Origin: Candidatus Margulisiibacteriota bacterium
Lineage (GTDB): Bacteria; Desulfobacterota; Binatia; HRBIN30
Length of the DNA: 64,000 bases
NCBI GenBank assembly: GCA_035541735.1
Contig: DATKMS010000036.1
Coordinates: 334 to 64,333 of the forward strand
Direction: 5' to 3'
This document shows, piece after piece, positions 1-64,000 of this stretch; positions within the stretch are counted from its first letter, which is position 1, and the number at the start of each line of letters is the position of its first letter. The position numbers and the translations under genes were made by a program. The notes under the pieces are model-generated. The model had not been told where the DNA came from, did no database searches, and saw only the letters and a list, made by a program, of their open reading frames with translations.

Positions 1-278
1 TGGGGTCCACTTCACCAGCCGGATTGCACCCGGCGCATCTAGAGGTCTTGTCGTGCCGCCGACTCGCTTCGTCGATGTGGAGGAGCGCGCCGGTGTTTCC
101 TGCCGCCTCAGAGTATTAGCTGCAAGCGCACGCCAAGCACCGTCGCCGTACCAATATATTCCTGATCGAATTTAAGGAAATCTACGCCCGCTTGCCAAAT
201 CCGTTGCGCTTTCGGGCCAGCCTAGCCGCGACCGGCTGCATTGGTGACGCGCGCTCTGAAAGCGGGAAGGACGTGCCG

Positions 279-2483
279 TCAGGCGAACTGGGCCTCGCGC
301 AGTGCGGCCGCAACGGCGCGCGCGTCGGAGAGCGCGAGTATCCCTTCCATCGCGCGGCGCATCGGCTCGAGGCGCGCGGCAGCGAGGGCCTGCTTCAACT
401 CGGGAATGGCGGTGGGGACGACGCTGAGCGAGTCGACTCCGAGCGCCGTCAGCGCCAGGGCCACATCGGGGCGCACCGCGATCTCGCCACAGACGCCCAC
501 AGCCTTTCCTGCAGCGCGCGCGGCGGCAGCCACGCGGGCTATCATGCGCAGAATCGCCGGATGGTACGGATCGCTCATTGGAGCCATTCGCGAGTCTTCC
601 CGGTCGACGACCAGCGTGTACTGCATCAAGTCGTTCGTGCCGATGGACAGGAAGTCCGCCTCCTTCGCGATATCGACCGCCAGCTCGACGGCAGCCGGCA
701 CTTCGATCATCGCCCCGATTTCGGGCGCTCTCTGGGCACGCGGCTCGTCAATGCTGGCGAGGGCTTGGCCGATCATTGCTCTTATGCGGCGGAACTCTTC
801 GATCGACGTCACCATCGGAATCAGAATGCGAAGCGGGTGGTCCGCAGCCGCCAGGGCAAGCGCCTGTACCTGATCTCGCAGCACGTCCGGGTGATCGAAG
901 AGGACGCGAATCGCGCGATACCCGTGGAATGCGCTACGTGCGGTAGCAATGGATCCTCCAGCCACGAACTTGTCGCCGCCCAGGTCGAGAATGCGGAAGC
1001 ATATAGGCCCGCCGGGAAACAATTCGTACGCCTTGCTGTAGATCCTCACCTGCTCTGCTCGCGTCGGGAACGAGTCACGGACGATGAAGGGGAACTCGGT
1101 ACGATAGAGGCCGATGCCCTCGGCGCCATTTTCACGGGCGACGGTGAGATCCGAGGCGACGCCGACGTTCGCGTGCAACGTCACGCGCACACCGTCCGAC
1201 GTGCAGGCGAGGACGTTGCGAAACTTCGCATGCTCGGTCCGCGCGCGCTCGGCGCGCCGGCGCTCCTCCTCGTAGCGGGTCAGCGTATCTTTGCTGGGGC
1301 GCACAACGACCACACCGGTGGTGCCGTCGACGATGAGCCGGTCGCCCGGCCGCACCGACGGGAGCATGTCGGCGATCCCCGTGACCACGGGGATGCCCAT
1401 CGCTTGCGCCAAGAGGACGCCGTGCGAGGTCGCACCACCGCTTTCGGTCACCAGCGCCCGCGCGCCTTCGGTCTTCAGTTCAATCACCAACGATGGGGGG
1501 ACGCGGCTGGTCAGCACGATACCCGGGCCGAAGCGTGCGCGGCTGCTACTATCGAGTACGTGGTCGAGCAGCCGGCTACGCAGATCATCGACATCGTCGA
1601 CCCTCTCCTGAATATAGGCATCCGGGACGAGGCGCAGCCGTGTCTCGAACTCGTCGAGAGCAGCGGCAATCGCGAGAGGGGCGCTCACCCCGCGACCGAT
1701 CTTCTGGTCGATGTGTTCCAAGAGCATCGGATCATTGAGGAGCAGTAGATGAGACGCGAAGATGAGGGCGTGTTCCTCATCGATTTCGCGCGCCGCCGCA
1801 ACCTGAATTCTCGAAAGGTCGTTGCGGGTCTTCTCAATTGCGGTTCGCACGCGCGCACGCTCCGCAGTGGATTCTCCTGCGGGCAAATCCCGCGCCGAGA
1901 GATCGAGTCGATAAGCGCCGCGAAACACGGCGGGCCCGATCGCGACACCGGGTGATGCACCAACGCCACTCAGTATCCGCTCCCCGTCCTCCGACTCCGT
2001 GGACGATGGTCGTGGTGCAGCGTGGGGCATGGGTCGCTCGCCTCGATCGAGGGCGTCGATGATGCGCGCGTTCTCGATGATGCCAACGAGCTGTGCGCCT
2101 ATCGTCGCGAGCGTTGCGATGTCCTCCGCCGAAAAATCGCGTCGCACGGTGCTCTGCAGCACGAGTGCGCCCACCATGCGGTCGCGAAGGAGCATGGGGG
2201 ACGCGAGGAGCGACGTCGTCTCTCCGCGAACGGTGGCGACGCGCCTCTCCGCGGTCACCTGGGCAGCGATGGACGCCGCTGCGGCGTTCGCGGGTTGGCT
2301 CCTCCAGGACGAATTGGGGCTGTCGGTGGCGCTGCGGACGAGGCCCCCATGCTCGTCGAGTAGAAACACGAAGCAACCATCGACGCGCAGCCGCTCAGCG
2401 ATGACGCGCGCCGCTGCGTCAAGGATCCGCACCAGCGAATGCGCCTGCTCCACGATGTGAAGCAGGTCCATGGTGACGTTCAT
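279..2483 (-). CDS. ptsP: phosphoenolpyruvate-protein phosphotransferase with N-terminal GAF domain (EI-Ntr type)
   Basis: 734-aa ORF. GAF-like N-terminus is followed by PEP-utilising enzyme modules. Phospho-histidine swivel motif ESGGATSHGVLLAQAMGIPVV and C-terminal signature FLSIGTNDLMQY are present. Confidence 0.9.
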   Translation of the reverse strand: MNVTMDLLHIVEQAHSLVRILDAAARVIAERLRVDGCFVFLLDEHGGLVRSATDSPNSSWRSQPANAAAASIAAQVTAERRVATVRGETTSLLASPMLLRDRMVGALVLQSTVRRDFSAEDIATLATIGAQLVGIIENARIIDALDRGERPMPHAAPRPSSTESEDGERILSGVGASPGVAIGPAVFRGAYRLDLSARDLPAGESTAERARVRTAIEKTRNDLSRIQVAAAREIDEEHALIFASHLLLLNDPMLLEHIDQKIGRGVSAPLAIAAALDEFETRLRLVPDAYIQERVDDVDDLRSRLLDHVLDSSSRARFGPGIVLTSRVPPSLVIELKTEGARALVTESGGATSHGVLLAQAMGIPVVTGIADMLPSVRPGDRLIVDGTTGVVVVRPSKDTLTRYEEERRRAERARTEHAKFRNVLACTSDGVRVTLHANVGVASDLTVARENGAEGIGLYRTEFPFIVRDSFPTRAEQVRIYSKAYELFPGGPICFRILDLGGDKFVAGGSIATARSAFHGYRAIRVLFDHPDVLRDQVQALALAAADHPLRILIPMVTSIEEFRRIRAMIGQALASIDEPRAQRAPEIGAMIEVPAAVELAVDIAKEADFLSIGTNDLMQYTLVVDREDSRMAPMSDPYHPAILRMIARVAAAARAAGKAVGVCGEIAVRPDVALALTALGVDSLSVVPTAIPELKQALAAARLEPMRRAMEGILALSDARAVAAALREAQFA

Positions 2484-2618
2484 AGCAGGTCCTTCCGGTC
2501 GCCGACGCTTGCGAGGAAGGTTACTGAGTACAGCATGAACAACCTCATTGCCAAAACGACGCTACTGGTTCCGGGCGCGCCGAATAGAGATGGCGGCTCC
2601 TTTTCCCCGGGTCGTGTC

Positions 2619-2894
2619 CTACCCGAACCACCGTGTGATCGACCAGCCGGTCAAGATACCGGCGACGAATGCGAGGACGACGATGACGTGAGAGTGGGGC
2701 GCTGCTCGTGCTGTCGCGGCCTGCTCAGCCACCTGGCTCCGCAACTCGGTGATCGTGGTGTCGCGCCCACCGATGGTGGCGCGCAGGTTGGCGATCTTGG
2801 GCGCCAGCGCGGCGCGCGCCTGGCTGGCCGACCAGAGCCACGCGACCACACCTCCGACTGCCGCTCCGAAGACGAAGATCAACGCACTGGACAT
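2619..2894 (-). CDS. hypothetical small membrane protein
   Basis: 91-aa ORF with hydrophobic N-terminus (ALIFVFGAAVGGVVAWLW) and C-terminus (VIVVLAFVAGILTGW) flanking a charged linker. No family recognised, and it is overlapped by other-frame ORFs. Confidence 0.35.
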   Translation of the reverse strand: MSSALIFVFGAAVGGVVAWLWSASQARAALAPKIANLRATIGGRDTTITELRSQVAEQAATARAAPHSHVIVVLAFVAGILTGWSITRWFG

Positions 2895-2948
2895 GCGAGC
2901 CTCCGGTGTGAGCAGAGTTTCGCCCCCGCCGTAGCGCTCATCTCGTGC

Positions 2949-3350
2949 TCAGAGCGCGGACACTCCGTCCTTGCCCACGACGACGATACGATGAGCCCGG
3001 AGCGCGCCGGCAAGATTCCATCGCCACAAGTGTTCCTCAAGATGCCCTACCGGGCATTGGAAGCATTCGTTCAGCAGCACCGCATGGGAGGGACGGTCGG
3101 TAGCCACGCTGACGACGTGGTAGTCGCCACGTCCCACCAGCACTCCTTCGCGCATCAATCTCGTCGGTGCATGCAGGTCGCCGAGGACGCAGTGCGGGAA
3201 ATGTGTCTTCAGGTAGGCGTGGACCGCGAAGATCTTTTCGCCGTCACAGGTGCACCTGAGGGGACTCTCCAACCCGTGCGTGCCGATTGTGCCCGTAGAT
3301 CCGCCGACATAACGAGCCGACTGCCCAACTGCGCTGTGCGTGTCGTTCAT
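2949..3350 (-). CDS. hypothetical protein
   Basis: 133-aa ORF with protein-like composition (several His/Cys: CTCDG, HFPHC, CFQCPVGH). No family recognised. Confidence 0.4.
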   Translation of the reverse strand: MNDTHSAVGQSARYVGGSTGTIGTHGLESPLRCTCDGEKIFAVHAYLKTHFPHCVLGDLHAPTRLMREGVLVGRGDYHVVSVATDRPSHAVLLNECFQCPVGHLEEHLWRWNLAGALRAHRIVVVGKDGVSAL

Positions 3351-3886
3351 TCGGTTTCACCTCTCGTGGTACCTATAACCACTTGGCAATCGCAATGCTC
3401 GCGCTGAGGCGGTCGTAGGCATTCTCGGGCATCGCGGCGTGGGTATTTGCGCGTGGCGCCCACCGCCGTGCGCATCGGCGCGGGGGTGAACACCAGCAAC
3501 CTGATGCAGCGCACGCCGATGCGTTGCCGGAGGATCAGGCGTCCGCGATCTTTGTCGAGCGTTGCGCAGCCTTCCTGAAAGATCCACCGTCGGCGACGTG
3601 GGATGGCCCCGCGCGCGTGCAGGCAAGGTAACCACCGAGGCCCAGAGGATCCCGGGCGGGCGGTCTTGGCGTTGGCTGGGGCGCGTGCCCGTTCTTCGGA
3701 CACGCCGCAAAGCATTCAATCCTTCGCTGCGGGGGGGGGAGACTGGCAGCCACTTTTCCAGGCGCGGGAATGCGAGACGATTGCCCGTATCGTCGGTGAA
3801 ACGCGTCGAACGAGTCGGACCGGGGGGCACATGGCGGCGACGGGGGTACGGACCTTGCTTTGATGGCCCTCAGAGGAGGATACGCC

Positions 3887-4210
3887 ATGCACGCGAAGAA
3901 GACCCTGCCCAAGCTGATCCAGGAGGCCATCGATAAGGGGGCGACAACCGTGGAAGAGATCCACAAGTCGATCGTCGACCTGCCGCTGAAGATCCTCGAG
4001 GAGAGCGACCTCTTACGAGGCCCGTCGAAGGAGGCGAGGCGAGTACAGGATCACACGATCGGCGCCATCTACGACGTCATTCGGGAGGTCAACGAGCAGG
4101 TCGGGACACTCGCGTCGGATCTGCTTGCCGAGGCGGCCGCACGCAGAGCCGCCCGAGCCGGCGAGGCCCACAAGCCTCGCTCGGCCGCCGGCCACGCCGG
4201 GAAGCACTAG
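3887..4210 (+). CDS. hypothetical protein (helical, Ala/Arg-rich tail)
   Basis: GAGGAGGA lies 6 nt upstream of ATG 3887. The translation MHAKKTLPKLIQEAIDKGATTVEEIHKSIVDLPLKILEE is protein-like. No family recognised. Confidence 0.45.
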   Translation: MHAKKTLPKLIQEAIDKGATTVEEIHKSIVDLPLKILEESDLLRGPSKEARRVQDHTIGAIYDVIREVNEQVGTLASDLLAEAAARRAARAGEAHKPRSAAGHAGKH

Positions 4211-4948
4211 ACCGCTCACCGACGGTTTGATTGTGCCCCATCGGGGTGCGGCGGCAAGACCTCCTGCACGTGGTCGGATCGCAACGGGCCCCTCTTCGCA
4301 GCCTGGGAGCGCTGGGCCGCCGCAGCGGCCCCGCGCTGATGCTATTGGGTCTCCCAAATGCGCAGACCGCTTCTCTTCAATGCTTTTTCTGTGGCACTGC
4401 TCGCCGCTGTCGGCACGGGGGTGTGAAATGGAAAAATCACCAGGGCAACGCGAAGACGAACGGGCCGTCCCTATCAGGTACCGAGCTGAGATCTATGCAA
4501 AGCGTGAGGGTGGAGAAGACGTGCGGCTGGACCGGAGCGCCAGAGGGAGCAGCATTGGGGGCCTGGCGGAAGATTTGGTCGCCCAGGCCTCGGAACTCGA
4601 AGCTGAAGCCAGAGACAAGCTGGACCGGGCCGAAACCGAGAGGGGCCAGGAGGAGCAAACTGCCAACCAGGCAGAGCTATCCGGTCGCCGTCGCCGTTCT
4701 TGGGAGTGAGGCCGTCGCCGTTGTGAAGGTCGGCGCGCATTGTTCTCACCAGCTCTCAGCATTTGGAATCATTACCTCGCTCCTCCGCCCCGGCCGATGC
4801 GTAGCGGCTTTGCACAGTGGTGCGTGATCACCCGGTCAGAAGCCACCTGCTAAACTGGCTTCGCCCACCGCGTGCGTGGCCATGCCGACCGCGAGACTTC
4901 CGTTGCACTCCAGCATGGTCAGCTGACAGTGCCCTTCGTGCTTCATGA

Positions 4949-5470
4949 AGATCCAACAGCTCTCCGCTGACGACGCCAAGGCGAGAGGCTGCTGAACGCG
5001 CCCTGGCGCTGCGCGCCTACCTGTTCCTGGGGCCGATCGAGGCCGCTGCCGCGATGGCCGCGTTCTTTTTCGTGCTCAATCGAGCGGGCTGGAAGTATGG
5101 CCAGCACTTGGCGCCCCAGGATCCACTCTATTTGCAGGCGACCACCGCCTGCTTGAGCGCCATCATCGTGATGCAAATTGTGAACGTGTACCTGTGCAGG
5201 AGCGTTTCACGATCGATATTTTCAACGGGTCTCGTCGGGAACTGGCTGATTACGTCGGGCGTAATATTGGAAATCGCAGTGCTTGTCCTAGTCAACTATA
5301 GCCCCTGGGCAAATCTCATTCTCGGTACGGCTCCTATTGCAGGATCAGTGTGGTTCTTCATCGTCCCTTTCGCGGCCGGTATACTCATCCTGGAAGAATT
5401 GCGTAAATGGCTTACCCGCGGAAAGTTGGTTGAGAGTCTGTCGCGCCGCGACTCTGGTTGCCTGCGGTGA
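4949..5470 (+). pseudogene. 5'-truncated remnant of a P-type cation-transporting ATPase (C-terminal transmembrane helices only)
   Basis: The frame opens right after a stop at 4946-4948. ERALALRAYLFLGPIEAAAAMAAFFFVL...YLQATTACLSAIIVMQIVNVYLCRS...WFFIVPFAAGILILEELRKWL matches the last TM helices of P-type ATPases. The whole N-terminal, phosphorylation and nucleotide-binding parts are missing. The segment ~5150-5450 is visibly more AT-rich than its flanks. Confidence 0.6.
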
Positions 5471-5543
5471 CGACCCGCGCGAGAAGACTCCCTCCGCGCT
5501 CGACTATGCTACACTTCACTCAACGCCGAGGGAGGATGTGCCA

Positions 5544-5984
5544 ATGAGCGAAGAATTCAAAACCAAACTGAACTCGCTGCTGTCAGCTCACCAGGCTGCG
5601 AAACGGAAAGGGCAAGACTCTCTCCGCAGGCTGGACGAACTGGCGGAGCAGGCCCGCAACGAATTCAAGCGCCTCCGTCACGACGTTTTCCATCCCGTGA
5701 TGCAGGAGGCCGCCGACCTCCTCGAGTCGCATGGCTACCACGCCGAGGTCAAAGAGACTGACCCGTCGCACCGGATGCCCGCAGAACCGGCTATTACCCT
5801 GTTCATCAGCATCAACGCCGGCCGCGCCAGCATCACCTACCGTGCCGGCACGCCGGCGCGGACCGTCATCATCCACGACAAGACCGACGAAATCACGGGC
5901 ATGTTTGTCGACCTTCCAACCACCCGCGACGAGCTGCAACGCCAGCTATTCAACGTACTCGAGCAGATCTTCCCCAATCGCTAA
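5544..5984 (+). CDS. hypothetical protein
   Basis: GGAGGA at 5531-5536 precedes ATG 5544. 146-aa protein-like translation (MSEEFKTKLNSLLSAHQAAKRKGQDSLRRLDELAEQ...). No family recognised. Confidence 0.5.
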   Translation: MSEEFKTKLNSLLSAHQAAKRKGQDSLRRLDELAEQARNEFKRLRHDVFHPVMQEAADLLESHGYHAEVKETDPSHRMPAEPAITLFISINAGRASITYRAGTPARTVIIHDKTDEITGMFVDLPTTRDELQRQLFNVLEQIFPNR

Positions 5985-6092
5985 CCAACTTCCCGTTTCG
6001 TAGGATCGGGGCACGGACCGTGCGACCTCGTCGCTTCAGTTCGCGCACTACGTTGGCGCCGACAGGCAGACGGGCACCGGTCGCGCCGACCG

Positions 6093-6300
6093 TCATCTGA
6101 CCCTCGTCCGGCGTCGTTCCCGCCGACCGCCCGCGCCCACGCCACGCCTTCCCAGCACCCACTCGAGAAGCCCGTCCACGAGATCGTGCAAGTCAGCAAT
6201 CGCATCCCAGTCGGCGTTGAAGCCCCAGTTCAGCCCACCGGCGTAGCTGAGCACCGCGATGCCCAGCGCCTGGTTGGCCATCATCGGCAGCCACACCTCG
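6093..6300 (-). pseudogene. C-terminal fragment of a wax ester synthase/diacylglycerol acyltransferase (WS/DGAT, DUF1298 part)
   Basis: VWLPMMANQALGIAVLSYAGGLNWGFNADWDAIADLHDLVDGL resembles the extreme C-terminus of WS/DGAT enzymes. Nothing of the N-terminal HHxxxDG catalytic domain is present. Confidence 0.5.
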
Positions 6301-6414
6301 GTCACCGAGATCGCATTTCTCCTTGGCTTCGCCGACACGAGCGGCTTCTCGCGCGCCTTCCGGCGCTGGACGGGGCTGTCGCCACGCACCTATTCACGGC
6401 ACCAGGCAGATTGA
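6301..6414 (+). pseudogene. C-terminal fragment of an AraC/XylS-family regulator (second HTH only)
   Basis: VTEIAFLLGFADTSGFSRAFRRWTGLSPRTYSRHQAD* is the canonical end of an AraC HTH domain. It abuts the opposite-strand WS/DGAT fragment at ~6300 and has no upstream remainder. Confidence 0.55.
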
Positions 6415-6423
6415 CGTGGGAAG

Positions 6424-6648
6424 CTATGCGGCCTCGCGGCACTCGTCGTCGGCGGCCGAGCTACTGTGCCCTCGAGACGGAGACCGATGCCCGGCCGCCA
6501 ATCGACGTAGGGCGTTGAGGGCCGCCCCGAGAAGCGCCGCCCCGAGAAACGCGGCGACAACACCGGCCACGCCTCCGACGACGATGCCTGCGAGTGGGTC
6601 TCCCGTGATTGCCAGCGGCGGGATGGCTGCGAGTACGTAGGTCATCAT
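6424..6648 (-). CDS. small Gly/Ala-rich (glycine-zipper-like) membrane protein, translationally coupled to the upstream MerR gene
   Basis: ATGA start/stop overlap with the MerR gene at 6645-6648. GGAGG lies on the coding strand at 6652-6656. Hydrophobic core is GIVVGGVAGVVAAFLGAALLGAAL. Confidence 0.45.
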   Translation of the reverse strand: MMTYVLAAIPPLAITGDPLAGIVVGGVAGVVAAFLGAALLGAALNALRRLAAGHRSPSRGHSSSAADDECREAA

Positions 6649-7442
6649 GTCCTCCTTTCCAGGGCGGGTATGGTTCCCCGCTCGATTGCAGTCCGCAGCG
6701 CGTGTTCCATTTCCTGTGCGAACACGAGCCGCACCGCTTCCGTGCCGACTGAGCGCAGCGCAGCGAAGGCCTCGCTCACGTCGCGGGCTGATCCAGTGCG
6801 GGCGAACCCGCGGCCCGTACGCTTCAGGAAGTGCGCCAGCAGATCGCTAGCGGCGCGGCGCATCCGTTTGCGGATGAGGGCCGCCGCCTGCGCACCGGTC
6901 TCGAGGTCCACGCCGGCGTCATGCAGTTTCAGCCCGATATCGAGGAGGCCAGGGCTGAGGACGATGTAGGTCGGAGGGAGTCGATCGCCCTGGTGGCGCA
7001 ACAAACCCGCACGCGTCAGTCCGGCAATGAAGCCGTCCGGCCGGTCACCGAGATGCTCGCGGATCTCTCCCTCGCTCAGAATCATCGGCGCCTCTTCTGA
7101 CCACGCCGTGCGCAAATGGTCGCCGAGGCCGAGCCAGTCCTCGATCGACAGCTTCCCGCGCTGTGCGTGACGCAGCGCGTCCCGGATGGCCCGTAGGCGG
7201 AGGCCACGGTCCTGCAGTTTGGCGATGAGCCGGAGGCGCTGCAGATGGTCGTCGCTGTAGACGGCGATCCGGCCTTTGCGATGTGGTGGATGCAGCACCC
7301 CCAGCGACTGGTACAGACGCACCGTGCGTGTGGGAATGCCCGCAGCGGCGGCCAAGTGATCGATGGTATATGCGGCAGCCGGAGCCTCGGACGGTGCCCC
7401 GTTGCTACGTAGCGCGTGCTGGCTATTGATTTCAGCTTCCAT
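6645..7442 (-). CDS. MerR-family transcriptional regulator (paralog 1) with ~190-aa C-terminal domain of unknown function
   Basis: The 547-aa track ORF is an artefact; the real start is taken at ATG 7442 (MEAEINSQ...), preceded by GAGGA. The N-terminal MerR HTH is YTIDHLAAAAGIPTRTVRLYQSLGVL...RKGRIAVYSDDHLQRLRLIAKLQDRGLRLRAIRDAL. Confidence 0.8.
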   Translation of the reverse strand: MEAEINSQHALRSNGAPSEAPAAAYTIDHLAAAAGIPTRTVRLYQSLGVLHPPHRKGRIAVYSDDHLQRLRLIAKLQDRGLRLRAIRDALRHAQRGKLSIEDWLGLGDHLRTAWSEEAPMILSEGEIREHLGDRPDGFIAGLTRAGLLRHQGDRLPPTYIVLSPGLLDIGLKLHDAGVDLETGAQAAALIRKRMRRAASDLLAHFLKRTGRGFARTGSARDVSEAFAALRSVGTEAVRLVFAQEMEHALRTAIERGTIPALERRT

Positions 7443-7464
7443 TGCTTCAGTCCTCACAGTAACA

Positions 7465-7493
7465 CTAGTAACCGTTACACTTAAAACTGTCAA
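7465..7493 (-). promoter_or_regulatory. candidate sigma70-type promoter/operator of MerR paralog 1
   Basis: On the minus strand: TTGACA (7493-7488), 17-nt spacer gttttaagtgtaacggt containing GTAAC-G-GTTAC dyad, then TACTAG (7470-7465). This leaves a ~16-nt leader with GAGGA before ATG 7442. Confidence 0.45.
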
Positions 7494-7634
7494 GATATGG
7501 GCTGGCTGTCGCCGCATCCAAGGCCGTGCTCGTACTTGGAGCGGGGCGCGCTGACGGTAGGCACCGGCGGCTTCGGGTGCCACGCGATTGGCGCGACCGG
7601 CCAAGCAGTGGGCGTCCCGAGGAGGGCGACCGTC

Positions 7635-7663
7635 TTGACAGTTACAACTGTAACGCTTACTAG
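7635..7663 (+). promoter_or_regulatory. candidate sigma70-type promoter/operator of MerR paralog 2 (predicts a leaderless mRNA)
   Basis: TTGACA (7635-7640), 17-nt spacer gttacaactgtaacgct containing GTTACA-AC-TGTAAC dyad, then TACTAG (7658-7663). ATG 7671 sits ~7 nt after the -10. Blocks CTTGACAGTT / TGTAACG / TTACTAGTG are shared with the opposite promoter. Confidence 0.45.
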
Positions 7664-7670
7664 TGACGCT

Positions 7671-8477
7671 ATGGAAGCCACCCGCACGCATCGCCGTTCC
7701 CGTCATCGCGGGGCTGGGCGCGAGAACGCTTCCCCCGACGCGCCCGTCTATACGATCGACGAGTTGGCCGCGGCGACGGGCGTGCCCAGCCGCACCGTGC
7801 GACACTACCAGTGGGTGGGCGCCCTCCAACCGCCCGCGCGCAAGGGCCGCATCGCGCTCTACCGGGAGGAGCACCTCCAGCGCCTGCAACTCATCGGGAA
7901 GCTCCAGGACCGCGGCTTGCACCTGCGCGCCATCCGCGATGCTTTGCGCCAAGCGGCGCATCGCCGGCTGTCGCTCGAGGAATGGTTGGGCCTCGGGGAA
8001 CAGCTGCGTCAGCCGTGGTCCGCGGAGACGCCGCTGGTGCTGAGCGAGGCGGACCTCAGCCAGCGCCTGGGGAATCGGCCGGCGGGGTTTGTTACCACGC
8101 TCGTTAGGGCGGGCCTGCTGCACCGTCAAGGCGATCAGCTCGCTACAGCCTATCTGGTCCCCAGCCCGGGCCTCCTCGACATCGGACTCAGGCTGCACGA
8201 CGCCGGTCTGGACATCGAGACCGGGGCGGAAGCCGCGGCGCTCATCCGCCACAGCATGCGCCGCGCTGCGGCGAAGCTCGTCAAGCACTTCGCGAAGCGC
8301 AGCGGGCGTGGCTTCGCCCGCAGTCGGTCCGCCGGCGATGTCGGCGAGGCGCTCACGGCGCTGCGGTCATTCGGTGCCGAGGCGGTACGCCTGGTATTCG
8401 CACAAGAGATCGAGCGAGCTTTGCGCGCTGCAATGGAGAAGGGCGCGGTCCCGGCGCCGCAAAGGAGGAGGCGATGA
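7671..8477 (+). CDS. MerR-family transcriptional regulator (paralog 2)
   Basis: Start taken at ATG 7671 (MEATRTHRR...). MerR HTH is YTIDELAAATGVPSRTVRHYQWVGAL...RKGRIALYREEHLQRLQLIGKLQDRGLHLRAIRDAL. It is colinear with paralog 1 over its whole length, with roughly two-thirds of positions identical by eye. Confidence 0.8.
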   Translation: MEATRTHRRSRHRGAGRENASPDAPVYTIDELAAATGVPSRTVRHYQWVGALQPPARKGRIALYREEHLQRLQLIGKLQDRGLHLRAIRDALRQAAHRRLSLEEWLGLGEQLRQPWSAETPLVLSEADLSQRLGNRPAGFVTTLVRAGLLHRQGDQLATAYLVPSPGLLDIGLRLHDAGLDIETGAEAAALIRHSMRRAAAKLVKHFAKRSGRGFARSRSAGDVGEALTALRSFGAEAVRLVFAQEIERALRAAMEKGAVPAPQRRRR

Positions 8478-9015
8478 CCTTCCTGCTCGCGTTCCCGGCG
8501 GCGCTTTGGCGGGCGCCTGAAAGAAATTGCTCAATGAAAGGGATCGGCCGATGAGCTCCCCGCTGCCCACGATACGCGACGATGTTGAGCGCCGCGATCC
8601 CGGCTTCTTCCGCCAACTCCTCCCGATCCTGTGGTTGCTCGCGAGCTTCTGGTACCGGGCGGAGGTGCGGAGGCGGTCATGACAACGTTGGAAGACAGCG
8701 CCTTGGACCACGAGTCGATCCGGCGGCCGGGGTTGGGACTCCTCCTACTCGAGGGTCGCGCCGTCCTGGAATTGGCGGCACTGCAGGTAACAACCTGTGC
8801 GGACCGCGCTCTGCACGTTGCGGGTGGATGGCGAGTGGTCTTCGCCACCCTTGCGGGACGGTGCAGCATGGCCTGGCCTGGCTAGCACAGTCGCATTGCT
8901 GCCCCAGGACGAGACGAACGCGTCGCCCACCGCGTCAGGGGTGGGGCATCGGAGAGCAGCGCCTGTCCAAAGGTGTGCTATTCAGCAGCCCGTTGAAAAA
9001 CTGGTCGCCAGCGTC

Positions 9016-9035
9016 ACCCCCGCGAAAGCGGGGGT
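9016..9035. repeat. REP-like GC-rich hairpin
   Basis: acccccgc-gaaa-gcgggggt, an 8-bp stem with a GAAA loop. It translates to VTPAKAGVQ / TPAFAGVT, which I recognise from memory as typical spurious-ORF peptides over REP-type repeats. Confidence 0.5.
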
Positions 9036-9217
9036 CCAGAATGCGGCGGTGTCGTGCGTGCATGCCGAGGGGCGCGCCCTCATCGCTTGTGCTATGACTG
9101 ACCACGAGCGCAGTCGCGTTCGAGCGGCCTGAAGCGCTCGCCCGCGGTGTGAACTAGACGGTTCGACGAACCTTCCTACGGCTCGGTGCGAGGCATTCCC
9201 CGAGCAGAAAGGCATTA

Positions 9218-12200
9218 TTGAAGCATTCAATCCTTCACGTCCTCCAAGGTCTGTCGACCGCCTCCCCGCGCGAAGCCGAAGAGCCGATCCGCAGCGAATT
9301 GTTCAGCGTCGAGCGCCTGGAGCAACATGCCGAGAGTCTGGCGGCCGCCCAGCACGTTACACCGAAGCCCGGGCGCGGCCGACCGCTGGCGACTCGCCTC
9401 CGGGACAACGCCCGGGTGCTGCTCGCCGCGTACCGCACCATCGGCCAGGCCATCCGTGAAGAACGCGCCATTACCCCGGCGGCCGAGTGGCTTCTCGACA
9501 ACTTTCACATTGCAGAGGAACAGATTCGCGAGATCCGCGACGATCTCCCGCGCAGCTTCTATCGCCAGCTGCCCAAGCTCGCCGAAGGGCCCCTCGCCGG
9601 CTATCCGCGCGTGTTCGGGATCGCCTGGGCCTTCGTGGCGCATACCGACAGTCTCTTCGATCCCCAGACGCTGACCCGCTTCGTGCGCGCCTACCAGCGT
9701 GTGCAACCGCTGACGATCGGCGAGCTCTGGGCAGTGGCAATCACGCTGCGCATCGTGCTCGTCGAAAATTTGCGGCGCGCCGCCGAGCAGATCGAGAGCG
9801 GCCGAGCGGCACGCCAGCAGGCCGACGCCCTGGCCGACCGGCTACTGGGGGTCGGCAGCCGTCAGGCCGAGCCGGTTGAGACGGCCCTGCGACGCTTCGA
9901 GCAGACACCCCTGCCGACGGCCTTCGCGGTGCAGCTGGTCCAGCGGCTGCGCGATCAGGACCCGGCGGTGACGCCGGCGCTGCGCTGGCTGGACGAACGC
10001 CTGGCCGCTCAAGGAACGACCGCGGACGAGATCGTCCGCAAGGAGCATCAGCGACAGGGCGCGAGCAATGTGACGGTCCGCAACGTGATCACCAGCATGC
10101 GTCTCATGTCGGCCGTCGATTGGGCGGAGTTCTTCGAGAGCGTCAGTCTCGTCGATGCGGCGCTGCGCGCCGGCAGCGACTTCGCCGCCATGGACTTCCC
10201 GACGCGCGATCGCTATCGGCACGCCATCGAAGAGCTGGCGCGCGGCTCAGGACACACGGAGCTCGAGGTCGCGCAGCGCGCGCTGCGCGCCGCAGGCGAG
10301 CCACCGAACGGTGGCGACGCCACCACTCGCCGTGAGCAGGATCCCGGCTACTACCTCATCTCGAAAGGGCGTCGGGCCTTCGAGACGGCGCTCGGATTTC
10401 GCGTGCCGATGAAGGACTGGCTGGCACGCGCCAACGCCGCCGCGGGCATCCTGGGTTATGCAGCAGCGATTGCCGTCATCACCACCTTCATCCTGGCGCT
10501 GCCGTTGCTGGCCCTGGCGCAGTTCGGGGTCGACGGCCCGATTCTCTCTCTGCTCGCGCTGCTCGCTCTGGTCCCGGCGTCGGATGCGGCCGTGGCGCTG
10601 GTGAACCACAGCGTCACCAATCGGTTCGGCGCAACGGGCCTGCCCGGTCTGGAGCTCCGCGACGGGGTGCCGCCGAGCCTGCGCACGATGGTTGTCGTCC
10701 CTACACTGCTGACGACGCCCGCGGATGTCGACGAGCAGATCGAGCGTCTCGAGGTTCGTCATCTGGCCAGCGCGGAGGGCGACATCCGCTTCGCGCTCCT
10801 CTCCGATTGGACGGACTCCGCCACAGAGACTTCACCGGGTGACGACGAGCTGCTTGCCGCGGCCGCCGCCGGCATCGCACGCTTGAATCGGCGCCACGGA
10901 CCGGCGCCGGATGGCGACCGCTTCCTCCTGCTGCATCGCCGACGGGTCTGGAACGCAGGGGAAGGAAAGTGGATCGGGTGGGAACGCAAGCGCGGCAAGC
11001 TGCACGAGCTGAACCGATTGCTACGCGGTGCGACCGACACGACCTTCCTCGCAGTCGGCGGCCACCCGCCCAGCGTCCCGCCAGGCGTCCGCTACGTGAT
11101 CACCCTCGACGCCGATACGCGACTCCCGAGGGGAGCCGCGAGGCGATTGGTCGGCAAGATGGCGCACCCGCTCAACCGTCCGCACCTCGATCCTCGCACC
11201 GGCCGTGTCGTCGAGGGGTACGCGGTGCTGCAGCCGCGCGTCACGCCGGCGTTGCCCACCGGCCGCGAGGGATCGCTGTTCCAACGCGTCTTCTCAGGCC
11301 CGTGCGGCATTGATCCCTACGCCTTCGCCGTTTCCGACGTGTACCAGGACCTTCTGGGCGAAGGTTCCTACACCGGGAAGGGCATCTACGACGTCGACGT
11401 CTTCGAGGCCGCCCTCGAGGGGCGAGTTCCCGAGAGCACACTGCTGAGTCACGACTTGCTGGAGGGCATCTTCGCGCGCGCCGGACTGGTCTCCGACATC
11501 GAGGTGGTCGAGGAGTTTCCATCACGGTACGACGTTGCGGCGGCGCGCCAGCATCGCTGGGCGCGCGGCGACTGGCAATTGCTTCCATGGATTCTCGGCC
11601 GTGGGCGCGACGCGAACGCTGACCCGACAAGAAAAGCGATTCCATTGATCGGCCGCTGGAAGATGATGGACAACCTGCGCCGCACGTTGTCCGCACCGGC
11701 CGCCTTCCTCGCACTCGTGGCAGGATGGATGCTGCCTCGTGCTGCGGCTGCGTTCTGGACCGGGTTCGTCCTGTCGATCATCGCGCTGCCTGCCCTGCTG
11801 CCGTTCGTGGCTGGGATCGTGCCGCGACGGCTCGGAATCTCGAAGCGCAGCCACTTGCGCGGGGTCGGTGTGGATCTGGCGCTCGCCCTGTCACAGATCG
11901 CCATCGTGGTGACGCTGCTCGCGCATCAGGCGTGGCTGATGACGGACGCCATCGCCCGCACGCTCGTCCGTCTGTTCGTGACCCGCCGCCACATGCTGGA
12001 GTGGGTCACCGCGGCGCAGGCGAAGTTCAGTCTCCCCCTCGACGTCCGCGGTTTCTACCAGCGGATGGCCGGCGGTGTCGTGCTCGCCGCGGCGACCGCG
12101 GTCATCGTGGGATGTGCGGGGCACGGCTCCTGGCCGGTTGTGCTTCCGTTCGTGACTTTGTGGATGCTAGCGCCGGTGGTCGCGCAGTGGGCCAGTCGTC

Positions 12201-15200
12201 CGCCGCCCATGGCCGGCCCCGGGCGCGTCTCCGCTGCCGACGCAGACGCACTGCGGCTCATCGGACGCCGCACGTGGCGCTTCTTCGAAGCCTTCGTCGT
12301 AGCGGAGGATCACATGCTGCCGCCCGACAACTTTCAAGAAGAGCCGAAGCCGGTGGTGGCGCATCGGACCTCGCCCACGAACCTCGGCCTGTACCTGCTG
12401 TCCGTGGTCGCCGCCCGCGATTTCGGTTGGCTGGGGACGCACGAGACCGTGGAGCGGCTGAGCGCGACTCTGGGGACCATGAACGGGCTCGAGCGCTTCC
12501 GCGGTCACTTCTACAACTGGTACGACACGCGTGATCTCCGTCCGCTGGACCCGAAGTACGTGTCTTCAGTCGATAGCGGAAATCTCGCCGGACACCTTAT
12601 CGCGCTTGGAAACGCCTGCCGGGCAATGATGGTTGGTCCCGTAGTGAATCCGCAATGGCTGGGTGGGATCGCGGACGCCTTGGCGCTGACGCGCGCGGGT
12701 CTGGACGCGCTCGCCGACGACCGGCGCACACAGACCGTGACGCGGAAACAACTGCACGAGGCCCTCGACGCGCTCGCTGCCTTGCTCCGGTCGGCTCCCA
12801 ACACGCCGGCTGGCATTGCCGGACAACTGGCTGAACTCGTGCTCCACGGCGATACCATCGTCGACATCGCGCAAACGTTGACCGAGGACCACGAAGCCGA
12901 CGTGCTGATCTGGGCGCAGGCCGTGCGGGCGTCCATTCAGAGCCAGGCGCGCGACATCGAGGACTTGATGCCCTGGGCACGTCTCGTCTTTCGCGATGTG
13001 GCACTCGTCGCTACGCCGGGAGCGGATGAACACCGTTCTCCGGACGTGGCGCTGCGGTCTTGTCTCGACTCAGTCCCCACCCTGACCGATCTCCCAGACC
13101 GCTGCGCGGCGGCGATCGACATCCTGGCACGTCACCGGGCAGAGATCGCGGCGCAGACCGACGGCAGGGACGAACGGCTGGCGCGCGCCGACGTACTCAT
13201 CGACGCGTTCGAGCGTTCCGCACGCGCGGCCGGCGCGCTCGAACGACGCCTCGCGGCGCTTGGCCAGCGTGCGCGAAAGCTGTTCGACACCATGGAGTTT
13301 GGCTTTCTCCTCGACCCCGCGCGGCAACTCCTCTCGATCGGTTACCAGGTCGCCGAAGGCCGCCTCGATCCCAACTGCTACGACTTGCTCGCCTCCGAAG
13401 CGCGCTTGGCGAGCTTCGTTGCGATCGCCAAGGGGGACGTACCGGCGCGGCACTGGTTTCGGCTCGGCCGCGCCTTGACGCCGGTCGACCGTGGTTCGGC
13501 GCTCATCTCGTGGTCGGGATCGATGTTCGAGTACCTGATGCCGTCGCTGGTGATGCGCGCGCCGGCGGCCAGCCTGTTGGAGCAGACCAGCCGCTTCGTC
13601 GTCCGCCGGCAAATGAAATACGGCGCCGAGCTTGGCGTGCCCTGGGGCGTCTCGGAATCGGCGTACAATGCACGGGATCTGGAGCTCACCTATCAGTACT
13701 TGAGCTTCGGCGTGCCCGGTCTGGGGCTCAAGCGCGGGCTGAGCGAGGACGCCGTCATCGCTCCCTACGCGACGGCGCTGGCGGCGATGGTGGATCCGCC
13801 GGCCGCCGCGCGGAACTTCTCGCGACTCGCTGCAGCTGGCGGCTGTGGCCGGTATGGCTATTACGAGGCTCTGGACTACACGCCGACGCGCAGACCCGAA
13901 GGCGAGCCGGTCGCCATCGTCCGCGCCTACATGGCGCATCACCAGGGGATGACGCTGGTCGCGCTTGCCAACGCGCTGCAAGACGGCGTCATGCGCGCGC
14001 GCTTTCACGCTGAACCGATCGTCCAGGCCACGGAGCTCTTGCTGCAGGAACGGACGCCGCGCGACGTGGCGATTGCCCGCCCCCGCGCCGAGGAAGTAAA
14101 GGTCGCGGCCGACATCCGCGAGCCCGTGCCCCCGATGGTGCGCCGGTTCCATTCCCCGCACGACCCTGTGCCGCGTACGCACCTGCTGTCGAACGGCCGG
14201 TACGCCGTCATGCTCACCGCAGCAGGTTCCGGATACAGTCGCTGGCGGGACCTCGCGGTGACGCGATGGCACGAGGACGTGACCTGCGATTCCTGGGGCA
14301 CGTACGTCTTCCTGCGCGACGCCCGCAGCGGCGACGTGTGGTCGGCGGGGTACCAACCGAGCGGCGTCGAACCCGACAGCTACGCGGTTGAGTTCGCCGA
14401 GGATCATGCCGAGATCGTGCGTCGCGACGGGACGATCACGACGACACTCGAGGTGGCAGTCTCTCCCGAGAGCGATGCCGAGGTGCGCCGCGTATCGATT
14501 TCCAACCTCGGCAGCCGCGCCCGCGAGATCGAGCTAACCTCGTATGCCGAGGTCGTGTTGGCCCCCCCCGCGGCGGACGCGGCTCATCCTGCTTTCTCCA
14601 AGCTGTTCGTGCAAACGGAGTTCGTCGCCGACGTCGGCGCCGACGCCGGGACGCTCTTGGCCACGCGCCGCCCGCGGTCGCCCGGCGACCCGCAGCTGTG
14701 GGCCGCGCACCTCGCCGTCGTGGAAGGCGAGAGCGTGGGCGCGCGGCAATTCGAGTCCGACCGGGCACGTTTTCTCGGGCGTGGGCGCGGCATCCGGACA
14801 CCGCTCTCCGTGATCGACGGCCGGCCGTTGTCCAACACCGTCGGGACCGTGCTCGATCCGATCTTCAGTCTACGGTGTGGCGTGCGGGTGCCGCCGGGGG
14901 CGACCGTACGCGTCGCCTTCTGGACGCTGATTGCACCGTCGCGCGGCGAGGCACTCGACCTGGCCGACAAGCACCACGACTCGACGGCTTTTGAGCGGGC
15001 GGTCACGCTGGCATGGACCCAGGCGCAGGTGCAGCTCCATCATCTCGGTGTCGGTCCCGACGAGGCGCACCTCTTCCAGCGTCTCGCCAACCACGTGCTC
15101 TATTCCGACCCGACGCTGCGGCCGGCATCCGAAGTTCTGAAACGCAACGAGCGCGGGCAGTCGGCGCTCTGGCCGCATGGCATCTCGGGTGACCTGCCGA

Positions 15201-18067
15201 TCATCCTGGTGCGCATCGACGAGCTCGAAGATCTGGAAATCGTCCGGCAGCTCCTGCGCGCGCACGAATACTGGCGGCTGAAGCGACTGGCCGTCGATCT
15301 AGTGATCCTGAACGAACGCCCCTCGTCCTACACCGCGGATCTCCAGGGGGCGCTGGAGGCGATGTTGCGAGCGAGCCAGTCGCGCCGGCACCCTGAGGTA
15401 GAGGACACTCGGGGGAGCGTGTTCGTCTTGCGTGCCGACCTGATTTCGGTCGAGGTGCGGAGCCTGCTGCAGAGCGTGGCCCGAGCCGTCCTCCTCAGCC
15501 GCCGCGGTAGCCTGTTCGAGCAGGTACAGCGCATAGGAGAATCGGCGCCCGCGCCGCCGCACCAGGGGTCGTTCTCTCCCCTCCTTACCAAGGAGGGGGA
15601 CAGGGGGAGGTCGCGCGAGCCATCGGAGCCTGCGCTGCCACGACCGCAGCTCGAGTTCTTCAATGGCCTCGGCGGCTTCGACGCCGGCGGGCGGGAGTAC
15701 GTCACACTCCTCGGTGAGGGGCAGTGGACGCCGGCGCCGTGGGTCAACGTGATCGCCAACCCGTCGTTCGGTTTTCAAACATCTGCCGACGGCACGGGTT
15801 ATACGTGGGCGATCAACAGTCGCGAGAACCAGCTCACGCCTTGGTCGAACGACCCAGTGGGCGACCGGCCCGGCGAAGTGGTCTACCTGCGCGATGAAGA
15901 CAATGGAGCGCTCTGGGGACCGACGGCACTGCCGATTCGTGAGGAGGCCTCGCCGTACCTCTGCCGGCACGGCCAGGGCTACAGCCGCTTCGAGCACACC
16001 GCGCACGGCATTGCCCTCGGACTGCTGCAATATGTGCCGCTCGATGACCCCATCAAGATCTCGCGGCTGGTGATCCATAACCAGTCCGGGCGGACCCGCC
16101 GTCTCTCGGTCACAGCCTATGTGGAGTGGGTGCTCGCGGCGGCGCGCGAGGCGGCCGCACCGTTCATCGTGACCGAGATGGACGCCGCCACCGGTGCGCT
16201 GTTCGCGCGCAATCACTGGCGCATCACGGGCGGCGACCGCGTGGCGTTCGCAGACCTCGCCGGACGGCAGGTGGCATGGACCGGTGACCGCACCGAGTTC
16301 GTCGGCCGCAACGGCACGCTCGATCACCCGGCCGCGCTCGTATCCGTTGAAAGCCGGGCGTCACTCTCGAATCGAGTCGGCGCAGGCCTCGACCCCTGCG
16401 GGGTTTTGCAAACCCGGCTCGAGCTGCAGCCCGATGAACGCACCGAGATCGTCTTCTTTCTCGGCGAGGCGGCCACGGCGGCGGACGCGCGTGCGTTGAT
16501 CGGGCGCTACCGCAGCGCCGACCTCGACGCGATCCTGCGCGCCGTGACCGGGCTTTGGGACGATGTCCTCGGCGCGGTGCAGGTGCGAACGCCCGACCGG
16601 TCCATGGACATCCTCCTGAACCGCTGGCTCCTCTACCAGACCCTCGCCTGCCGAGTGTGGGCGCGTTCGGCGTTCTACCAGGCGAGCGGCGCGTACGGGT
16701 TCCGCGACCAGCTCCAGGACGTGATGGCGCTGACCGTGTCGAAGCCGGAGATCGCGCGTGCGCATCTCGTGCGCGCTGCCGCGCGGCAGTTCGTCGAAGG
16801 CGACGTGCAACACTGGTGGCTGCCGCCGGCAGGCCAGGGGGTGCGCACGCGGGTGTCGGACGACCGCCTCTGGCTACCGTATGCTGTCGCCCACTACATC
16901 GAGGTGACGGGCGATAGCGCGGTGCTCGACGAGACGGTTTCCTATCTTGACGGGCCAGCGCTACGCGCCGACGAGGCCGACTCGTACTTCCAGCCCATGG
17001 TCTCCGAGGCGCAAGGCACGCTGTTCGAACACTGTGCTCGCGCCCTGGACCACAGTCTAGCCGTCGGTGGCCACGGCCTGCCGCTGATGGGCGGCGGAGA
17101 CTGGAACGACGGCATGAACCGGGTCGGCGCCGGAGGCCAGGGCGAGAGCGTCTGGCTCGGCTGGTTCCTGTACGCCACGCTCGCGGCCTTCGCTCCGCTG
17201 GCAGACAGTTCCCGGCAGCAGGCGCGTGCCGCCGCCTGGCGGTGCTGTGCAGCCGCGCTGCGCGAATCCCTGGAGCGCGAAGCGTGGGACGGCGACTGGT
17301 ACCGGCGCGGCTACTTCGATGACGGCACGCCGCTCGGGTCGGCCGCGAGCAGCGCATGCCGCATCGATTCGATCGCGCAGTCGTGGGCGGTGATCTCCGG
17401 AGCCGCTAGTCCAGCGCGCGGGACGCGAGCGATGGCTGCGGTGGGGGAACACCTCGTGCGCCGCGGTGACGGCCTGATCGCGCTCTTCACCCCGCCGTTC
17501 GATCAGCTGCCGCTGGACCCTGGGTACATCAAAGGGTACCCACCCGGCATCCGCGAGAACGGCGGGCAATACACGCACGCCGCCATCTGGTCGGTGATCG
17601 CCTTCACGATGCTGGGCGATGGCGACAAGGCCGGCGAGCTGTTCTCAATGTTGAACCCGATCAATCACGCCAGCACGCGCGCCGCCGTGCATCGCTACAA
17701 GGTCGAGCCGTACGTCGTCTCCGCGGACGTGTACTCCGCGCCGCCGCACGTCGGGCGCGGCGGCTGGACCTGGTACACCGGCTCGGCCGCGTGGATGCAC
17801 AGGGCCGGCTTGGAATGGATCCTCGGCTTCCGCGTGCGTGGCGCGACACTGCTCATCGACCCATGCGTGCCCAGGACGTGGCGCGACTTCGACATCGCCT
17901 TCCGTTACCGCTCCGCGCGCTACGCGATTGCGGTGGAGAACCCACGCGGCGTCACCCGCGGCGTCACCCGCGTGGAGCTTGACGGCGCGGCGCTGGCGGA
18001 CACCCAAGCGCCGATTCCGTTGGCGGACGACAGTGCCACCCACCGGGTGCGTGTCGTTCTGGGATGA
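9218..18067 (+). CDS. ndvB: cyclic beta-1,2-glucan synthase (NdvB/ChvB/Cgs family: GT84 glycosyltransferase + GH94 phosphorylase-like region)
   Basis: Single 2949-aa ORF starting at TTG 9218. The N-terminal region (ELFSVERLEQHAESLAAAQ) is followed by multiple TM segments and a central glycosyltransferase part (VITLDADTRLPRGAARRLVGKMAHPLNRP). A C-terminal GH94-like part carries GLPLMGGGDWNDGMN and GGQYTHAAIW. Confidence 0.85.
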   Translation: MKHSILHVLQGLSTASPREAEEPIRSELFSVERLEQHAESLAAAQHVTPKPGRGRPLATRLRDNARVLLAAYRTIGQAIREERAITPAAEWLLDNFHIAEEQIREIRDDLPRSFYRQLPKLAEGPLAGYPRVFGIAWAFVAHTDSLFDPQTLTRFVRAYQRVQPLTIGELWAVAITLRIVLVENLRRAAEQIESGRAARQQADALADRLLGVGSRQAEPVETALRRFEQTPLPTAFAVQLVQRLRDQDPAVTPALRWLDERLAAQGTTADEIVRKEHQRQGASNVTVRNVITSMRLMSAVDWAEFFESVSLVDAALRAGSDFAAMDFPTRDRYRHAIEELARGSGHTELEVAQRALRAAGEPPNGGDATTRREQDPGYYLISKGRRAFETALGFRVPMKDWLARANAAAGILGYAAAIAVITTFILALPLLALAQFGVDGPILSLLALLALVPASDAAVALVNHSVTNRFGATGLPGLELRDGVPPSLRTMVVVPTLLTTPADVDEQIERLEVRHLASAEGDIRFALLSDWTDSATETSPGDDELLAAAAAGIARLNRRHGPAPDGDRFLLLHRRRVWNAGEGKWIGWERKRGKLHELNRLLRGATDTTFLAVGGHPPSVPPGVRYVITLDADTRLPRGAARRLVGKMAHPLNRPHLDPRTGRVVEGYAVLQPRVTPALPTGREGSLFQRVFSGPCGIDPYAFAVSDVYQDLLGEGSYTGKGIYDVDVFEAALEGRVPESTLLSHDLLEGIFARAGLVSDIEVVEEFPSRYDVAAARQHRWARGDWQLLPWILGRGRDANADPTRKAIPLIGRWKMMDNLRRTLSAPAAFLALVAGWMLPRAAAAFWTGFVLSIIALPALLPFVAGIVPRRLGISKRSHLRGVGVDLALALSQIAIVVTLLAHQAWLMTDAIARTLVRLFVTRRHMLEWVTAAQAKFSLPLDVRGFYQRMAGGVVLAAATAVIVGCAGHGSWPVVLPFVTLWMLAPVVAQWASRPPPMAGPGRVSAADADALRLIGRRTWRFFEAFVVAEDHMLPPDNFQEEPKPVVAHRTSPTNLGLYLLSVVAARDFGWLGTHETVERLSATLGTMNGLERFRGHFYNWYDTRDLRPLDPKYVSSVDSGNLAGHLIALGNACRAMMVGPVVNPQWLGGIADALALTRAGLDALADDRRTQTVTRKQLHEALDALAALLRSAPNTPAGIAGQLAELVLHGDTIVDIAQTLTEDHEADVLIWAQAVRASIQSQARDIEDLMPWARLVFRDVALVATPGADEHRSPDVALRSCLDSVPTLTDLPDRCAAAIDILARHRAEIAAQTDGRDERLARADVLIDAFERSARAAGALERRLAALGQRARKLFDTMEFGFLLDPARQLLSIGYQVAEGRLDPNCYDLLASEARLASFVAIAKGDVPARHWFRLGRALTPVDRGSALISWSGSMFEYLMPSLVMRAPAASLLEQTSRFVVRRQMKYGAELGVPWGVSESAYNARDLELTYQYLSFGVPGLGLKRGLSEDAVIAPYATALAAMVDPPAAARNFSRLAAAGGCGRYGYYEALDYTPTRRPEGEPVAIVRAYMAHHQGMTLVALANALQDGVMRARFHAEPIVQATELLLQERTPRDVAIARPRAEEVKVAADIREPVPPMVRRFHSPHDPVPRTHLLSNGRYAVMLTAAGSGYSRWRDLAVTRWHEDVTCDSWGTYVFLRDARSGDVWSAGYQPSGVEPDSYAVEFAEDHAEIVRRDGTITTTLEVAVSPESDAEVRRVSISNLGSRAREIELTSYAEVVLAPPAADAAHPAFSKLFVQTEFVADVGADAGTLLATRRPRSPGDPQLWAAHLAVVEGESVGARQFESDRARFLGRGRGIRTPLSVIDGRPLSNTVGTVLDPIFSLRCGVRVPPGATVRVAFWTLIAPSRGEALDLADKHHDSTAFERAVTLAWTQAQVQLHHLGVGPDEAHLFQRLANHVLYSDPTLRPASEVLKRNERGQSALWPHGISGDLPIILVRIDELEDLEIVRQLLRAHEYWRLKRLAVDLVILNERPSSYTADLQGALEAMLRASQSRRHPEVEDTRGSVFVLRADLISVEVRSLLQSVARAVLLSRRGSLFEQVQRIGESAPAPPHQGSFSPLLTKEGDRGRSREPSEPALPRPQLEFFNGLGGFDAGGREYVTLLGEGQWTPAPWVNVIANPSFGFQTSADGTGYTWAINSRENQLTPWSNDPVGDRPGEVVYLRDEDNGALWGPTALPIREEASPYLCRHGQGYSRFEHTAHGIALGLLQYVPLDDPIKISRLVIHNQSGRTRRLSVTAYVEWVLAAAREAAAPFIVTEMDAATGALFARNHWRITGGDRVAFADLAGRQVAWTGDRTEFVGRNGTLDHPAALVSVESRASLSNRVGAGLDPCGVLQTRLELQPDERTEIVFFLGEAATAADARALIGRYRSADLDAILRAVTGLWDDVLGAVQVRTPDRSMDILLNRWLLYQTLACRVWARSAFYQASGAYGFRDQLQDVMALTVSKPEIARAHLVRAAARQFVEGDVQHWWLPPAGQGVRTRVSDDRLWLPYAVAHYIEVTGDSAVLDETVSYLDGPALRADEADSYFQPMVSEAQGTLFEHCARALDHSLAVGGHGLPLMGGGDWNDGMNRVGAGGQGESVWLGWFLYATLAAFAPLADSSRQQARAAAWRCCAAALRESLEREAWDGDWYRRGYFDDGTPLGSAASSACRIDSIAQSWAVISGAASPARGTRAMAAVGEHLVRRGDGLIALFTPPFDQLPLDPGYIKGYPPGIRENGGQYTHAAIWSVIAFTMLGDGDKAGELFSMLNPINHASTRAAVHRYKVEPYVVSADVYSAPPHVGRGGWTWYTGSAAWMHRAGLEWILGFRVRGATLLIDPCVPRTWRDFDIAFRYRSARYAIAVENPRGVTRGVTRVELDGAALADTQAPIPLADDSATHRVRVVLG
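15578..15598. repeat. intragenic perfect hairpin inside ndvB linker
   Basis: cccctcctt-acc-aaggagggg, a 9-bp stem with a 3-nt loop, encoding SPLLTKEGDRGRS in a Pro/Ser/Arg-rich segment between recognisable domains. Confidence 0.6.
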
Positions 18068-18290
18068 GCGTGTGCTGCGCCCGACGCCGTCGACATTGAC
18101 ATTGTCAGCCATCTCGTCTTCCCTGGGCGCGTGACTATCTTCAGCCCGCCGCCCTGATTTCGGCTGCGCGCCGCAATCCTGCATCGCGGCGCTGGCTGGC
18201 TCTCAACGCTGAAAATGCAACCCTCCCTCCGCGGCGTGGATGCCCCGGTGGGAAAAAATCGCAGGCAACTCGAGGAAACCGAGATCGGAC

Positions 18291-19910
18291 ATGAACGATT
18301 CGAGAGAACGACTGAAGGCGGAAGTGGCGCGCCGGCGCACCTTCGCGATCATCTCCCATCCCGACGCCGGAAAGACGACGCTGACCGAAAAGTTGCTGCT
18401 CTACGGCGGCGCCGTGCATCTGGCCGGGTCGGTGAAGCAGCGACGCGACGATCGCCACGCCACCAGTGACTGGATGGCGCTCGAGCGCGAGCGCGGCATC
18501 TCCATCACCACCAGCGTGATGCAGTTCCCCTATCGCGGCTACCAGCTCAACCTGCTCGACACGCCCGGCCACAACGACTTTAGCGAGGACACGTACCGTA
18601 CTCTGGCTGCTGCCGACTGCGCCATCATGCTGCTGGACAGCGCCAAGGGGGTGGAGCCGCAGACCATCAAGCTGTTCGAGGTCTGCCGCATGCGCCGCAT
18701 CCCCATCGTCACCTTCATCAACAAGATGGATCGCGACGGGCGCGACCCGCTCGACCTGCTCGACGAGATCGAGCGCGTGCTCGGCATTCCCGCTAGCCCA
18801 GCGACTTGGCCGATCGGCGCCGGTGCCGGCTTCCAAGGCGTCTACGATCGCTGGAAGCAGCAGGTGCTGCTGTTCGAGCGCGGCGAGCAGGCGGCGCACA
18901 AGGCGGTGATGCAGGTGAGCAGCCTCGGCGATCCGGCGTTCCGCGCCGCTATCGGCGAGCGCGCTCACGATCACCTCGCAGAGTCGCTCGCCCTGCTGCA
19001 CGGTGCCGGCACCGGCTTCGACAACCACGCCTTCCGCAGCGGCGCGCTGACACCGGTGTTTTTCGGCAGCGCCTTGACCAACTTCGGCGTCGAACCTTTC
19101 CTCGACCAATTCATCGAGCTGGCACCGCCGCCGCTGCCGCGCGCGACTGCCGGTGGCCCGGTGTCGCCCGACGCGCAGGCGTTCTCGGGCTTCGTCTTCA
19201 AAATTCAGGCGAACATGGACCCGCTGCACCGCGACCGCGTCGCCTTCGTGCGGGTGTGCTCCGGACGCTTCGTGCGCGGCATGGAAGTCACTCACGGGCG
19301 CACTGGCAAGCGGCTCGCCCTCAAGCGCTCGCTGCAGTTCCGGGCGCAGGAACGCACCTTGATCGAGGAGGCCTTTGCCGGCGACATTGTCGGCGTGTGG
19401 GATCCCGGCCTGCTGCGCATCGGCGACTCGCTCAGCGAGGCCGGAGGCATTGAGTTCGCTGGCATCCCGCGCTTCTCGCCGGAGCACTTCGTGCGGGTCA
19501 TCCTGGCCGAGGCCTTGAAGCGCAAGCAACTGAAGAAGGGGCTCGACCAGCTGTCTGAGGAAGGTGCGGTTCAAGTGTTCTTCCACCGCGAGCGTCTGGA
19601 GCGCGACCCCATCCTTGGCGCCGTCGGGCGGCTGCAGTTCGACGTCATCCAGGCGCGTCTCAAGAACGAGTACGAGGTCGACGTGCGCTTCGAAACCCTG
19701 CCATCGCAGCACGCCCGTTGGGTGGAAGGCAGTTTCGATCCCACCGACCTCGAGCGCTCCGGGGCAGTGCTCTGCCTCCTCGACGTAGAGGGCCGCCCGC
19801 TGCTGTTGTTCCAGAACGACTTCTGGCTGCGGCAGATCACCGAGCGCCACGCGCATCTGCGCTTCATCGCCGCGGTGCAGCCGGGCCGCAGCGAGCGCGC
19901 GGCGGCTTGA
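18291..19910 (+). CDS. prfC: peptide chain release factor 3
   Basis: Start taken at ATG 18291 (MNDSRERLK...). GTPase motifs AIISHPDAGKTTLTEKLL, DTPGHNDF and NKMD are present, and length and colinearity fit RF3. Confidence 0.9.
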   Translation: MNDSRERLKAEVARRRTFAIISHPDAGKTTLTEKLLLYGGAVHLAGSVKQRRDDRHATSDWMALERERGISITTSVMQFPYRGYQLNLLDTPGHNDFSEDTYRTLAAADCAIMLLDSAKGVEPQTIKLFEVCRMRRIPIVTFINKMDRDGRDPLDLLDEIERVLGIPASPATWPIGAGAGFQGVYDRWKQQVLLFERGEQAAHKAVMQVSSLGDPAFRAAIGERAHDHLAESLALLHGAGTGFDNHAFRSGALTPVFFGSALTNFGVEPFLDQFIELAPPPLPRATAGGPVSPDAQAFSGFVFKIQANMDPLHRDRVAFVRVCSGRFVRGMEVTHGRTGKRLALKRSLQFRAQERTLIEEAFAGDIVGVWDPGLLRIGDSLSEAGGIEFAGIPRFSPEHFVRVILAEALKRKQLKKGLDQLSEEGAVQVFFHRERLERDPILGAVGRLQFDVIQARLKNEYEVDVRFETLPSQHARWVEGSFDPTDLERSGAVLCLLDVEGRPLLLFQNDFWLRQITERHAHLRFIAAVQPGRSERAAA

Positions 19911-19950
19911 TGCGGAGGCGATTCGCCCGCGTCTCTGAGTAAGGCCACAT

Positions 19951-19996
19951 CTTGGTGGCGCTGGCTTGCCGTCCTCTCCCGCGCATCATCTCCGCC
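19951..19996. repeat. partial copy of the CTTGGTGGCGCTGG...GTCCTCTCCCGCGC-TCATCTC element
   Basis: cttggtggcgctggcttgccgtcctctcccgcgcatcatctc shares both blocks with 31220-31275. Here the 3' arm of the hairpin is missing. Confidence 0.5.
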
Positions 19997-20295
19997 TGGC
20001 TTTTCACCGCGGACTGTGCGATACATCAACGCACTGACACTAACGAAGCTGCCCCCCGCTGCGCGGCCCTACAGGGTTTGTGGACGTAGCCGCCGGGCGT
20101 GATCGGAAAGGTAAAGCCCCTCAACTACGACGTCTCGCTGTGTGCTCCCTTGCACTTCCCTCGGAGCGTCTCGCTCGCGCCAAGCGGCCGAAAGCCGCCA
20201 CACGCGCGCGTGCAGTCCGTTGCGCCGCCATCCTGGCCGCGTCACGCGTCGTCACAACCTTTGGAGACACATTGGAGACACAATTGATACCAACG

Positions 20296-21522
20296 ATGAA
20301 CGAGTTCGACCTGATTCCGGCTCTGGCTGAGGCTGTGGCGGACATGGGATACACGCGCCCGACGCCGATACAGGCGCAAGGCATACCGGTCGCCCTGGCC
20401 GGTCGCGACCTGATCGGATGCGCGGCGACGGGCACCGGCAAGACAGCAGCTTTCCTCCTGCCGATTCTGCAGCGCCTGCAGGAACCACGGGACGTCGGCT
20501 GCCGGGCGCTCATTCTGTCTCCGACGCGCGAGTTGGCCCTGCAGATCGACGAGCAGGTGCTCGCCCTCGGCTACCACGTCGGCCTCAGTGCGGTCGCCGT
20601 CGTGGGTGGGGTCGACATGCGCCCACAAGAACGCGCGCTGCGCGCCGGGTGCGAAATCGTGGTCGCGACGCCGGGGCGACTGCTGGACCACATGCGCTTC
20701 AAGTACGTCGACCTCGGCGCGGTCGAAATCGTGGTCATCGATGAGGCCGATCGCATGCTCGACATGGGGTTCCTACCCGACGTGCACCGCATCCTTGCGG
20801 CGCTGCCGGCGACGCGGCAGACGCTGCTATTCTCCGCGACCCTTTCACCAAGCATACGCGCGCTCACCCGCACGATCCTGCGCGATCCCGTAACGGTCAC
20901 GGTCGACCGGCAACAGCCGGCGGACGGGATTGCCCACAGCACATACCGCGTCGCACAGGAGAGGAAGTCTTCCCTGCTCGCGACCTTGCTGCGCCCGAAC
21001 GAGATGCGCTCGGTGCTCGTGTTCGTGAAGCGGAAAGTCGATGCGGACCGCCTTGCCCGTGCGGTAGGCCGGAGCGGCGTCAACGCCACCAGTCTGCATT
21101 CCGACCGCAGCCAGGCAGAGCGCACGGCGGCGCTCGACGCCTTCCGGCGCGGCGAGTGCCCGGTCTTGATCGCTACCGACGTGGCGGGACGCGGGCTCGA
21201 CATCAGCGGCATCTCGCACGTGATCAACTTCGACGTGCCGCGGTGCGCGGACGACTACATCCATCGCGCCGGACGCACCGCGCGGGCGGGAGCGAGCGGG
21301 CACGCGATCACCTTCATTGCCCCGCATGAGGAAGCCCTCCTCGGCGAGATTCAGGACAAGCTGGGCATTCCGTTGCCACATGCGGCGCTGCCCGATTCCA
21401 TCTCGCGGGCCATGGCGCAGAGAGCGCCCGCTCGCCGGCGCGCGCCGCAAACGCTACGCCCCGCGTCCGCGGCCCCGCAGCGCTCTCTCGCAAGCGCTTT
21501 GCCGGCACGCGTGGTACACTGA
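20296..21522 (+). CDS. DEAD-box ATP-dependent RNA helicase
   Basis: Start taken at ATG 20296 (MNEFDLIPAL...). Q-motif TPIQ, motif I AATGTGKTAAF, motif II VIDEADRMLDMGF, SAT (FSATLS) and motif VI HRAGRTARAG are present. Confidence 0.9.
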   Translation: MNEFDLIPALAEAVADMGYTRPTPIQAQGIPVALAGRDLIGCAATGTGKTAAFLLPILQRLQEPRDVGCRALILSPTRELALQIDEQVLALGYHVGLSAVAVVGGVDMRPQERALRAGCEIVVATPGRLLDHMRFKYVDLGAVEIVVIDEADRMLDMGFLPDVHRILAALPATRQTLLFSATLSPSIRALTRTILRDPVTVTVDRQQPADGIAHSTYRVAQERKSSLLATLLRPNEMRSVLVFVKRKVDADRLARAVGRSGVNATSLHSDRSQAERTAALDAFRRGECPVLIATDVAGRGLDISGISHVINFDVPRCADDYIHRAGRTARAGASGHAITFIAPHEEALLGEIQDKLGIPLPHAALPDSISRAMAQRAPARRRAPQTLRPASAAPQRSLASALPARVVH

Positions 21523-21617
21523 CGTTGCATATCGGGTTCATCGAGAACCCTGACACGCAATACTGCGCACGGTCGCCCTCAGTTGGGGCACTCCTTGTGC
21601 GGTAAAGGAGGGCCGAA

Positions 21618-21809
21618 ATGAACGTGCGCTTTGCGAACGGGGACGAGTTGCCGACTGGTTGGCATCCCGGTCAGTCGCTCACGGGGAAAAGCGTGGATCT
21701 ACAAGCTGCGGAGGAGTGCCCGTTTGGTCCTGGATGTCATTCGTGCCGGGATGGGCTCCAGTGGACCCGAGCATTTGAGACCCACCTAAAACCTCGAACG
21801 GATAGGTGA
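21618..21809 (+). CDS. hypothetical small protein (Cys-containing)
   Basis: Strong SD (AAAGGAGGG) lies 5-6 nt before ATG 21618. 63 aa with CPFGPGCHSC. No family recognised. Confidence 0.3.
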   Translation: MNVRFANGDELPTGWHPGQSLTGKSVDLQAAEECPFGPGCHSCRDGLQWTRAFETHLKPRTDR

Positions 21810-22312
21810 GTCAGGGGAGGACGACACCGCCACACTGCGGGCGGTGGCCGACGGGCGCGTCTGTCCGCCGATGGTTCAGGTTGTCGCATGGGTTCGGCAC
21901 CGGCCGCATCATGTCCCGCCTTCCTTGGTGTAGGTCCGTCCGGGCAATGCACGCTCAGGATCGGACAGAATCGAATGCGGATCGCACCGGTGATGACGGC
22001 GCAATGCGTGAAGGGAAATAGACGCTGTCCGACGCCGGAATCGGCCTCTTCACCACGCGCGACGTCACGTGCGCCAACTTCAGCCGCGGCTCGGGCCCAG
22101 GGCTTCATGGGTTGTGCCGAAGCGCAGAGGCTGCTACACAGTCACCCACTCACAACTGATTGTCCGGCGCGAGAACTCCGCCTAGCATTGCGGCGTCTGG
22201 CACGCCTCCCGCACCTTTCATTCAGCTACGACAACGACAGCAGGTGTCGCTGTCTTGAAGAGCCAAACGCAACACGGTCGTGGCGGCGGCCCAGCTAGAA
22301 GGAGTTCATGCA

Positions 22313-22594
22313 ATGGGAAGAAAACTGTACGTCGGCAATCTGGGCTTCGACGTCAACAACAAGGACCTCGAGGAACTGTTCGCGCAAGCCGGGGTCTGCG
22401 AGTCGGTCGCGGTGATCACCGATCGCGCCACCGGACAGTCGCGTGGCTTCGGCTTCGTTGAGATGGGTTCAAACGGTGAGGCCCAGAAAGCTATCCAGCA
22501 GTTCGACGGCCAGGAGTTCAAGGGCCGCGCCCTCAAGGTGAACGAGGCCAAGGAGCGCGACAACAACCACGGCGGCGGCAGAGGTCGCTACTAA
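22313..22594 (+). CDS. RRM-type RNA-binding protein (glycine-rich tail)
   Basis: GAAGGAG precedes ATG 22313. RNP-2 KLYVGNL, RNP-1 RGFGFVEM and C-terminal HGGGRGRY are present. Confidence 0.9.
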   Translation: MGRKLYVGNLGFDVNNKDLEELFAQAGVCESVAVITDRATGQSRGFGFVEMGSNGEAQKAIQQFDGQEFKGRALKVNEAKERDNNHGGGRGRY

Positions 22595-22602
22595 CCGCAC
22601 AC

Positions 22603-22636
22603 GGTTCGCACCCGTTGCCTGCAGCGGGTGCGAACC
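22603..22636 (+). terminator. hairpin terminator after the RRM gene
   Basis: ggttcgcacccg (22603-22614) pairs with cgggtgcgaacc (22625-22636), a 12-bp perfect stem followed by ttctc. The U-tract is weak. Confidence 0.55.
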
Positions 22637-22923
22637 TTCTCACGACGGTGCACGCGTCTTGACGGTTCAGGAGAAAACGTGCAATTCAGCCACAGCCATT
22701 TGGCTGCCTCCAAGCCGGCGCCACGGCGGCCCCAGAATGCCCCGGTCGTGTGCGCCCACGACGCACGACGGTTCGCCAACAATCGCTCCAGAGATTCAGC
22801 TCGGCTCGATACAGCCGGGTCCTCTGTTTATGCTGCCAGTACCCCCGACGATGACGCAACGTCGAGGTTGACCCGGCGCGCCAGCGTTCACTAGAGTCCA
22901 CCGGTCGGTTGAGGAGACTTCCA

Positions 22924-23730
22924 ATGGCCTACGAGACAATCGTCCTCGAGAAGCGCGACGGCATGGGCATCATCACGCTCAACCGGCCGCAGCGCTTGAA
23001 CGCGTGGACGCCGGTCATGGGTGCTGAGATGGCGGACGCCTTCCGCAACGTCGACCGTGATCCGTCGGTCCGTGTCGCCGTGCTCACCGGTGCCGGACGG
23101 GCCTTCTGCGCCGGCGCGGACATGGAGTTTTTTGCCGGGCAGATTGCGGCCGGCGGCGGGACGAAGAGCGAATCCGACACACAAGCTCCTGGCCCGTCGC
23201 GCGTCGAGGAGTTTCCGATGCTGATGCGCCGGCTCTCCAAGCCGAGCATCGCCGCGATCAACGGCTACGCGCTCGGCGTCGGCTGTACCATGACGCTGCT
23301 GTGCGACATGCGCATTGCAGCGGAAGAGGCCAAGCTCGGCTTCCTCTTTCCGCGCCTGGGGGTGATGGCGGAGCTGGGGTCGACCTTCCTGCTGCCACGC
23401 CTCGTCGGGCTCGGCCGCGCCTGCGAGTTCATGTTCACCGGCAAGCAGTTCACGGCTGCCGAGTGCGAACGCGCCGGGCTGGTGAATCATGTCGTACCGG
23501 TTGCGCGGCTGATGGACACGGTCGCCGAACTCGCGGGCGCGATGACGCAGTGTGCGCCGCTGTCGCTGCTGCTGACACGGCAGGCGCTGTACCAAGGGTT
23601 GCACGAGACGTTCGAAGCCCAGGTGCGCTACGAGGGATTCACGCTCGACTACCTCTACCGCACCCGCGACCACGCCGAAGCGGTGCGTGCGTTCAAGGAG
23701 AAGCGGCCGCCGCAGTTTGAAGGAAAGTGA
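22924..23730 (+). CDS. enoyl-CoA hydratase/isomerase family protein
   Basis: GAGGAG precedes ATG 22924. Crotonase-fold pattern: GIITLNRPQRLNAW, VLTGAGRAFCAGADM, AAINGYALGVGC. Confidence 0.85.
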   Translation: MAYETIVLEKRDGMGIITLNRPQRLNAWTPVMGAEMADAFRNVDRDPSVRVAVLTGAGRAFCAGADMEFFAGQIAAGGGTKSESDTQAPGPSRVEEFPMLMRRLSKPSIAAINGYALGVGCTMTLLCDMRIAAEEAKLGFLFPRLGVMAELGSTFLLPRLVGLGRACEFMFTGKQFTAAECERAGLVNHVVPVARLMDTVAELAGAMTQCAPLSLLLTRQALYQGLHETFEAQVRYEGFTLDYLYRTRDHAEAVRAFKEKRPPQFEGK

Positions 23731-23759
23731 GCTGGAATCAGCGGAGTCGACTCAGTGAT

Positions 23760-24734
23760 TCACTGATCCAACACCTCCACCTTCGCCTTTTTGCGTAGCT
23801 CAGCGACGAGGTCGGCCTGGCGCTTTTGGCGCTCGGACTTCTCCAGCAGCGCGCGGATTTGTTCTTCCACCTCGGGCAGCGGCGTGTAGCCGGCGCCGCG
23901 GCGCTCGGTGACCTTGATGATGTCGAAGCCGTACGGCGTGGTGACCAGGTCGCTGAGCTGTCCGGGCTTCAGCGCGAAGGCGTACTTCTCGAAGGCGCTG
24001 TCCATCTCACCCTTGGCGAGGAAGCCAAGGTCGCCGCCTTGCGCGGCCGAGCTGGCATCTTGCGATTCCTTGCGCGCCAGCGCCGCGAAATCGGCGCCCG
24101 CCTTGAGCTGGTCGAGCAGCGCACTGGCGCGCTGCTTGGCCGCGGCGCGCTCGGCCGCACCAGCTGCCTCCGGCACGCGCACCAGGATGTGGCTGACGCG
24201 AATCTGCTCCGGATGCTGGAAACTGTCTTTGTTGCTGTCGTAGAAGCTCTTGATCTGCTCAGGCGGCACAGTCACGTTCTTCCAGATACCGCCCTCGAGG
24301 AAACGGCTGACGGCCATCGTCTTGCGCGTGTCCCGCCGCAGGTCGTTTTCCGTCATGCTGCGCGCCTTCATCGCCGCTTGGAATGATTGCGCGTCCGGAA
24401 ACTGCTTCTTGCTGCGGTTGATTTCCGCGTCTACGTCGGCGTCGCTTACCTTGATGCCGCGCGTCTGGCTTTCCTGGTACAGCAACTCCAGCGCAATGAG
24501 CGAGTCGAGGGCCTCGTTCGCCAGCTGGGCAACGCTGCCGGGGTCAGGCTCCTTGTCCTGCATGAGGAGGATGCCCTGGACGACGTCCTTCACCTGCTTG
24601 CGGTAGATGGCCGTGCCGTTGACGCGGGCAACGACGTCCTCGTCGCGCATTGGCTGGTTGATGCGTTCGGCACTGGCGAGGCCAGGGAGGAACAGCAACG
24701 CGACAGTGAGCGCCGTCGTGGCGCGGCGAGTCAT
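23760..24734 (-). CDS. peptidyl-prolyl cis-trans isomerase, SurA/PrsA-like (parvulin domain), secreted
   Basis: Signal peptide MTRRATTALTVALLFLPGLASA, a SurA-N-like chaperone region, and a parvulin core (IRVSHILVRVPE...GGDLGFLAKGEM...PYGFDIIKV). Confidence 0.85.
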   Translation of the reverse strand: MTRRATTALTVALLFLPGLASAERINQPMRDEDVVARVNGTAIYRKQVKDVVQGILLMQDKEPDPGSVAQLANEALDSLIALELLYQESQTRGIKVSDADVDAEINRSKKQFPDAQSFQAAMKARSMTENDLRRDTRKTMAVSRFLEGGIWKNVTVPPEQIKSFYDSNKDSFQHPEQIRVSHILVRVPEAAGAAERAAAKQRASALLDQLKAGADFAALARKESQDASSAAQGGDLGFLAKGEMDSAFEKYAFALKPGQLSDLVTTPYGFDIIKVTERRGAGYTPLPEVEEQIRALLEKSERQKRQADLVAELRKKAKVEVLDQ

Positions 24735-24792
24735 GACGCACCCCTATAGAAGTGCCGGTAATCGGTCAACGTTGATTGTGACGATTGGGTGA

Positions 24793-24841
24793 GTGACCAG
24801 TGACCGCTAACCAGTAACCAGTAACCAGGGACCAGGGGACC
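24793..24841. repeat. heptad array, CAGTAAC family copy 1 (single arm)
   Basis: gtgacca gtgaccg ctaacca gtaacca gtaacca gggacca ggggacc, seven consecutive 7-nt units in the divergent gap between the PPIase gene and aguB. Confidence 0.8.
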
Positions 24842-24904
24842 GACGAGGCTTCGCGGCTCACGATCTTGCATCGCCCTGCCTTCCAGCGTATCGGTCGGTC
24901 GCAG

Positions 24905-25789
24905 ATGGGCGCGCGCGACAGCGTTACGATCGGTTTGGTCCAGATGCGCTGCAGCGTTGATCCGGGTGCGAATCTCGCTGCTGCGGTCGAGCGCATCGGA
25001 GAGGCGGCGGGGCAGGGGGCAGAGATTGTCTGTCTGCAGGAACTGTTTCGCTCGCAGTATTTCTGCCAGCGCGAGGATGCGGCGCTCTTCGATCTGGCTG
25101 AGCCGATTCCGGGTCCGAGCACGGATGCGCTCGGCCGTGCCGCCGCAGCGCACGGTGTCGCCGTCGTCGGCTCGATCTTCGAACGCCGCGCTGCCGGCCT
25201 GTACCACAATACCGCGGTGCTGATCGACACCGACGGCGCGTTGCGTGGCGTGTATCGCAAGATGCACATCCCCGACGATCCGCTGTACTACGAGAAGTTC
25301 TACTTCACGCCGGGTGATCTGGGGTTTCGCAGCCACAGGTTGCGCGACGTAGAGGTGGGCGCCCTGGTGTGCTGGGACCAATGGTTTCCAGAGGCGGCAC
25401 GGCTCACCGCGCTCGCCGGGGCGCAGATCGTCTGTTATCCGACGGCGATCGGCTGGCACCCGAGCGAGAAGGCGGAGTGCGGCGCGGCGCAGCACGAGGC
25501 GTGGGAGATCATGCAGCGCAGCCACGCCGTTGCCAACGGTGTGTTCGTTGCGGTGACCAACCGTGTCGGTGTCGAAGGCAACCTGGAATTCTGGGGCGGC
25601 TCGTTCGTCGCCGACCCCTTCGGGCGCCTCCTGGCACGCGCCAGTCACGACCGTGAGGAGATCCTCGTCGCGAAGTGCGACCTGCGCCTGATCGACGAGA
25701 CCCGCCGCAACTGGCCCTTCCTGCGCGATCGGCGGATCGATGCGTATGATGGGTTGTTGCGGCGCTTCCTGGACGAGCAAGAACGGTGA
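24905..25789 (+). CDS. aguB: N-carbamoylputrescine amidase (carbon-nitrogen hydrolase)
   Basis: Start taken at ATG 24905. Nitrilase-superfamily pattern: VCLQELF, YRKMHIPDDPLYYEKFYFTPGD and the catalytic Cys motif CWDQWFPE. It is adjacent to aguA. Confidence 0.8.
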   Translation: MGARDSVTIGLVQMRCSVDPGANLAAAVERIGEAAGQGAEIVCLQELFRSQYFCQREDAALFDLAEPIPGPSTDALGRAAAAHGVAVVGSIFERRAAGLYHNTAVLIDTDGALRGVYRKMHIPDDPLYYEKFYFTPGDLGFRSHRLRDVEVGALVCWDQWFPEAARLTALAGAQIVCYPTAIGWHPSEKAECGAAQHEAWEIMQRSHAVANGVFVAVTNRVGVEGNLEFWGGSFVADPFGRLLARASHDREEILVAKCDLRLIDETRRNWPFLRDRRIDAYDGLLRRFLDEQER

Positions 25790-25876
25790 GTCGGGGAGGC
25801 AAAAGTCAAAACGCAAAAGGCAAAAGTGGTGCCCGACTCTTGCCTTTTGGCCTTTGCGTCCGTTGCCTTTCTTGAG
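25788..25876. repeat. heptad-arm palindromic element, CAAAAG family copy 1
   Basis: ggcaaaa gtcaaaa cgcaaaa ggcaaaa gtgg ... cttgcct tttggcc tttgcgt. gagtcggg (25788-25795) and cccgactc (25832-25839) bracket the left arm. It fills the aguB-aguA gap. Confidence 0.8.
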
Positions 25877-25886
25877 CGGTCGTTGC

Positions 25887-26954
25887 ATGCCCAGCACGAA
25901 ATCCTCTCCAACCCCTGCCGCCCTCGGCTTTCGCATGCCGGCGGAGTGGGAGCCGCACGCGGCAACTTGGTTGGCGTGGCCACACAAGGAGGAGTCGTGG
26001 CCGGGAAATTTCGGTCCCATCCCGGCCGTGTGGGTCGAGATGGTGCGGGCGCTGGCGCCGCATGAGCGCGTCAACATCCTTGTCAACGATGCCACAGCGG
26101 CCGCCAGTGTGCGCGACTTGCTGCAGGTGGCGCAGGTGCCCCGTGACGCGGTGTCACTGCACCTGATTCCGACCAACGACGCGTGGGCGCGCGATCACGG
26201 CCCCACCTTTGTTACCCGGCAGGTCGACGGATGCAGCGAGTTGGCGGCGATCGACTGGATCTACAACGCCTGGGGCGGAAAGTATCCGCCGTGGGACCTT
26301 GACGACGTCGTCCCGCAAAAAATCGCCCCCCTGCTTGGTATCCGCCTCTTCGAACCGGGCATCGTGCTGGAGGGCGGCTCGATTGACGTGAACGGGAGCG
26401 GCACGCTGCTGACCACCGAAGCCTGTCTGCTCAATCCGAACCGCAACCCGCACCTCAGTCGCGCGCAGATCGAGCGCTACCTCAGGGACTACCTCGGTGT
26501 CCGCCACATTCTTTGGCTCGGTGAAGGCATCGCCGGCGACGATACCGACGGACATATCGACGACCTCGCGCGTTTCGTTGATCCCGCCACCGTGGTGACC
26601 GTGCTCGAGAGCAACCCGCGTGACCAGAATTACGAACCCCTGCACGCGAACTACGAGCGGCTGCGCCAAATGACCGATCAGGATGGCCGGGCGCTGCGTG
26701 TGCTGACCTTGCCGATGCCCGAACCGGTCTACTATGACGGCCAGCGCCTGCCGGCGAGCTACGCGAACTTCTACATTGCCAACAGCGTAGTGCTGGTGCC
26801 GGTGTTCGGCGACCCGCACGATGGTGAAGCGCTGCGCCGGCTGCAGCAAGTCTTCCCGCGCCGCCGCATCGTCGGCATTCAAGCCCGCGAGCTGGTATGG
26901 GGCCTGGGCGCGTTCCATTGCGTGACGCAGCAGCAACCGGCAGTGGAGCCGTGA
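25887..26954 (+). CDS. aguA: agmatine deiminase
   Basis: Start taken at ATG 25887 (MPSTKSS...). FRMPAEWEPHAATWLAWPH, DAWARDHGPTF, DGHIDDLARF and C-terminal GLGAFHCVTQQQP (catalytic Cys) are present. Confidence 0.85.
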   Translation: MPSTKSSPTPAALGFRMPAEWEPHAATWLAWPHKEESWPGNFGPIPAVWVEMVRALAPHERVNILVNDATAAASVRDLLQVAQVPRDAVSLHLIPTNDAWARDHGPTFVTRQVDGCSELAAIDWIYNAWGGKYPPWDLDDVVPQKIAPLLGIRLFEPGIVLEGGSIDVNGSGTLLTTEACLLNPNRNPHLSRAQIERYLRDYLGVRHILWLGEGIAGDDTDGHIDDLARFVDPATVVTVLESNPRDQNYEPLHANYERLRQMTDQDGRALRVLTLPMPEPVYYDGQRLPASYANFYIANSVVLVPVFGDPHDGEALRRLQQVFPRRRIVGIQARELVWGLGAFHCVTQQQPAVEP

Positions 26955-27007
26955 GTACGAGAGAGAGTGGAGCGTTTCGGATTCTCTCGCTCGCTCACCC
27001 CGTACTC
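26953..27007. repeat. imperfect palindromic element with GAGAG/CTCTC-type periodic arms
   Basis: gagtacg (26953-26959) pairs with cgtactc (27001-27007). The interior is agagagagtggagcg...ttctctcgctcgctcacc. 7-nt periodic CTC-rich units continue to ~27045. Confidence 0.5.
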
Positions 27008-27102
27008 TCCGACGCGCTCAACCTGCCACGCTCTGCCACACTCCGTTGACTCACCCGACCCCTTCTCCTACGCTGCGCTCGCCCGCGCCGCGCGGGGCAG
27101 CT

Positions 27103-27876
27103 ATGAACCGAACCTGCGCTCGTACCTGCGCCGGTTTCGTCGCCGGCCTGCTGACTTGGTCCGTGGCTGGCTGTTCGCACGACAGCGGCACGGGCGGGCG
27201 CGCCGAGTACTTCCCCTTGCACGACGAAGACACGTGGATCTACGGCGTCGAGCAACCGCTGCGTAACCTGCACACGCGCATGACCGTGCGCGTGCGCGGC
27301 GAGCGTTATATCACCCCGCTCGGGCAACACTGCCGGCTGGTCGACGAAACCTACGGCGGCCCCGACGCCGCGATGGCCCAGGCGCAGGGGGAAACGCAGG
27401 ACCGGCAAGTGCATCCGATTGCCTATTGCCGCAAGGATGGATTCCTCTACCGTGCTCTGTCGCTCGAATACCACGGCAAGGACGTGCGGGAAATTGGCCT
27501 CGGTTCCAGCGAGGAGCGCTTTCTGCCAGAAGGTCTGGAGAGCGAGTTTGTGTGGGACAGCCTGACCACCGCCTACGACCTGGGCGGTGGCACGGGGTAT
27601 GACGTCTACCAACACCATCACGCCGTGCCGGAGGTGCGCGTCATCGAGGTTCCGGCCGGGCGCTTCACCGGTTGCGTACGAGTCGAGACAGTGGCGGTGC
27701 ATAGCGGCCGCCACCAAGGAAAGAGTGAGTCAAACCCCATCGTGCTCTACTACACGGATTGGTATGCACCGAACGTCGGTCTGGTGCGCACGACGCAATC
27801 CGACCGCCCAGGCGACGCTCCGCCGCTATCACAAATTGAGTTGCTGGCTTATGATGTCGAAGGCGCTAGGAAATAG
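27103..27876 (+). CDS. hypothetical lipoprotein
   Basis: Start taken at ATG 27103. Signal plus lipobox MNRTCARTCAGFVAGLLTWSVAGC. No family recognised. Confidence 0.6.
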   Translation: MNRTCARTCAGFVAGLLTWSVAGCSHDSGTGGRAEYFPLHDEDTWIYGVEQPLRNLHTRMTVRVRGERYITPLGQHCRLVDETYGGPDAAMAQAQGETQDRQVHPIAYCRKDGFLYRALSLEYHGKDVREIGLGSSEERFLPEGLESEFVWDSLTTAYDLGGGTGYDVYQHHHAVPEVRVIEVPAGRFTGCVRVETVAVHSGRHQGKSESNPIVLYYTDWYAPNVGLVRTTQSDRPGDAPPLSQIELLAYDVEGARK

Positions 27877-28007
27877 TCGACCGTCGGCCGTCGAGAGGAT
27901 CTTCCCTTCGTCTTGTTCGGTTCTCGGCGCTCGACTCACAACTCTCGACGATCGGCTCTCATGAACTTTGACTTTTGCTCGTCAACTTGCCCTACTCGCG
28001 GACGCAC

Positions 28008-28979
28008 ATGATTGAGATCGACCACCTCAGCAAGCGCTTCGGCGCGACGCACGCGGTCAGGGACGTGTCTTTCCACGTCAAGCGCGGCGAGGTCATCGGG
28101 CTGCTGGGGCCGAACGGCTCCGGCAAGACGACGATCATGCGCGTGCTCACCGGTTTCTTCCCGCCGACCAGCGGCTCGGCGCGTGTCGCCGGCTATGATG
28201 CAGCGGAGCAATCGCTCGCGCTGCGTCGCAAGATCGGCTACCTGCCGGAAAGTGTGGTGCTCTACCCCGACATGCGAGTCCGGCGCTTCCTGCAGTTCTG
28301 CGCCGACGTCCGGGGCATGAGCGGCGCCCGCAAACGCGCCCGCATCGACAGCGTCATGCACGACTGCGGCTTGCAGGAAGTCGCCGGGCGCCTGATCGGT
28401 ACGCTGTCGAAGGGATACCGGCAGCGCGTCGGCCTGGCGCAGGCACTGCTGCACGAACCCGAAGTGCTCATCCTCGACGAGCCGACTGTCGGGCTCGATC
28501 CGCGGCAGATCATTGAGATCCGCGGCCTGGTACGCTCCCTGCGCGGGCGAACGACGGTGCTGCTCAGCACACACATCCTGCCCGAAGCGAGCATGACGTG
28601 CGAACGCGTAGTCATCATCGACCGCGGCAGCATTATCGCCGAAGACACCGCTGCAGCTCTGACGCGCCGGCTCGAAGGCAGCGACCGCAGCTTGGTGCGC
28701 GTCGAAGGCCCGGTCGATGCCGTGCGTGCGGCCCTCGCGGCCATAGCCGGCGTCGAGCGTGTCGAACCCGCCGAGGCCGCCGCCGGGGGCAGCGAGGGCG
28801 GCGTGTGTGCCTTCATCGCCCACTCCAACGCGGGCGAACCGGTGCGCAAGGCGATCGCCGCGGCCGTGGTCGGTCACGGCTGGGGCTTGGTCGAAGTGCG
28901 GCCATTGGCGCTGAGCCTCGAAGACCTGTTCGTGCGCCTGGTGACGGAAGAACAGGGTGCAGTGACCGGCGAGCAGTGA
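28008..28979 (+). CDS. ABC transporter ATP-binding protein (ABC-2/GldA-like)
   Basis: Start taken at ATG 28008. Walker A GPNGSGKTT, signature LSKGYRQRV, Walker B LILDEPTVGLD. Confidence 0.9.
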   Translation: MIEIDHLSKRFGATHAVRDVSFHVKRGEVIGLLGPNGSGKTTIMRVLTGFFPPTSGSARVAGYDAAEQSLALRRKIGYLPESVVLYPDMRVRRFLQFCADVRGMSGARKRARIDSVMHDCGLQEVAGRLIGTLSKGYRQRVGLAQALLHEPEVLILDEPTVGLDPRQIIEIRGLVRSLRGRTTVLLSTHILPEASMTCERVVIIDRGSIIAEDTAAALTRRLEGSDRSLVRVEGPVDAVRAALAAIAGVERVEPAEAAAGGSEGGVCAFIAHSNAGEPVRKAIAAAVVGHGWGLVEVRPLALSLEDLFVRLVTEEQGAVTGEQ

Positions 28980-29039
28980 TCCAGTGAGCAGTGATCAGTA
29001 ACCAGTAACCAGGGACCAGAAACTAGGGACCAGAGACCA
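28959..29039. repeat. heptad array, CAGTAAC family copy 2
   Basis: cagtgac cggcgag cagtgat ccagtgag cagtgat cagtaac cagtaac cagggac cagaaac tagggac cagagac. It starts inside the last codons of the ATPase gene and ends 8 nt before the permease GTG start. A 24-nt exact match (28996-29019) to 24812-24835 is present. Confidence 0.8.
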
Positions 29040-29046
29040 ACCTGCC

Positions 29047-29790
29047 GTGACCTTCCTGGCGCTGTTCCGCAAGGAGCTCCTGTCGTACGTCGTGTCGCCG
29101 TTGTTTTACGTGGTGGCGGCGGTGTTCTTGTGCCTGTCGGGGTACTACTTCTACACCGACCTGATCTTCTTCGTCACCTTCGGCTTCGGGATGAACATCC
29201 TGGAGAATTTCTGGCAGCTGTTGCTCGTCGACCTGCGGTTGGTGATGCTGCTCTCGATTCCACTCCTGAGCATGCGCCTGTTCGCCGAGGAAAAAAAGCT
29301 CGGCACCATTGAGCTGCTACTGACCTACCCGGTGCGCGACAGCGAGGTGTTCCTCGCCAAGTTTGCGGCGTGCGCCGTGGTCTTTGGCGTGATGCTGGCG
29401 GGTACGTTGCTCTATCCGATCTACGTGAACATCCTGCAGCCGTTCCCGTGGCTGCCGTTGTTGGCCGGCTACCTGGGTCTGTTCCTCCTCGGGCTCAGCT
29501 TCATCGCCTGCGGCGTCTTCGTGTCGTCGCTGACGGAAAGCCAGGTGGTCGCCGGCATGGCGACCATCGGCATCTTGCTGCTCTTCTGGATCATCACCTG
29601 GAACGAGGCGGCCACCAGCCCGCAGCTGCTGCGGGCGCTGATTCGCCTGTCGATGTTCGACCACTTTCAGACCTTCGCGCGCGGCGTCATCGATGCGCAA
29701 GACGTTGCCTACTTCCTGTCGTTCATCGGCTTCTTCGGTTTCTTGACGCTGCGCGTGCTCGAGTCGCGCAAATGGCGAGGGCGTCGATGA
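29047..29790 (+). CDS. ABC-2 type transporter permease (GldF-like)
   Basis: GTG start. 247 aa with ~6 hydrophobic segments. Positioned between the ABC ATPase and the GldG-like protein. Confidence 0.75.
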   Translation: MTFLALFRKELLSYVVSPLFYVVAAVFLCLSGYYFYTDLIFFVTFGFGMNILENFWQLLLVDLRLVMLLSIPLLSMRLFAEEKKLGTIELLLTYPVRDSEVFLAKFAACAVVFGVMLAGTLLYPIYVNILQPFPWLPLLAGYLGLFLLGLSFIACGVFVSSLTESQVVAGMATIGILLLFWIITWNEAATSPQLLRALIRLSMFDHFQTFARGVIDAQDVAYFLSFIGFFGFLTLRVLESRKWRGRR

Positions 29791-31190
29791 GCCCGCCGGT
29801 CCGCGCGCACGCGCCGTGGATGCAATGGGCGTTGCTGCTCACCGCGACGCTGGGCCTGGCGGCGACGCTGGCCATGATCCAGGTCATCCTGTCACACTAC
29901 ACCTGGCGGCTCGACCTCACCCCGGAGAAGCGTTTCACGCTGTCCGAGCATGCCCGCCAGGTGCTCAAGAATCTCGACCACGACGTGCACGTGATTGCCT
30001 TCCTGCGCTCGGACGATGCACGCAACTCGGAGATCGAGGACCTGCTGACGCGCGTGCGCAACGTCTCGCCGCGCGTGCAGTACAGCGTCGTCGACGTGAA
30101 TCGCAACCCCGCCGTGGCGCGACAATACGGCGTCGACAACTACGGCAGCCTGGTGGTGGAAAGCGACGGACGGCGCAAGGACTTCGCCAGTCCACGTGAG
30201 GACGTGCTGGTGGAAGCCATCCTGCAAGTCACCCGTCCGCACCGCAAGGTGGTCTACTTCCTCAGCGGCCACGGCGAGCCCGACATCGACAACACCGACC
30301 GGCGACTCGGCTACTCGGGTGTCCGTAACGCCCTGCAACGCGAGTTCTATGATGTGCGTTCGTTGAACCTGTTGGATGAGAACAGCGTACCGGACGATGC
30401 AACGGTGGTCGTCGTCGCCGGCCCACGGCGCGACCTGCTGACGTCGGAGCTGGCAAAGCTGGGCGACTACGTGCGGCGTGGCGGTGGGCTGTTGGTCATG
30501 CTTGATCCGCAAGCTGCCCCGAGTCTGGTGGCCTTCCTAGCGCGCTACGGCATCACGGTGGACAACGATGTGGTTGTGGATCCGGAGAACCGGCTGTTCG
30601 CCGGCGACTATCTCACCCTGATCGTTCCGGGCCTGTCCGCCCAGCACCCGGTCAGCGCCGGCCTCAAAGCACCACCCCTGTTCTCACAGGCGCGCACCGT
30701 GGGCTTTGCCGGGACGCCGGACGGCAACGTCAAGGGCATCGATTTTCTGCAAACTGCGAAGTCCGGTTGGAGCACCACGGACACAGAGGTGTTGCGCACC
30801 GGGGTGGCGTCCTTCGTCGGCGGACGCGACCGGGCGGGGCCGGTGCCGGTTGGCGTGAGCGTGCTGATCGACAATCGCCGCACCGGTGATGTCGGCCCCG
30901 GCAGCCCGGGCGTGGCCCGGGTGATCGTCCTCGGCGACTCCGACTTCGCCAACAACTTCTTCATCGACTACCTGGGCGACAAGGATTTGGTGGTCGACGC
31001 GATCAATTGGCTTGCCGGGCAGGAGGAACTGGTCGGTGCGCGGCCGCAGCTGCGTCAGCCCGGCGTCAACCAGTTCTTTGTCAGCGCTCGCCAAGGACGT
31101 CTCGCCTTCACCCTGGGTACCATTGTCGAGCCGGCGCTCTTCCTGGCGGTCGGAGCGGCCATTTTTTTGCGCCGGCGGTGGACGGGATGA
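29787..31190 (+). CDS. GldG-like ABC-transport auxiliary protein
   Basis: ATGA overlap with the permease stop; start at ATG 29787 (MSPPVRAHAPWMQWALLL...). N- and C-terminal TM anchors are present. RLDLTPEKRFTLSEHARQVLKNL and GDSDFANNFF patterns are typical of GldG-family proteins. Confidence 0.75.
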   Translation: MSPPVRAHAPWMQWALLLTATLGLAATLAMIQVILSHYTWRLDLTPEKRFTLSEHARQVLKNLDHDVHVIAFLRSDDARNSEIEDLLTRVRNVSPRVQYSVVDVNRNPAVARQYGVDNYGSLVVESDGRRKDFASPREDVLVEAILQVTRPHRKVVYFLSGHGEPDIDNTDRRLGYSGVRNALQREFYDVRSLNLLDENSVPDDATVVVVAGPRRDLLTSELAKLGDYVRRGGGLLVMLDPQAAPSLVAFLARYGITVDNDVVVDPENRLFAGDYLTLIVPGLSAQHPVSAGLKAPPLFSQARTVGFAGTPDGNVKGIDFLQTAKSGWSTTDTEVLRTGVASFVGGRDRAGPVPVGVSVLIDNRRTGDVGPGSPGVARVIVLGDSDFANNFFIDYLGDKDLVVDAINWLAGQEELVGARPQLRQPGVNQFFVSARQGRLAFTLGTIVEPALFLAVGAAIFLRRRWTG

Positions 31191-31254
31191 GAAAAAGACA
31201 GTCCAAAGTAACCACTCTGGCTTGGTGGCGCTGGATTGAACGGCCGCAAGCTGT

Positions 31255-31331
31255 CCTCTCCCGCGCGTCATCTCAGCGCGGGAGAGGGAAGGGTGAGGGT
31301 GCGTCTCCCGCGCGGAACAGATGCGCGGGAG
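31255..31331. repeat. twin TCTCCCGCGC hairpins
   Basis: cctctcccgcgc (31255-31266) pairs with gcgcgggagagg (31275-31286), 12 bp. tctcccgcgc (31304-31313) pairs with gcgcgggaga (31322-31331), 10 bp. This is two tandem copies of the same stem. Confidence 0.8.
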
Positions 31332-31400
31332 AGGGCAGCTCCCAAGGCTTTCATGAGCGCCGCGCTAGTGAGACTGAGGGCTTACTGCCAAAGACGGCAA

Positions 31401-31463
31401 GCTCAAAGCTGAAAGCCAGAGCGGCGTTCGAAGATCTCTGGCTTTCGGCTTTCAACTTTGAGC
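31401..31463. repeat. heptad-arm palindromic element (GAAAG/CTTTC units)
   Basis: gctcaaa gctgaaa gccagag ... tctggct ttcggct ttcaact ttgagc. The right arm carries one extra heptad. Confidence 0.75.
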
Positions 31464-31488
31464 TTTTCGCTGCGCCCATTGAGGCGCC

Positions 31489-32010
31489 ATGACCTGGCAG
31501 CGCGCGTTCACCTACTGGGCATGCTTTGGCGTGCTCGGCGTCTTCTATCTGCTGGTGCTGCGCGAGCCGCCGCGGCCGACGCCGGAACATTTGACGCGGG
31601 CGCCATTTCTCAGCCTCGCCGAGAACGAGATCGAGGCGCTGGACTTGCGCCGCGGCGCCACCACCATCCGTTGCCGCCGCGTCGACGGACGCTGGCAAGT
31701 CGTCGAGCCGGCGGCCCGCCAGGTGCCGTCCGACCTGGTGACGGCACTGATTGCCAACCTTACGCAGTTGCCCGAAGTTGAGGTGGTCGACGACGGCGGA
31801 GGTGACCTCGGGCAGTTCGGCCTCAACCCGCCGGTGTCGCAGATGACTCTCATCATGACGGGGGGCAAGGTGGTCCACCTGCGTCTCGGCAGCCGGAATC
31901 CGTCCGGAACGGCAATCTACGCGCAACGCGACGACAGCCGGCGCGTCTTCCTCATTGGCTTGAACGTCCGCTACTACGAAGACTTGCTCTTCCAGGGGGT
32001 GGGGGCGTGA
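31489..32010 (+). CDS. DUF4340-like protein (usual partner of GldG-type ABC systems)
   Basis: 173 aa with an N-terminal TM anchor. Its position directly after the GldG-like gene and the pattern LSLAENEIEALDLRRGATTIRCRRVDGRWQVVEP fit DUF4340. It is shorter than typical members. Confidence 0.5.
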   Translation: MTWQRAFTYWACFGVLGVFYLLVLREPPRPTPEHLTRAPFLSLAENEIEALDLRRGATTIRCRRVDGRWQVVEPAARQVPSDLVTALIANLTQLPEVEVVDDGGGDLGQFGLNPPVSQMTLIMTGGKVVHLRLGSRNPSGTAIYAQRDDSRRVFLIGLNVRYYEDLLFQGVGA

Positions 32011-32062
32011 GAGCGTGAAAGCGTTCACGCTCCTACACCCCGCGTCCCACCCTTCACTTTTT
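32011..32062 (+). terminator. terminator-like hairpin plus T-run
   Basis: gagcgtgaa-agcg-ttcacgctc (32011-32032). The stem is extended imperfectly by G-rich coding sequence upstream and C-rich ctacaccccgcgtcccaccc downstream, followed by cacttttttg (T6 at 32057-32062). Confidence 0.55.
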
Positions 32063-32151
32063 TGCCGCTGTCAACGCTTTCCGGTTGACGGATGGTTGAA
32101 CGGAGTGGTAGCGAAAAGACTACCCGAATCATCAATGGCTGAGAGGAGTGC

Positions 32152-34533
32152 ATGGCGCGACGGCTAGCAGGGATTACTCTCCGACTGTTTCCGATCTTGC
32201 TCTACGTGGCGTCAACAGCGGGCTGTGGGGGCGACGCCGCCTCGAACGTGTCGGTTCCCAAGGCTCAACCCTCTCCCGGACCTGCCGTCAACGGTACCGT
32301 GTCTTTGCCCAACGGCACTTTGGCAATGCGGGAGCGATCCGTGTTGCGGCGCTTCGCCGCGCTGGTGGTCGAGGAGGCCGAGGCGTTGGTCGCGACCAAC
32401 GTGAAGCCAGTGCCGCGCAACGTCCCCGTGCTCCTGACGTTGCAATACCCCAACGGTTCCTCCCAAACATATGATACGTTTTACACCAACGACCAGGGTG
32501 GCTACCTCCTCAATCTCCCAGCGGGAACCAGTGAGGACACGTGCCGTTTCATCGTGTCCGTCGGCAGTGGCTCCACGCTGACGCGCGCCTTTGTCTTCAG
32601 CACCGTCAAGCCGGTCAACATCGACTACATCAGCGAGACGGCGGTGACGCTCATCTTGGACCAGGTGCATCAAGGCGCCGACCTGTGCGAGTTCTCGGTC
32701 CGAGAAATCGAACAACTCGTCAACATGATCCGTGATCTGCCAGGCATCGTGACCGGCCCGGACATCTTCCAAACCAATCGCAACGCTCTGGTCGCTGCCT
32801 CGAGCAACCCTGACATCCAAGCCTTCGTGCGCGCCGCCGGCGGAGTGGCCACGCCAGTGCCCACGATTACACCGTTGCCGCCGACGGAGACGCCGACCGA
32901 AGGCACGCCGAGTGTCACGCCTACGGTGACCGTCACGAAAACGCGCGTTCCGACCAACACGCCGGTCAACACCGCAACCTTCACGGCGACGCGCACCAAC
33001 ACGCCGATCCCAACGCAAACCCCGACGCGCAGCCTCACGCCGACAGGGACCAAGCCGCCGCCGACCGCGACCGTGACCAACACCGCGACGCCGACGCGGA
33101 CCAATACCGCGACGCCAATCCCGACGACGACGGCGACGCCCACACGGACGAATACCGTGCCGCCGCCTCCGACGTCGACTCAGTCCCCTACGCCGACGGG
33201 CACCCTTGCACCGACGGCCACGTCAACCGCGACGCTGACGCCGACACAGGGCGGGCCGGTGCCGCACATTACCATCGGCGACGCCAGCGGGCCGGCGGGC
33301 AGTCAAGTGGTGGTGCCGATCTCGTTGGAGAAGAATGGGGTGACGGCGGCCAGCATCGCGCCGCTGATCATCGACATCGACACGGGCGTGTTGACGTTCG
33401 TGAGTTGCGCGAAGACGGCGGCGGTGACCAGCGGGCAGACGGTGGCGACCTCGATGCCGATGCCGGGACAGATCACCATCGTGCTGGCGGGGCTGGATCT
33501 GACGGTGCTGCCGGACGGGGAGATCATCGACTGTACGTTCACCATCAACGCGGCCGCAACGGGCAGTACGGCGGTGACCTTCGAGTCAGCGGCGGTGGGC
33601 GACGATCAGTTCAACAGCTTCGACGCGACCGGCACGAGCGGGACGGTGACCGTGGGGGTCGTGAACCCGCCGACGGCGACGCCAACGCCGACGCAGGGCG
33701 GGGCGGTGCCGGACATTACCATCGGCGATGCGAGTGGGCCGGCGGGTAGTCAGGTGGTGGTGCCGATCTCGCTGGAGAAGAATGGGGTGCGGGCGGCCAG
33801 CATCGCGCCGCTGATCATCGACATCGACACGGGCGTGTTGACGTTCGTGAGTTGCGCGAAGACGGCGGCGGTGACCAGCGGGCAGACGGTGGCGACCTCG
33901 ATGCCGACGCCGGGACAGATCACCATCGTGCTGGCGGGGCTGGATCTGACGGTGCTGCCGGACGGGGAGATCATCGACTGTACGTTCACCATCAACGCGG
34001 CCGCGACGGGCAGCACGGCGGTGACCTTCGAGTCGGCGGCCGTGGGTGACGACCAGTTCAACAGCTTCGATGCGAGCGGGACGAGCGGGACGGTGACCGT
34101 GGGCACCGCGAATCCGACGGTGCCGGACGTCACCATCGGCGACGCCAGCGGGCCGGCGGGCAGTCAGGTGGTGGTGCCGATCTCGCTGGAGAAGAATGGG
34201 GTGCGGGCGGCCAGCATCGCGCCGCTGGTGCTCGACATCGACACGGGCGTGTTGACGTTCGTGAGCTGCGCCAAGACGGCGGCGGTGACCAGCGGGCAGA
34301 CGGTGGCGACGTCGATGCCGATGCCGGGACAGATCACCATCGTGCTGGCGGGACTCGATCTGACGGTGCTGCCGGATGGAAACATCATCGACTGCACGTT
34401 CACCATCAACGCGGCCGCGACGGGCAGCACGGCGGTGACCTTCGAGTCGGCAGCGGTGGGTGACGATCAGTTCAACAGCTTCGACGCGAGCGGCACGAGC
34501 GGCACGGTGACGGTGGGGACGGGCGGTGCTTGA
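32152..34533 (+). CDS. lipoprotein scaffoldin-like protein: N-terminal domain, Thr/Pro linker, three tandem cohesin-like modules
   Basis: GAGAGGAG precedes ATG 32152. Lipobox LLYVASTAGC. A ~200-aa N-terminal region includes a prealbumin-like stretch (VPVLLTLQYPNGSSQTYDTFYTNDQGGYLLNLPAG), followed by a ~130-aa TP-rich linker. Three ~140-aa modules have cohesin-like pattern ITIGDASGPAGSQVVVPISLEKNG...IIDIDTGVLTFVSC...GQITIVLAG...PDGEIIDCTFTINAAATGSTAVTFES...GTSGTVTVG. Confidence 0.7.
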   Translation: MARRLAGITLRLFPILLYVASTAGCGGDAASNVSVPKAQPSPGPAVNGTVSLPNGTLAMRERSVLRRFAALVVEEAEALVATNVKPVPRNVPVLLTLQYPNGSSQTYDTFYTNDQGGYLLNLPAGTSEDTCRFIVSVGSGSTLTRAFVFSTVKPVNIDYISETAVTLILDQVHQGADLCEFSVREIEQLVNMIRDLPGIVTGPDIFQTNRNALVAASSNPDIQAFVRAAGGVATPVPTITPLPPTETPTEGTPSVTPTVTVTKTRVPTNTPVNTATFTATRTNTPIPTQTPTRSLTPTGTKPPPTATVTNTATPTRTNTATPIPTTTATPTRTNTVPPPPTSTQSPTPTGTLAPTATSTATLTPTQGGPVPHITIGDASGPAGSQVVVPISLEKNGVTAASIAPLIIDIDTGVLTFVSCAKTAAVTSGQTVATSMPMPGQITIVLAGLDLTVLPDGEIIDCTFTINAAATGSTAVTFESAAVGDDQFNSFDATGTSGTVTVGVVNPPTATPTPTQGGAVPDITIGDASGPAGSQVVVPISLEKNGVRAASIAPLIIDIDTGVLTFVSCAKTAAVTSGQTVATSMPTPGQITIVLAGLDLTVLPDGEIIDCTFTINAAATGSTAVTFESAAVGDDQFNSFDASGTSGTVTVGTANPTVPDVTIGDASGPAGSQVVVPISLEKNGVRAASIAPLVLDIDTGVLTFVSCAKTAAVTSGQTVATSMPMPGQITIVLAGLDLTVLPDGNIIDCTFTINAAATGSTAVTFESAAVGDDQFNSFDASGTSGTVTVGTGGA
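33244..34530 (+). repeat. three near-identical intragenic tandem repeats (cohesin-like modules)
   Basis: The ATCGGCGA landmark recurs at 33274, 33721 and 34135 (periods 447 and 414 nt). The copies differ by only a handful of substitutions and by the length of the inter-module linker. Confidence 0.9.
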
Positions 34534-34660
34534 TCGCAAAACCCCGCGGGCGCGTGTACGAGCGACGAACGCTCTTGACAATTGAGGCGCCCCGGCGCTG
34601 GTATGTGATACCTCAGTATCGAGCCACGTTAGAGTGGCTTGGTACCCGCGGAGTGAGAGC

Positions 34661-35206
34661 ATGAAGGATCGTCTCTATATCGCCATTGGCGCTGCTGCGG
34701 TAATCGTGGTGGCGACGCTCATCTGGTTGAGTAACCGCCACGACGTGCAACATGAAGTGCAGCGAGATGAGGCCGCTACTGCACCGGACAATCCGGAAGC
34801 ACGCGTGTTTGCGTTGCAGGCGGAGTCCACAGCCGACAAGAAGGTGCGGGTGACCATGCGCTCCTTGCCGACGTCGGGGCCAGTGGTGACCATCGTCACG
34901 CAGGTCGATTACGACACTGGCCGCCTTAAGATGAACACCTGTACGATCAGCCCCGACATCGGCGAAGGTACAGCCAGCGCCAAGGTCTTGCACCTGGCAG
35001 AGCCTCAACCGGGATTGGTGCGGGCGGTGGTGGTCGGGAAGCTCGAGGAGTTGCCGGCAGCGGCGAACGTCCTCGCTTGCGACTTTGCGGTGCAGCCCGG
35101 CGCACCAGCGGGGCCGACTGTTGTGCGCGTCCACGGACAGGTTGCCGACACAACATTTGAAGACCGGCCGTTCGCAGTCGAGAAGACGATTGTCATCAAG
35201 AACTAG
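34661..35206 (+). CDS. membrane-anchored single cohesin-like protein
   Basis: Start taken at ATG 34661 (MKDRLYIAIGAAAVIVVATLIWL, an N-terminal TM anchor). The C-terminal ~130 aa have a beta-rich cohesin-like pattern (KVRVTMRSLPTSGPVVTIVTQVDYDTGRLKMNTCTISP...VLACDFAVQPGAPAGPTVVRVHGQVADTTFEDRPFAVEKTIVI). Confidence 0.5.
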   Translation: MKDRLYIAIGAAAVIVVATLIWLSNRHDVQHEVQRDEAATAPDNPEARVFALQAESTADKKVRVTMRSLPTSGPVVTIVTQVDYDTGRLKMNTCTISPDIGEGTASAKVLHLAEPQPGLVRAVVVGKLEELPAAANVLACDFAVQPGAPAGPTVVRVHGQVADTTFEDRPFAVEKTIVIKN

Positions 35207-35228
35207 GCGCCAGGAGCGAGGAGAAGCC

Positions 35229-37205
35229 ATGTCCAAGGTCATCGGCAGGTGTGTTCGGGGTACGGTTGTAGCGTTTGGCATCGGGCTTCTTCTCTCTGCG
35301 CGCACCAACGCGCAGTGTCTGGGAGACTGCAACGGCGACGGGACGGTCGGGCCGGGCGAACTGAACAAGGTCATCGCCATCATCTTGAACTGCAGTTCAG
35401 CGGCGGCCGGTTGTGGGGCCGTCCCCGGCGGTTGTACTGCTGCCGATAAGAACGGCGATCACACGATCCAGCCCGGCGAGCTGAACAACATCATTTTCAA
35501 CATCCTGAACTTCCCCCCCAAAGGCTGCCCGGCGACATCGCCGACTCCGACAAAGACCCTAGGCGTGGTGCCTACCAACACCATAGCGCCGACGAACACG
35601 CCGACCCGTGTGCCGTCGCAGACCCCGACCCCGACAACGGGCGCCGCTGTGTGCGGCAACGGCATCACGGAATCCAACGAGGACTGTGACGACGGCGGGT
35701 TCTGCATCGGTGGCGACAACGCGGGCATCAAGTGCAACTCGGAGGCGCAGTGCCAGGGCCAGGGTGTTTGCACCGAAGGCGTGAAGATCGGCACGGCGTG
35801 CAATGGCGACGCCGACTGTCCGGATGCCAAGTGCATCCACTGCAAGCCGTGCGGCGGCGACGGGTGCGCCGCAAACTGTACCTTCGAGCAGGACATCGCA
35901 TACGATCTGGTTCCGGGTGCCGTGAAGGTCTGCAAAGGAGGTGCGAACGACGGCAAAGGGTGCAACGTGGTTGCGGACTGTCCGCCATCCTCACCGCCGC
36001 AAACCCCGGGTCCGTCGTGTACGACCTACAAACAATGCCTGGGTGGCCCGAACGACAACAAACTATGCAGCGGCGGAGTCGACTGCCCAGGAGGGATCTG
36101 CAACCAGGCGGTCAAGCCCGGCAGCAGCGGTGCCTTCGTGCATGATGGGCTCCTGCAGCTCGCGCTGCCGATATCGGGCACCCAGACGCTGACCATCGGC
36201 AAAAAACGCAACAATGAGATTCCGGGCGTCATCAAGGCCACCAGCGTCAAGCTGCCCGCCATCGGGGTCGGCCCGGTCGCCTGTGCCTGCGTGCGCGCCA
36301 TCGCCACAAAGACCTGCGGCGGGACGGTGTTCGACTTCGATGGATCAGGTTCGACGGATTGCACCGACGGCTTTACAGCCGGCGCCAGCGTGTGCACCGA
36401 CGCCGGCAAGAAACCGTGTGCCTTCGTACACGGCCCCGGAAACGCGTCGTCCGGCCTGATCGGCTGCAACGGCCTGGAGGGGGTGAATCTTTCCTTCACG
36501 CAAGACGAGGCCTACGCCCCGTGTGGTACCCAGGTTGCGGGTGGTGTGTGCCCCACGCCCTATCCACCGGCGCCGACACCGCCGGCCGGCTCGGGACTCC
36601 CGGTGATCACACTGAGCGGTTCAGGTGGCCCAGGCTCGTCGATCGTCCTGAACAGTTCCGCGATCGGCACCGCTGTGGGCGCCTGTAACCAGGCCGGCTC
36701 ATGCCACGCTGGGTCGAATGCCGGGAAAGCTTGCACCAAAAATGCGGACTGTCCAGGCAGCACCTGCGACGGCGTGAAGGTGCTCGAGGTCTCGGGACCC
36801 GACCTGACCTTCTGCAGTAACGTTGGGGTATCGTGCGATAACGGGCCGCCCTGCGATGACGACCCACAGTCGAGTCGGGGGGTGCCGCAGACGCTGCCGC
36901 AGGTGACCGGTACGGCGACCGGGCTGATCACCAACACGTATGGAGCCGCCTCCTCGGCACGGGTGTGCAAGAACAAGACAACCCAGACGTGCCGGAGCGA
37001 TGCGGACTGCGGGGCGGATGGGCCGTGCCTGTTCAACATCGGGCCCTTCTCGTACACCGGCAGTCCGTACGATTGTGCGAAGTTGGAGGCGAGTCCGCCG
37101 ACGGCCGAGGGTGGCAACGTGGTCGGTGCGTTCACCGGGCTCAATCAACCCAGCACCGGCGATATCGTGGTGCGTAACACGTTCATCATCGGGCCGCGGA
37201 AGTAG
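35229..37205 (+). CDS. secreted dockerin-bearing cysteine-rich protein (N-terminal double EF-hand dockerin, TP linker, myxococcal-type Cys-rich repeat region)
   Basis: Signal peptide MSKVIGRCVRGTVVAFGIGLLLSARTNA. The dockerin has two calcium-loop/helix units: GDCNGDGTVGPGELNKVIAIILN and ADKNGDHTIQPGELNNIIFNILN. CGNGITESNEDCDDGG resembles the Myxococcus cysteine-rich repeat. Six C-x2-3-(D/A/V)(A/V)(D/Q)-C motifs are present. Confidence 0.75.
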   Translation: MSKVIGRCVRGTVVAFGIGLLLSARTNAQCLGDCNGDGTVGPGELNKVIAIILNCSSAAAGCGAVPGGCTAADKNGDHTIQPGELNNIIFNILNFPPKGCPATSPTPTKTLGVVPTNTIAPTNTPTRVPSQTPTPTTGAAVCGNGITESNEDCDDGGFCIGGDNAGIKCNSEAQCQGQGVCTEGVKIGTACNGDADCPDAKCIHCKPCGGDGCAANCTFEQDIAYDLVPGAVKVCKGGANDGKGCNVVADCPPSSPPQTPGPSCTTYKQCLGGPNDNKLCSGGVDCPGGICNQAVKPGSSGAFVHDGLLQLALPISGTQTLTIGKKRNNEIPGVIKATSVKLPAIGVGPVACACVRAIATKTCGGTVFDFDGSGSTDCTDGFTAGASVCTDAGKKPCAFVHGPGNASSGLIGCNGLEGVNLSFTQDEAYAPCGTQVAGGVCPTPYPPAPTPPAGSGLPVITLSGSGGPGSSIVLNSSAIGTAVGACNQAGSCHAGSNAGKACTKNADCPGSTCDGVKVLEVSGPDLTFCSNVGVSCDNGPPCDDDPQSSRGVPQTLPQVTGTATGLITNTYGAASSARVCKNKTTQTCRSDADCGADGPCLFNIGPFSYTGSPYDCAKLEASPPTAEGGNVVGAFTGLNQPSTGDIVVRNTFIIGPRK

Positions 37206-37215
37206 AACTGGTCCA

Positions 37216-37248
37216 GTCCACAGGGGGGCACGGCGCCCCCCTGTGGAC
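37216..37248 (+). terminator. strong hairpin after the dockerin gene (no U-tract)
   Basis: gtccacaggggggc (37216-37229) pairs with gcccccctgtggac (37235-37248), 14 bp perfect with a 5-nt loop. It is followed by cacaaaaac rather than a T-run. A TTGACA box follows at 37264-37269. Confidence 0.45.
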
Positions 37249-37515
37249 CACAAAAACTGTATTGACAAAGCTAGGCGCCGCCAGTAGTCATAGAGAGGTC
37301 GTTCCGCAAACCAAGTCGATCCGACAAGGCGACCGGCGTGCAGGGGACAGCAGGTCCCTCCGGAGGATAAGCAACGATGAGAGGCGTAGTGTGCGACTCG
37401 CGGGTGTGCCGGCGCACCAGGGTTCGCGGTCGTGAACCCCCGGGCCTTGGCCAGCAAACGAGGGGGTTTACGGAGCAAGAGAGTGTTCTGCCAAACAAAG
37501 ATGAGAGGAGGAGTT

Positions 37516-38916
37516 ATGTACAGTAACAAGATCGCAGGCGTGGTCGCCGGCGCGGTGGCTCTGCTTCTGCTGTCGGCACCGTCCTACGCCGATCTGACCA
37601 AGTGCGCCACGCTGATCGACGGCGAAAATGCCAAGATGCAGGCGGCGATGATCAAGCATTTCCAGAAGTGCATCGATGGGTACCACAAGGATCTCGCCAA
37701 GGTTCCAAAGACGGGGCCATTCACTGCGGCAGCAAAGGTGTGTGATAAAGAACTCGGTAAGGGGATCGGCTCCGGCGGCGACATCGACAAGGAAGTAACG
37801 ACCAAGCTTATCGCGGGCTTCACCAAGAACACCTGCACGGAATCGGACTTGCTGGCGCTCGGTCACCTGTCGCACAAGCTCTACACTGACAACTGGGCGC
37901 GGCTTCAGGGGGTCTCGGCGTTCCATTCGGCCTATGAGCAGGCACTGGCCGGCAGCCGCGATTTCATCCAAGGCTTGATCGATATGGGGAAGAGCGCAAG
38001 TCCAGGCTGCCCCAATTGCGTCAAGATCAACCATCCGCTGTGCAACGAGATGAGCAGCGTGCTGGCCAGCAGCTCGCAGGCTGTCGTGTTGGTGTCTGTT
38101 CTGAACCTGACCGTACCCCTGAGCGGGACAACTGTCTTGAAGATCTGCGACAACACCGTAAGTGGGTTGGTTTCCGGGGGCATCTTGCCGAACATTCCAG
38201 CGAGTACATTCTATGTGCTGGGCGGACCCGGCAAGCTGTTGGATCCGGCGCCGGTCGGGAATGGGGGGACGGCTCTCGCCACTGCCTGCACGAGGACGAT
38301 TGCAGCCGAAGGGATCATCCAGTGCGGCTCTGCGCAGCGCATCTCCTACGTGACGTGCCAGGATCATACGCCGTCAACCACCAACGCGGACGGGGCATCA
38401 GCCTCAGGGGGCTGCACCGGCCAGGATAGCTGTGCGAGGACCAAGAAGAACAGCGAACAGTCGGTCGTCGATCCTAAGGACGGCCCGCCGATCGCGGCGA
38501 GTGACACGCTGATTGGCGGCGCCTGCATCAAGACTGTGTCGACTGCTGGCGTCGCGGGCGACGGCTTCGTCAATCTGACCTCGCAAATCGGTCTCCACCG
38601 CCTCGTGACGAATGACAACTGCCAGAACCCGGCGACCTTGGACGACGCCGGGTTGCCAGCCACCACGTCGCTCACAACCGGAACAGCAGCCGCCAAGGTG
38701 TTGAACCAGGACTCGGAGGGCGGAACGCCGTCTACCAATGAGCTCGACTCCGACGTGGTCACCGGAAGCATTTTCAACTGCGCGACCCTGAACGCAGGTC
38801 AAACAAAGGGGACGCACCTGGTCGGAGCCTTCCCGGCGATCAACACGCTGCAGCTCTCAGGGGGAGGGGACTTCCTCGACAGCGTGACCACGTTCGAACT
38901 GGACGTTGCTCCGTAA
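37516..38916 (+). CDS. secreted hypothetical protein (helical Cys-paired N-domain; C-terminal module shared with the dockerin proteins)
   Basis: GAGGAGGAG precedes ATG 37516. Signal peptide MYSNKIAGVVAGAVALLLLSAPSYA. C-terminal FNCATLNAGQTKGTHLVGAFPAINTL parallels YDCAKLEASPPTAEGGNVVGAFTGLNQ of the preceding protein. It is visibly less GC-rich than neighbours. Confidence 0.65.
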   Translation: MYSNKIAGVVAGAVALLLLSAPSYADLTKCATLIDGENAKMQAAMIKHFQKCIDGYHKDLAKVPKTGPFTAAAKVCDKELGKGIGSGGDIDKEVTTKLIAGFTKNTCTESDLLALGHLSHKLYTDNWARLQGVSAFHSAYEQALAGSRDFIQGLIDMGKSASPGCPNCVKINHPLCNEMSSVLASSSQAVVLVSVLNLTVPLSGTTVLKICDNTVSGLVSGGILPNIPASTFYVLGGPGKLLDPAPVGNGGTALATACTRTIAAEGIIQCGSAQRISYVTCQDHTPSTTNADGASASGGCTGQDSCARTKKNSEQSVVDPKDGPPIAASDTLIGGACIKTVSTAGVAGDGFVNLTSQIGLHRLVTNDNCQNPATLDDAGLPATTSLTTGTAAAKVLNQDSEGGTPSTNELDSDVVTGSIFNCATLNAGQTKGTHLVGAFPAINTLQLSGGGDFLDSVTTFELDVAP

Positions 38917-38938
38917 GAACCTAGTCAACGCCTGAGGA

Positions 38939-38976
38939 AGGGGACGGAGGCACACTCTCCGTCCCCTTTCTTTTTG
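38939..38976 (+). terminator. rho-independent terminator
   Basis: aggggacggag (38939-38949) pairs with ctccgtcccct (38957-38967), followed by ttctttttg. Confidence 0.8.
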
Positions 38977-38999
38977 CCGGCAATGGAGGACCCTTATCA

Positions 39000-39521
39000 A
39001 TGCGACCCTTGATTGCGCTCGTATTGCTTCTCATGCTCCTCGGCGAAGGTGCACAGGCCGCCTTCCCGAACGAACCGGAGGGCTTCGGACCGTTGCGTTT
39101 CGGTGCCTCGACGGCGGCGCTTGAAAAGGCGTTCCCCAAGGCGAAGCGCCGGGGCCAGGAGGAGTTCCTGACGATCTACGATCTGGAAGGCCAATCCGTG
39201 CTCGGCTTGAAGCCGTGTACCGTGGAGTTGCGCTTCGTCGACGACAAGTTCTATCAGGTGCTGTTCAGTTGCGAACCGAAGGACAAGGTGGCGCGGGCGT
39301 TGGAGAAGCGCTTCGGCCCCGCGGTTCAACACAAGCCAGACGAGACCGTGTGGCTGAGTGAGACGCACTGGGTGTCGTTCAGCCCGCAGGCCAAGTCGTT
39401 CTCATACACCGACCGCTCGCTGGGCAGCCTCGCGCAGAAGAAGCTGCTCGGCTACGTCCTGCGTCAGCGAGCGCAAGCGCAGGCGACCGCTGCCGTGCCG
39501 ACGCCCGGGCCGACGCCGTAG
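39000..39521 (+). CDS. small secreted hypothetical protein
   Basis: GGAGGA at 38985-38990 precedes ATG 39000. Signal peptide MRPLIALVLLLMLLGEGAQA. No family recognised. Confidence 0.6.
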   Translation: MRPLIALVLLLMLLGEGAQAAFPNEPEGFGPLRFGASTAALEKAFPKAKRRGQEEFLTIYDLEGQSVLGLKPCTVELRFVDDKFYQVLFSCEPKDKVARALEKRFGPAVQHKPDETVWLSETHWVSFSPQAKSFSYTDRSLGSLAQKKLLGYVLRQRAQAQATAAVPTPGPTP

Positions 39522-39576
39522 TCAAAACCACGAACGCCGACGAATTGAAGGGCGTGAACCGGACCTTCGTTGCGGA

Positions 39577-39604
39577 GTAGGGGCACAGCGCGCTGTGCCC
39601 CTAC
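39577..39604. repeat. perfect 28-bp palindrome (REP-like / terminator)
   Basis: gtaggggcacagcg directly abuts cgctgtgcccctac with no loop. It lies downstream of the 39000-39521 gene. Confidence 0.7.
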
Positions 39605-39780
39605 TGTATTGCACGGAAAATTTCTCGTGCGGCTTTGCAGCCGTCTGCGGCCTACGGCCGTGGATTCTCGTTGACAATCAAGCGGCGCGCGCGGTATCAA
39701 ACCAAGAATTGCATCGAATCGGTTTGCGAAAAGATTTCGCTGGTGTGCGGCGGTGCTGCATTGCCACTGAAAGGGTCATC

Positions 39781-41007
39781 ATGCTTCTGAACCTGCACGG
39801 GTCTGTAAGAATGGTCGCAGTCACTACGTGCGTGGCGGCGCTGCTGTTCACAGCAGCGGCTGCAGCCAACGCCCAGTGCTTGGGAGACTGCAACGGTGAC
39901 GGGACGGTCGGGCCGGGGGAGCTGAACAAGGTCATCGCCATCATCTTGAACTGCAGCTCAGCGGCAGCCGGGTGCGGAGCTGTCCCCGGCGGTTGCACCG
40001 CTGCCGACAAGAACGGCGATCACACGATCCAGCCCGGCGAGCTGAACAACATCATATTCGACATCCTGAACTTCCCACCCAAGGGCTGCCCCGCGGCGTC
40101 ACCGACACCGACGCGGACGCAAGGCATCCAGGCGACCAGCACGCCGACCAACACCTTCACCCTGGCGCCCTCGGCGACGCCGACGCCGAGCCCGACCACC
40201 GCCCTCGGCCCGCCGCTCGGCATGCGCGTGTTCTCGCTGGGCTCAAAATCAGCCTTTACCAGTTCACTGCTGCCCGGCGGCAGCCTCGGCACGCCGATGG
40301 GGACGCTCATGCTTGACGCCGGCGGCAAGGACGGCAGCGGTCGTGCGACGGTGACCCTGGCCAACCCCGGCACGCTCATCCGCACGGACCTCTCGGCGGG
40401 GAACTTGACTCTGTGCACCAAGCTCGACTCGTGCACCGGCACACTCTACTGTGACGGCGGAACCGACGTCGACGTGCTCAACTCCCTCGATAGCCTCCGC
40501 GCGGACCTGACGTGCATGCGCGACGGCACGCACAGCTGCCCGGCGACCGCACCGACACCACCGGTGTGCTGCAGCAACGCCTGTGAAGGTGTCGGCGTCG
40601 GCAGCGGCAACAGCCCGCAGCAGACGAGCCCACCGCCGAACGTCACGCCCACCCCCAGCGGTGCGGGCGCGATGTTGCTGATCTGCCAGCAGCGCAGCGT
40701 GCCCGTGAGGCCCCAGTGCCAAGGTACGGGCTCGTGTTGTTCAACGGTCGATTTCTCGACCGCCGCGCCGGCGACGCAGTACTACACGACCGGGATCGAC
40801 ACGGCCCAAGTCCTCAACCACTGCGCCGGCTCCGGAGCGAGTCCCAGCAAGGTACCCAAGATCGCCAGGAAGGGTACGAACTTCGACTGCGCCAATTGGA
40901 CGACAGAGAACGGCGTTGGTGTCTTGGGCTTCACCATCCCAGCAGAAGAAGGGGATGCGAACATCACCGGCGACGGGGCACAAGCCGGGTTGTGGAGCGA
41001 CCAGTAG
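39781..41007 (+). CDS. secreted dockerin-bearing protein 2 (same dockerin cassette, different cargo)
   Basis: Start taken at ATG 39781. Signal peptide ...VAVTTCVAALLFTAAAAANA. The dockerin QCLGDCNGDGTVGPGELNKVIAIILNCSSAAAGCGAVPGGCTAADKNGDHTIQPGELNNIIFDILNFPPKGCP is identical to that of 35229-37205 except one residue. A TP linker precedes an unrelated ~300-aa Cys-containing cargo. Confidence 0.75.
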   Translation: MLLNLHGSVRMVAVTTCVAALLFTAAAAANAQCLGDCNGDGTVGPGELNKVIAIILNCSSAAAGCGAVPGGCTAADKNGDHTIQPGELNNIIFDILNFPPKGCPAASPTPTRTQGIQATSTPTNTFTLAPSATPTPSPTTALGPPLGMRVFSLGSKSAFTSSLLPGGSLGTPMGTLMLDAGGKDGSGRATVTLANPGTLIRTDLSAGNLTLCTKLDSCTGTLYCDGGTDVDVLNSLDSLRADLTCMRDGTHSCPATAPTPPVCCSNACEGVGVGSGNSPQQTSPPPNVTPTPSGAGAMLLICQQRSVPVRPQCQGTGSCCSTVDFSTAAPATQYYTTGIDTAQVLNHCAGSGASPSKVPKIARKGTNFDCANWTTENGVGVLGFTIPAEEGDANITGDGAQAGLWSDQ

Positions 41008-41414
41008 GCGACGCTCGTACGTGCACCACCCCGCGCTCAAGGGACAGAGTGCTAAGATTGCGCGCCCTTCGGCGTCGCTCAGGACTCTCAGGACAGGGCT
41101 TGGCGACGGCGCCTGAAAAGTTGGCGCTTCCTGCCCATGAGCCTGCGGCTGGCGGTCGCCCAGGGCGTTGCCCTGGGCTGACGTCTTGCCGCCCTTTCAG
41201 GGCTGAGACCCAAAGGATTAGCAGCCTGCAGATCAACAGCCCCGATAGGGGCGGCCATTCGATAGCCCGGGGCATCGCCCCGGGCGGTTGCGCCGAATGC
41301 GACAACGGCTCATGGCCCCCCCAAGCCGCTGCCCCGGCGATTGGTCCTCCCAGCGTGAGCGGTTTGCTGGTTCGCTGGCTGCGGGACGGCTTGCGTTGTG
41401 CACCCCACGCCCGC

Positions 41415-42566
41415 ATGGAGGCTGCAATAGCTCCGCCTCGTCGGACGCAGCGTCTGGCTGCCTGGGCTCTTGCCTTGAGTACGGTCGCGCTGCTGCCGGC
41501 ATGTGCGCTATGGCGTGGGCACGCCGCGCCAGCCGATCCGGCCAGCGCCACCGTCTCACGCCTGCTGCACTCCGCAGCCGCGCAAGATGACCATGACGCG
41601 GCGACCGAGGCGATCGCCGCGCTGGGACCCGCGGCGCTGCCCGCAGTGTCTACCGGGCTGGCGGATCCGGAGGAGAGTGTGCGGCTGGTTGCCGTCGAGG
41701 CGCTCGGCAAGATGCGTGGGCCCGCGGCGGTGGACACGCTCCTGGTGGCGCTCAAAGACACCAGCTCTGACGTGCGTCTGAGCGCCGTGGAGCAGCTCGG
41801 CGGGCTCGGCGATCGGCGCGCCGTGCAACCGCTGCTCGAGCAGTTCGCCAAGGACGACAACCCGCAGGTACGCTACGAATGCCTCACCAGCCTGGGGTTG
41901 ATCGGCGATCCGTCGACGGTCGACTTTCTGGTCAAGGGCACCCGTGACGCCGATCCGTTCGTCCGGCTGTGGGCGATGGATGCCCTCTGTCAGATGAGCG
42001 ATCCGCATGCGCAAGATCTTGCCCTCGCCTTCCTGCGCGACCCCAACCCTGCGGTGCGCGATCAGATCATTCGCGCCTGCGCCGACGCCTTCAACACGCC
42101 GAACGGGCGGCGCACGTTGATCGAGCTGGCGTTGAACCCTCCCGACTTTTCGAACGCGGTGTGGGCGCGGCGCTACCTCATGAGTTTCGTCGAGCGCGGC
42201 CCCGACGGCGCCCAGCTCGCTGCGCAGATCCGTGCGGCGGCGCTGCCGGCGCTGCGCGGCCCGCACGCCCTGGGCGCTGCCATGCTCCTCGGCGACCTCG
42301 GCGACCGCGCCGCCACCGATCGGCTCATTGCCGCGCTGCGCGACCCGGACTTCCAGGTACGCCTCCACGCCGCTCTCCTGCTGGCGAAGACGCGTGACCG
42401 CCGCGCAGTGCCCGCTCTGATCGTGGTGCTCAACGACCAGGTCGGGATCGTCGCGGCCTCGGCGTACAACTCGCTGCAGTGGTTCGCTGACGACGGCGAC
42501 CAGCGCGCGCAGGAGGCGGTGCGGAATTACAAGGGCACGAAGTTCGACACGCGCTTGCCGCGCTGA
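41415..42566 (+). CDS. HEAT-repeat (PBS-lyase-like) lipoprotein
   Basis: Start taken at ATG 41415. Lipobox ALLPAC. Repeated units carry D-x-x-x-VR and A-x-x-AL-G patterns (ESVRLVAVEALGKMRGPAAVDTLLVALKDTSSDVRLSAVEQLGGLGDRRAVQPL...). Confidence 0.7.
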   Translation: MEAAIAPPRRTQRLAAWALALSTVALLPACALWRGHAAPADPASATVSRLLHSAAAQDDHDAATEAIAALGPAALPAVSTGLADPEESVRLVAVEALGKMRGPAAVDTLLVALKDTSSDVRLSAVEQLGGLGDRRAVQPLLEQFAKDDNPQVRYECLTSLGLIGDPSTVDFLVKGTRDADPFVRLWAMDALCQMSDPHAQDLALAFLRDPNPAVRDQIIRACADAFNTPNGRRTLIELALNPPDFSNAVWARRYLMSFVERGPDGAQLAAQIRAAALPALRGPHALGAAMLLGDLGDRAATDRLIAALRDPDFQVRLHAALLLAKTRDRRAVPALIVVLNDQVGIVAASAYNSLQWFADDGDQRAQEAVRNYKGTKFDTRLPR

Positions 42567-42748
42567 AATAGGGCGGCAGCTAGCGTTGAGCCGAGCACCG
42601 GGCCCCGGGCCGCACTCCAGGCGGAAGGGCGCCACTCCTTCCGGGGCTCAGAAGCGCCGAGCCCACGTAGGGGCGGTATTCACGAGCCAGGGGTGAAGCC
42701 CTGGCTCAGCCATGTTGGAGTGGTGTTGGAGAACACAAACCCAAAAAG

Positions 42749-42779
42749 CGAGGGCCTCGGGTGGATCCCGAGGCCCTCG
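42749..42779. terminator. bidirectional hairpin between convergent genes
   Basis: cgagggcctcggg (42749-42761) pairs with cccgaggccctcg (42767-42779), a 13-bp stem preceded by aaaaag. Confidence 0.6.
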
Positions 42780-42803
42780 TAGAATCAGGGTTCTGGTGTG
42801 CTA

Positions 42804-50393: not shown

Positions 50394-50401
50394 TGGTCAC
50401 A
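50386..50401. promoter_or_regulatory. perfect CRP/FNR-type palindrome TGTGA-N6-TCACA
   Basis: tgtga cattgg tcaca at 50386-50401. It overlaps the first in-frame ATG of the Crp/Fnr gene and lies ~150 nt upstream of the divergent amidohydrolase-P450 genes. Confidence 0.6.
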
Positions 50402-50549
50402 GACTCGAACTGGCGCTTCACCTACTGCTTCCGCATCACGATGGCAACGGAGACCCGTGTTCGTGTGCGCTTCGGTGTTCAGACGGCCCATCTTCACCGG
50501 CGCCCGAGCCCGAGTCACGAGCACGTGCACGAATGAGGGAGGACTGACA

Positions 50550-51704
50550 ATGGCTGCTTACGAGATGATTTCTGCCGACTCGCATATCGTCGAGGCACCT
50601 GATCTCTGGGAGAAGTGGCTGCCCAGAGAGTTTTTTCCCAAGGCGCCGAAGTTGGTGAAGGATGCCGAGGGTGGCGACGCCTGGCAGTACCGGCCCGGCA
50701 CGCCGCCGGTGCCGCTCGGTTTGGTGACCACCTATCCCGGACGTACCTACGAACACTTCAAATGGACCGGCGCCAAGTACGACAAGATCAACCAGGGCGC
50801 CTTCATCGGCGCGACGCGCATCCAAGAGCAGATAATTGATGGCGTCGACGCCGAAGTGCTGTACCCGTCGCAGCGCACCATGCGCCATTTCATGCTCGAT
50901 GACGACGGCGAGTTCCACAAACAAGGCATCCAGGCCTACAACAACTGGATGGCCAAGGACTTCATGGCTGCCGACACCAAGCGCCTCATCGGCCTGGCGC
51001 AGATGCCCAACCTCGGCGTCGAGGAGATGATCATCGAGATGCGGCGCGCGAAGCAGATGGGCATGCGCGGTGTGATCCTCTCCAGCTGGCCGAGCGGCGG
51101 CACTTCGTTGCAGGTCGAAGACAACGCGTTCTGGGCGGAAGCCGAGAAGCTCGACCTGCCGGTGAGCATCCACCTCGGCGTGGCATCGAAGCAGAGTGGG
51201 AAAGCCCAGACGAGCACGGGCATGATGGAGGGTGCCGGTCTGCTCAGCACGGGTGCGAAGACGATCGTCGGATACTCCTGTGCCGGCATAGATACCATGC
51301 CGGTGATCATCGCTGAGACCATCCTCTCCGGCCTGTTCGACCAGTTCCCGCGCCTGCGTTTCATCTCCGTCGAGGCCGGCGCCGGCTGGGTGCCCTACTT
51401 CCTGGAGCAGATGGATGATCGCTACTTCCGCAACCGCAGATGGGCCAAGGTCGAGCTGGAGATGCTGCCCAGCGCCTACTTCCGCCGCAATTGGCTCGTC
51501 ACTTTCGTGCAGGACTTCTACGGCGTACGCAATCGCCATGCCGTCGGCATCGGCAACATGATGTGGTCGACCGATTACCCGCACCACATCTGTGACTGGC
51601 CCTACTCCCGCAAGCTCGCCAACGAAATGTTCGCCGGCGTGCCGGAACACGAGCGCAGACAGATCTGTGCCGGCAACGCCGCCGCGCTGTACGGGCTGCA
51701 GTGA
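50550..51704 (+). CDS. amidohydrolase-2 (ACMSD-like) family protein
   Basis: GAGGGAGG precedes ATG 50550. ISADSHIVEAP (metal-binding start) and a C-terminal WSTDYPHH motif are present. Confidence 0.8.
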   Translation: MAAYEMISADSHIVEAPDLWEKWLPREFFPKAPKLVKDAEGGDAWQYRPGTPPVPLGLVTTYPGRTYEHFKWTGAKYDKINQGAFIGATRIQEQIIDGVDAEVLYPSQRTMRHFMLDDDGEFHKQGIQAYNNWMAKDFMAADTKRLIGLAQMPNLGVEEMIIEMRRAKQMGMRGVILSSWPSGGTSLQVEDNAFWAEAEKLDLPVSIHLGVASKQSGKAQTSTGMMEGAGLLSTGAKTIVGYSCAGIDTMPVIIAETILSGLFDQFPRLRFISVEAGAGWVPYFLEQMDDRYFRNRRWAKVELEMLPSAYFRRNWLVTFVQDFYGVRNRHAVGIGNMMWSTDYPHHICDWPYSRKLANEMFAGVPEHERRQICAGNAAALYGLQ

Positions 51705-51709
51705 GATTT

Positions 51710-51824
51710 GCGTTAGAGCGTGGGAGCGTGGAAGAGTGTGGGAGCGTGAAAACGTGGAGCGTCAGAGAGTGAGGGCGTGGGAAAATGAGAGCTGCGATCG
51801 CTCCCAGACTCTCACGCTCTACGC
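51710..51824. repeat. stem-enclosed C-depleted G/A/T tract of ~8-nt units
   Basis: gcgttagagcgtg (51710-51722) pairs with cacgctctacgc (51813-51824). The enclosed tract is ggagcgtg gaagagtg tgggagcgtg aaaacgtg gagcgtc agagagtg agggcgtg ggaaaatg. I counted only ~7 C in ~75 nt, and almost all sit in GCGT. Confidence 0.75.
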
Positions 51825-51838
51825 ATTAGGGTGTCAGC

Positions 51839-53011
51839 ATGGAAGATCTGCTTGAAACCTTCGGCGGCCACTTCATGAGCGAAGTACCGGATCCATATCC
51901 GGTCTACGCGCGCTTACGACGCGAGGCGCCGGTGAAGCACCTCGATCTACCGATGGCACCGGCCTACCTGGTCACACGCTACGAGGATGTGGTCACGGTC
52001 CTCAGGGACGCGGCGCTGTTCTCGTCGCAAGCCAATGCCAAGGGCATCGGTCTGGTGATGGGCAAAACGATCCTCGAAATGGACGGCAAAGAGCACACGC
52101 GGCACCGCAACATCATCTCGATGGCGTTCGTGCCCAAGGCGTTGAAAGGCGAGCTTCCGGAGACCATCGCATCGATCGCGCACGATATGATCGACCGCTT
52201 CGCGCGCGACGGGCACGCCGATCTGGTGGCGCAGTTCACGCGCACGTTTCCGTTGCGCGTGATCGCGCACATCATCGGTGTGCCGATCGATGACTATGAG
52301 ACCTTCAAACGCTGGTCGCTCGACCTCATCGGCTTCGCGGATGATCCGCCCAAGGGGTTCGAGGCGGCGGAGAAACTGGTGGAGTTCCTGCGCCCGATCG
52401 TTGCGGCCCGCCGAGCCGAAGCACGCAGCGACCTGCTCAGTACACTGGTGCACGCCGAGGTCGATGGCCAGCGCCTGGACGATGACGAGATCTACGCGTT
52501 CCTCAAACTGCTGCTGCCGGCCGGCTCGGACACCACGTACCGGTTGATCGGCAACGCCCTGTTTGCGTTGTTGACGCACCCCGAGCAGCTTGTGGAAGTA
52601 CGCGCCGACCGCGCCCAGATCGCCGCGCTGATCGAAGAGACGCTGCGCTGGGAGGCGCCGGTGCAGTACGCGTCGCGCGAGACCACGGCGCCGGTGACGC
52701 TCGGGGGCGTCGAGCTGCCCGCAGGCACGCAACTGCTCACCGCGCTCGGCTCCGCCAACCGCGACGAGCGCCACTTCCCAGACCCGGACCGCTTTGACAT
52801 CCATCGCCGCATCGACGAACACATGGCGTTCGGCTTCGGCCGGCACTTCTGCCTCGGCTCGCATCTGGCACGGCTGGAAGCAACCACGGCGCTCAACGCC
52901 CTGTTCGATCGCTTGCCGAACGTGCGCCTCGAACGCGGACAAGCATGCGGCGTGGTGGGTCTGGCCTTCCGGTCGCCGAATCGCTTGCCGGTGCAATTCG
53001 ACGCGAGATGA
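51839..53011 (+). CDS. cytochrome P450
   Basis: ExxR (EETLRW) and the heme-binding loop FGFGRHFCLGSHLA are present. 390 aa. Confidence 0.9.
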   Translation: MEDLLETFGGHFMSEVPDPYPVYARLRREAPVKHLDLPMAPAYLVTRYEDVVTVLRDAALFSSQANAKGIGLVMGKTILEMDGKEHTRHRNIISMAFVPKALKGELPETIASIAHDMIDRFARDGHADLVAQFTRTFPLRVIAHIIGVPIDDYETFKRWSLDLIGFADDPPKGFEAAEKLVEFLRPIVAARRAEARSDLLSTLVHAEVDGQRLDDDEIYAFLKLLLPAGSDTTYRLIGNALFALLTHPEQLVEVRADRAQIAALIEETLRWEAPVQYASRETTAPVTLGGVELPAGTQLLTALGSANRDERHFPDPDRFDIHRRIDEHMAFGFGRHFCLGSHLARLEATTALNALFDRLPNVRLERGQACGVVGLAFRSPNRLPVQFDAR

Positions 53012-53018
53012 GGAAACC

Positions 53019-53837
53019 ATGTCGGACTACGAGACGTTACTGTACGAGGAGAAGGACGGGGTGGCGTGGGTTACGCTCAACCGTCCCGCCGTGCACAACG
53101 CCTTCAACGTGCAGATGCAGCGCGAGCTGCACGAGCTGTGGCGCGGCTTGCGGCGCCACGACGCCGTCCGCGTCGTGGTGCTGACCGGGGCTGGGGACAA
53201 GGCGTTTTGCACGGGCATCGACCGCACCGAAACGATGGGCGAGTACCCCAAGCCGGGTGAGCGCGTCGTCGGCGCGGCGTCGACGCCGTTCATGTTCGAC
53301 GACCCGGGGGCCAACATCGGGCCGAAGAGCTGCGATCTGTGGAAGCCGGTGATCGCTGCCGTCAACGGCATGGCCTGCGGCGGTGCCTTCTACATGCTCG
53401 GGGAGGTGGAGTTCATCATTGCGGCCGAGCACGCCACCTTCTTCGACCCGCACGTGACCTATGGCATGACCGCGGCGTTCGAGCCGATGCACATGCTGCA
53501 GAAGATGCCCTTCCACGAGATCATGCGTCTCTCCTTGCTCGGCAACCACGAGCGCCTGTCGGCTACGCGGGCGCACGAGGTCGGTCTGGTATCGGAAGTG
53601 GTGCCGGCGGGCCAGCTGCGGGAAGCAGCCCAGTGGGCGGCAGAGGCGATCGCTTCGGCGCCCCCGCTCGCCATCCAGGGGACCGTCCGCGCGATTTGGG
53701 CGGCGCGTGAGCTGTCCCGCTCGCAAGCCCTGGGGCTGGGCTATGCCTTCGTTGGCATGGGAACGAACCAGGAGTCGATCCGTCAAGGTCAGGCGGCCTT
53801 CGCTTCCGGCAAGCGCATCAAGTGGAAGCTGCGTTGA
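53019..53837 (+). CDS. enoyl-CoA hydratase/isomerase family protein
   Basis: GAGGAA precedes ATG 53019. VAWVTLNRPAVHNAF, VLTGAGDKAFCTGID and AAVNGMACGGAF are present. Confidence 0.85.
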   Translation: MSDYETLLYEEKDGVAWVTLNRPAVHNAFNVQMQRELHELWRGLRRHDAVRVVVLTGAGDKAFCTGIDRTETMGEYPKPGERVVGAASTPFMFDDPGANIGPKSCDLWKPVIAAVNGMACGGAFYMLGEVEFIIAAEHATFFDPHVTYGMTAAFEPMHMLQKMPFHEIMRLSLLGNHERLSATRAHEVGLVSEVVPAGQLREAAQWAAEAIASAPPLAIQGTVRAIWAARELSRSQALGLGYAFVGMGTNQESIRQGQAAFASGKRIKWKLR

Positions 53838-53901
53838 GAGCGTGCTCGTGTCCGTGTTCGTCCAGGTGGTTCCTTTCGAGCACGAACACGAGCACGCTCT
53901 C
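53836..53901. repeat. long hairpin with hexamer-periodic arms
   Basis: gagagcgtgctcgtgtccgtgttcg (53836-53860) against the reverse complement of 53877-53901 (gagagcgtgctcgtgttcgtgctcg) gives 25 bp with 2 transition mismatches. The arm reads gtgctc gtgtcc gtgttc. Confidence 0.8.
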
Positions 53902-53939
53902 CTTGTCGAGCTGCAGCCTCGCTGTTACGCTCGATTCGT

Positions 53940-54695
53940 ATGTTGCGCGGCGACTTTCATCATCACATCGATGCGGATCCGATCGACGGCAAGTTCGTGC
54001 CCCACTCCGCCGGCGCCCTGATCGATTGCGCCGCGGCGGCCGGGCTGCAGGCGCTGGCCATTACCTGTCATGAGTCGGTTCCGTACGACGGTGACGCTAC
54101 GCGCTACGCAGCGGAGCGCGGCGTGTTGCTGCTGCGCGGCATGGAGGCGACAGTCGAGGGGCACCACGTCCTGCTCCTGAACTTTCCGGAGTTCCCCCCG
54201 GGCGTGTGCCGCATGGAGGAGATCGCGGCACGCAAGACGCGCGACGCCATGGTGATTGCGCCGCACCCGTTTTACCCGATCGGGATGGGCATGGGCGACA
54301 CGCTGGCGAACTATCCCGGCATCTTCGACGCGGTGGAATTCTCGGGCATGTATACACCGCTGACCCGGCGCTTCAACCGCCGCGCTGCCGACTACGCACG
54401 ACACGCGGGCGTGCCGGTGATCGGCAACTCCGACACGCACTTCTTGTGGCAGCTCGGCCAGACGTACACGCTCATCGATGCGCCGCCGCAGCCGGCCGCA
54501 GTCATCCGAGCGCTGCGCCAGGGGCGGATACAACTGGTCACGCGGCCGTTGAGCTGGCGGCATGTCGTGCGCTTCGTCGCGAGCTCGGGCGGCACCGTCG
54601 ACGTCCTGCGCGACAGCTTGAGCTATCTGGGGCGTATCCTGCGCCGCACGCGTGCAGCACGACGGCGATTCGATGAACCGCGCGGGTTGAGGTGA
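53940..54695 (+). CDS. PHP-domain metal-dependent phosphoesterase
   Basis: GDFHHHIDAD at the N-terminus, AITCHE, GMEATV and GNSDTHF are typical PHP motifs. Confidence 0.75.
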   Translation: MLRGDFHHHIDADPIDGKFVPHSAGALIDCAAAAGLQALAITCHESVPYDGDATRYAAERGVLLLRGMEATVEGHHVLLLNFPEFPPGVCRMEEIAARKTRDAMVIAPHPFYPIGMGMGDTLANYPGIFDAVEFSGMYTPLTRRFNRRAADYARHAGVPVIGNSDTHFLWQLGQTYTLIDAPPQPAAVIRALRQGRIQLVTRPLSWRHVVRFVASSGGTVDVLRDSLSYLGRILRRTRAARRRFDEPRGLR

Positions 54696-54844
54696 GCCGC
54701 CGCTGGCGGTGAGGGCACCGGGCGTTCACGTTGCAACCCAAGGATGAAGTTTACTTTCAGCGTCCTGCGGTGCTAGTGAGTGGCGATAGGCGCGGAGAAC
54801 AGATTGCGTTGTATCCAGCATTCTGTGGGCAGAAGGCCTTTAGG

Positions 54845-55483
54845 ATGGCGCATCCAACTCAACGGCTCATGAACGTCGATTCATCATGGTTCAGGAGGGT
54901 GAAGCGGCTACCGCTCGTGGCAGTGGGGCTCTGCGGTGCATGGGCACAGCCGGTGGCGGCCATGTCGCCAGTCCGCTCGGCGCTGCTGGCTGTCCAGTTC
55001 CAGTTGAGCGCCAGCGCGGCGGCGCCGGGAGTGTTGGGGCACGTGCATCGCTTGGCATCGCACAGCGAGCGGACGCTGAGCCGGCTGGCTGCTTTGGTGA
55101 TCAACGGGCTCGACACCTGGTTGTGGATGCTCCTGTCGGCCGCTCTCTTCTTGGTTGTGACAGCGATCGCGTCGGCGGCCGACCTGCGGATGTTCACGTC
55201 GGGATGGCACAACCCCCAGGCCTCGACCCGCGACCTGGTGCACGGTGTGCGCATGTTCTTCCGCATCGTGCGTGATGCGCGGACTCCCTATCTGCCGCGG
55301 GCAGTCGTCGTCATGGCGCTGTTGTACTGGCTGCTCCCGGTGGACCTGCTCGGGGATGGGATGCCGGTCGTGGGCATGCTGGACGATCTGCTCATTGCGG
55401 TGCTGGCGGCGAAGCTGTTCATCTACTTGTGTCCCGATGCAGTAATTGCAGCGCATGCCGCTGCCCTGCGAACGGGCGCATAG
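54845..55483 (+). CDS. membrane protein with C-terminal DUF1232 (YkvA-like) domain
   Basis: The start is uncertain (54731 or 54845). C-terminal TPYLPRAVVVMALLYWLLPVDLLGDGMPVVGMLDDLLIAVLAAKLF matches the DUF1232 pattern. Confidence 0.55.
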   Translation: MAHPTQRLMNVDSSWFRRVKRLPLVAVGLCGAWAQPVAAMSPVRSALLAVQFQLSASAAAPGVLGHVHRLASHSERTLSRLAALVINGLDTWLWMLLSAALFLVVTAIASAADLRMFTSGWHNPQASTRDLVHGVRMFFRIVRDARTPYLPRAVVVMALLYWLLPVDLLGDGMPVVGMLDDLLIAVLAAKLFIYLCPDAVIAAHAAALRTGA

Positions 55484-55488
55484 GACGC

Positions 55489-55677
55489 TCAGTCGTCATG
55501 CTCCTGCGCCACTCCGGGGTCGTAGCCGGAGCAGCGCAGAACGGGAAGACGCGGGTAGCGCGTGAAGGACGAGTCGATGTCTGCCAGCGCGCAGCGGTAG
55601 AAGGTCGAGCCGCGCGCGTTGCCGCCTATCCGGCAGTGCTGGCACTGCGCGCAAAGGCCGACCGCCACGATTTCCAT
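55489..55677 (-). CDS. small conserved cysteine-cluster protein
   Basis: 62 aa. CAQCQHC...FYRCAL...YPRLPVLRCSGY resembles a widespread small uncharacterised Zn-ribbon-like family, recognised from memory only. Confidence 0.5.
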   Translation of the reverse strand: MEIVAVGLCAQCQHCRIGGNARGSTFYRCALADIDSSFTRYPRLPVLRCSGYDPGVAQEHDD

Positions 55678-55690
55678 CTGGCCGCAACGC

Positions 55691-56953
55691 TCAGGCGGCG
55701 TCGGCCGCCGTGCTGCGACTGCGCGCTTCGATGAGTGTGATCTCCCGCGGCGTGCACAGGCGGATGCGCTGGCCGGTCACGCCGAGCCCGCAGTTCACGT
55801 AGAGAAAGCTGCCGTTGCGTTCGAAGAGACCACGAGCGAATGGGGTGATGAACTCAGCAAGGTTGCGCACGCGGCCATTGAACCACGGCACTCCCAGTTG
55901 GCCGCCATGCGTGTGCCCCGACAGCGTCAACGCAACTCCGGCGGCGGCCGCCTGCGGGAAGATGTCGGGTCGATGGCAGAGCACCAGGACGGGTTCTTCC
56001 GGCGGCAGGGTCGGCAAGACCTGTGCGAGGTATGCCACTGCCCTGACCCCGCGTGCCCAGTCGCGCCCACGGTCATCGAGTCCAACGATGTGCAGGCGTG
56101 CCCCGCCTATGCTGATGCTGGTGCACGCATCGCGCAGGGTCGTGAAAGAGGTCAGCTGCCGTAGCTTGGCGTGCACCCGCTCGGCGCCGGCGTAGTGATC
56201 GTGGTTGCCGAGGATTGCCACGACGCCGTGAGCCGCGCGCAACTGCGCCAGCCGCGGGAGCAACGCGTCGACGTCGGTGTAGGGAGAGTCGACGATGTCA
56301 CCGGTGATGCAGATGAGGTCCGGCTGCAGGGCGTTGACCCGCCCCACGAAGCGCTCCAGTTGGTCCGTGCCGAGATTGTCGCCGAGGTGAATGTCGCTGA
56401 TTTGCACGATGCGCAAGCCGTCGAGCGCAGGCGGAAGGGCGCGCAACGGTAGCTCCAACCGTGTGATCCGGAGTCGACGTTGGCCGATCGTGTAGCCGTA
56501 TGTGAAGGCCACGGCGATACCTGCCATACCGACATTCGCCAGCCACTGAAAAACGGGACTCATGCCGGAGACTGCCAGCGGACCGAGATGCGTCGGGCGC
56601 GCCTCCACCGCCAAGGCTTCCAAGAAGACGCGCACCGGCGCCCACAAACCGGCCAGCACGGCGAGGTAGCTGACGCAAAACAGACACGTGAAGGCCCCTG
56701 CAAAGTACAGACGGGGAAGAGGACCGACGCGCCGGCCGCGGCGCCGGCAGTCCGTCGTCCAGCGCATCAGGCTCCGGTTGGCACCGTACATCGCCACCGG
56801 GACGAGCAAGTAGCCTGCAAGACCAGCCTCAGCGAACGCTGGCCACAGCCACCAGAGCATGATGACCTGCGCCAGACTGATCGTGACGACCAGCAGACTG
56901 AAGAAGTTCGCAAAGAAAAGCGACGTGAGACGGCGGCGGAGACGATGCAGCAT
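55691..56953 (-). CDS. membrane-anchored metallophosphoesterase (calcineurin-like)
   Basis: Start taken at ATG 56953 (MLHRLRRRL...), followed by several N-terminal TM segments. Motifs IVQISDIHLG, ITGDIVD, GNHDH and GHTHGG are present. Confidence 0.85.
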   Translation of the reverse strand: MLHRLRRRLTSLFFANFFSLLVVTISLAQVIMLWWLWPAFAEAGLAGYLLVPVAMYGANRSLMRWTTDCRRRGRRVGPLPRLYFAGAFTCLFCVSYLAVLAGLWAPVRVFLEALAVEARPTHLGPLAVSGMSPVFQWLANVGMAGIAVAFTYGYTIGQRRLRITRLELPLRALPPALDGLRIVQISDIHLGDNLGTDQLERFVGRVNALQPDLICITGDIVDSPYTDVDALLPRLAQLRAAHGVVAILGNHDHYAGAERVHAKLRQLTSFTTLRDACTSISIGGARLHIVGLDDRGRDWARGVRAVAYLAQVLPTLPPEEPVLVLCHRPDIFPQAAAAGVALTLSGHTHGGQLGVPWFNGRVRNLAEFITPFARGLFERNGSFLYVNCGLGVTGQRIRLCTPREITLIEARSRSTAADAA

Positions 56954-57387
56954 CGGTTCGAACAGTGCGCTTGCAACACGCCGCAGGAGTGTAACCGAAT
57001 CCCGGTGCGTGTGCCAGAGAGGATTCGGCAAGCGCCTTACCTCACGGCATCGAGACCCCGAGCCGTTCGACGCGGTTGCGTGCAGACTTCCCGCTTCGTG
57101 ACTTGCCAGCAGCCCAATGGACGGCAGCAATCGGCGCCCTTGGTCCCTTCTGCGGGGGCGATAGTGGCTCACAAGCTCATGTACTACGCAAAGTGACTTG
57201 GCAAGTATACACACCATCACCTCAACATATCAATTGGAGATGGTTGCAGCATCGCGAGCGCGCTCTCGCGTCATGCGGTAGGGGACGCTGCGAGCTGGCC
57301 GCGAGTTTGCTGAGCGGCACGTCAGTCCGCTGAGGGTCGCCTGATCACTGTCCACCCAAGGCTGGCGAATACCGAAAGGAGGGTCCT

Positions 57388-59340
57388 ATGCACACCCAGA
57401 GGCAGCGTCAGGCGCATGCGCACGCAACGGTGCGTTGCAGTGGCTTGCGACTCGCCGATCTCAAGGCCCGTCAGCCGATGGCGGCGCGGTTGATGAACGT
57501 CAAAATCCCCATGGACGTCGCGGGCACCATCGATCTGGTCGCCGCTACGGTCGGTGCGTCGAAGACAGAAGCGGTGATTGCCCTGCGGAAGCAGCGCTTG
57601 GCGAAGACGCCGGCACGTCTCGCCCATGCGCTAATCCTATTCCTGTTGAGCCTCGGCGCAGGCTCCGCTCAGGCCAAGACCCTGTGCATGGTGAAGGTGC
57701 ACGGGAAGGGTGGCTACGAGTTGTCCGATCCAAGCGGCTATTGGGCCGAGGACTATTGGGCGAATGGACAGTTCCAGTCCATCGCCCAACCGTGCGCGGG
57801 CATGCCGACGCTCACGACCCATGCCGATGGAACCTACGGCCAGGACGTCGCGTTTCAGCGCGCGTACTGTGGTTGCGGCATCGCTCGCTGGCAGGGATGT
57901 GATTACCTGTGGCGTCCCCAGAACGGCGTGACCGATCCCGGGATCAATGGACAGTGGCCCTCGTCATGGCCCAACGGCTGGGCGTCTGCCGACACGAATA
58001 ACCCGATCAATCAGTGCGTACGCACGGGACCGTATTGGCCACGGCAATGGCCGGTACCGCCGCAGTACCAGGGCGTGTTGGAACAGATCAACGCGTTCCT
58101 CGATCAGACCGGGTGCGACGATCTGACGATCGTAACGCACTCGAACGGTGGGAACGTCATCCGCTATGGTTTCTCATACACGCAAGTCTACACGATGTCG
58201 CCATGTCGACAGGGAGGCAGCTCGAGCGGTGCGCTTGATCCCGGATGCGTCACGCTCCGGCAGCACCAGCTACGCGTGATCAATGCGACGACCAACGTGA
58301 TCACGCTGCATGCACCGTCCACAGGGAGTGAGGCGGCGAACCTGGTCCAAACGCTCACAAGTGGGCAGTACTCGTGGGCGACTGGCTGGATCGCCGAATG
58401 GCTCGGCACGCCATACGACCGGGCGACGCAGGAGTTGACGAGCAGCGCGATGCTCGTGCGCAACTCGAACTTCATGTACGGCACGCGCACTCCGCTGCGG
58501 CAGTGGCCGATCGCCACCCAGGATGGCATCCCGCTGCGCATTGCGCGCTGGATTGCCATTGCTACCGGCCTGTCGACGACGCAGATGCTCGAAGATGGCA
58601 CGCATGCCGAAGATTACGAACTGCTGGGCGCTGCTGGGGTCGTGCCGTTCGCCGGCAGCAACGACGGGCTCGTTACCTTCGCATCGCAGGCGGCAGTCTA
58701 CACCGGGAACAGCGACATCTGGTCTGCGACGGGTCAGCACGACACGGCTGCCGCAGCGACGTACAGTGGCCTCGGGAACAACGGCAACAACCATCATCAC
58801 GCCCGACTCGGCGGGGCTGCCGGCGGGTTGTGGCGACCGGTGTACTGGCGGTGGGAGAACACGACGCCGATGACGCTGTCCTGGCCCGGTCCGGCGTTTC
58901 CGGCGCCCGGTGGGCCGGGCAGCTGCAGTCGCGTCCGCATCGGTACGAATCCAGATGGGTCGACCGTCGACGCGATGACGTGTCCAACGTGGCCGGTGCC
59001 GAGCTACTTCTCGCATGGCGTGGCGGTCCCTGCGTGTCCGGATGCAAGCTGCCTTGCAAATCAAACGCGCGGCTATCCGGCCGGCGCCGACGTGGCATTC
59101 TGGATCTCAGCGTTCGTTGAGGCGAGGGCGGCTAGTTGGTGTGGACCGGCGCTTGCGAACAGCAGCAATATCCCGAGCGGTCAGTGGATCAACTATTACC
59201 GCAACACGCTCACCTGCGGCGGCAGCCTGGGGTTCGGTTGCGCGTATGGACCGACGTGGTCGCTCGTTGCACAGCAGACCATCTACGAAGGTCCATACGC
59301 ACCGAACGCCGGCCGGCAGGTTTGCGCGTGGCAGTGTTGA
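57388..59340 (+). CDS. secreted alpha/beta-hydrolase-fold (lipase/esterase-like) protein, Trp/Cys-rich
   Basis: Signal-like ARLAHALILFLLSLGAGSAQA lies ~75 aa into the ORF. The nucleophile-elbow-like motif is TIVTHSNGGNVIRYG. The true start is probably internal, for example TTG 57598 giving MAKTPARLAHALILF.... Confidence 0.5.
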   Translation: MHTQRQRQAHAHATVRCSGLRLADLKARQPMAARLMNVKIPMDVAGTIDLVAATVGASKTEAVIALRKQRLAKTPARLAHALILFLLSLGAGSAQAKTLCMVKVHGKGGYELSDPSGYWAEDYWANGQFQSIAQPCAGMPTLTTHADGTYGQDVAFQRAYCGCGIARWQGCDYLWRPQNGVTDPGINGQWPSSWPNGWASADTNNPINQCVRTGPYWPRQWPVPPQYQGVLEQINAFLDQTGCDDLTIVTHSNGGNVIRYGFSYTQVYTMSPCRQGGSSSGALDPGCVTLRQHQLRVINATTNVITLHAPSTGSEAANLVQTLTSGQYSWATGWIAEWLGTPYDRATQELTSSAMLVRNSNFMYGTRTPLRQWPIATQDGIPLRIARWIAIATGLSTTQMLEDGTHAEDYELLGAAGVVPFAGSNDGLVTFASQAAVYTGNSDIWSATGQHDTAAAATYSGLGNNGNNHHHARLGGAAGGLWRPVYWRWENTTPMTLSWPGPAFPAPGGPGSCSRVRIGTNPDGSTVDAMTCPTWPVPSYFSHGVAVPACPDASCLANQTRGYPAGADVAFWISAFVEARAASWCGPALANSSNIPSGQWINYYRNTLTCGGSLGFGCAYGPTWSLVAQQTIYEGPYAPNAGRQVCAWQC

Positions 59341-59351
59341 AGGAGAACCCG

Positions 59352-60344
59352 ATGAAACGAGTGATCGCAGGTATGGTGATCTGCGCGGCCACGATCGCGG
59401 GCGCGCAGCCGAAGGGTAGCAGCGTGCGGCTCGGCGCACCGCTGAGCACGCTCACTGCCACAGTCTCGTCCGCCGCCGATCCGGACCGGCCGTCAGCGAA
59501 ACAGTCGTCGTCAGACACCGCCGTGCTCGACGTATCGCTGCCAAAGCTGTTCTTCGATGCGAGTGAGCCGGTAACACTGACGGCACACCTGCACACACGC
59601 GGCGGTGCGGACATCGACGGTGCCGACGTGGCGGTCGACGACCAGGTGCGCGCTGGACCGATGGAGCAGGACGAACCGAAGCCGCGGCGCAAGGGGTTGG
59701 CAAAGGGGAAGGGGCGGTACGCGGTGCCGCTCGACAACGCGCCAGGCGAGCATCATGCGATCGTGTTCGTCGACGCCGTGGTGAACGGCAACAGCGTGCA
59801 CCGGGGTGTGGCGACGAGCTATACAGTGGCGTCGGGTGAGTTGCGGTTCCTCGATATCGGCAGTCCGCAGCCGCTAGGCAGCCTGCTCGTCATCCCGCTC
59901 AAGGTGGTCGCGCCGCTGGGCGGTATATTCACCATTTCCGCTACGATCGCCAGCGGGCAGACGGCTGTCGCGCGGGCCGACACGATGGCAACGCTCAAAC
60001 CGGGTGCTGCAACCGTCGAACTCCCTTTCGCGCAGCAAGACATCGTGGAGCCGGGGCCGTACCGGCTCGTGAACGTCACGGCGAACGGCGGGGCGAACGG
60101 CGGGCTTGTGGCAGGGCCGTGCGATGTCGGGCAACCGTTCCAGGCAGCGCATGCGGCTCACGAACCGCCTCCGCTGCGCAACGAGTACGGCGAGATTGTG
60201 GGGGTCGGTCCCAAGTTCGATCCGAACGCAATCCCACCGCTGCCGACGCCGGCGCCTGTGGTAATTCCGGAGCCCGAGGGAGAACCGGTCTATCCCGACG
60301 GATCGCCACGCCCGCCCGGGCCGGTCATCTTGGAGCGTAGATGA
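59352..60344 (+). CDS. secreted hypothetical protein with Pro-rich tail
   Basis: AAGGAG precedes ATG 59352. Signal peptide MKRVIAGMVICAATIAGA. A beta-rich body is followed by a Pro-rich C-terminus. No family recognised. Confidence 0.6.
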   Translation: MKRVIAGMVICAATIAGAQPKGSSVRLGAPLSTLTATVSSAADPDRPSAKQSSSDTAVLDVSLPKLFFDASEPVTLTAHLHTRGGADIDGADVAVDDQVRAGPMEQDEPKPRRKGLAKGKGRYAVPLDNAPGEHHAIVFVDAVVNGNSVHRGVATSYTVASGELRFLDIGSPQPLGSLLVIPLKVVAPLGGIFTISATIASGQTAVARADTMATLKPGAATVELPFAQQDIVEPGPYRLVNVTANGGANGGLVAGPCDVGQPFQAAHAAHEPPPLRNEYGEIVGVGPKFDPNAIPPLPTPAPVVIPEPEGEPVYPDGSPRPPGPVILERR

Positions 60345-60598
60345 CCGTGCAACGCCACGGCGCCGTCCAATGCAGCAGAAAACGTACGACAGATACACCC
60401 ATCCCGGCAGCACGCCCACAACAGGCGAGAGCTGTGCAGGTGGGTAACCGCACGTAGCGCGCAATCGGAACAGGTGCGTCCGCCGCCTCTTGTTCCCATT
60501 GTGCGCTGCGCCCCCCTAATTCTTGCCAACGCGAGAGCCCGTCGAGCTTATCAACGCGGCTCATTCACGCGGCAGCGCTCGTGTGTTAAAGTTGCTGA

Positions 60599-61756
60599 AT
60601 GCTTTTGAGCCGGCCGCGCCGTAAACGACTGCCACGAGCGCTGCAACGCGCCAACGCCGCCCCACCGTTGGAGAACGTCTTGGCGAGCCTGGGCGACCCG
60701 GTGATCCTCACCGATGACGCGGATCACATCACGTTGTTCAACCAGGCCGCGGAGGAGCTGACGGGTGTACCCCGGGCGCACGTGCTGTACCGGTCCTTCG
60801 AAGAGGTGTTCAAGTCGAGTCCGCCGATCGTCGCCATCGTGCAACGAACGCGTACCTCCGGACAGAGCCAGTCGTGCGGCGAGGAGACGCTGATGATTGC
60901 GCAGCGCCGCATCCCCGTCCGCCTGAGCTGTTCGCCGCTCTGGGCCCCCAACGACGAGGTGCAGGGGACAGCGCTGGTGATGCAAGATCTCAGCTACCAG
61001 AAGAAGCTCGAAGACGAAGCGCGGCGCAGCGAGACCCTCGCCCGCCTCGGCGGCCTGGTGGCCGGGTTGGCACACGAGATCAAGAACCCGCTCGGCGGCA
61101 TCAAGGGCGCTGCGCAGTTGCTCGCGCAACGCTTTGCCGAACAGCCGGACGTGCACGAGTATACCGGCGTGATGATCCGCGAGATCGACCGCCTCGCCCG
61201 CCTCGTCGAGCAGCTGCTCACCCTGGGCGCTCCGCCCGCTCCGACGCAGCAAGCGCTCAACGTGCACAAAATCATTCACGAGGTGTTGGCGCTGATGCAG
61301 AGCGAGCTGAGCGCCAAAGGCATCGTCGTGCGTCTGCAGATCGATCCCAGCCTGCCCGACGTGCGCGGTGATGAGGCGCAGCTGACGCATGTGTTTCTCA
61401 ATTTGGTGAAGAATGCGATGGAGGCTATGCCCGAGCACGGAGCCCTGACGATTACCACCCGGATGGAAACCGATTTTCACATTCTTTGGCGGGCCGTGCG
61501 CGGTGGGACCGCCGGTGGAGCCGCGGGTTCGGGGAAGTTCTTGCGCGTCGAGGTGGCCGACACCGGACCGGGCTTCCCGGAGAGCGATTTGGAGCGCGTG
61601 TTCGAGCCGTTCTTCAGCACCAAGCCGCGTGGCACGGGCCTGGGATTGGCGATTTGCCAGCGCATCGTCGCCGCGCACGGCGGCGACATCCGCGCTGAGA
61701 ATCGCCGCGGCGGCGGAGCGGCGGTCACGGTGACGCTGCCATTGGTGGGGGCATGA
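60599..61756 (+). CDS. PAS-domain sensor histidine kinase (NtrB-like, cytoplasmic)
   Basis: PAS-like region (ITLFNQAAEELTGVPRAHVL), H-box LAHEIKNPLGGI, N-box LNLVKNAMEA, and G-boxes DTGPGF / GTGLGLAI. Confidence 0.85.
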   Translation: MLLSRPRRKRLPRALQRANAAPPLENVLASLGDPVILTDDADHITLFNQAAEELTGVPRAHVLYRSFEEVFKSSPPIVAIVQRTRTSGQSQSCGEETLMIAQRRIPVRLSCSPLWAPNDEVQGTALVMQDLSYQKKLEDEARRSETLARLGGLVAGLAHEIKNPLGGIKGAAQLLAQRFAEQPDVHEYTGVMIREIDRLARLVEQLLTLGAPPAPTQQALNVHKIIHEVLALMQSELSAKGIVVRLQIDPSLPDVRGDEAQLTHVFLNLVKNAMEAMPEHGALTITTRMETDFHILWRAVRGGTAGGAAGSGKFLRVEVADTGPGFPESDLERVFEPFFSTKPRGTGLGLAICQRIVAAHGGDIRAENRRGGGAAVTVTLPLVGA

Positions 61757-63204
61757 GTTACACAGGCAAGATCTTGGTGGCGGACGACGAGGAGTCTATC
61801 CGTTGGGTGCTGGCAACAGCCCTGAGCGGCGAGGGCCATACCGTGGAGCAGGTGGAAAGCGGCGGGGCGGCCCTGCAGCGCCTCGGCACTGAGCACTTCG
61901 ACCTCGCCTTCATTGACATCAAGATGCCCGATCTCGACGGGCTCTCGCTGCTGTCGCAGGCGCGCCAGGCCACTGTGAGCACGCCGATCGTCATCATCAC
62001 CGCGCAGAACACCATGGCCAACGCCATCGAGGCGATGAAGCGCGGCGCCTACGACTATCTGACCAAGCCGTTCGACATCGAGGAGGTGCGGCTGCTCGTG
62101 CAGCGTGTGCTCGAGATGCGCCGGCAAGCGGCTGACCTGACGCGCCTCGAAGAGCAGACGCGCCGCCGCTTCGAGTTGGGCGTCGAGCTGATCGGCAAAA
62201 CGCCCGCCATGCAGGAGATCTTCAAGACCATCGGGCGCGTGGCCCACACCGACGCCACCGTCCTGATTCAGGGCGAGAGCGGCACCGGCAAGGAGCTGAT
62301 CGCGCGGGCCATCCATTCGCATTCGCCGCGCTGGAGCGGGCCGTTTGTCGCGCGCAACTGCTCGGCGGTGCCGCGCGACCTGCTCGAGAGCGAACTGTTC
62401 GGACACGAGCGCGGCGCCTTCACCGGGGCCACCGAGCAGCGCGCCGGCGTCTTCGAGATCGCGCAGGGTGGTACGCTCTTCCTCGACGAGATCGGTGACA
62501 TGCCGCTCGAGCTGCAAGCCAAGCTGCTGCGCGTCGTGCAGGAGCGGGAGCTCACCCGCATCGGCGGGCGCGAGGTCATCAAGGTCGATTGCCGCATCAT
62601 CGCGGCGACAAACCAAGACCTGGAGCGCGCGGTGCAACAGGGGCGGTTCCGTGAAGACCTCTACTTCCGGCTCAAGGTCGTGCCCATCGTCGTGCCGCCG
62701 CTGCGGCAACGGCGCGGCGACATTCCGGAGCTGGTGGCCTACTTCATCGAGAAGGTCAATCGCGAGATGGGCACGAACATCAGTGGCGTGTCGCCCGAGG
62801 CGCAGGCAGTGCTGAATGCGCACGACTGGCCGGGGAACGTGCGCGAGCTGGAGAACACGCTGGTGCGGGCTGCGGTTCTGGCCCCTGGACCCACGCTGAT
62901 GCCGCGCGATCTGGCGCTGGCGACGCGTGAGACGACGGTGGCGGCGTACGACGACATGTCGCTCGAAGAAGTCGTGCGCCTCAAGCTGAAGGAGTACTTC
63001 CGACAAACGCGCGACGTCGAGCCGACCGACTTGTATTCGCTCATCATGGAGCGCGTCGAGCGGCCGCTCATCGAGCTCACGCTGGAGCGCACCCGCGGCA
63101 ACCAGCTGAAGGCGGCAGCCATCCTCGGGATCAACCGCAACACGCTGCACAAGAAGATCACCGAGCTGAAGATCACGCCGAAGCGGCGGCCGGAAGGCGT
63201 GTAA
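61753..63204 (+). CDS. sigma54-dependent response regulator (NtrC family)
   Basis: ATGA overlap with the kinase gene. Receiver domain (ILVADDEESIRWVL, FIDIKMPDLDG), AAA+ domain (GESGTGKE, GAFTGA) and C-terminal Fis-type HTH (AAAILGINRNTLHKKI). Confidence 0.9.
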   Translation: MSYTGKILVADDEESIRWVLATALSGEGHTVEQVESGGAALQRLGTEHFDLAFIDIKMPDLDGLSLLSQARQATVSTPIVIITAQNTMANAIEAMKRGAYDYLTKPFDIEEVRLLVQRVLEMRRQAADLTRLEEQTRRRFELGVELIGKTPAMQEIFKTIGRVAHTDATVLIQGESGTGKELIARAIHSHSPRWSGPFVARNCSAVPRDLLESELFGHERGAFTGATEQRAGVFEIAQGGTLFLDEIGDMPLELQAKLLRVVQERELTRIGGREVIKVDCRIIAATNQDLERAVQQGRFREDLYFRLKVVPIVVPPLRQRRGDIPELVAYFIEKVNREMGTNISGVSPEAQAVLNAHDWPGNVRELENTLVRAAVLAPGPTLMPRDLALATRETTVAAYDDMSLEEVVRLKLKEYFRQTRDVEPTDLYSLIMERVERPLIELTLERTRGNQLKAAAILGINRNTLHKKITELKITPKRRPEGV

Positions 63205-63209
63205 GGACA

Positions 63210-63309
63210 AATGGTGAATGGCGAACAGTGAACGGCGAGTGGTGCACGTCAGGACCAGCCCTCGACTGCCGCCATTCACCATTCACCATTCCCCATTCGC
63301 CATTCGGCA
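63210..63309. repeat. heptad-arm palindromic element (GAATGG/CCATTC units)
   Basis: aatggtg aatggcg aacagtg aacggcg agtggtg ... gccattc accattc accattc cccattc gccattc ggca, ending exactly at the thiE ATG. Confidence 0.85.
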
Positions 63310-63957
63310 ATGAGCTTCTCGTTCCCAGCGCGCGTCTACCCCATCGTCGACACGCTGAACGATCCGCGCCGCTCATACGTTGAGCTGGCTGGTGCCGTGC
63401 TTGCTGCAGGAGCGCCGTTCCTCCAGTTGCGGGCCAAGAGCGAGTCGACGGGCCGCTTCGTCGAGACGGCGCGGCAACTGAAGGCATTGGCGGACCGGCA
63501 TCGCGCCCGGCTGATCATCAACGACCGCGCCGACATCGCCAAGCTGGTCGACGCTGCCGGTGTGCACTTGGGTCAGGACGACGTGCCGGCTGCCGCGGCG
63601 CGCCGGCTGCTCGGGCCGGACAAGATCATCGGCTTGTCGACCCACAACGTCGCGCAGGCAGAAGCCGCGGCGCGCGAAGGCATCGCCGACTACATCGGCT
63701 TCGGGCCGATCTTTCCGACGCGGAGCAAGGCGCACCCCGATCCGGTGCAGGGGCTCGACGGCCTGCAGCGCGTGCGTGCCCGGGTGGCACTGCCGATTGT
63801 TGCCATCGGCGGCATCGCCAGCCGCACCGTCGGCGAGGTTCTTGCGGCCGGTGCCGACGCGGTGGCGATGATCTCCGAGATTGTGCGTGCGTCGGACGTC
63901 GAAGCGCAGGTCCGTGAGTTGTTGGCAATTCAGCCCGCGACACGGCCGCCCTTGTAG
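63310..63957 (+). CDS. thiE: thiamine-phosphate synthase
   Basis: [40 protein letters not shown] and VAIGGI motifs are colinear with ThiE. Confidence 0.9.
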
Positions 63958-64000
63958 GTGCCTGTTCGCTGCGCGTGTCCCGACGGCTGCGGTCCCTGGC

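What the first reader, a model, noticed from the sequence alone, without database searches (positions are those of the whole stretch)
24793..63309. Intergenic gaps are populated by palindromic elements whose arms are tandem ~7-nt repeats, with a different motif at almost every locus
At least twelve intergenic gaps in the right 40 kb contain the same architecture. A run of 4-12 degenerate heptads is followed by a short spacer, and then a run of the complementary heptads.

Units seen:
- CAGTAAC (24793, 28959, 43677)
- NNCAAAA (25788, 46685)
- GAGAG/CTCTC (26953)
- GAAAG (31401)
- NNNAAAC (44318)
- NNNCGGA (47722)
- GAATGGN (63210)
- a hexamer version GTGYTC (53836)
- an ~8-mer C-depleted version (51710)

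Because the arms are periodic, they can pair in several registers. Arm lengths are often unequal by exactly one unit (31401-31463, 46750-46797). Most copies sit between co-directional genes, often touching the stop or start codon. Two lie in divergent promoter gaps, so they are not simply terminators. They are not CRISPR arrays, since there are no spacers and the period is 7. They are also not classical fixed-sequence REP/BIME or MITE copies, because the motif changes from site to site. The pattern suggests local generation by slippage on both arms of a hairpin, or a dedicated unknown mechanism. I do not know a described element class with these properties.
Basis: seen in the sequence. Interest (0 to 1): 0.75.

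Follow-up and report, generated by a model that had tools for sequence, protein, structure and literature searches.

The report
Heptamer-repeat hairpins filling intergenic gaps
Many gaps between genes in this soil bacterium hold short 7-base tandem repeats, usually followed by their mirror-image complement so that they fold into a hairpin; this is a real and fast-evolving feature, but the same kind of repeat is already known from cyanobacteria and Xanthomonas, and its function is unknown there too.

Summary
The core observation holds. Period-7 self-similarity occurs 9 times in 7.0 kb of intergenic DNA. Dinucleotide shuffles give 0.01, and 57 kb of coding DNA has none.

- **Structure:** eight elements fold far better than shuffles (z -2.9 to -7.5).
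two listed loci are one-armed arrays (24793, 28959) and one is not periodic (26953). One element was missed (27877).
- **Motifs are not locus-specific.** They form dispersed families. 24793 and 28959 share an exact 24-mer, and 25797 and 46688 an exact 23-mer. Three further families recur at non-orthologous sites in related genomes.
- **Hypervariable:** a conspecific contig carries a 21-nt (3-unit) insertion in one arm.
- **Fast turnover:** orthologous gaps in species at 78-93% protein identity are empty or hold a different element.
- **Precedent:** the same architecture occurs in a Gemmatimonadales MAG and other phyla. It has been described for cyanobacterial STRR hairpins and for inverted GGGAATC arrays in Xanthomonas.

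Best reading: these are microsatellite-like heptamer-repeat hairpin families. They expand by slippage, are copied between sites by an unknown route, and are tolerated in transcribed gaps.

Verdict: new member of a known kind, moderate interest.

The parts
24792..24842 (.). One-armed heptad array, CAGTRAC/CAGGGAC family, about 7 units. It lies in the divergent gap between the SurA-like gene (-) and the CN-hydrolase gene (+).
   Evidence: Lag-7 identity 0.77, p<0.0005. No inverted partner. Folds worse than shuffles, z +1.47. Shares an exact 24-mer with 28959.
25795..25878 (.). Two-armed heptad hairpin, NNCAAAA (GCAAAAG) family, between the CN-hydrolase and agmatine deiminase genes. The 3' arm is decayed.
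   Evidence: 5' arm lag-7 identity 0.73. 20 Watson-Crick pairs. Weak stability, z -1.27. Exact 23-mer shared with 46688.
26951..26998 (.). Short GAGAG/CTCTC inverted repeat.
   Evidence: No lag-7 signal (best lag 4, not significant). z +0.31.
27877..27960 (.).
   Evidence: Lag 7 is significant in both arms (p 0.005 and <0.0005). TRF gives period 7 at 27876-27894. A stem is predicted but is not more stable than shuffles, z +0.37. The same motif occurs in the L090 and L091 arrays.
28959..29040 (.). One-armed heptad array of about 12 units, CAGTRAC family, between the ABC ATPase and permease genes. It overlaps the ATPase stop codon (28977-28979).
   Evidence: Lag-7 identity 0.64, p<0.0005. No partner. 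z +1.82. Exact 24-mer with 24793, and 29 nt at 93% with 43677.
31399..31468 (.). Two-armed heptad hairpin, AAGCTNN family, upstream of the DUF4340 gene. It pairs in two registers.
   Evidence: Lag 7 significant in both arms. z -3.48. Registers 7 nt apart, 0.87 and 0.79 identity. Related to L089 3640-3718 at a non-orthologous site.
43666..43792 (.). Two-armed heptad hairpin, CAGTRAC / GTYACTG family, with two small inner hairpins. It lies in a divergent gap (orfM on -, MauE-like on +).
   Evidence: z -5.81. The 3' arm is 21 nt (3 units) longer in conspecific contig L086. orfM on the minus strand is supported by tblastn.
44317..44414 (.). Two-armed heptad hairpin, GGAAACN family, between the MauE-like and CoA-transferase genes.
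   Evidence: z -2.85. The orthologous gap is only 30-50 nt and empty in L089, L090, L093 and L149. Family copies with shared termini occur in L174 at two other loci.
46688..46797 (.). Two-armed heptad hairpin, GCAAAAG family, between the DUF2889 and flavin reductase genes. The 3' arm has extra unpaired U-rich units that run to 3 nt before the ATG.
   Evidence: z -5.43, with a stem of about 26 continuous pairs predicted; 22 Watson-Crick and 2 G-T pairs in the 24-nt arm alignment. Best register 0.92 identity. A 46776 A>C polymorphism is seen in 3 of 6 contigs. The orthologous gap in L089 holds a different heptad hairpin, and in L090 it is empty.
47715..47785 (.). Hairpin with weak period 7 (CGGATTT) in the convergent gap between the PKD and Fer2 genes. 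The two stop codons (47718-20 TGA and 47780-82 TCA) pair with each other at the base of the stem.
   Evidence: Lag 7 p=0.017 and 0.063. z -4.61 and predicted structure. Sequence.
51712..51826 (.). C-depleted 8-mer array (GAGCGTGG, about 8 units) with a shorter complementary 3' arm, upstream of the P450 gene.
   Evidence: Lag-8 identity 0.61, p<0.0005. TRF period 8. z -3.82.
53836..53901 (.). Hexamer-unit (GTGYTC / GARCAC) hairpin. Its 5' arm contains the stop codon of the enoyl-CoA hydratase gene.
   Evidence: Lag-6 identity 0.67 in both arms. 23 of 25 positions are Watson-Crick pairs. z -7.54.
63208..63306 (.). Two-armed heptad hairpin, GAATGGN / NCCATTC family, between the sigma-54 response regulator and thiE genes. 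It starts about 3 nt after the stop codon and ends 4 nt before the ATG.
   Evidence: Lag-7 identity 0.59 and 0.82. z -5.46. Three equally good registers. Three uncompensated SNPs in the 3' arm of conspecific contig L002.

Best explanation
These are heptanucleotide simple-sequence-repeat elements of the kind known as STRR in cyanobacteria and as long SSRs in general. In this genome most of them are paired inverted arrays, so each strand can fold into a long imperfect hairpin. They are not one-off local inventions. They belong to several small dispersed families, each with its own heptamer: CAGTRAC, GCAAAAG, GGAAACN, AAGCTNN, TCGACNN, GAATGGN and others.

Proposed working, step by step:
1. The arrays behave like microsatellites. 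Units are gained and lost by slipped-strand mispairing, independently in each arm (shown by a 3-unit indel between conspecific contigs).
2. A 7-nt unit causes a frameshift inside genes, so only intergenic copies survive (shown by the distribution).
3. Copies or half-copies reach new gaps by an unidentified copying route. The second arm may be made or repaired by replication template switching (inferred).
4. The elements lie between stop and start codons of co-directional genes, so they are transcribed with the operon. Self-folding loops the insert out and keeps the upstream stop close to the downstream start, which makes them tolerable (inferred).
5. Their G/purine-rich-arm-first polarity is shared with the ordinary terminator-type hairpins of this genome and is absent from inverted repeats in coding DNA. 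This indicates a transcript-level filter (polarity shown, cause inferred).
6. Any effect on mRNA processing, stability, partial termination or translational coupling is probably a side effect that selection may use at individual loci.
For: - **Period-7 excess confined to intergenic DNA:**
- **Hairpin stability:**
- **Multi-register pairing:**
- **Family structure within the window:** exact 24-mer shared by 24793 and 28959; exact 23-mer shared by 25797 and 46688; 29 nt at 93% between 28959 and 43677.
- **Family structure across genomes:** 44318 resembles two L174 loci, including the non-repeat termini. 31401 resembles L089 3640-3718. The two L015 copies have homologous loops in opposite orientation.
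- **Hypervariability:** +21 nt in L086, three SNPs in a 38-nt array in L002 against a background of about 0.3%, and a unit-converting SNP at 46776.
- **Rapid turnover in orthologous gaps** at 78-93% protein identity.
- **Patchiness:** none in 11 gaps of the left 24 kb, and none in 70 kb from four relatives.
- **Polarity:** the purine-rich arm is 5' in 22 of 25 heptad hairpins across phyla. Among intergenic inverted repeats in the window, G>C in the 5' arm in 13 against 2; in coding DNA it is 10 against 10.
- **The same architecture elsewhere:** Gemmatimonadales, Heliobacteriaceae-labelled, Cytophagales and Verrucomicrobiota loci. Period 7 is the dominant short period in 1.27 Mb from 80 species.
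- **Literature precedent:** PMC4692102 (inverted GGGAATC pairs), PMC2670836 (STRR hairpins), PMC4679880 (review of Mrazek 2007), PMC8794818 (template switching creates hairpins).
Against: - No copying mechanism was identified. There is no transposase or RAYT in the window (Pfam), and no target-site duplications could be defined.
- Loops of family members in the window clade are unrelated, which is odd for a unit that moves as a whole.
- In L089 the array next to the flavin reductase gene contains the start codon itself (CCATATG units). The outermost pairs of the 46688 palindrome look like native SD-region sequence. Both hint at local generation in at least some cases.
- Wobble-pair asymmetry gives no sign of RNA-level selection (G-U 10 against A-C 11).
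- No expression data are available.
- The sample is 64 kb plus about 150 kb of relatives, so family copy numbers are unknown.
Confidence: 0.5

Rival explanations
1. Selected cis-acting RNA hairpins. The elements would be maintained because they act on the operon transcript as leaky terminators or attenuators, as 3'-end protectors like REP in E. coli operons, as RNase III processing sites, or as devices that couple translation of neighbouring cistrons. Unit number would tune the effect.
For: - Stable hairpins sit exactly between stop and start codons.
- The G/purine-first polarity is the same as in the genome's ordinary terminator hairpins and is absent from inverted repeats in coding DNA.
- Several 3' arms are U-rich and extend beyond the stem (46750-46797, 31441-31470).
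- In the convergent gap the two stop codons pair in the stem base, like a bidirectional terminator.
- Experimental precedent exists: the H. influenzae hmw (ATCTTTC)n 5'-UTR hairpin is cut by RNase III and sets expression (PMC12721329).
- Cyanobacterial STRR hairpins have been proposed to stabilise transcripts or couple translation (PMC2670836).
Against: - Orthologous gaps in close relatives lack the element or carry an unrelated one, so there is no conservation of function by position.
- SNPs in the arms are uncompensated, and the arms change length independently.
- There is no G-U over A-C bias.
- Only 2 of 13 fit a terminator pattern.
- One-armed family members cannot act as hairpins.
- A strong terminator 3-27 nt before a promoter-less start codon (46801, 63310) would silence the downstream gene.
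Confidence: 0.2
2. Purely local de novo generation. Each element would arise where it sits, by slippage of a local seed on both arms of a pre-existing hairpin or by template-switch inverted duplication. No sequence would be transferred between loci.
For: - Unit-number polymorphism shows that slippage is active.
- The L089 array units (CAGCCAT / CCATATG) resemble the native sequence around the flavin reductase start codon and include it.
- The outermost pairs of 46688 (GAAGAAGG / CCTTGCTTCTCTTC) look like an inverted copy of a native SD-like sequence.
- Loops are unrelated between family members.
- Template switching is a documented way to create perfect hairpins (PMC8794818).
Against: - Exact 23- and 24-nt blocks with the same order of variant units occur at loci 4-21 kb apart.
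- Non-repeat termini are shared between the window and two L174 loci in another species.
- The two L015 copies have homologous loops.
- The same heptamer families recur at non-orthologous gaps in different genomes.
Confidence: 0.1
3. Binding arrays for a factor that reads a 5-nt core every 7 nt, either on RNA (S1, cold-shock, RRM or HutP-like proteins) or on DNA. The hairpin form would regulate access to the sites.
For: - Within arrays, 5 positions are conserved and 1-2 vary (CAAAA, CCATT, GAAAC and CAGTR cores).
- One-armed CAGTRAC arrays immediately upstream of two start codons are less structured than shuffles (z +1.5 and +1.8), and those genes lack an SD sequence.
- The CAGTRAC / TCACTGA motif is one or two bases from the TAACTGA repeats proposed to be post-transcriptional regulator sites in Beggiatoaceae (PMC4679880), and it resembles Geobacter MTYCTGA (PMC2700814).
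- The window encodes an RRM-domain protein and a DEAD-box helicase.
Against: - At least ten different cores would need ten readers, or one very tolerant reader.
- No core is shared by all families.
- Positions are not conserved between relatives.
- Nothing links the RRM protein to the repeats.
Confidence: 0.08
4. Conventional non-autonomous mobile elements (MITE- or REP/REPIN-like) moved by a transposase encoded elsewhere in the genome. The heptad periodicity would be a secondary feature of their terminal inverted repeats.
For: - Dispersed families with inverted arms.
- Copies in both orientations with a conserved core in L015.
- Presence/absence polymorphism in orthologous gaps.
- Local clustering of same-family copies.
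- Relatives carry other long, unique palindromic inserts in the same gaps (L091 and L092).
Against: - No transposase or RAYT domain was found in any window ORF scanned.
- There is no conserved GTAG-type REP head and no recognisable target-site duplication.
- Loops are not conserved in the window clade.
- One-armed copies exist.
Confidence: 0.1
5. Chance or an assembly artefact.
For: None beyond the general difficulty of assembling repeats from short reads.
Against: - Shuffles give 0.01 against 9 observed.
- The same elements are recovered in independent ENA, JGI and Logan assemblies from different samples.
Confidence: 0.01

Closest known systems
Cyanobacterial STRR (short tandemly repeated repetitive) heptamer sequences and their intergenic hairpins (e.g. 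hupS-hupL, upstream of hoxW)
   Same: - 7-bp units in tandem and several motif families per genome.
- Intergenic or intercistronic location.
- Ability to fold into a hairpin.
- Function unknown; transcript stability, termination or translational coupling have been suggested (PMC2670836).
   Different: - Different phylum: an uncultured soil bacterium at 65% G+C.
- Different heptamers, although the CAGT core of the commonest family here recalls STRR units (that comparison is from my own memory of Mazel 1990).
- Here most arrays are paired, and the families are seen to be gained and lost between close relatives.
Xanthomonas GGGAATC heptameric repeats, including 70-75 'convergent' inverted pairs per genome (Rehm et al. 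2015, PMC4692102)
   Same: - High-G+C genome and heptamer arrays enriched in non-coding DNA between co-directional ORFs.
- Unit number varies.
- Pairs on opposite strands with the G-rich array first, the same polarity as found here.
- G-rich on the sense strand after stop codons and C-rich before start codons.
   Different: - Xanthomonas is dominated by one G-quadruplex-capable motif. Here there are about ten motifs, most of which cannot form G4.
- In Xanthomonas 83% of sites are conserved between two species. Here turnover is much faster.
Long simple sequence repeats with 5-11-nt units (Mrazek et al. 2007, as summarised in PMC4679880)
   Same: - Heptanucleotide units are the most abundant class.
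- Sporadic phylogenetic distribution.
- Polymerase slippage proposed as the cause.
- Units that are not multiples of three are excluded from genes.
- My own count over 80 species agrees.
   Different: As far as I could read, that survey did not describe inverted pairing or dispersed families with a shared order of units.
TAACTGA direct repeats of Beggiatoaceae, cyanobacteria and Bacteroidetes (MacGregor 2015, PMC4679880)
   Same: - Heptamer arrays immediately upstream of start codons that lack an SD sequence, sometimes overlapping the upstream stop codon.
- The array supplies stop codons in all frames, as CAGTGAC does at 28977.
- TCACTGA / TTACTGA here differ by one base from TAACTGA.
   Different: - There it is essentially one motif in direct orientation, with a single inverted example among 170 sets.
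- Here there are many motifs, mostly inverted pairs.
Haemophilus influenzae hmw1A (ATCTTTC)n 5'-UTR repeat hairpin processed by RNase III (PMC12721329)
   Same: A heptamer SSR is transcribed in a UTR, forms one arm of a long hairpin, and varies in unit number. It is the only case with a demonstrated mechanism.
   Different: - It is a single contingency locus in a host-adapted pathogen.
- Its right arm is a G-rich non-repeat region.
- Its pyrimidine-rich arm comes first, the opposite polarity.
- RNase III dependence was not testable here.
REP / BIME / REPIN elements and MITEs
   Same: - Short palindromic intergenic repeats in families.
- Tolerated within operons and able to form mRNA hairpins.
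- Presence/absence polymorphism.
   Different: - No conserved REP head (GTAG), no RAYT or IS partner seen, and no target-site duplication.
- The arms are internally periodic and change length by whole units.
- Loops are not conserved.

Membership tests
Heptanucleotide SSR / STRR-type repeats | Head-to-tail tandem copies (3 or more) of a 7-nt unit | tested here: met
   TRF period-7 rows. Lag-7 segments. Per-arm permutation tests. Exceptions: 51716 has period 8, 53836 has period 6, and 26953 has none.
Heptanucleotide SSR / STRR-type repeats | Strong excess over chance and confinement to non-coding DNA | tested here: met
   9 segments in 7.0 kb of intergenic DNA against 0.01 in shuffles, and 0 in 57 kb of coding DNA.
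Heptanucleotide SSR / STRR-type repeats | Unit-number variation between closely related genomes | tested here: met
   A 21-nt (3-unit) insertion in the 3' arm at 43759 in L086, which is otherwise 99.3% identical. This is the only length variant seen in about 12 conspecific contigs.
Heptanucleotide SSR / STRR-type repeats | The same heptamer family present at many loci in one genome | tested here: inconclusive
   Within 64 kb there are 3 loci for CAGTRAC and 2 for GCAAAAG. Other families are seen once here and again in relatives. The whole genome is not available.
Inverted heptamer-array pairs (Xanthomonas type) | Two arrays of the same heptamer on opposite strands, close together, in convergent (G-rich first) orientation | tested here: met
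   Arm alignments and composition. In the window, G minus C of the 5' arm is positive in 8 and zero in 2 of the 10 loci aligned (one of them the non-periodic 26953), and never negative. R>Y holds in 22 of 25 across all loci. Definition taken from PMC4692102.
REP / REPIN | Conserved 20-40-nt imperfect palindrome with a conserved 5' tetranucleotide (GTAG-like), shared by all copies | tested here: not met
   No sequence is shared across the families, and the arms start with different bases.
REP / REPIN | A cognate RAYT (Y1 transposase) gene in the genome | not testable with these tools
   None among the window ORFs scanned with Pfam. The rest of the genome is not available.
MITE | Terminal inverted repeats plus a target-site duplication, with ends related to a resident IS | tested here: inconclusive
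   Inverted arms are present. Filled and empty orthologous gaps are too diverged to define junctions or duplications. No IS is present in the window.
Intrinsic (Rho-independent) terminator | Short G+C-rich stem, 3-8-nt loop, followed directly by a U tract | tested here: not met
   The pattern scan flags only parts of 25797 (minus strand) and 44318. Loops are 6-52 nt, and half of the 3' arms have no T run. Genuine terminator-like hairpins exist elsewhere (38935-38971, 42749-42779).
CRISPR array | 23-50-nt repeats separated by unique spacers of similar length | tested here: not met
   Units are 6-8 nt and contiguous, with no spacers.
Any Rfam family | Covariance-model score at or above the gathering threshold | tested here: not met
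   No hits at gathering thresholds. With E<=1 there were only sub-threshold matches, mostly to eukaryotic miRNA-precursor hairpins.
Phase-variable heptamer SSR with an RNase III-processed UTR hairpin (H. influenzae hmw type) | The repeat is transcribed in a UTR and forms a long hairpin cleaved by RNase III, and unit number sets expression | not testable with these tools
   The architecture is compatible. Transcription, cleavage and expression were not measurable.

The most novel reading that the evidence does not exclude
Heptad-armed hairpins could be a single cross-phylum class of self-propagating intergenic elements. On this reading they would be seen here, in Gemmatimonadales, Verrucomicrobiota, Bacteroidota, Xanthomonas and cyanobacteria. 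They would have an obligatory purine/G-rich-arm-first polarity and would be created and spread by a dedicated, still unidentified mechanism. Candidates are transcription- and hairpin-dependent repeat dynamics, as hinted by the H. influenzae RNase III work, or a hairpin-specific enzyme. The cell would use them as tunable intercistronic regulators.
Probability: 0.12. Interest if true: 0.75.

Novelty: new member of a known kind. Interest (0 to 1): 0.38.

Why it matters
Heptamer tandem repeats have been known in bacteria for decades (my recollection of the original STRR report is 1990), and no function or origin has been agreed.

This locus and its relatives add three points:
- Such repeats occur as paired hairpins in an uncultured high-G+C soil lineage and in several other phyla.
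- They behave as dispersed families as well as local microsatellites.
- They share a strand-symmetric G/purine-first polarity with ordinary terminator hairpins, which points to a filter acting on the transcript.

In practice, they are a source of rapid variation in intergenic length and structure inside operons, and a trap for short-read assembly and for gene-start prediction. Several long ORFs in the mechanical ORF list run into them.

The finding does not reveal a new type of system.

Tried and rejected
- **CRISPR, tRNA/tmRNA and Rfam families:** nothing found.
- **Canonical promoters and terminators:** the pattern scans give counts at or near shuffle expectation, and few hits fall on the elements.
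- **Wobble-pair strand test for RNA-level selection:** G-U 10 against A-C 11, uninformative.
- **Strand comparison of folding energies:** mixed in sign.
- **Taxonomic placement:** the best agmatine deiminase hit is a Binatia MAG at 70%. RF3 relatives carry conflicting labels: 'Ca. Kryptonia' at 89%, Acidoferrales and Terriglobales at 79-80%, Binatia at 71-74%. The cluster look-up gave no organism names. The lineage is left unresolved, possibly Acidobacteriota.
- **RF3 relatives for orthologous-gap comparison:** synteny is lost beyond prfC and the DEAD-box helicase gene. The loci served only as extra samples, and four of five have no heptads.
- **Exact-protein look-up for agmatine deiminase:** not on record.
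- **Binatia loci:** they have no heptads, so the feature is not simply a trait of that label.
- **Target-site duplications:** filled and empty gaps are too diverged to define them.
- **The 31249-31340 double palindrome as a REP-like family:** no further copies in the window.
- **Technical failures:** two scripts timed out (the second gave partial output). One literature query was malformed, and so was one call to the repeat finder.

Full report
**1. What is in the sequence**

The window has 65% G+C and carries no tRNA genes and no Rfam family. I built a gene map from codon-position G+C, Pfam hits and gene calls on identical metagenome contigs.

Direct reading confirms runs of degenerate 7-nt units. 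Tandem Repeats Finder reports period 7 or 14 at 24792, 25797, 27876, 28959-29039, 31441, 43677, 43749, 44326, 44380, 46756 and 63272. It reports period 8 at 51716 and period 6 at 53877.

**2. Is it more than chance?**

- A lag-k self-match scan gives 10 segments at lag 7. Every other lag from 3 to 13 gives 0-3, and lag 14 (the harmonic of 7) gives 5.
- Restricted to 37 gaps (7.0 kb), there are 9 lag-7 segments covering 357 nt. In 300 dinucleotide-preserving shuffles the mean is 0.01 and the maximum 1. The 57 kb of coding DNA has none.
- Per-arm permutation tests confirm period 7 for most arms, period 8 at 51716 and period 6 at 53836. There is no periodicity at 26953. They also reveal a missed element at 27877-27960.
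- Eight elements fold better than essentially all shuffles: 31390 (z -3.5), 43660 (-5.8), 44305 (-2.9), 46686 (-5.4), 47712 (-4.6), 51705 (-3.8), 53830 (-7.5) and 63205 (-5.5).
- 25790 is weak (-1.3). 26955 and 27877 are not significant.
- The two one-armed arrays, 24780 and 28955, fold worse than shuffles (+1.5 and +1.8) (a whole-gap version is).
- Arms pair in several registers spaced by exactly one unit.

There are about nine two-armed elements, two one-armed arrays and one non-member.

**3. Not a different motif everywhere: families**

An all-against-all comparison shows the following.
- 24793 and 28959 share an exact 24-mer, CAGTAACCAGTAACCAGGGACCAG.
- 28959 and 43677 share 29 nt at 93%.
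- 25797 and 46688 share an exact 23-mer, CAAAAGTCAAAACGCAAAAGGCA. This is the same order of variant units.

Families also recur in other genomes.
- The GGAAACN element at 44318 has two relatives in L174, a genome whose RF3 is 88% identical. They sit at unrelated loci and share the non-repeat termini (AGAAATG.AAAAC).
- The AAGCTNN element at 31401 matches L089 3640-3718 in a different gap.
- The TCGACNN motif of 27877 recurs as one-armed arrays just before a start codon in L090 and L091.
- In a Gemmatimonadales MAG (L015), four heptad hairpins lie within 21 kb. Two of them (GATAGAC) have homologous loops of about 47 nt in opposite orientation.

Identical unit order and shared termini are not expected from independent slippage. 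Sequence is therefore copied between sites by some route.

**4. Dynamics**

Conspecific contigs are 99.3-100% identical to the window.
- L086 carries +21 nt, exactly three units, in the 3' arm at 43759, and the 5' arm is unchanged.
- L002 has three substitutions inside the 38-nt array at 63268-63305, against a background of about 0.3%. None is compensated in the other arm.
- 46776 A>C, seen in 3 of 6 contigs, converts one unit variant into another.

Across species at 78-93% CoA-transferase identity:
- **MauE>CoAT gap.** It is 177 nt with the element in the window. In L087 it is about 125 nt with an unrelated palindrome. In L089, L090, L093 and L149 it is 30-50 nt and empty.
- **DUF2889>flavin reductase gap.** It holds GCAAAAG in the window and a different heptad hairpin (ATGGCKN) in L089. 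In L090 it holds nothing.
- **CoAT>DUF2889 gap.** It is 20 nt in the window. In L087 it holds an 8-mer hairpin, and in L090 and L091 one-armed arrays.

Turnover is thus much faster than protein divergence. The distribution is also patchy. None of the 11 gaps in the left 24 kb has an element, against about 13 of 26 gaps on the right. There is none in 70 kb from four RF3 relatives.

**5. Polarity**

In 22 of 25 heptad hairpins, from the window, its relatives and other phyla, the 5' arm is purine-rich. G is at least as frequent as C in 24 of 25.

For a palindrome this property reads the same on both strands. It therefore cannot come from the direction of a gene or of a replication fork.

As a control, inverted repeats inside coding DNA of the window are balanced (G>C in 10, G<C in 10). 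All intergenic hairpins, including the ordinary G+C-stem/U-tail terminators at 37216, 38935 and 42749, are G-first (13 against 2).

Rehm et al. describe the same 'convergent' rule in Xanthomonas. I take this as evidence that the elements are exposed to a transcript-level filter shared with terminators. The cause is inferred. One possibility is avoidance of an exposed C-rich arm that would load Rho. Another is a requirement for a pyrimidine/U-rich 3' side.

Wobble-pair counts (G-U 10, A-C 11) give no further strand signal.

**6. Position relative to genes**

- Elements begin 0-24 nt after the upstream stop codon (median about 5 nt). The exception is 31401, which follows another hairpin.
- The stop lies inside the array or stem at 28977, 53835 and 47718.
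- Elements end 3-61 nt before the next start codon.
- Most of these starts lack an SD sequence.
- Several gaps are inside obvious operons: aguB-aguA, the ABC ATPase and permease genes, and the GldG-like and DUF4340 genes.
- There is no room for a promoter between the hairpin and the ATG at 46801 or 63310. The elements must therefore be transcribed through, and they cannot be efficient terminators.
- In the convergent gap the two stop codons pair with each other.

Folding would loop the insert out and keep the stop and start codons adjacent. I propose this as the reason two-armed copies are tolerated (inference).

**7. Distribution and literature**

- Among 80 loci from 80 species chosen only by agmatine deiminase homology, period 7 is the commonest short period. 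There are 70 segments in 32 loci.
- The aguB>aguA gap itself carries heptad arrays of different motifs in Verrucomicrobiota and Bacteroidota.
- Paired forms occur in several phyla.
- Heptanucleotide long SSRs as the dominant class are known (Mrazek 2007, via PMC4679880).
- STRR 7-bp repeats forming intergenic hairpins are known in cyanobacteria (PMC2670836).
- So are 70-75 inverted GGGAATC pairs in Xanthomonas (PMC4692102), tandem heptanucleotide elements in Geobacter (PMC2700814) and TAACTGA arrays (PMC4679880).
- One case has a mechanism: the H. influenzae hmw heptamer hairpin, which is cut by RNase III (PMC12721329).
- Template switching as a generator of hairpins is documented (PMC8794818).

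**8. Verdict**

The finding is a genuine, statistically overwhelming feature, but it belongs to a known kind, the heptanucleotide SSR/STRR-type repeats that include inverted pairs.

My best explanation (confidence about 0.5) is that these are dispersed families of microsatellite-like heptad hairpins, tolerated in transcribed gaps. Selected RNA function, purely local origin, protein-binding arrays and transposase-driven MITE/REP elements remain as rivals.

The copying mechanism and any function remain unknown.

Novelty: new member of a known kind. Interest: about 0.38.

Noticed in passing
window 6645-8477 (inverted repeat arms 7463-7495 and 7633-7665): Two divergently oriented MerR-family genes have their HTH domains facing each other. 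They are separated by a gap that holds a 33-nt inverted repeat (88% complementary, 137 nt apart). The gap folds better than shuffles (z about -3). It looks like an inverted duplication of a regulator together with its operator.
   Followed up: partly
window 33229-34517 (within ORF 32152-34533): The cohesin-domain protein gene contains 447- and 414-nt tandem repeats at 93-94% identity, preceded by 24- and 48-nt repeats at 33068-33179. This points to recent internal domain duplication.
   Followed up: no
window 31249-31340: Two tandem copies of a G+C-rich palindrome (TCTCCCGCGCG ... CGCGCGGGAGA) nest into a 37-nt-arm hairpin, in the same gap as the 31401 heptad hairpin. Unusually, this one is pyrimidine-first. 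No other copies occur in the window.
   Followed up: partly
window 9218-18067: A single 2949-aa ORF with strong codon-position G+C bias. It was not characterised.
   Followed up: no
window 18240-22594: prfC (RF3), a DEAD-box helicase gene and a 104-aa RRM_1-domain RNA-binding protein gene lie close together. The RRM gene is followed by a clean terminator hairpin at 22603-22640. RRM proteins are typical of some heptad-rich phyla (my own recollection), but no link to the repeats was shown.
   Followed up: no
window 5054-5470: An ORF matching only the C-terminal domain of a cation-transporting P-type ATPase. In relative L172 a full 828-aa ATPase lies next to the DEAD-box helicase gene. The window copy is probably a gene remnant.
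   Followed up: no
window 28959-28979: The last six codons and the TGA stop of the ABC ATPase gene are encoded by the first heptad units of the CAGTGAC array. A CAGTGAN array supplies a stop codon in every frame within three units. That may be why it can sit on a gene's 3' end.
   Followed up: partly
L092 2500-2860 and L091 2215-2860, 4035-4770: In close relatives the same gaps hold long (100-230 nt) near-perfect palindromes that are not heptad-based. Intergenic gaps in this clade attract several kinds of hairpin insert.
   Followed up: no
L026, L029, L041, L058, L064, L072, L075 and L083, just upstream of the agmatine deiminase start: The aguB>aguA intercistronic gap carries heptad arrays of unrelated motifs in Verrucomicrobiota and Bacteroidota (GCGTTSR, AACGAAC, CCCTCAT, TTTTGAA and others). 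The arrays often run right up to the start codon.
   Followed up: partly
L089 3146-3175: The last unit of the 3' arm (CCATATG) contains the flavin reductase start codon, and the units resemble the native sequence (CTGCCATG) found at that position in the window. This is a possible case of an array seeded from local sequence.
   Followed up: partly
window 38935-38971, 42749-42779, 37216-37248: Ordinary G+C-rich stem hairpins sit at gene ends. The hairpin at 38935 is followed by a T tract. The one at 42749 has a T tract on the minus strand and lies between convergent genes. The organism therefore also uses conventional terminators.
   Followed up: partly

What the first reader, a model, noticed from the sequence alone, without database searches (positions are those of the whole stretch)
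35313..40091. A 218-nt dockerin cassette shared by two otherwise unrelated genes, differing almost only at synonymous sites
35313-35530 and 39874-40091 align without indels. I count 18 nucleotide differences by eye, and only one changes an amino acid (FNILN vs FDILN). Upstream signal peptides and downstream cargo regions are unrelated apart from TP-rich linkers. Synonymous-only divergence argues for strong purifying selection on the whole cassette rather than a very recent copy. That fits two ligands that must fit one receptor. The cassette is unusual for a dockerin in two ways. It is N-terminal, and it contains five cysteines (QC-LGD-C ... N-C-SSAAAG-C-GAVPGG-C) that could staple the two EF-hand units. 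Gene 1 also has a C7 run (35513-35519) just after the cassette, which is interrupted in gene 2.
Basis: seen in the sequence. Interest (0 to 1): 0.6.

Follow-up and report, generated by a model that had tools for sequence, protein, structure and literature searches.

The report
Transplanted dockerin plug beside cohesin scaffold
Two unrelated secreted proteins of an uncultured Binatia bacterium carry the same small calcium-binding "plug" (a disulfide-braced dockerin), which was copied from one gene onto the other and then kept almost unchanged, most likely because both must fit the three-socket cohesin lipoprotein encoded just upstream.

Summary
35313-35530 and 39874-40091 align without gaps, with 18 differences, and only one changes an amino acid. 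Codon-aligned over 75 codons there are 19 synonymous changes and 1 replacement (dS 0.48, dN 0.006, omega 0.012, P about 1e-12).

The module is a dockerin by architecture and predicted fold, although it scores below Pfam's threshold. It has six conserved cysteines, not five.

Its likely receptors lie directly upstream:
- a lipoprotein with three Pfam cohesin domains (32152-34533);
- a membrane-anchored single-cohesin protein (34661-35206).

The order scaffoldin, mono-cohesin, dockerin gene recurs in related Candidatus Binatia genomes.

The new result is that the cassette was transplanted. The positional orthologue of gene 2 in a relative is 88% identical in cargo but only 47% in the cassette. 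Gene 2's cassette and TP linker are of the gene 1 type. So a module swap was followed by strong purifying selection.

Binding is untested, and read-level checks were not possible. The wider four-cysteine family has about 90 copies in this genome and sits at either end of proteins. This scan has reported the Binatia cohesin-dockerin system before on other DNA. I found no paper on it.

The parts
32152..34533 (+). Scaffoldin-like lipoprotein (793 aa). It has a lipobox (STAG|C), an N-terminal domain of about 180 aa, a TP-rich linker of about 140 aa, and three tandem cohesin domains.
   Evidence: Pfam PF00963 Cohesin scores 105.3 bits against a cut-off of 24.1, in 3 stretches. The own-genome scan agrees.
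33268..33657 (+). Cohesin module 1
   Evidence: The three modules differ pairwise at 19-28 of 390 nt, mostly at synonymous sites (dS 0.17-0.25, omega 0.07-0.13).
33715..34104 (+). Cohesin module 2
34129..34518 (+). Cohesin module 3
34661..35206 (+). Single-cohesin protein (181 aa) with one N-terminal membrane helix. It ends 22 nt before gene 1.
   Evidence: It has no Pfam hit on its own. It scores 69 bits against a cohesin HMM built from Binatia scaffoldins. Pairwise BLASTP to cohesin 2 gives E 3e-5. It hits multi-cohesin scaffoldins of relatives at E 5e-8 to 2e-6. It is conserved directly upstream of every gene 1 orthologue seen.
35229..37205 (+). Gene 1 (658 aa, 'A-type' cargo): signal peptide, dockerin cassette, TP linker, then a cysteine-rich cargo.
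   Evidence: Cargo orthologues occupy the syntenic position in relatives.
35229..35312 (+). Signal peptide of gene 1 (28 aa, ...TNA|QC)
   Evidence: Read from the sequence. It is unrelated to the signal peptide of gene 2.
35313..35531 (+). Dockerin cassette of gene 1 (73 aa, six Cys, two 12-residue Ca loops each followed by a helix).
   Evidence: AlphaFold2 gives pLDDT 88.8. The top Foldseek hits are dockerins.
35532..35651 (+). TP-rich linker of gene 1
37513..38916 (+). Secreted protein without a dockerin, lying between the two dockerin genes. It has no family match. It is syntenic in L091 and L094.
39781..41007 (+). Gene 2 (408 aa, 'B-type' cargo), a mosaic: B-type 5' end, A-type cassette and linker, B-type cargo.
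39781..39873 (+). Signal peptide of gene 2 (31 aa). It starts MLLN..G..M.V, like the B-type orthologues.
39874..40092 (+). Dockerin cassette of gene 2. It differs from the gene 1 cassette by one amino acid.
40093..40206 (+). TP-rich linker of gene 2. It is homologous to the linkers of A-type genes and so is part of the transplanted module.
   Evidence: Nucleotide identity to A-type linkers is 67-76%. One search shows the alignment.
40207..41004 (+). B cargo domain (266 aa), confidently predicted as all-beta, with no counterpart among solved structures.
   Evidence: AlphaFold2 gives pLDDT 94.1 and pTM 0.90. Foldseek against the PDB finds nothing above probability 0.10. There are 56 homologues in public data.

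Best explanation
The cassette is a disulfide-braced dockerin. It has two calcium loops, each followed by a helix, and six cysteines, and it sits at the mature N-terminus of two secreted proteins.

Proposed mechanism:
1. After Sec export and signal-peptide cleavage the module folds, binds calcium and is oxidised.
2. It then plugs into a cohesin. The candidates are the three near-identical cohesins of the upstream lipoprotein scaffoldin, the neighbouring membrane-anchored single cohesin, or both.
3. The cargo domains hang from the cell envelope on flexible TP-rich linkers.

Proposed history:
1. Gene 2 did not inherit this plug.
2. In the lineage of this genome, its own B-type dockerin and linker were replaced by recombination with the cassette and linker of a gene 1-type (A-type) gene. 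The simplest donor is gene 1 itself, 4.5 kb upstream.
3. The TP-linker repeats and the signal-peptidase site served as junctions.
4. This re-addressed cargo B to the same cohesins as cargo A.
5. Since then the two copies have drifted apart at synonymous sites (dS about 0.5), while selection allowed a single amino-acid change.

Shown: the substitution pattern, the mosaic structure of gene 2, the dockerin-like fold, the adjacent cohesins and the conserved gene order.
Inferred: the binding itself, which cohesin is the partner, the disulfide pattern, and the cellular location.
For: Selection
- There are 19 synonymous changes and 1 replacement; omega is 0.012 and P is 1e-12.
- Between gene 1 and its orthologue on L091, the cassette has omega 0.009 and the rest of the gene 0.19 (Fisher P 5e-12).

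Dockerin nature
- The sequence is two internally similar units, DCNGDGTVGPGELNKVIAIILN and DKNGDHTIQPGELNNIIFNILN (14 of 22 identical).
- The AlphaFold2 model has pLDDT 88.8. Its two helices are 14-27 and 54-66, and there is no helix before loop 1.
- The best Foldseek PDB hits are almost all dockerins: 6kgc_B/6kgf_B, 4fl4, 2y3n, 2ozn, 2ccl and 2vn5. TM is 0.5-0.69, rmsd 2.5-3.5 A, and probability up to 0.91. Calmodulin hits have TM about 0.3.

Receptor
- Three Pfam cohesins lie in the upstream lipoprotein (105 bits), followed by a mono-cohesin.
- The order scaffoldin (2-5 cohesins), mono-cohesin, N-terminal six-Cys dockerin gene is complete in G003, G008, G022, G023 and G024.
- It is partial at contig ends in G011, G013, G015 and L091-L093.
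- All eight relatives that have the mono-cohesin also have the subtype cassette.

Rosetta-stone fusions
- In other metagenomes the B cargo is fused, through a TP linker, directly to the scaffoldin's own N-terminal domain. P0032 matches P0003 residues 50-228 at E 6e-29. P0039 is a lipoprotein form of the same design.
- In P0040 the B cargo follows a bare lipoprotein signal plus a TP linker.

Transplant
- The positional orthologue of gene 2 is P0015 on L094. It has the same neighbours: a P0004-like gene, a HEAT gene, CoA-transferase and DUF2889.
- It shares 229 of 261 cargo residues with gene 2 (dN 0.08). It shares only 34 of 72 cassette residues (dN 0.50) and 18 of 32 linker residues (Fisher P 2e-21).
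- Nucleotide identity of gene 2 to gene 1 rises to 0.86-1.0 over 39885-40085. Identity to L094 is 0.8-0.9 from 40200 onward and peaks at 0.88 around the start codon.
- AU tests reject a single origin for the cassettes on B cargo (p 1e-4) and on C cargo (p 2e-4).
Against: - No binding datum exists.
- The module misses the Pfam Dockerin_1 threshold (14.1 vs 22.9 bits). Its profile finds calmodulin EF-loops in the PDB by sequence.
- Foldseek E-values are not significant (0.16 or worse), because the domain is small.
- The mono-cohesin does not co-vary specifically with the cassette across G000 and L091-L093, so the partner is not resolved.
- G018 has an A-type gene with this cassette but no cohesin nearby.
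- The genome is a MAG (497 contigs, 7% contamination). I also found no independent assembly of the junction.
- The cassette dS (0.48, standard error about 0.12) equals the cargo dS to L094 (0.45). The donor may therefore have been an already diverged allele rather than gene 1 itself.
Confidence: 0.72

Rival explanations
1. Generic module, not a docking plug. On this view the Cys-bracketed double calcium loop is a stabilising or sorting domain of secreted Binatia proteins. Its conservation reflects folding and calcium binding, and the neighbouring cohesins are coincidental.
For: - About 90 modules of the wider family sit on unrelated proteins of this genome: 50 at the C-terminus, 28 at the N-terminus and 12 internal.
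- Pfam dockerin and EF-hand scores are below threshold.
- A profile search of the PDB by sequence returns calmodulin.
- Pfam detects only 5 cohesin domains in the genome.
Against: - The fold matches dockerins, not EF-hand pairs.
- The subtype is found next to cohesin genes in at least six genera.
- A lineage-specific HMM finds about 17 cohesin-like domains in 13 ORFs of this genome. Several share a protein with dockerin-like modules.
- The same cargo is elsewhere fused covalently to the scaffoldin's anchor domain.
- A pure folding constraint would not explain why the plug on cargo B was replaced by the plug of its neighbour.
Confidence: 0.13
2. Vertical inheritance without a transplant. On this view both genes always carried this cassette, and it is merely the slowest-evolving part of each.
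For: - The cassette is highly constrained within the G000 and L091 group (omega about 0.01).
- A synonymous divergence of 0.48 shows that the copies are not young.
Against: - The positional orthologue of gene 2 has 88% identical cargo but a 47% identical cassette of another sub-lineage, one with a DKQC insert. The break is sharp at GPPLG.
- Other close B orthologues (P0024, P0033, P0014) share that B-type cassette.
- Gene 2's linker matches A-type linkers.
- The AU test rejects monophyly of the B-borne cassettes.
Confidence: 0.05
3. Assembly chimera. On this view gene 2's mosaic arose when the metagenome assembler joined a B-type gene to an A-type cassette from a co-occurring strain.
For: - The source is a MAG with 497 contigs and 7% contamination.
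- The two cassettes share exact repeats of up to 47 nt.
- No independent contig with the junction was found.
- Reads could not be examined.
Against: - Gene 2's cassette differs from gene 1's along its whole length, at 20 sites on both sides of the long exact repeats. It matches no other known copy exactly.
- The 3' junction, from A-type linker to B cargo, has no shared sequence that could bridge an assembly graph.
- The frame is intact, and all differences but one are synonymous. That is the signature of a functioning gene and not of a random join.
Confidence: 0.05

Closest known systems
Type I dockerin-cohesin pairs of clostridial and ruminococcal cellulosomes (Pfam PF00404 and PF00963; solved complexes such as 6KGC/6KGF, 2CCL, 2VN5, 4FL4)
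   Same: - A module of about 70 aa with two duplicated units of calcium loop plus helix, and a matching predicted fold.
- Strong internal two-fold sequence symmetry, which in cellulosomes underlies the dual binding mode.
- A scaffoldin with tandem cohesins.
- Many dockerin-bearing proteins per genome.
- Contact between the N- and C-termini of the module. The 'intramolecular clasp' was described as a general dockerin feature in PMC3821032.
   Different: - The host is an uncultured high-GC Candidatus Binatia, a Gram-negative-type bacterium.
- The scaffoldin is a lipoprotein.
- The cargo is not a carbohydrate-active enzyme.
- Position 12 of both calcium loops is Glu, as in canonical EF-hands. From my own knowledge it is usually Asp in classical dockerins.
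- Four family-wide cysteines, plus two more in this subtype, replace the non-covalent clasp.
- The module is N-terminal in about a third of cases.
- It scores below the Pfam gathering threshold.
Non-cellulosomal cohesin-dockerin systems. Examples are the survey across the three domains of life cited, the Clostridium perfringens NagH/NagJ complex (2OZN), and the ANME archaea (PMC9012536 appears in the searches).
   Same: Cohesin-dockerin pairs are used to assemble proteins unrelated to cellulose degradation. 2ozn_B is among the fold hits.
   Different: My literature searches found no paper that mentions Binatia or Binatota together with dockerin or cohesin. The disulfide bracing, the lipoprotein scaffoldin and the conserved mono-cohesin partner gene are specific to this system.
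Calmodulin-type EF-hand pair (PF00036 / PF13499)
   Same: Both loops fit the 12-residue EF-hand consensus D-x-N-x-D-x-x-[IV]-x-x-x-E. A profile of the family finds calmodulin in the PDB at E 1e-8 to 1e-10.
   Different: There is no entering helix before either loop. Structural superposition on calmodulin is poor, with TM about 0.3 and rmsd about 12 A. Pfam EF-hand scores are below threshold.
Species-specific co-evolution and module shuffling of cellulosomal dockerins
   Same: Cassettes cluster by lineage rather than by the cargo they are attached to. This is expected when all plugs of a genome must fit that genome's sockets.
   Different: Here one discrete exchange can be reconstructed. Both breakpoints, the donor type and a positional orthologue that lacks the swap are known.

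Membership tests
Dockerin (type I, Pfam PF00404) | Two tandem segments of about 22 residues, each a 12-residue calcium-binding loop followed by a helix, with no entering helix | tested here: met
   The sequence repeats are shown. The AlphaFold2 model has helices 14-27 and 54-66 only, each preceded by a loop.
Dockerin (type I, Pfam PF00404) | Score above Pfam's gathering threshold | tested here: not met
   The score is 14.1 bits against a cut-off of 22.9. Only a few of the Cys-bracketed modules in the genome reach the threshold.
Dockerin (type I, Pfam PF00404) | Three-dimensional similarity to solved dockerins | tested here: met
   Eleven of the twelve best PDB matches are dockerins, with TM 0.5-0.69 and probability up to 0.91. 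The exception, 2ozn_B, is a chain of the C. perfringens NagJ-NagH cohesin-dockerin complex. Caveat: E-values are 0.16 or worse for this 75-residue model, and the model is a prediction.
Dockerin (type I, Pfam PF00404) | Calcium-dependent binding to a cohesin | not testable with these tools
   This needs a binding assay or a multimer prediction.
Dockerin (type I, Pfam PF00404) | Cohesin-bearing partner encoded in the genome | tested here: met
   Three Pfam cohesins lie 0.7 kb upstream. The gene order is conserved in relatives.
Cohesin (Pfam PF00963), for the proposed receptor | Score above the gathering threshold; tandem modules on an anchored protein | tested here: met
   The score is 105.3 bits against 24.1, in three stretches. 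A lipobox is present at the N-terminus.
Cellulosome (the system) | Dockerins carried by carbohydrate-active enzymes | tested here: not met
   Neither cargo has any Pfam or NCBIfam family or any PDB relative by sequence. The B cargo fold has no PDB match.
Canonical EF-hand pair (calmodulin-like) | Helix-loop-helix with an entering helix; Pfam threshold | tested here: not met
   Only four residues precede loop 1, and no helix precedes loop 2. EF-hand_1 scores 20.2 bits against 25.4. Calmodulin superpositions have TM about 0.3.
Non-allelic gene conversion or module replacement | A mosaic gene with sharp breakpoints, a donor-type tract, and an orthologue that lacks the tract | tested here: met
   Against the positional orthologue, dN is 0.50 in the cassette and 0.08 in the cargo. 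The tract is 91% identical to gene 1.

The most novel reading that the evidence does not exclude
Binatia run a large cohesin-dockerin network unrelated to cellulose, in which disulfide-braced dockerin plugs act as exchangeable addresses. Recombination in the repetitive TP linkers moves plugs between cargo genes and so re-routes a cargo from one scaffold to another. The six-cysteine subtype would be a private address for the lipoprotein scaffoldin and mono-cohesin pair. The event reconstructed here, cargo B re-plugged with its neighbour's dockerin and then frozen by selection, would be a caught-in-the-act example of how such networks are rewired.
Probability: 0.4. Interest if true: 0.72.

Novelty: new variant of a known kind. 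Interest (0 to 1): 0.55.

Why it matters
Cohesin-dockerin pairs are the standard example of modular protein assembly and are widely used in synthetic biology. Almost everything known about them comes from Gram-positive cellulose degraders.

This locus shows the same plug-and-socket logic in a different setting:
- an uncultured, globally distributed Gram-negative-type lineage;
- a lipid-anchored scaffold;
- covalently braced plugs;
- cargo of unknown, non-carbohydrate function.

It also gives a rare, datable example of a plug moving from one cargo gene to another and then being held constant. That is direct evolutionary evidence that the plug's sequence, rather than its cargo, is what selection matches to a receptor.

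Disulfide-stapled dockerins and their cohesins could become orthogonal, robust parts for designer assemblies. The B cargo is a confident but uncharacterised fold, found with at least six alternative anchoring solutions, so it is an attractive target for structure and function work.

Tried and rejected
- Pfam and NCBIfam gave nothing for either cargo beyond sub-threshold EF-hand hits in the cassette. PDB sequence searches of both proteins gave no hits.
- Foldseek of the confident B-cargo model against the PDB found no meaningful match. Cargo function stays unknown.
- The search for related loci failed with the 11-sequence cassette alignment because no stretch was conserved enough. It worked with four close sequences.
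Cysteine presence and absence within this genome is uninformative, since 74 of 80 modules have all four. The pairings C2-C72, C6-C41 and C27-C34 are therefore only inferred. The basis is the joint insertion of C27 and C34. Further support comes from a few relatives that lack both C2 and C72 but keep C6 and C41 (the L071 and L069 rows).
- I looked for specific co-variation between the mono-cohesin and the cassette across G000 and L091-L093 and found none. The cohesin domain is similarly conserved in all four. Which cohesin is the partner stays open.
- The C7 run is the codons F-P-P, it is interrupted by synonymous changes in orthologues, and it is one of 218 such runs. I rejected it as a feature.
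- BLASTP shows no similarity among gene 1, gene 2, the 37513-38916 protein and the 42798-43637 ORF beyond the cassette and linker.
A junction-spanning pattern found nothing in metagenome contigs.
- Literature searches for Binatia with dockerin and for Binatota with cohesin found no papers. A search on dockerin with disulfide found nothing relevant to bacterial Cys-braced dockerins.
- Synonymous distances cannot identify the exact donor. Gene 2 against gene 1, L091 and L093 gives 0.48, 0.53 and 0.37, each with a standard error of about 0.12.

Full report
**Observation**

17 differences are synonymous. One changes AAC to GAC, giving FNILN versus FDILN.

They lie in two real open frames on the + strand. 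Gene 1 is 35229-37205 (658 aa) and gene 2 is 39781-41007 (408 aa). Each begins with a signal peptide that ends in NA|QC.

In codon register the shared block NAQ...KGCP is 75 codons long. It has 20 nucleotide differences, 19 synonymous and 1 non-synonymous. Nei-Gojobori gives dS 0.48 (standard error about 0.12), dN 0.006 and omega 0.012. An equal spread over site classes is rejected (Fisher P 1e-12, binomial P 2e-11). So the pattern is real and far beyond chance.

There are three corrections:
- The cassette holds six cysteines, not five. The last one, in KGCP, was missed.
- The C7 run lies inside the cassette, as the codons TTC CCC CCC. It is one of 218 such runs in the genome and is broken by synonymous changes in orthologues.
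- Similarity continues through the TP-rich linker. BLASTP aligns residues 29-141 with 32-142 at 83% identity.

**What the module is**

The sequence consists of two similar units, DCNGDGTVGPGELNKVIAIILN and DKNGDHTIQPGELNNIIFNILN, with 14 of 22 residues identical. Each unit is a canonical 12-residue calcium loop followed by a helix.

Pfam scores are below threshold: Dockerin_1 14.1 bits against 22.9, and EF-hand_1 20.2 against 25.4. A profile of the family finds calmodulin loops in the PDB by sequence.

An AlphaFold2 model built on 53 sequences is confident (pLDDT 88.8, pTM 0.77). It shows only two helices, 14-27 and 54-66, each preceded by a loop, with no entering helix. Its best PDB matches are almost all dockerins: C. 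acetobutylicum Doc0917, C. thermocellum type I and II, B. cellulosolvens, C. perfringens NagH and C. cellulolyticum. TM is 0.5-0.69 and probability reaches 0.91. Calmodulin superposes poorly, with TM about 0.3. The E-values are weak because the domain is small.

I therefore call it dockerin-like in architecture and fold, and outside the Pfam family as currently drawn.

**The wider family**

The genome is a 7.0 Mb, 65% GC MAG in 497 contigs. Titles of related records identify the lineage as Candidatus Binatia.

An HMM iterated on the genome's own six-frame ORFs finds 90 modules at 30 bits or more. Their consensus is CVGDCNGDGTVTVDELITLVNIALG...C.AGDANGDGTVTVDEIVAAVNNAL.GCP. Fifty are at the extreme C-terminus, 28 follow a signal peptide, and 12 are internal or unclear. 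N-terminal placement is therefore ordinary in this lineage.

Four cysteines are invariant family-wide (positions 2, 6, 41 and 72 of the cassette). 74 of 80 full-length copies have all four.

The cassette under study belongs to a subtype. It has an 11-residue insert carrying two more cysteines (C27 and C34) and a short FPPK insert. Only three proteins in this genome have this subtype: gene 1, gene 2 and one on contig C397.

I infer the pairs C2-C72, C6-C41 and C27-C34. A bond between the two termini would be a covalent version of the 'intramolecular clasp' described as a general dockerin feature in PMC3821032.

**The receptor**

A scan of the genome with Pfam Cohesin puts three of its five hits in the ORF directly upstream of gene 1. 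That protein, at 32152-34533, has four parts:
- a lipoprotein signal (STAG|C);
- an N-terminal domain of about 180 residues;
- a long TP linker;
- three cohesins, scoring 105 bits in total.

The three cohesins differ pairwise at 19-28 of 390 nucleotides, again mostly at synonymous sites (dS 0.17-0.25, omega 0.07-0.13).

Between the scaffoldin and gene 1 lies a 181-aa protein with one membrane helix and a diverged cohesin. The evidence for the cohesin is as follows:
- 69 bits to a lineage-specific cohesin HMM;
- pairwise E 3e-5 to cohesin 2;
- E 5e-8 to 2e-6 against scaffoldins of relatives.

It has no Pfam hit alone. It ends 22 nt before gene 1.

**Conservation of the locus**

Among 40 related genomes, the six-Cys cassette is found in many members of the same family at 40-67% identity. 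Cohesins occur in nearly all.

Fetching the neighbourhoods shows the same order: scaffoldin with 2-5 cohesins, then the mono-cohesin, then the gene with the N-terminal subtype dockerin.
- The order is complete in G003, G008, G022, G023 and G024.
- It is cut by contig ends in G011, G013 and G015.
- It also appears on three metagenomic contigs that carry close orthologues of gene 1.

Every one of the eight relatives with a mono-cohesin orthologue also has the subtype cassette. These genomes are kin, so this is a count and not a statistical test.

G018 is an exception. It has an A-type gene with no cohesin nearby.

**Cargo families and Rosetta-stone fusions**

The cargo regions fall into unrelated families. 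A is the gene 1 type, which is the syntenic gene in relatives. B is the gene 2 type. C is the C397 type.

The B cargo has 56 homologues in public data. Its model is very confident and all-beta (pLDDT 94.1, pTM 0.90), but it has no counterpart in the PDB.

Across those homologues the same cargo is attached in many ways:
- through six-Cys dockerins;
- through other dockerin variants;
- through a bare lipoprotein signal plus TP linker (P0040);
- in P0032 and P0039, covalently to a domain homologous to the scaffoldin's own N-terminal domain (P0003 residues 50-228, E 6e-29).

That fusion is what one expects if, in this genome, the cargo is joined to the same anchor non-covalently.

**The cassette was transplanted**

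P0015, on contig L094, is the positional orthologue of gene 2. It is flanked by the same P0004-like gene upstream. Downstream are the same HEAT-repeat, CoA-transferase and DUF2889 genes.

| Region of gene 2 vs L094 orthologue | Identical residues | dN | dS |
|---|---|---|---|
| Cargo | 229 of 261 | 0.08 | 0.45 |
| Cassette | 34 of 72 | 0.50 | not used |
| Linker | 18 of 32 | 0.47 | not used |

The break falls exactly at GPPLG. The contrast in replacements between cassette plus linker and cargo has Fisher P 2e-21.

Other close B orthologues (P0014, P0024, P0033) share the L094-type cassette, which carries a DKQC insert. That cassette is therefore ancestral for this B clade.

Gene 2's linker, SPTPTRTQGIQATSTPTNTFTLAPSATPTP, matches the linkers of A-type genes such as SPTATRTQGGAATNTPTRTFTVPPTPTPTP in L091. 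Nucleotide identity is 67-76%.

A sliding-window comparison shows the mosaic directly:
- Gene 2 resembles L094 upstream of and around the start codon (0.53-0.88, peaking at 39769-39794), and again from 40200 onward (0.8-0.9).
- Gene 2 resembles gene 1 at 0.86-1.0 over 39885-40085, and at 0.57-0.73 from there to 40199.

A tree of cassettes groups them by lineage rather than by cargo. AU tests reject a single clade for B-borne cassettes (p 1e-4) and for C-borne cassettes (p 2e-4). The groups were defined from cargo similarity alone. G014, G026 and G029 were left out as long branches.

**After the transplant**

The gene 1 cassette is also almost frozen relative to its orthologue on L091. There the cassette has dS 0.69, dN 0.006 and omega 0.009. 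The rest of that gene has dS 1.0, dN 0.195 and omega 0.19 (Fisher P 5e-12).

Against the more distant L092 and L093 the cassette shows 15-17 replacements. These are concentrated in the inter-repeat loop and the second calcium loop. Both helices stay invariant.

The synonymous distance between the two cassettes of this genome (0.48) is about the same as that between gene 2's cargo and its L094 orthologue (0.45). There are two readings. The swap may have happened soon after those lineages split. Alternatively, the donor may have been an already diverged A-type allele rather than gene 1 itself. I cannot tell these apart.

**Mechanism proposed**

Shown:
- two unrelated secreted cargos carry one plug;
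- the plug has a dockerin-like fold;
- a three-cohesin lipoprotein and a mono-cohesin are encoded next to it, in a conserved arrangement;
- one plug was acquired by module replacement;
- both copies are under very strong purifying selection.

Inferred:
- after export the module binds calcium and is oxidised to three disulfides;
- it docks on the scaffoldin cohesins, the mono-cohesin, or both;
- the TP linkers act as flexible tethers and, at the DNA level, as recombination substrates;
- the swap re-addressed cargo B to the same scaffold as cargo A;
- the near-identical two halves of the module allow a dual binding mode, as in cellulosomal dockerins.

**Rivals**

- A generic stabilising or sorting module without a partner (about 0.13) is weakened by the fold match, the conserved synteny and the fusion proteins.
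- Vertical inheritance without a swap (about 0.05) is contradicted by the positional orthologue.
- An assembly chimera (about 0.05) is unlikely. Gene 2's cassette differs from gene 1's along its whole length, and the 3' junction shares no sequence that could bridge an assembly graph.

**Comparison with the known, and novelty**

The system works like a cellulosomal cohesin-dockerin pair. It is not a cellulosome, because it carries no carbohydrate-active cargo. The plug also falls outside Pfam's dockerin model.

Non-cellulosomal cohesin-dockerin pairs are known in principle (papers). I found no paper linking Binatia to dockerins or cohesins.

This scan has already reported the Binatia Cys-braced dockerin and cohesin system on other DNA, in at least a dozen genomes. 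It also flagged this very locus. The system as such is therefore not new to the scan.

- the formal selection test;
- the definition of the six-cysteine subtype and its tie to the scaffoldin and mono-cohesin pair;
- the Rosetta-stone fusions;
- the reconstruction of a plug transplant with both breakpoints and an unswapped orthologue.

I rate it a new variant of a known kind, with interest 0.55.

Noticed in passing
window 40207-41004: The B cargo domain is predicted with very high confidence as an all-beta fold (pLDDT 94.1, pTM 0.90) but has no structural match in the PDB and no Pfam family. It has 56 homologues in public data and many invariant cysteines, including a CCSNACEG motif.
   Followed up: partly
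proteins P0014-P0068 (homologues of gene 2 cargo): One cargo family occurs with at least six different N-terminal anchoring solutions. These are the six-Cys dockerin, a 'LINEVV' four-Cys dockerin, a 'VQAC...C.NC' six-Cys dockerin, the general dockerin, a lipoprotein plus scaffoldin N-domain, and a lipoprotein plus linker. There are also PF24247-type domains and a tandem B-B protein (P0014).
   Followed up: partly
own genome contigs C190:783-1436, C449:500-883, C185, C23: Several proteins carry a cohesin-like domain together with one or two Cys-bracketed dockerin-like modules in the same chain. This architecture resembles an adaptor scaffoldin. One of them, on C190, also has long beta-propeller-type repeats.
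   Followed up: no
own genome (whole): The genome holds about 90 Cys-bracketed dockerin-like modules plus 23 matches to the canonical Pfam Dockerin_1 model. Against these there are about 17 cohesin-like domains in 13 ORFs. That is a large cohesin-dockerin network with no obvious link to polysaccharide degradation.
   Followed up: partly
own genome contig C397 (about 8400-9420, minus strand): Two adjacent paralogous genes share a C-terminal cargo (motif NDLDYALRVV) but carry different plugs. One has the six-Cys subtype and the other the general four-Cys type. This may be another case of plug exchange.
   Followed up: no
L038 (G008:C1, about 944700-945700): In this relative the region between the scaffoldin and the dockerin gene splits into several short overlapping ORFs with cohesin fragments. 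This suggests frameshifts or decay of the mono-cohesin or of a cohesin module.
   Followed up: no
window 37513-38916: A secreted 467-aa protein without a dockerin or any family match sits between the two dockerin genes. It is syntenic in L091 and L094, with 207 of 307 residues identical to the L094 copy.
   Followed up: partly
window 41400-42566 and L094:2672-3835: A HEAT-repeat protein with a lipoprotein-like N-terminus follows gene 2 in both genomes. Whether it belongs to the system is unknown.
   Followed up: no
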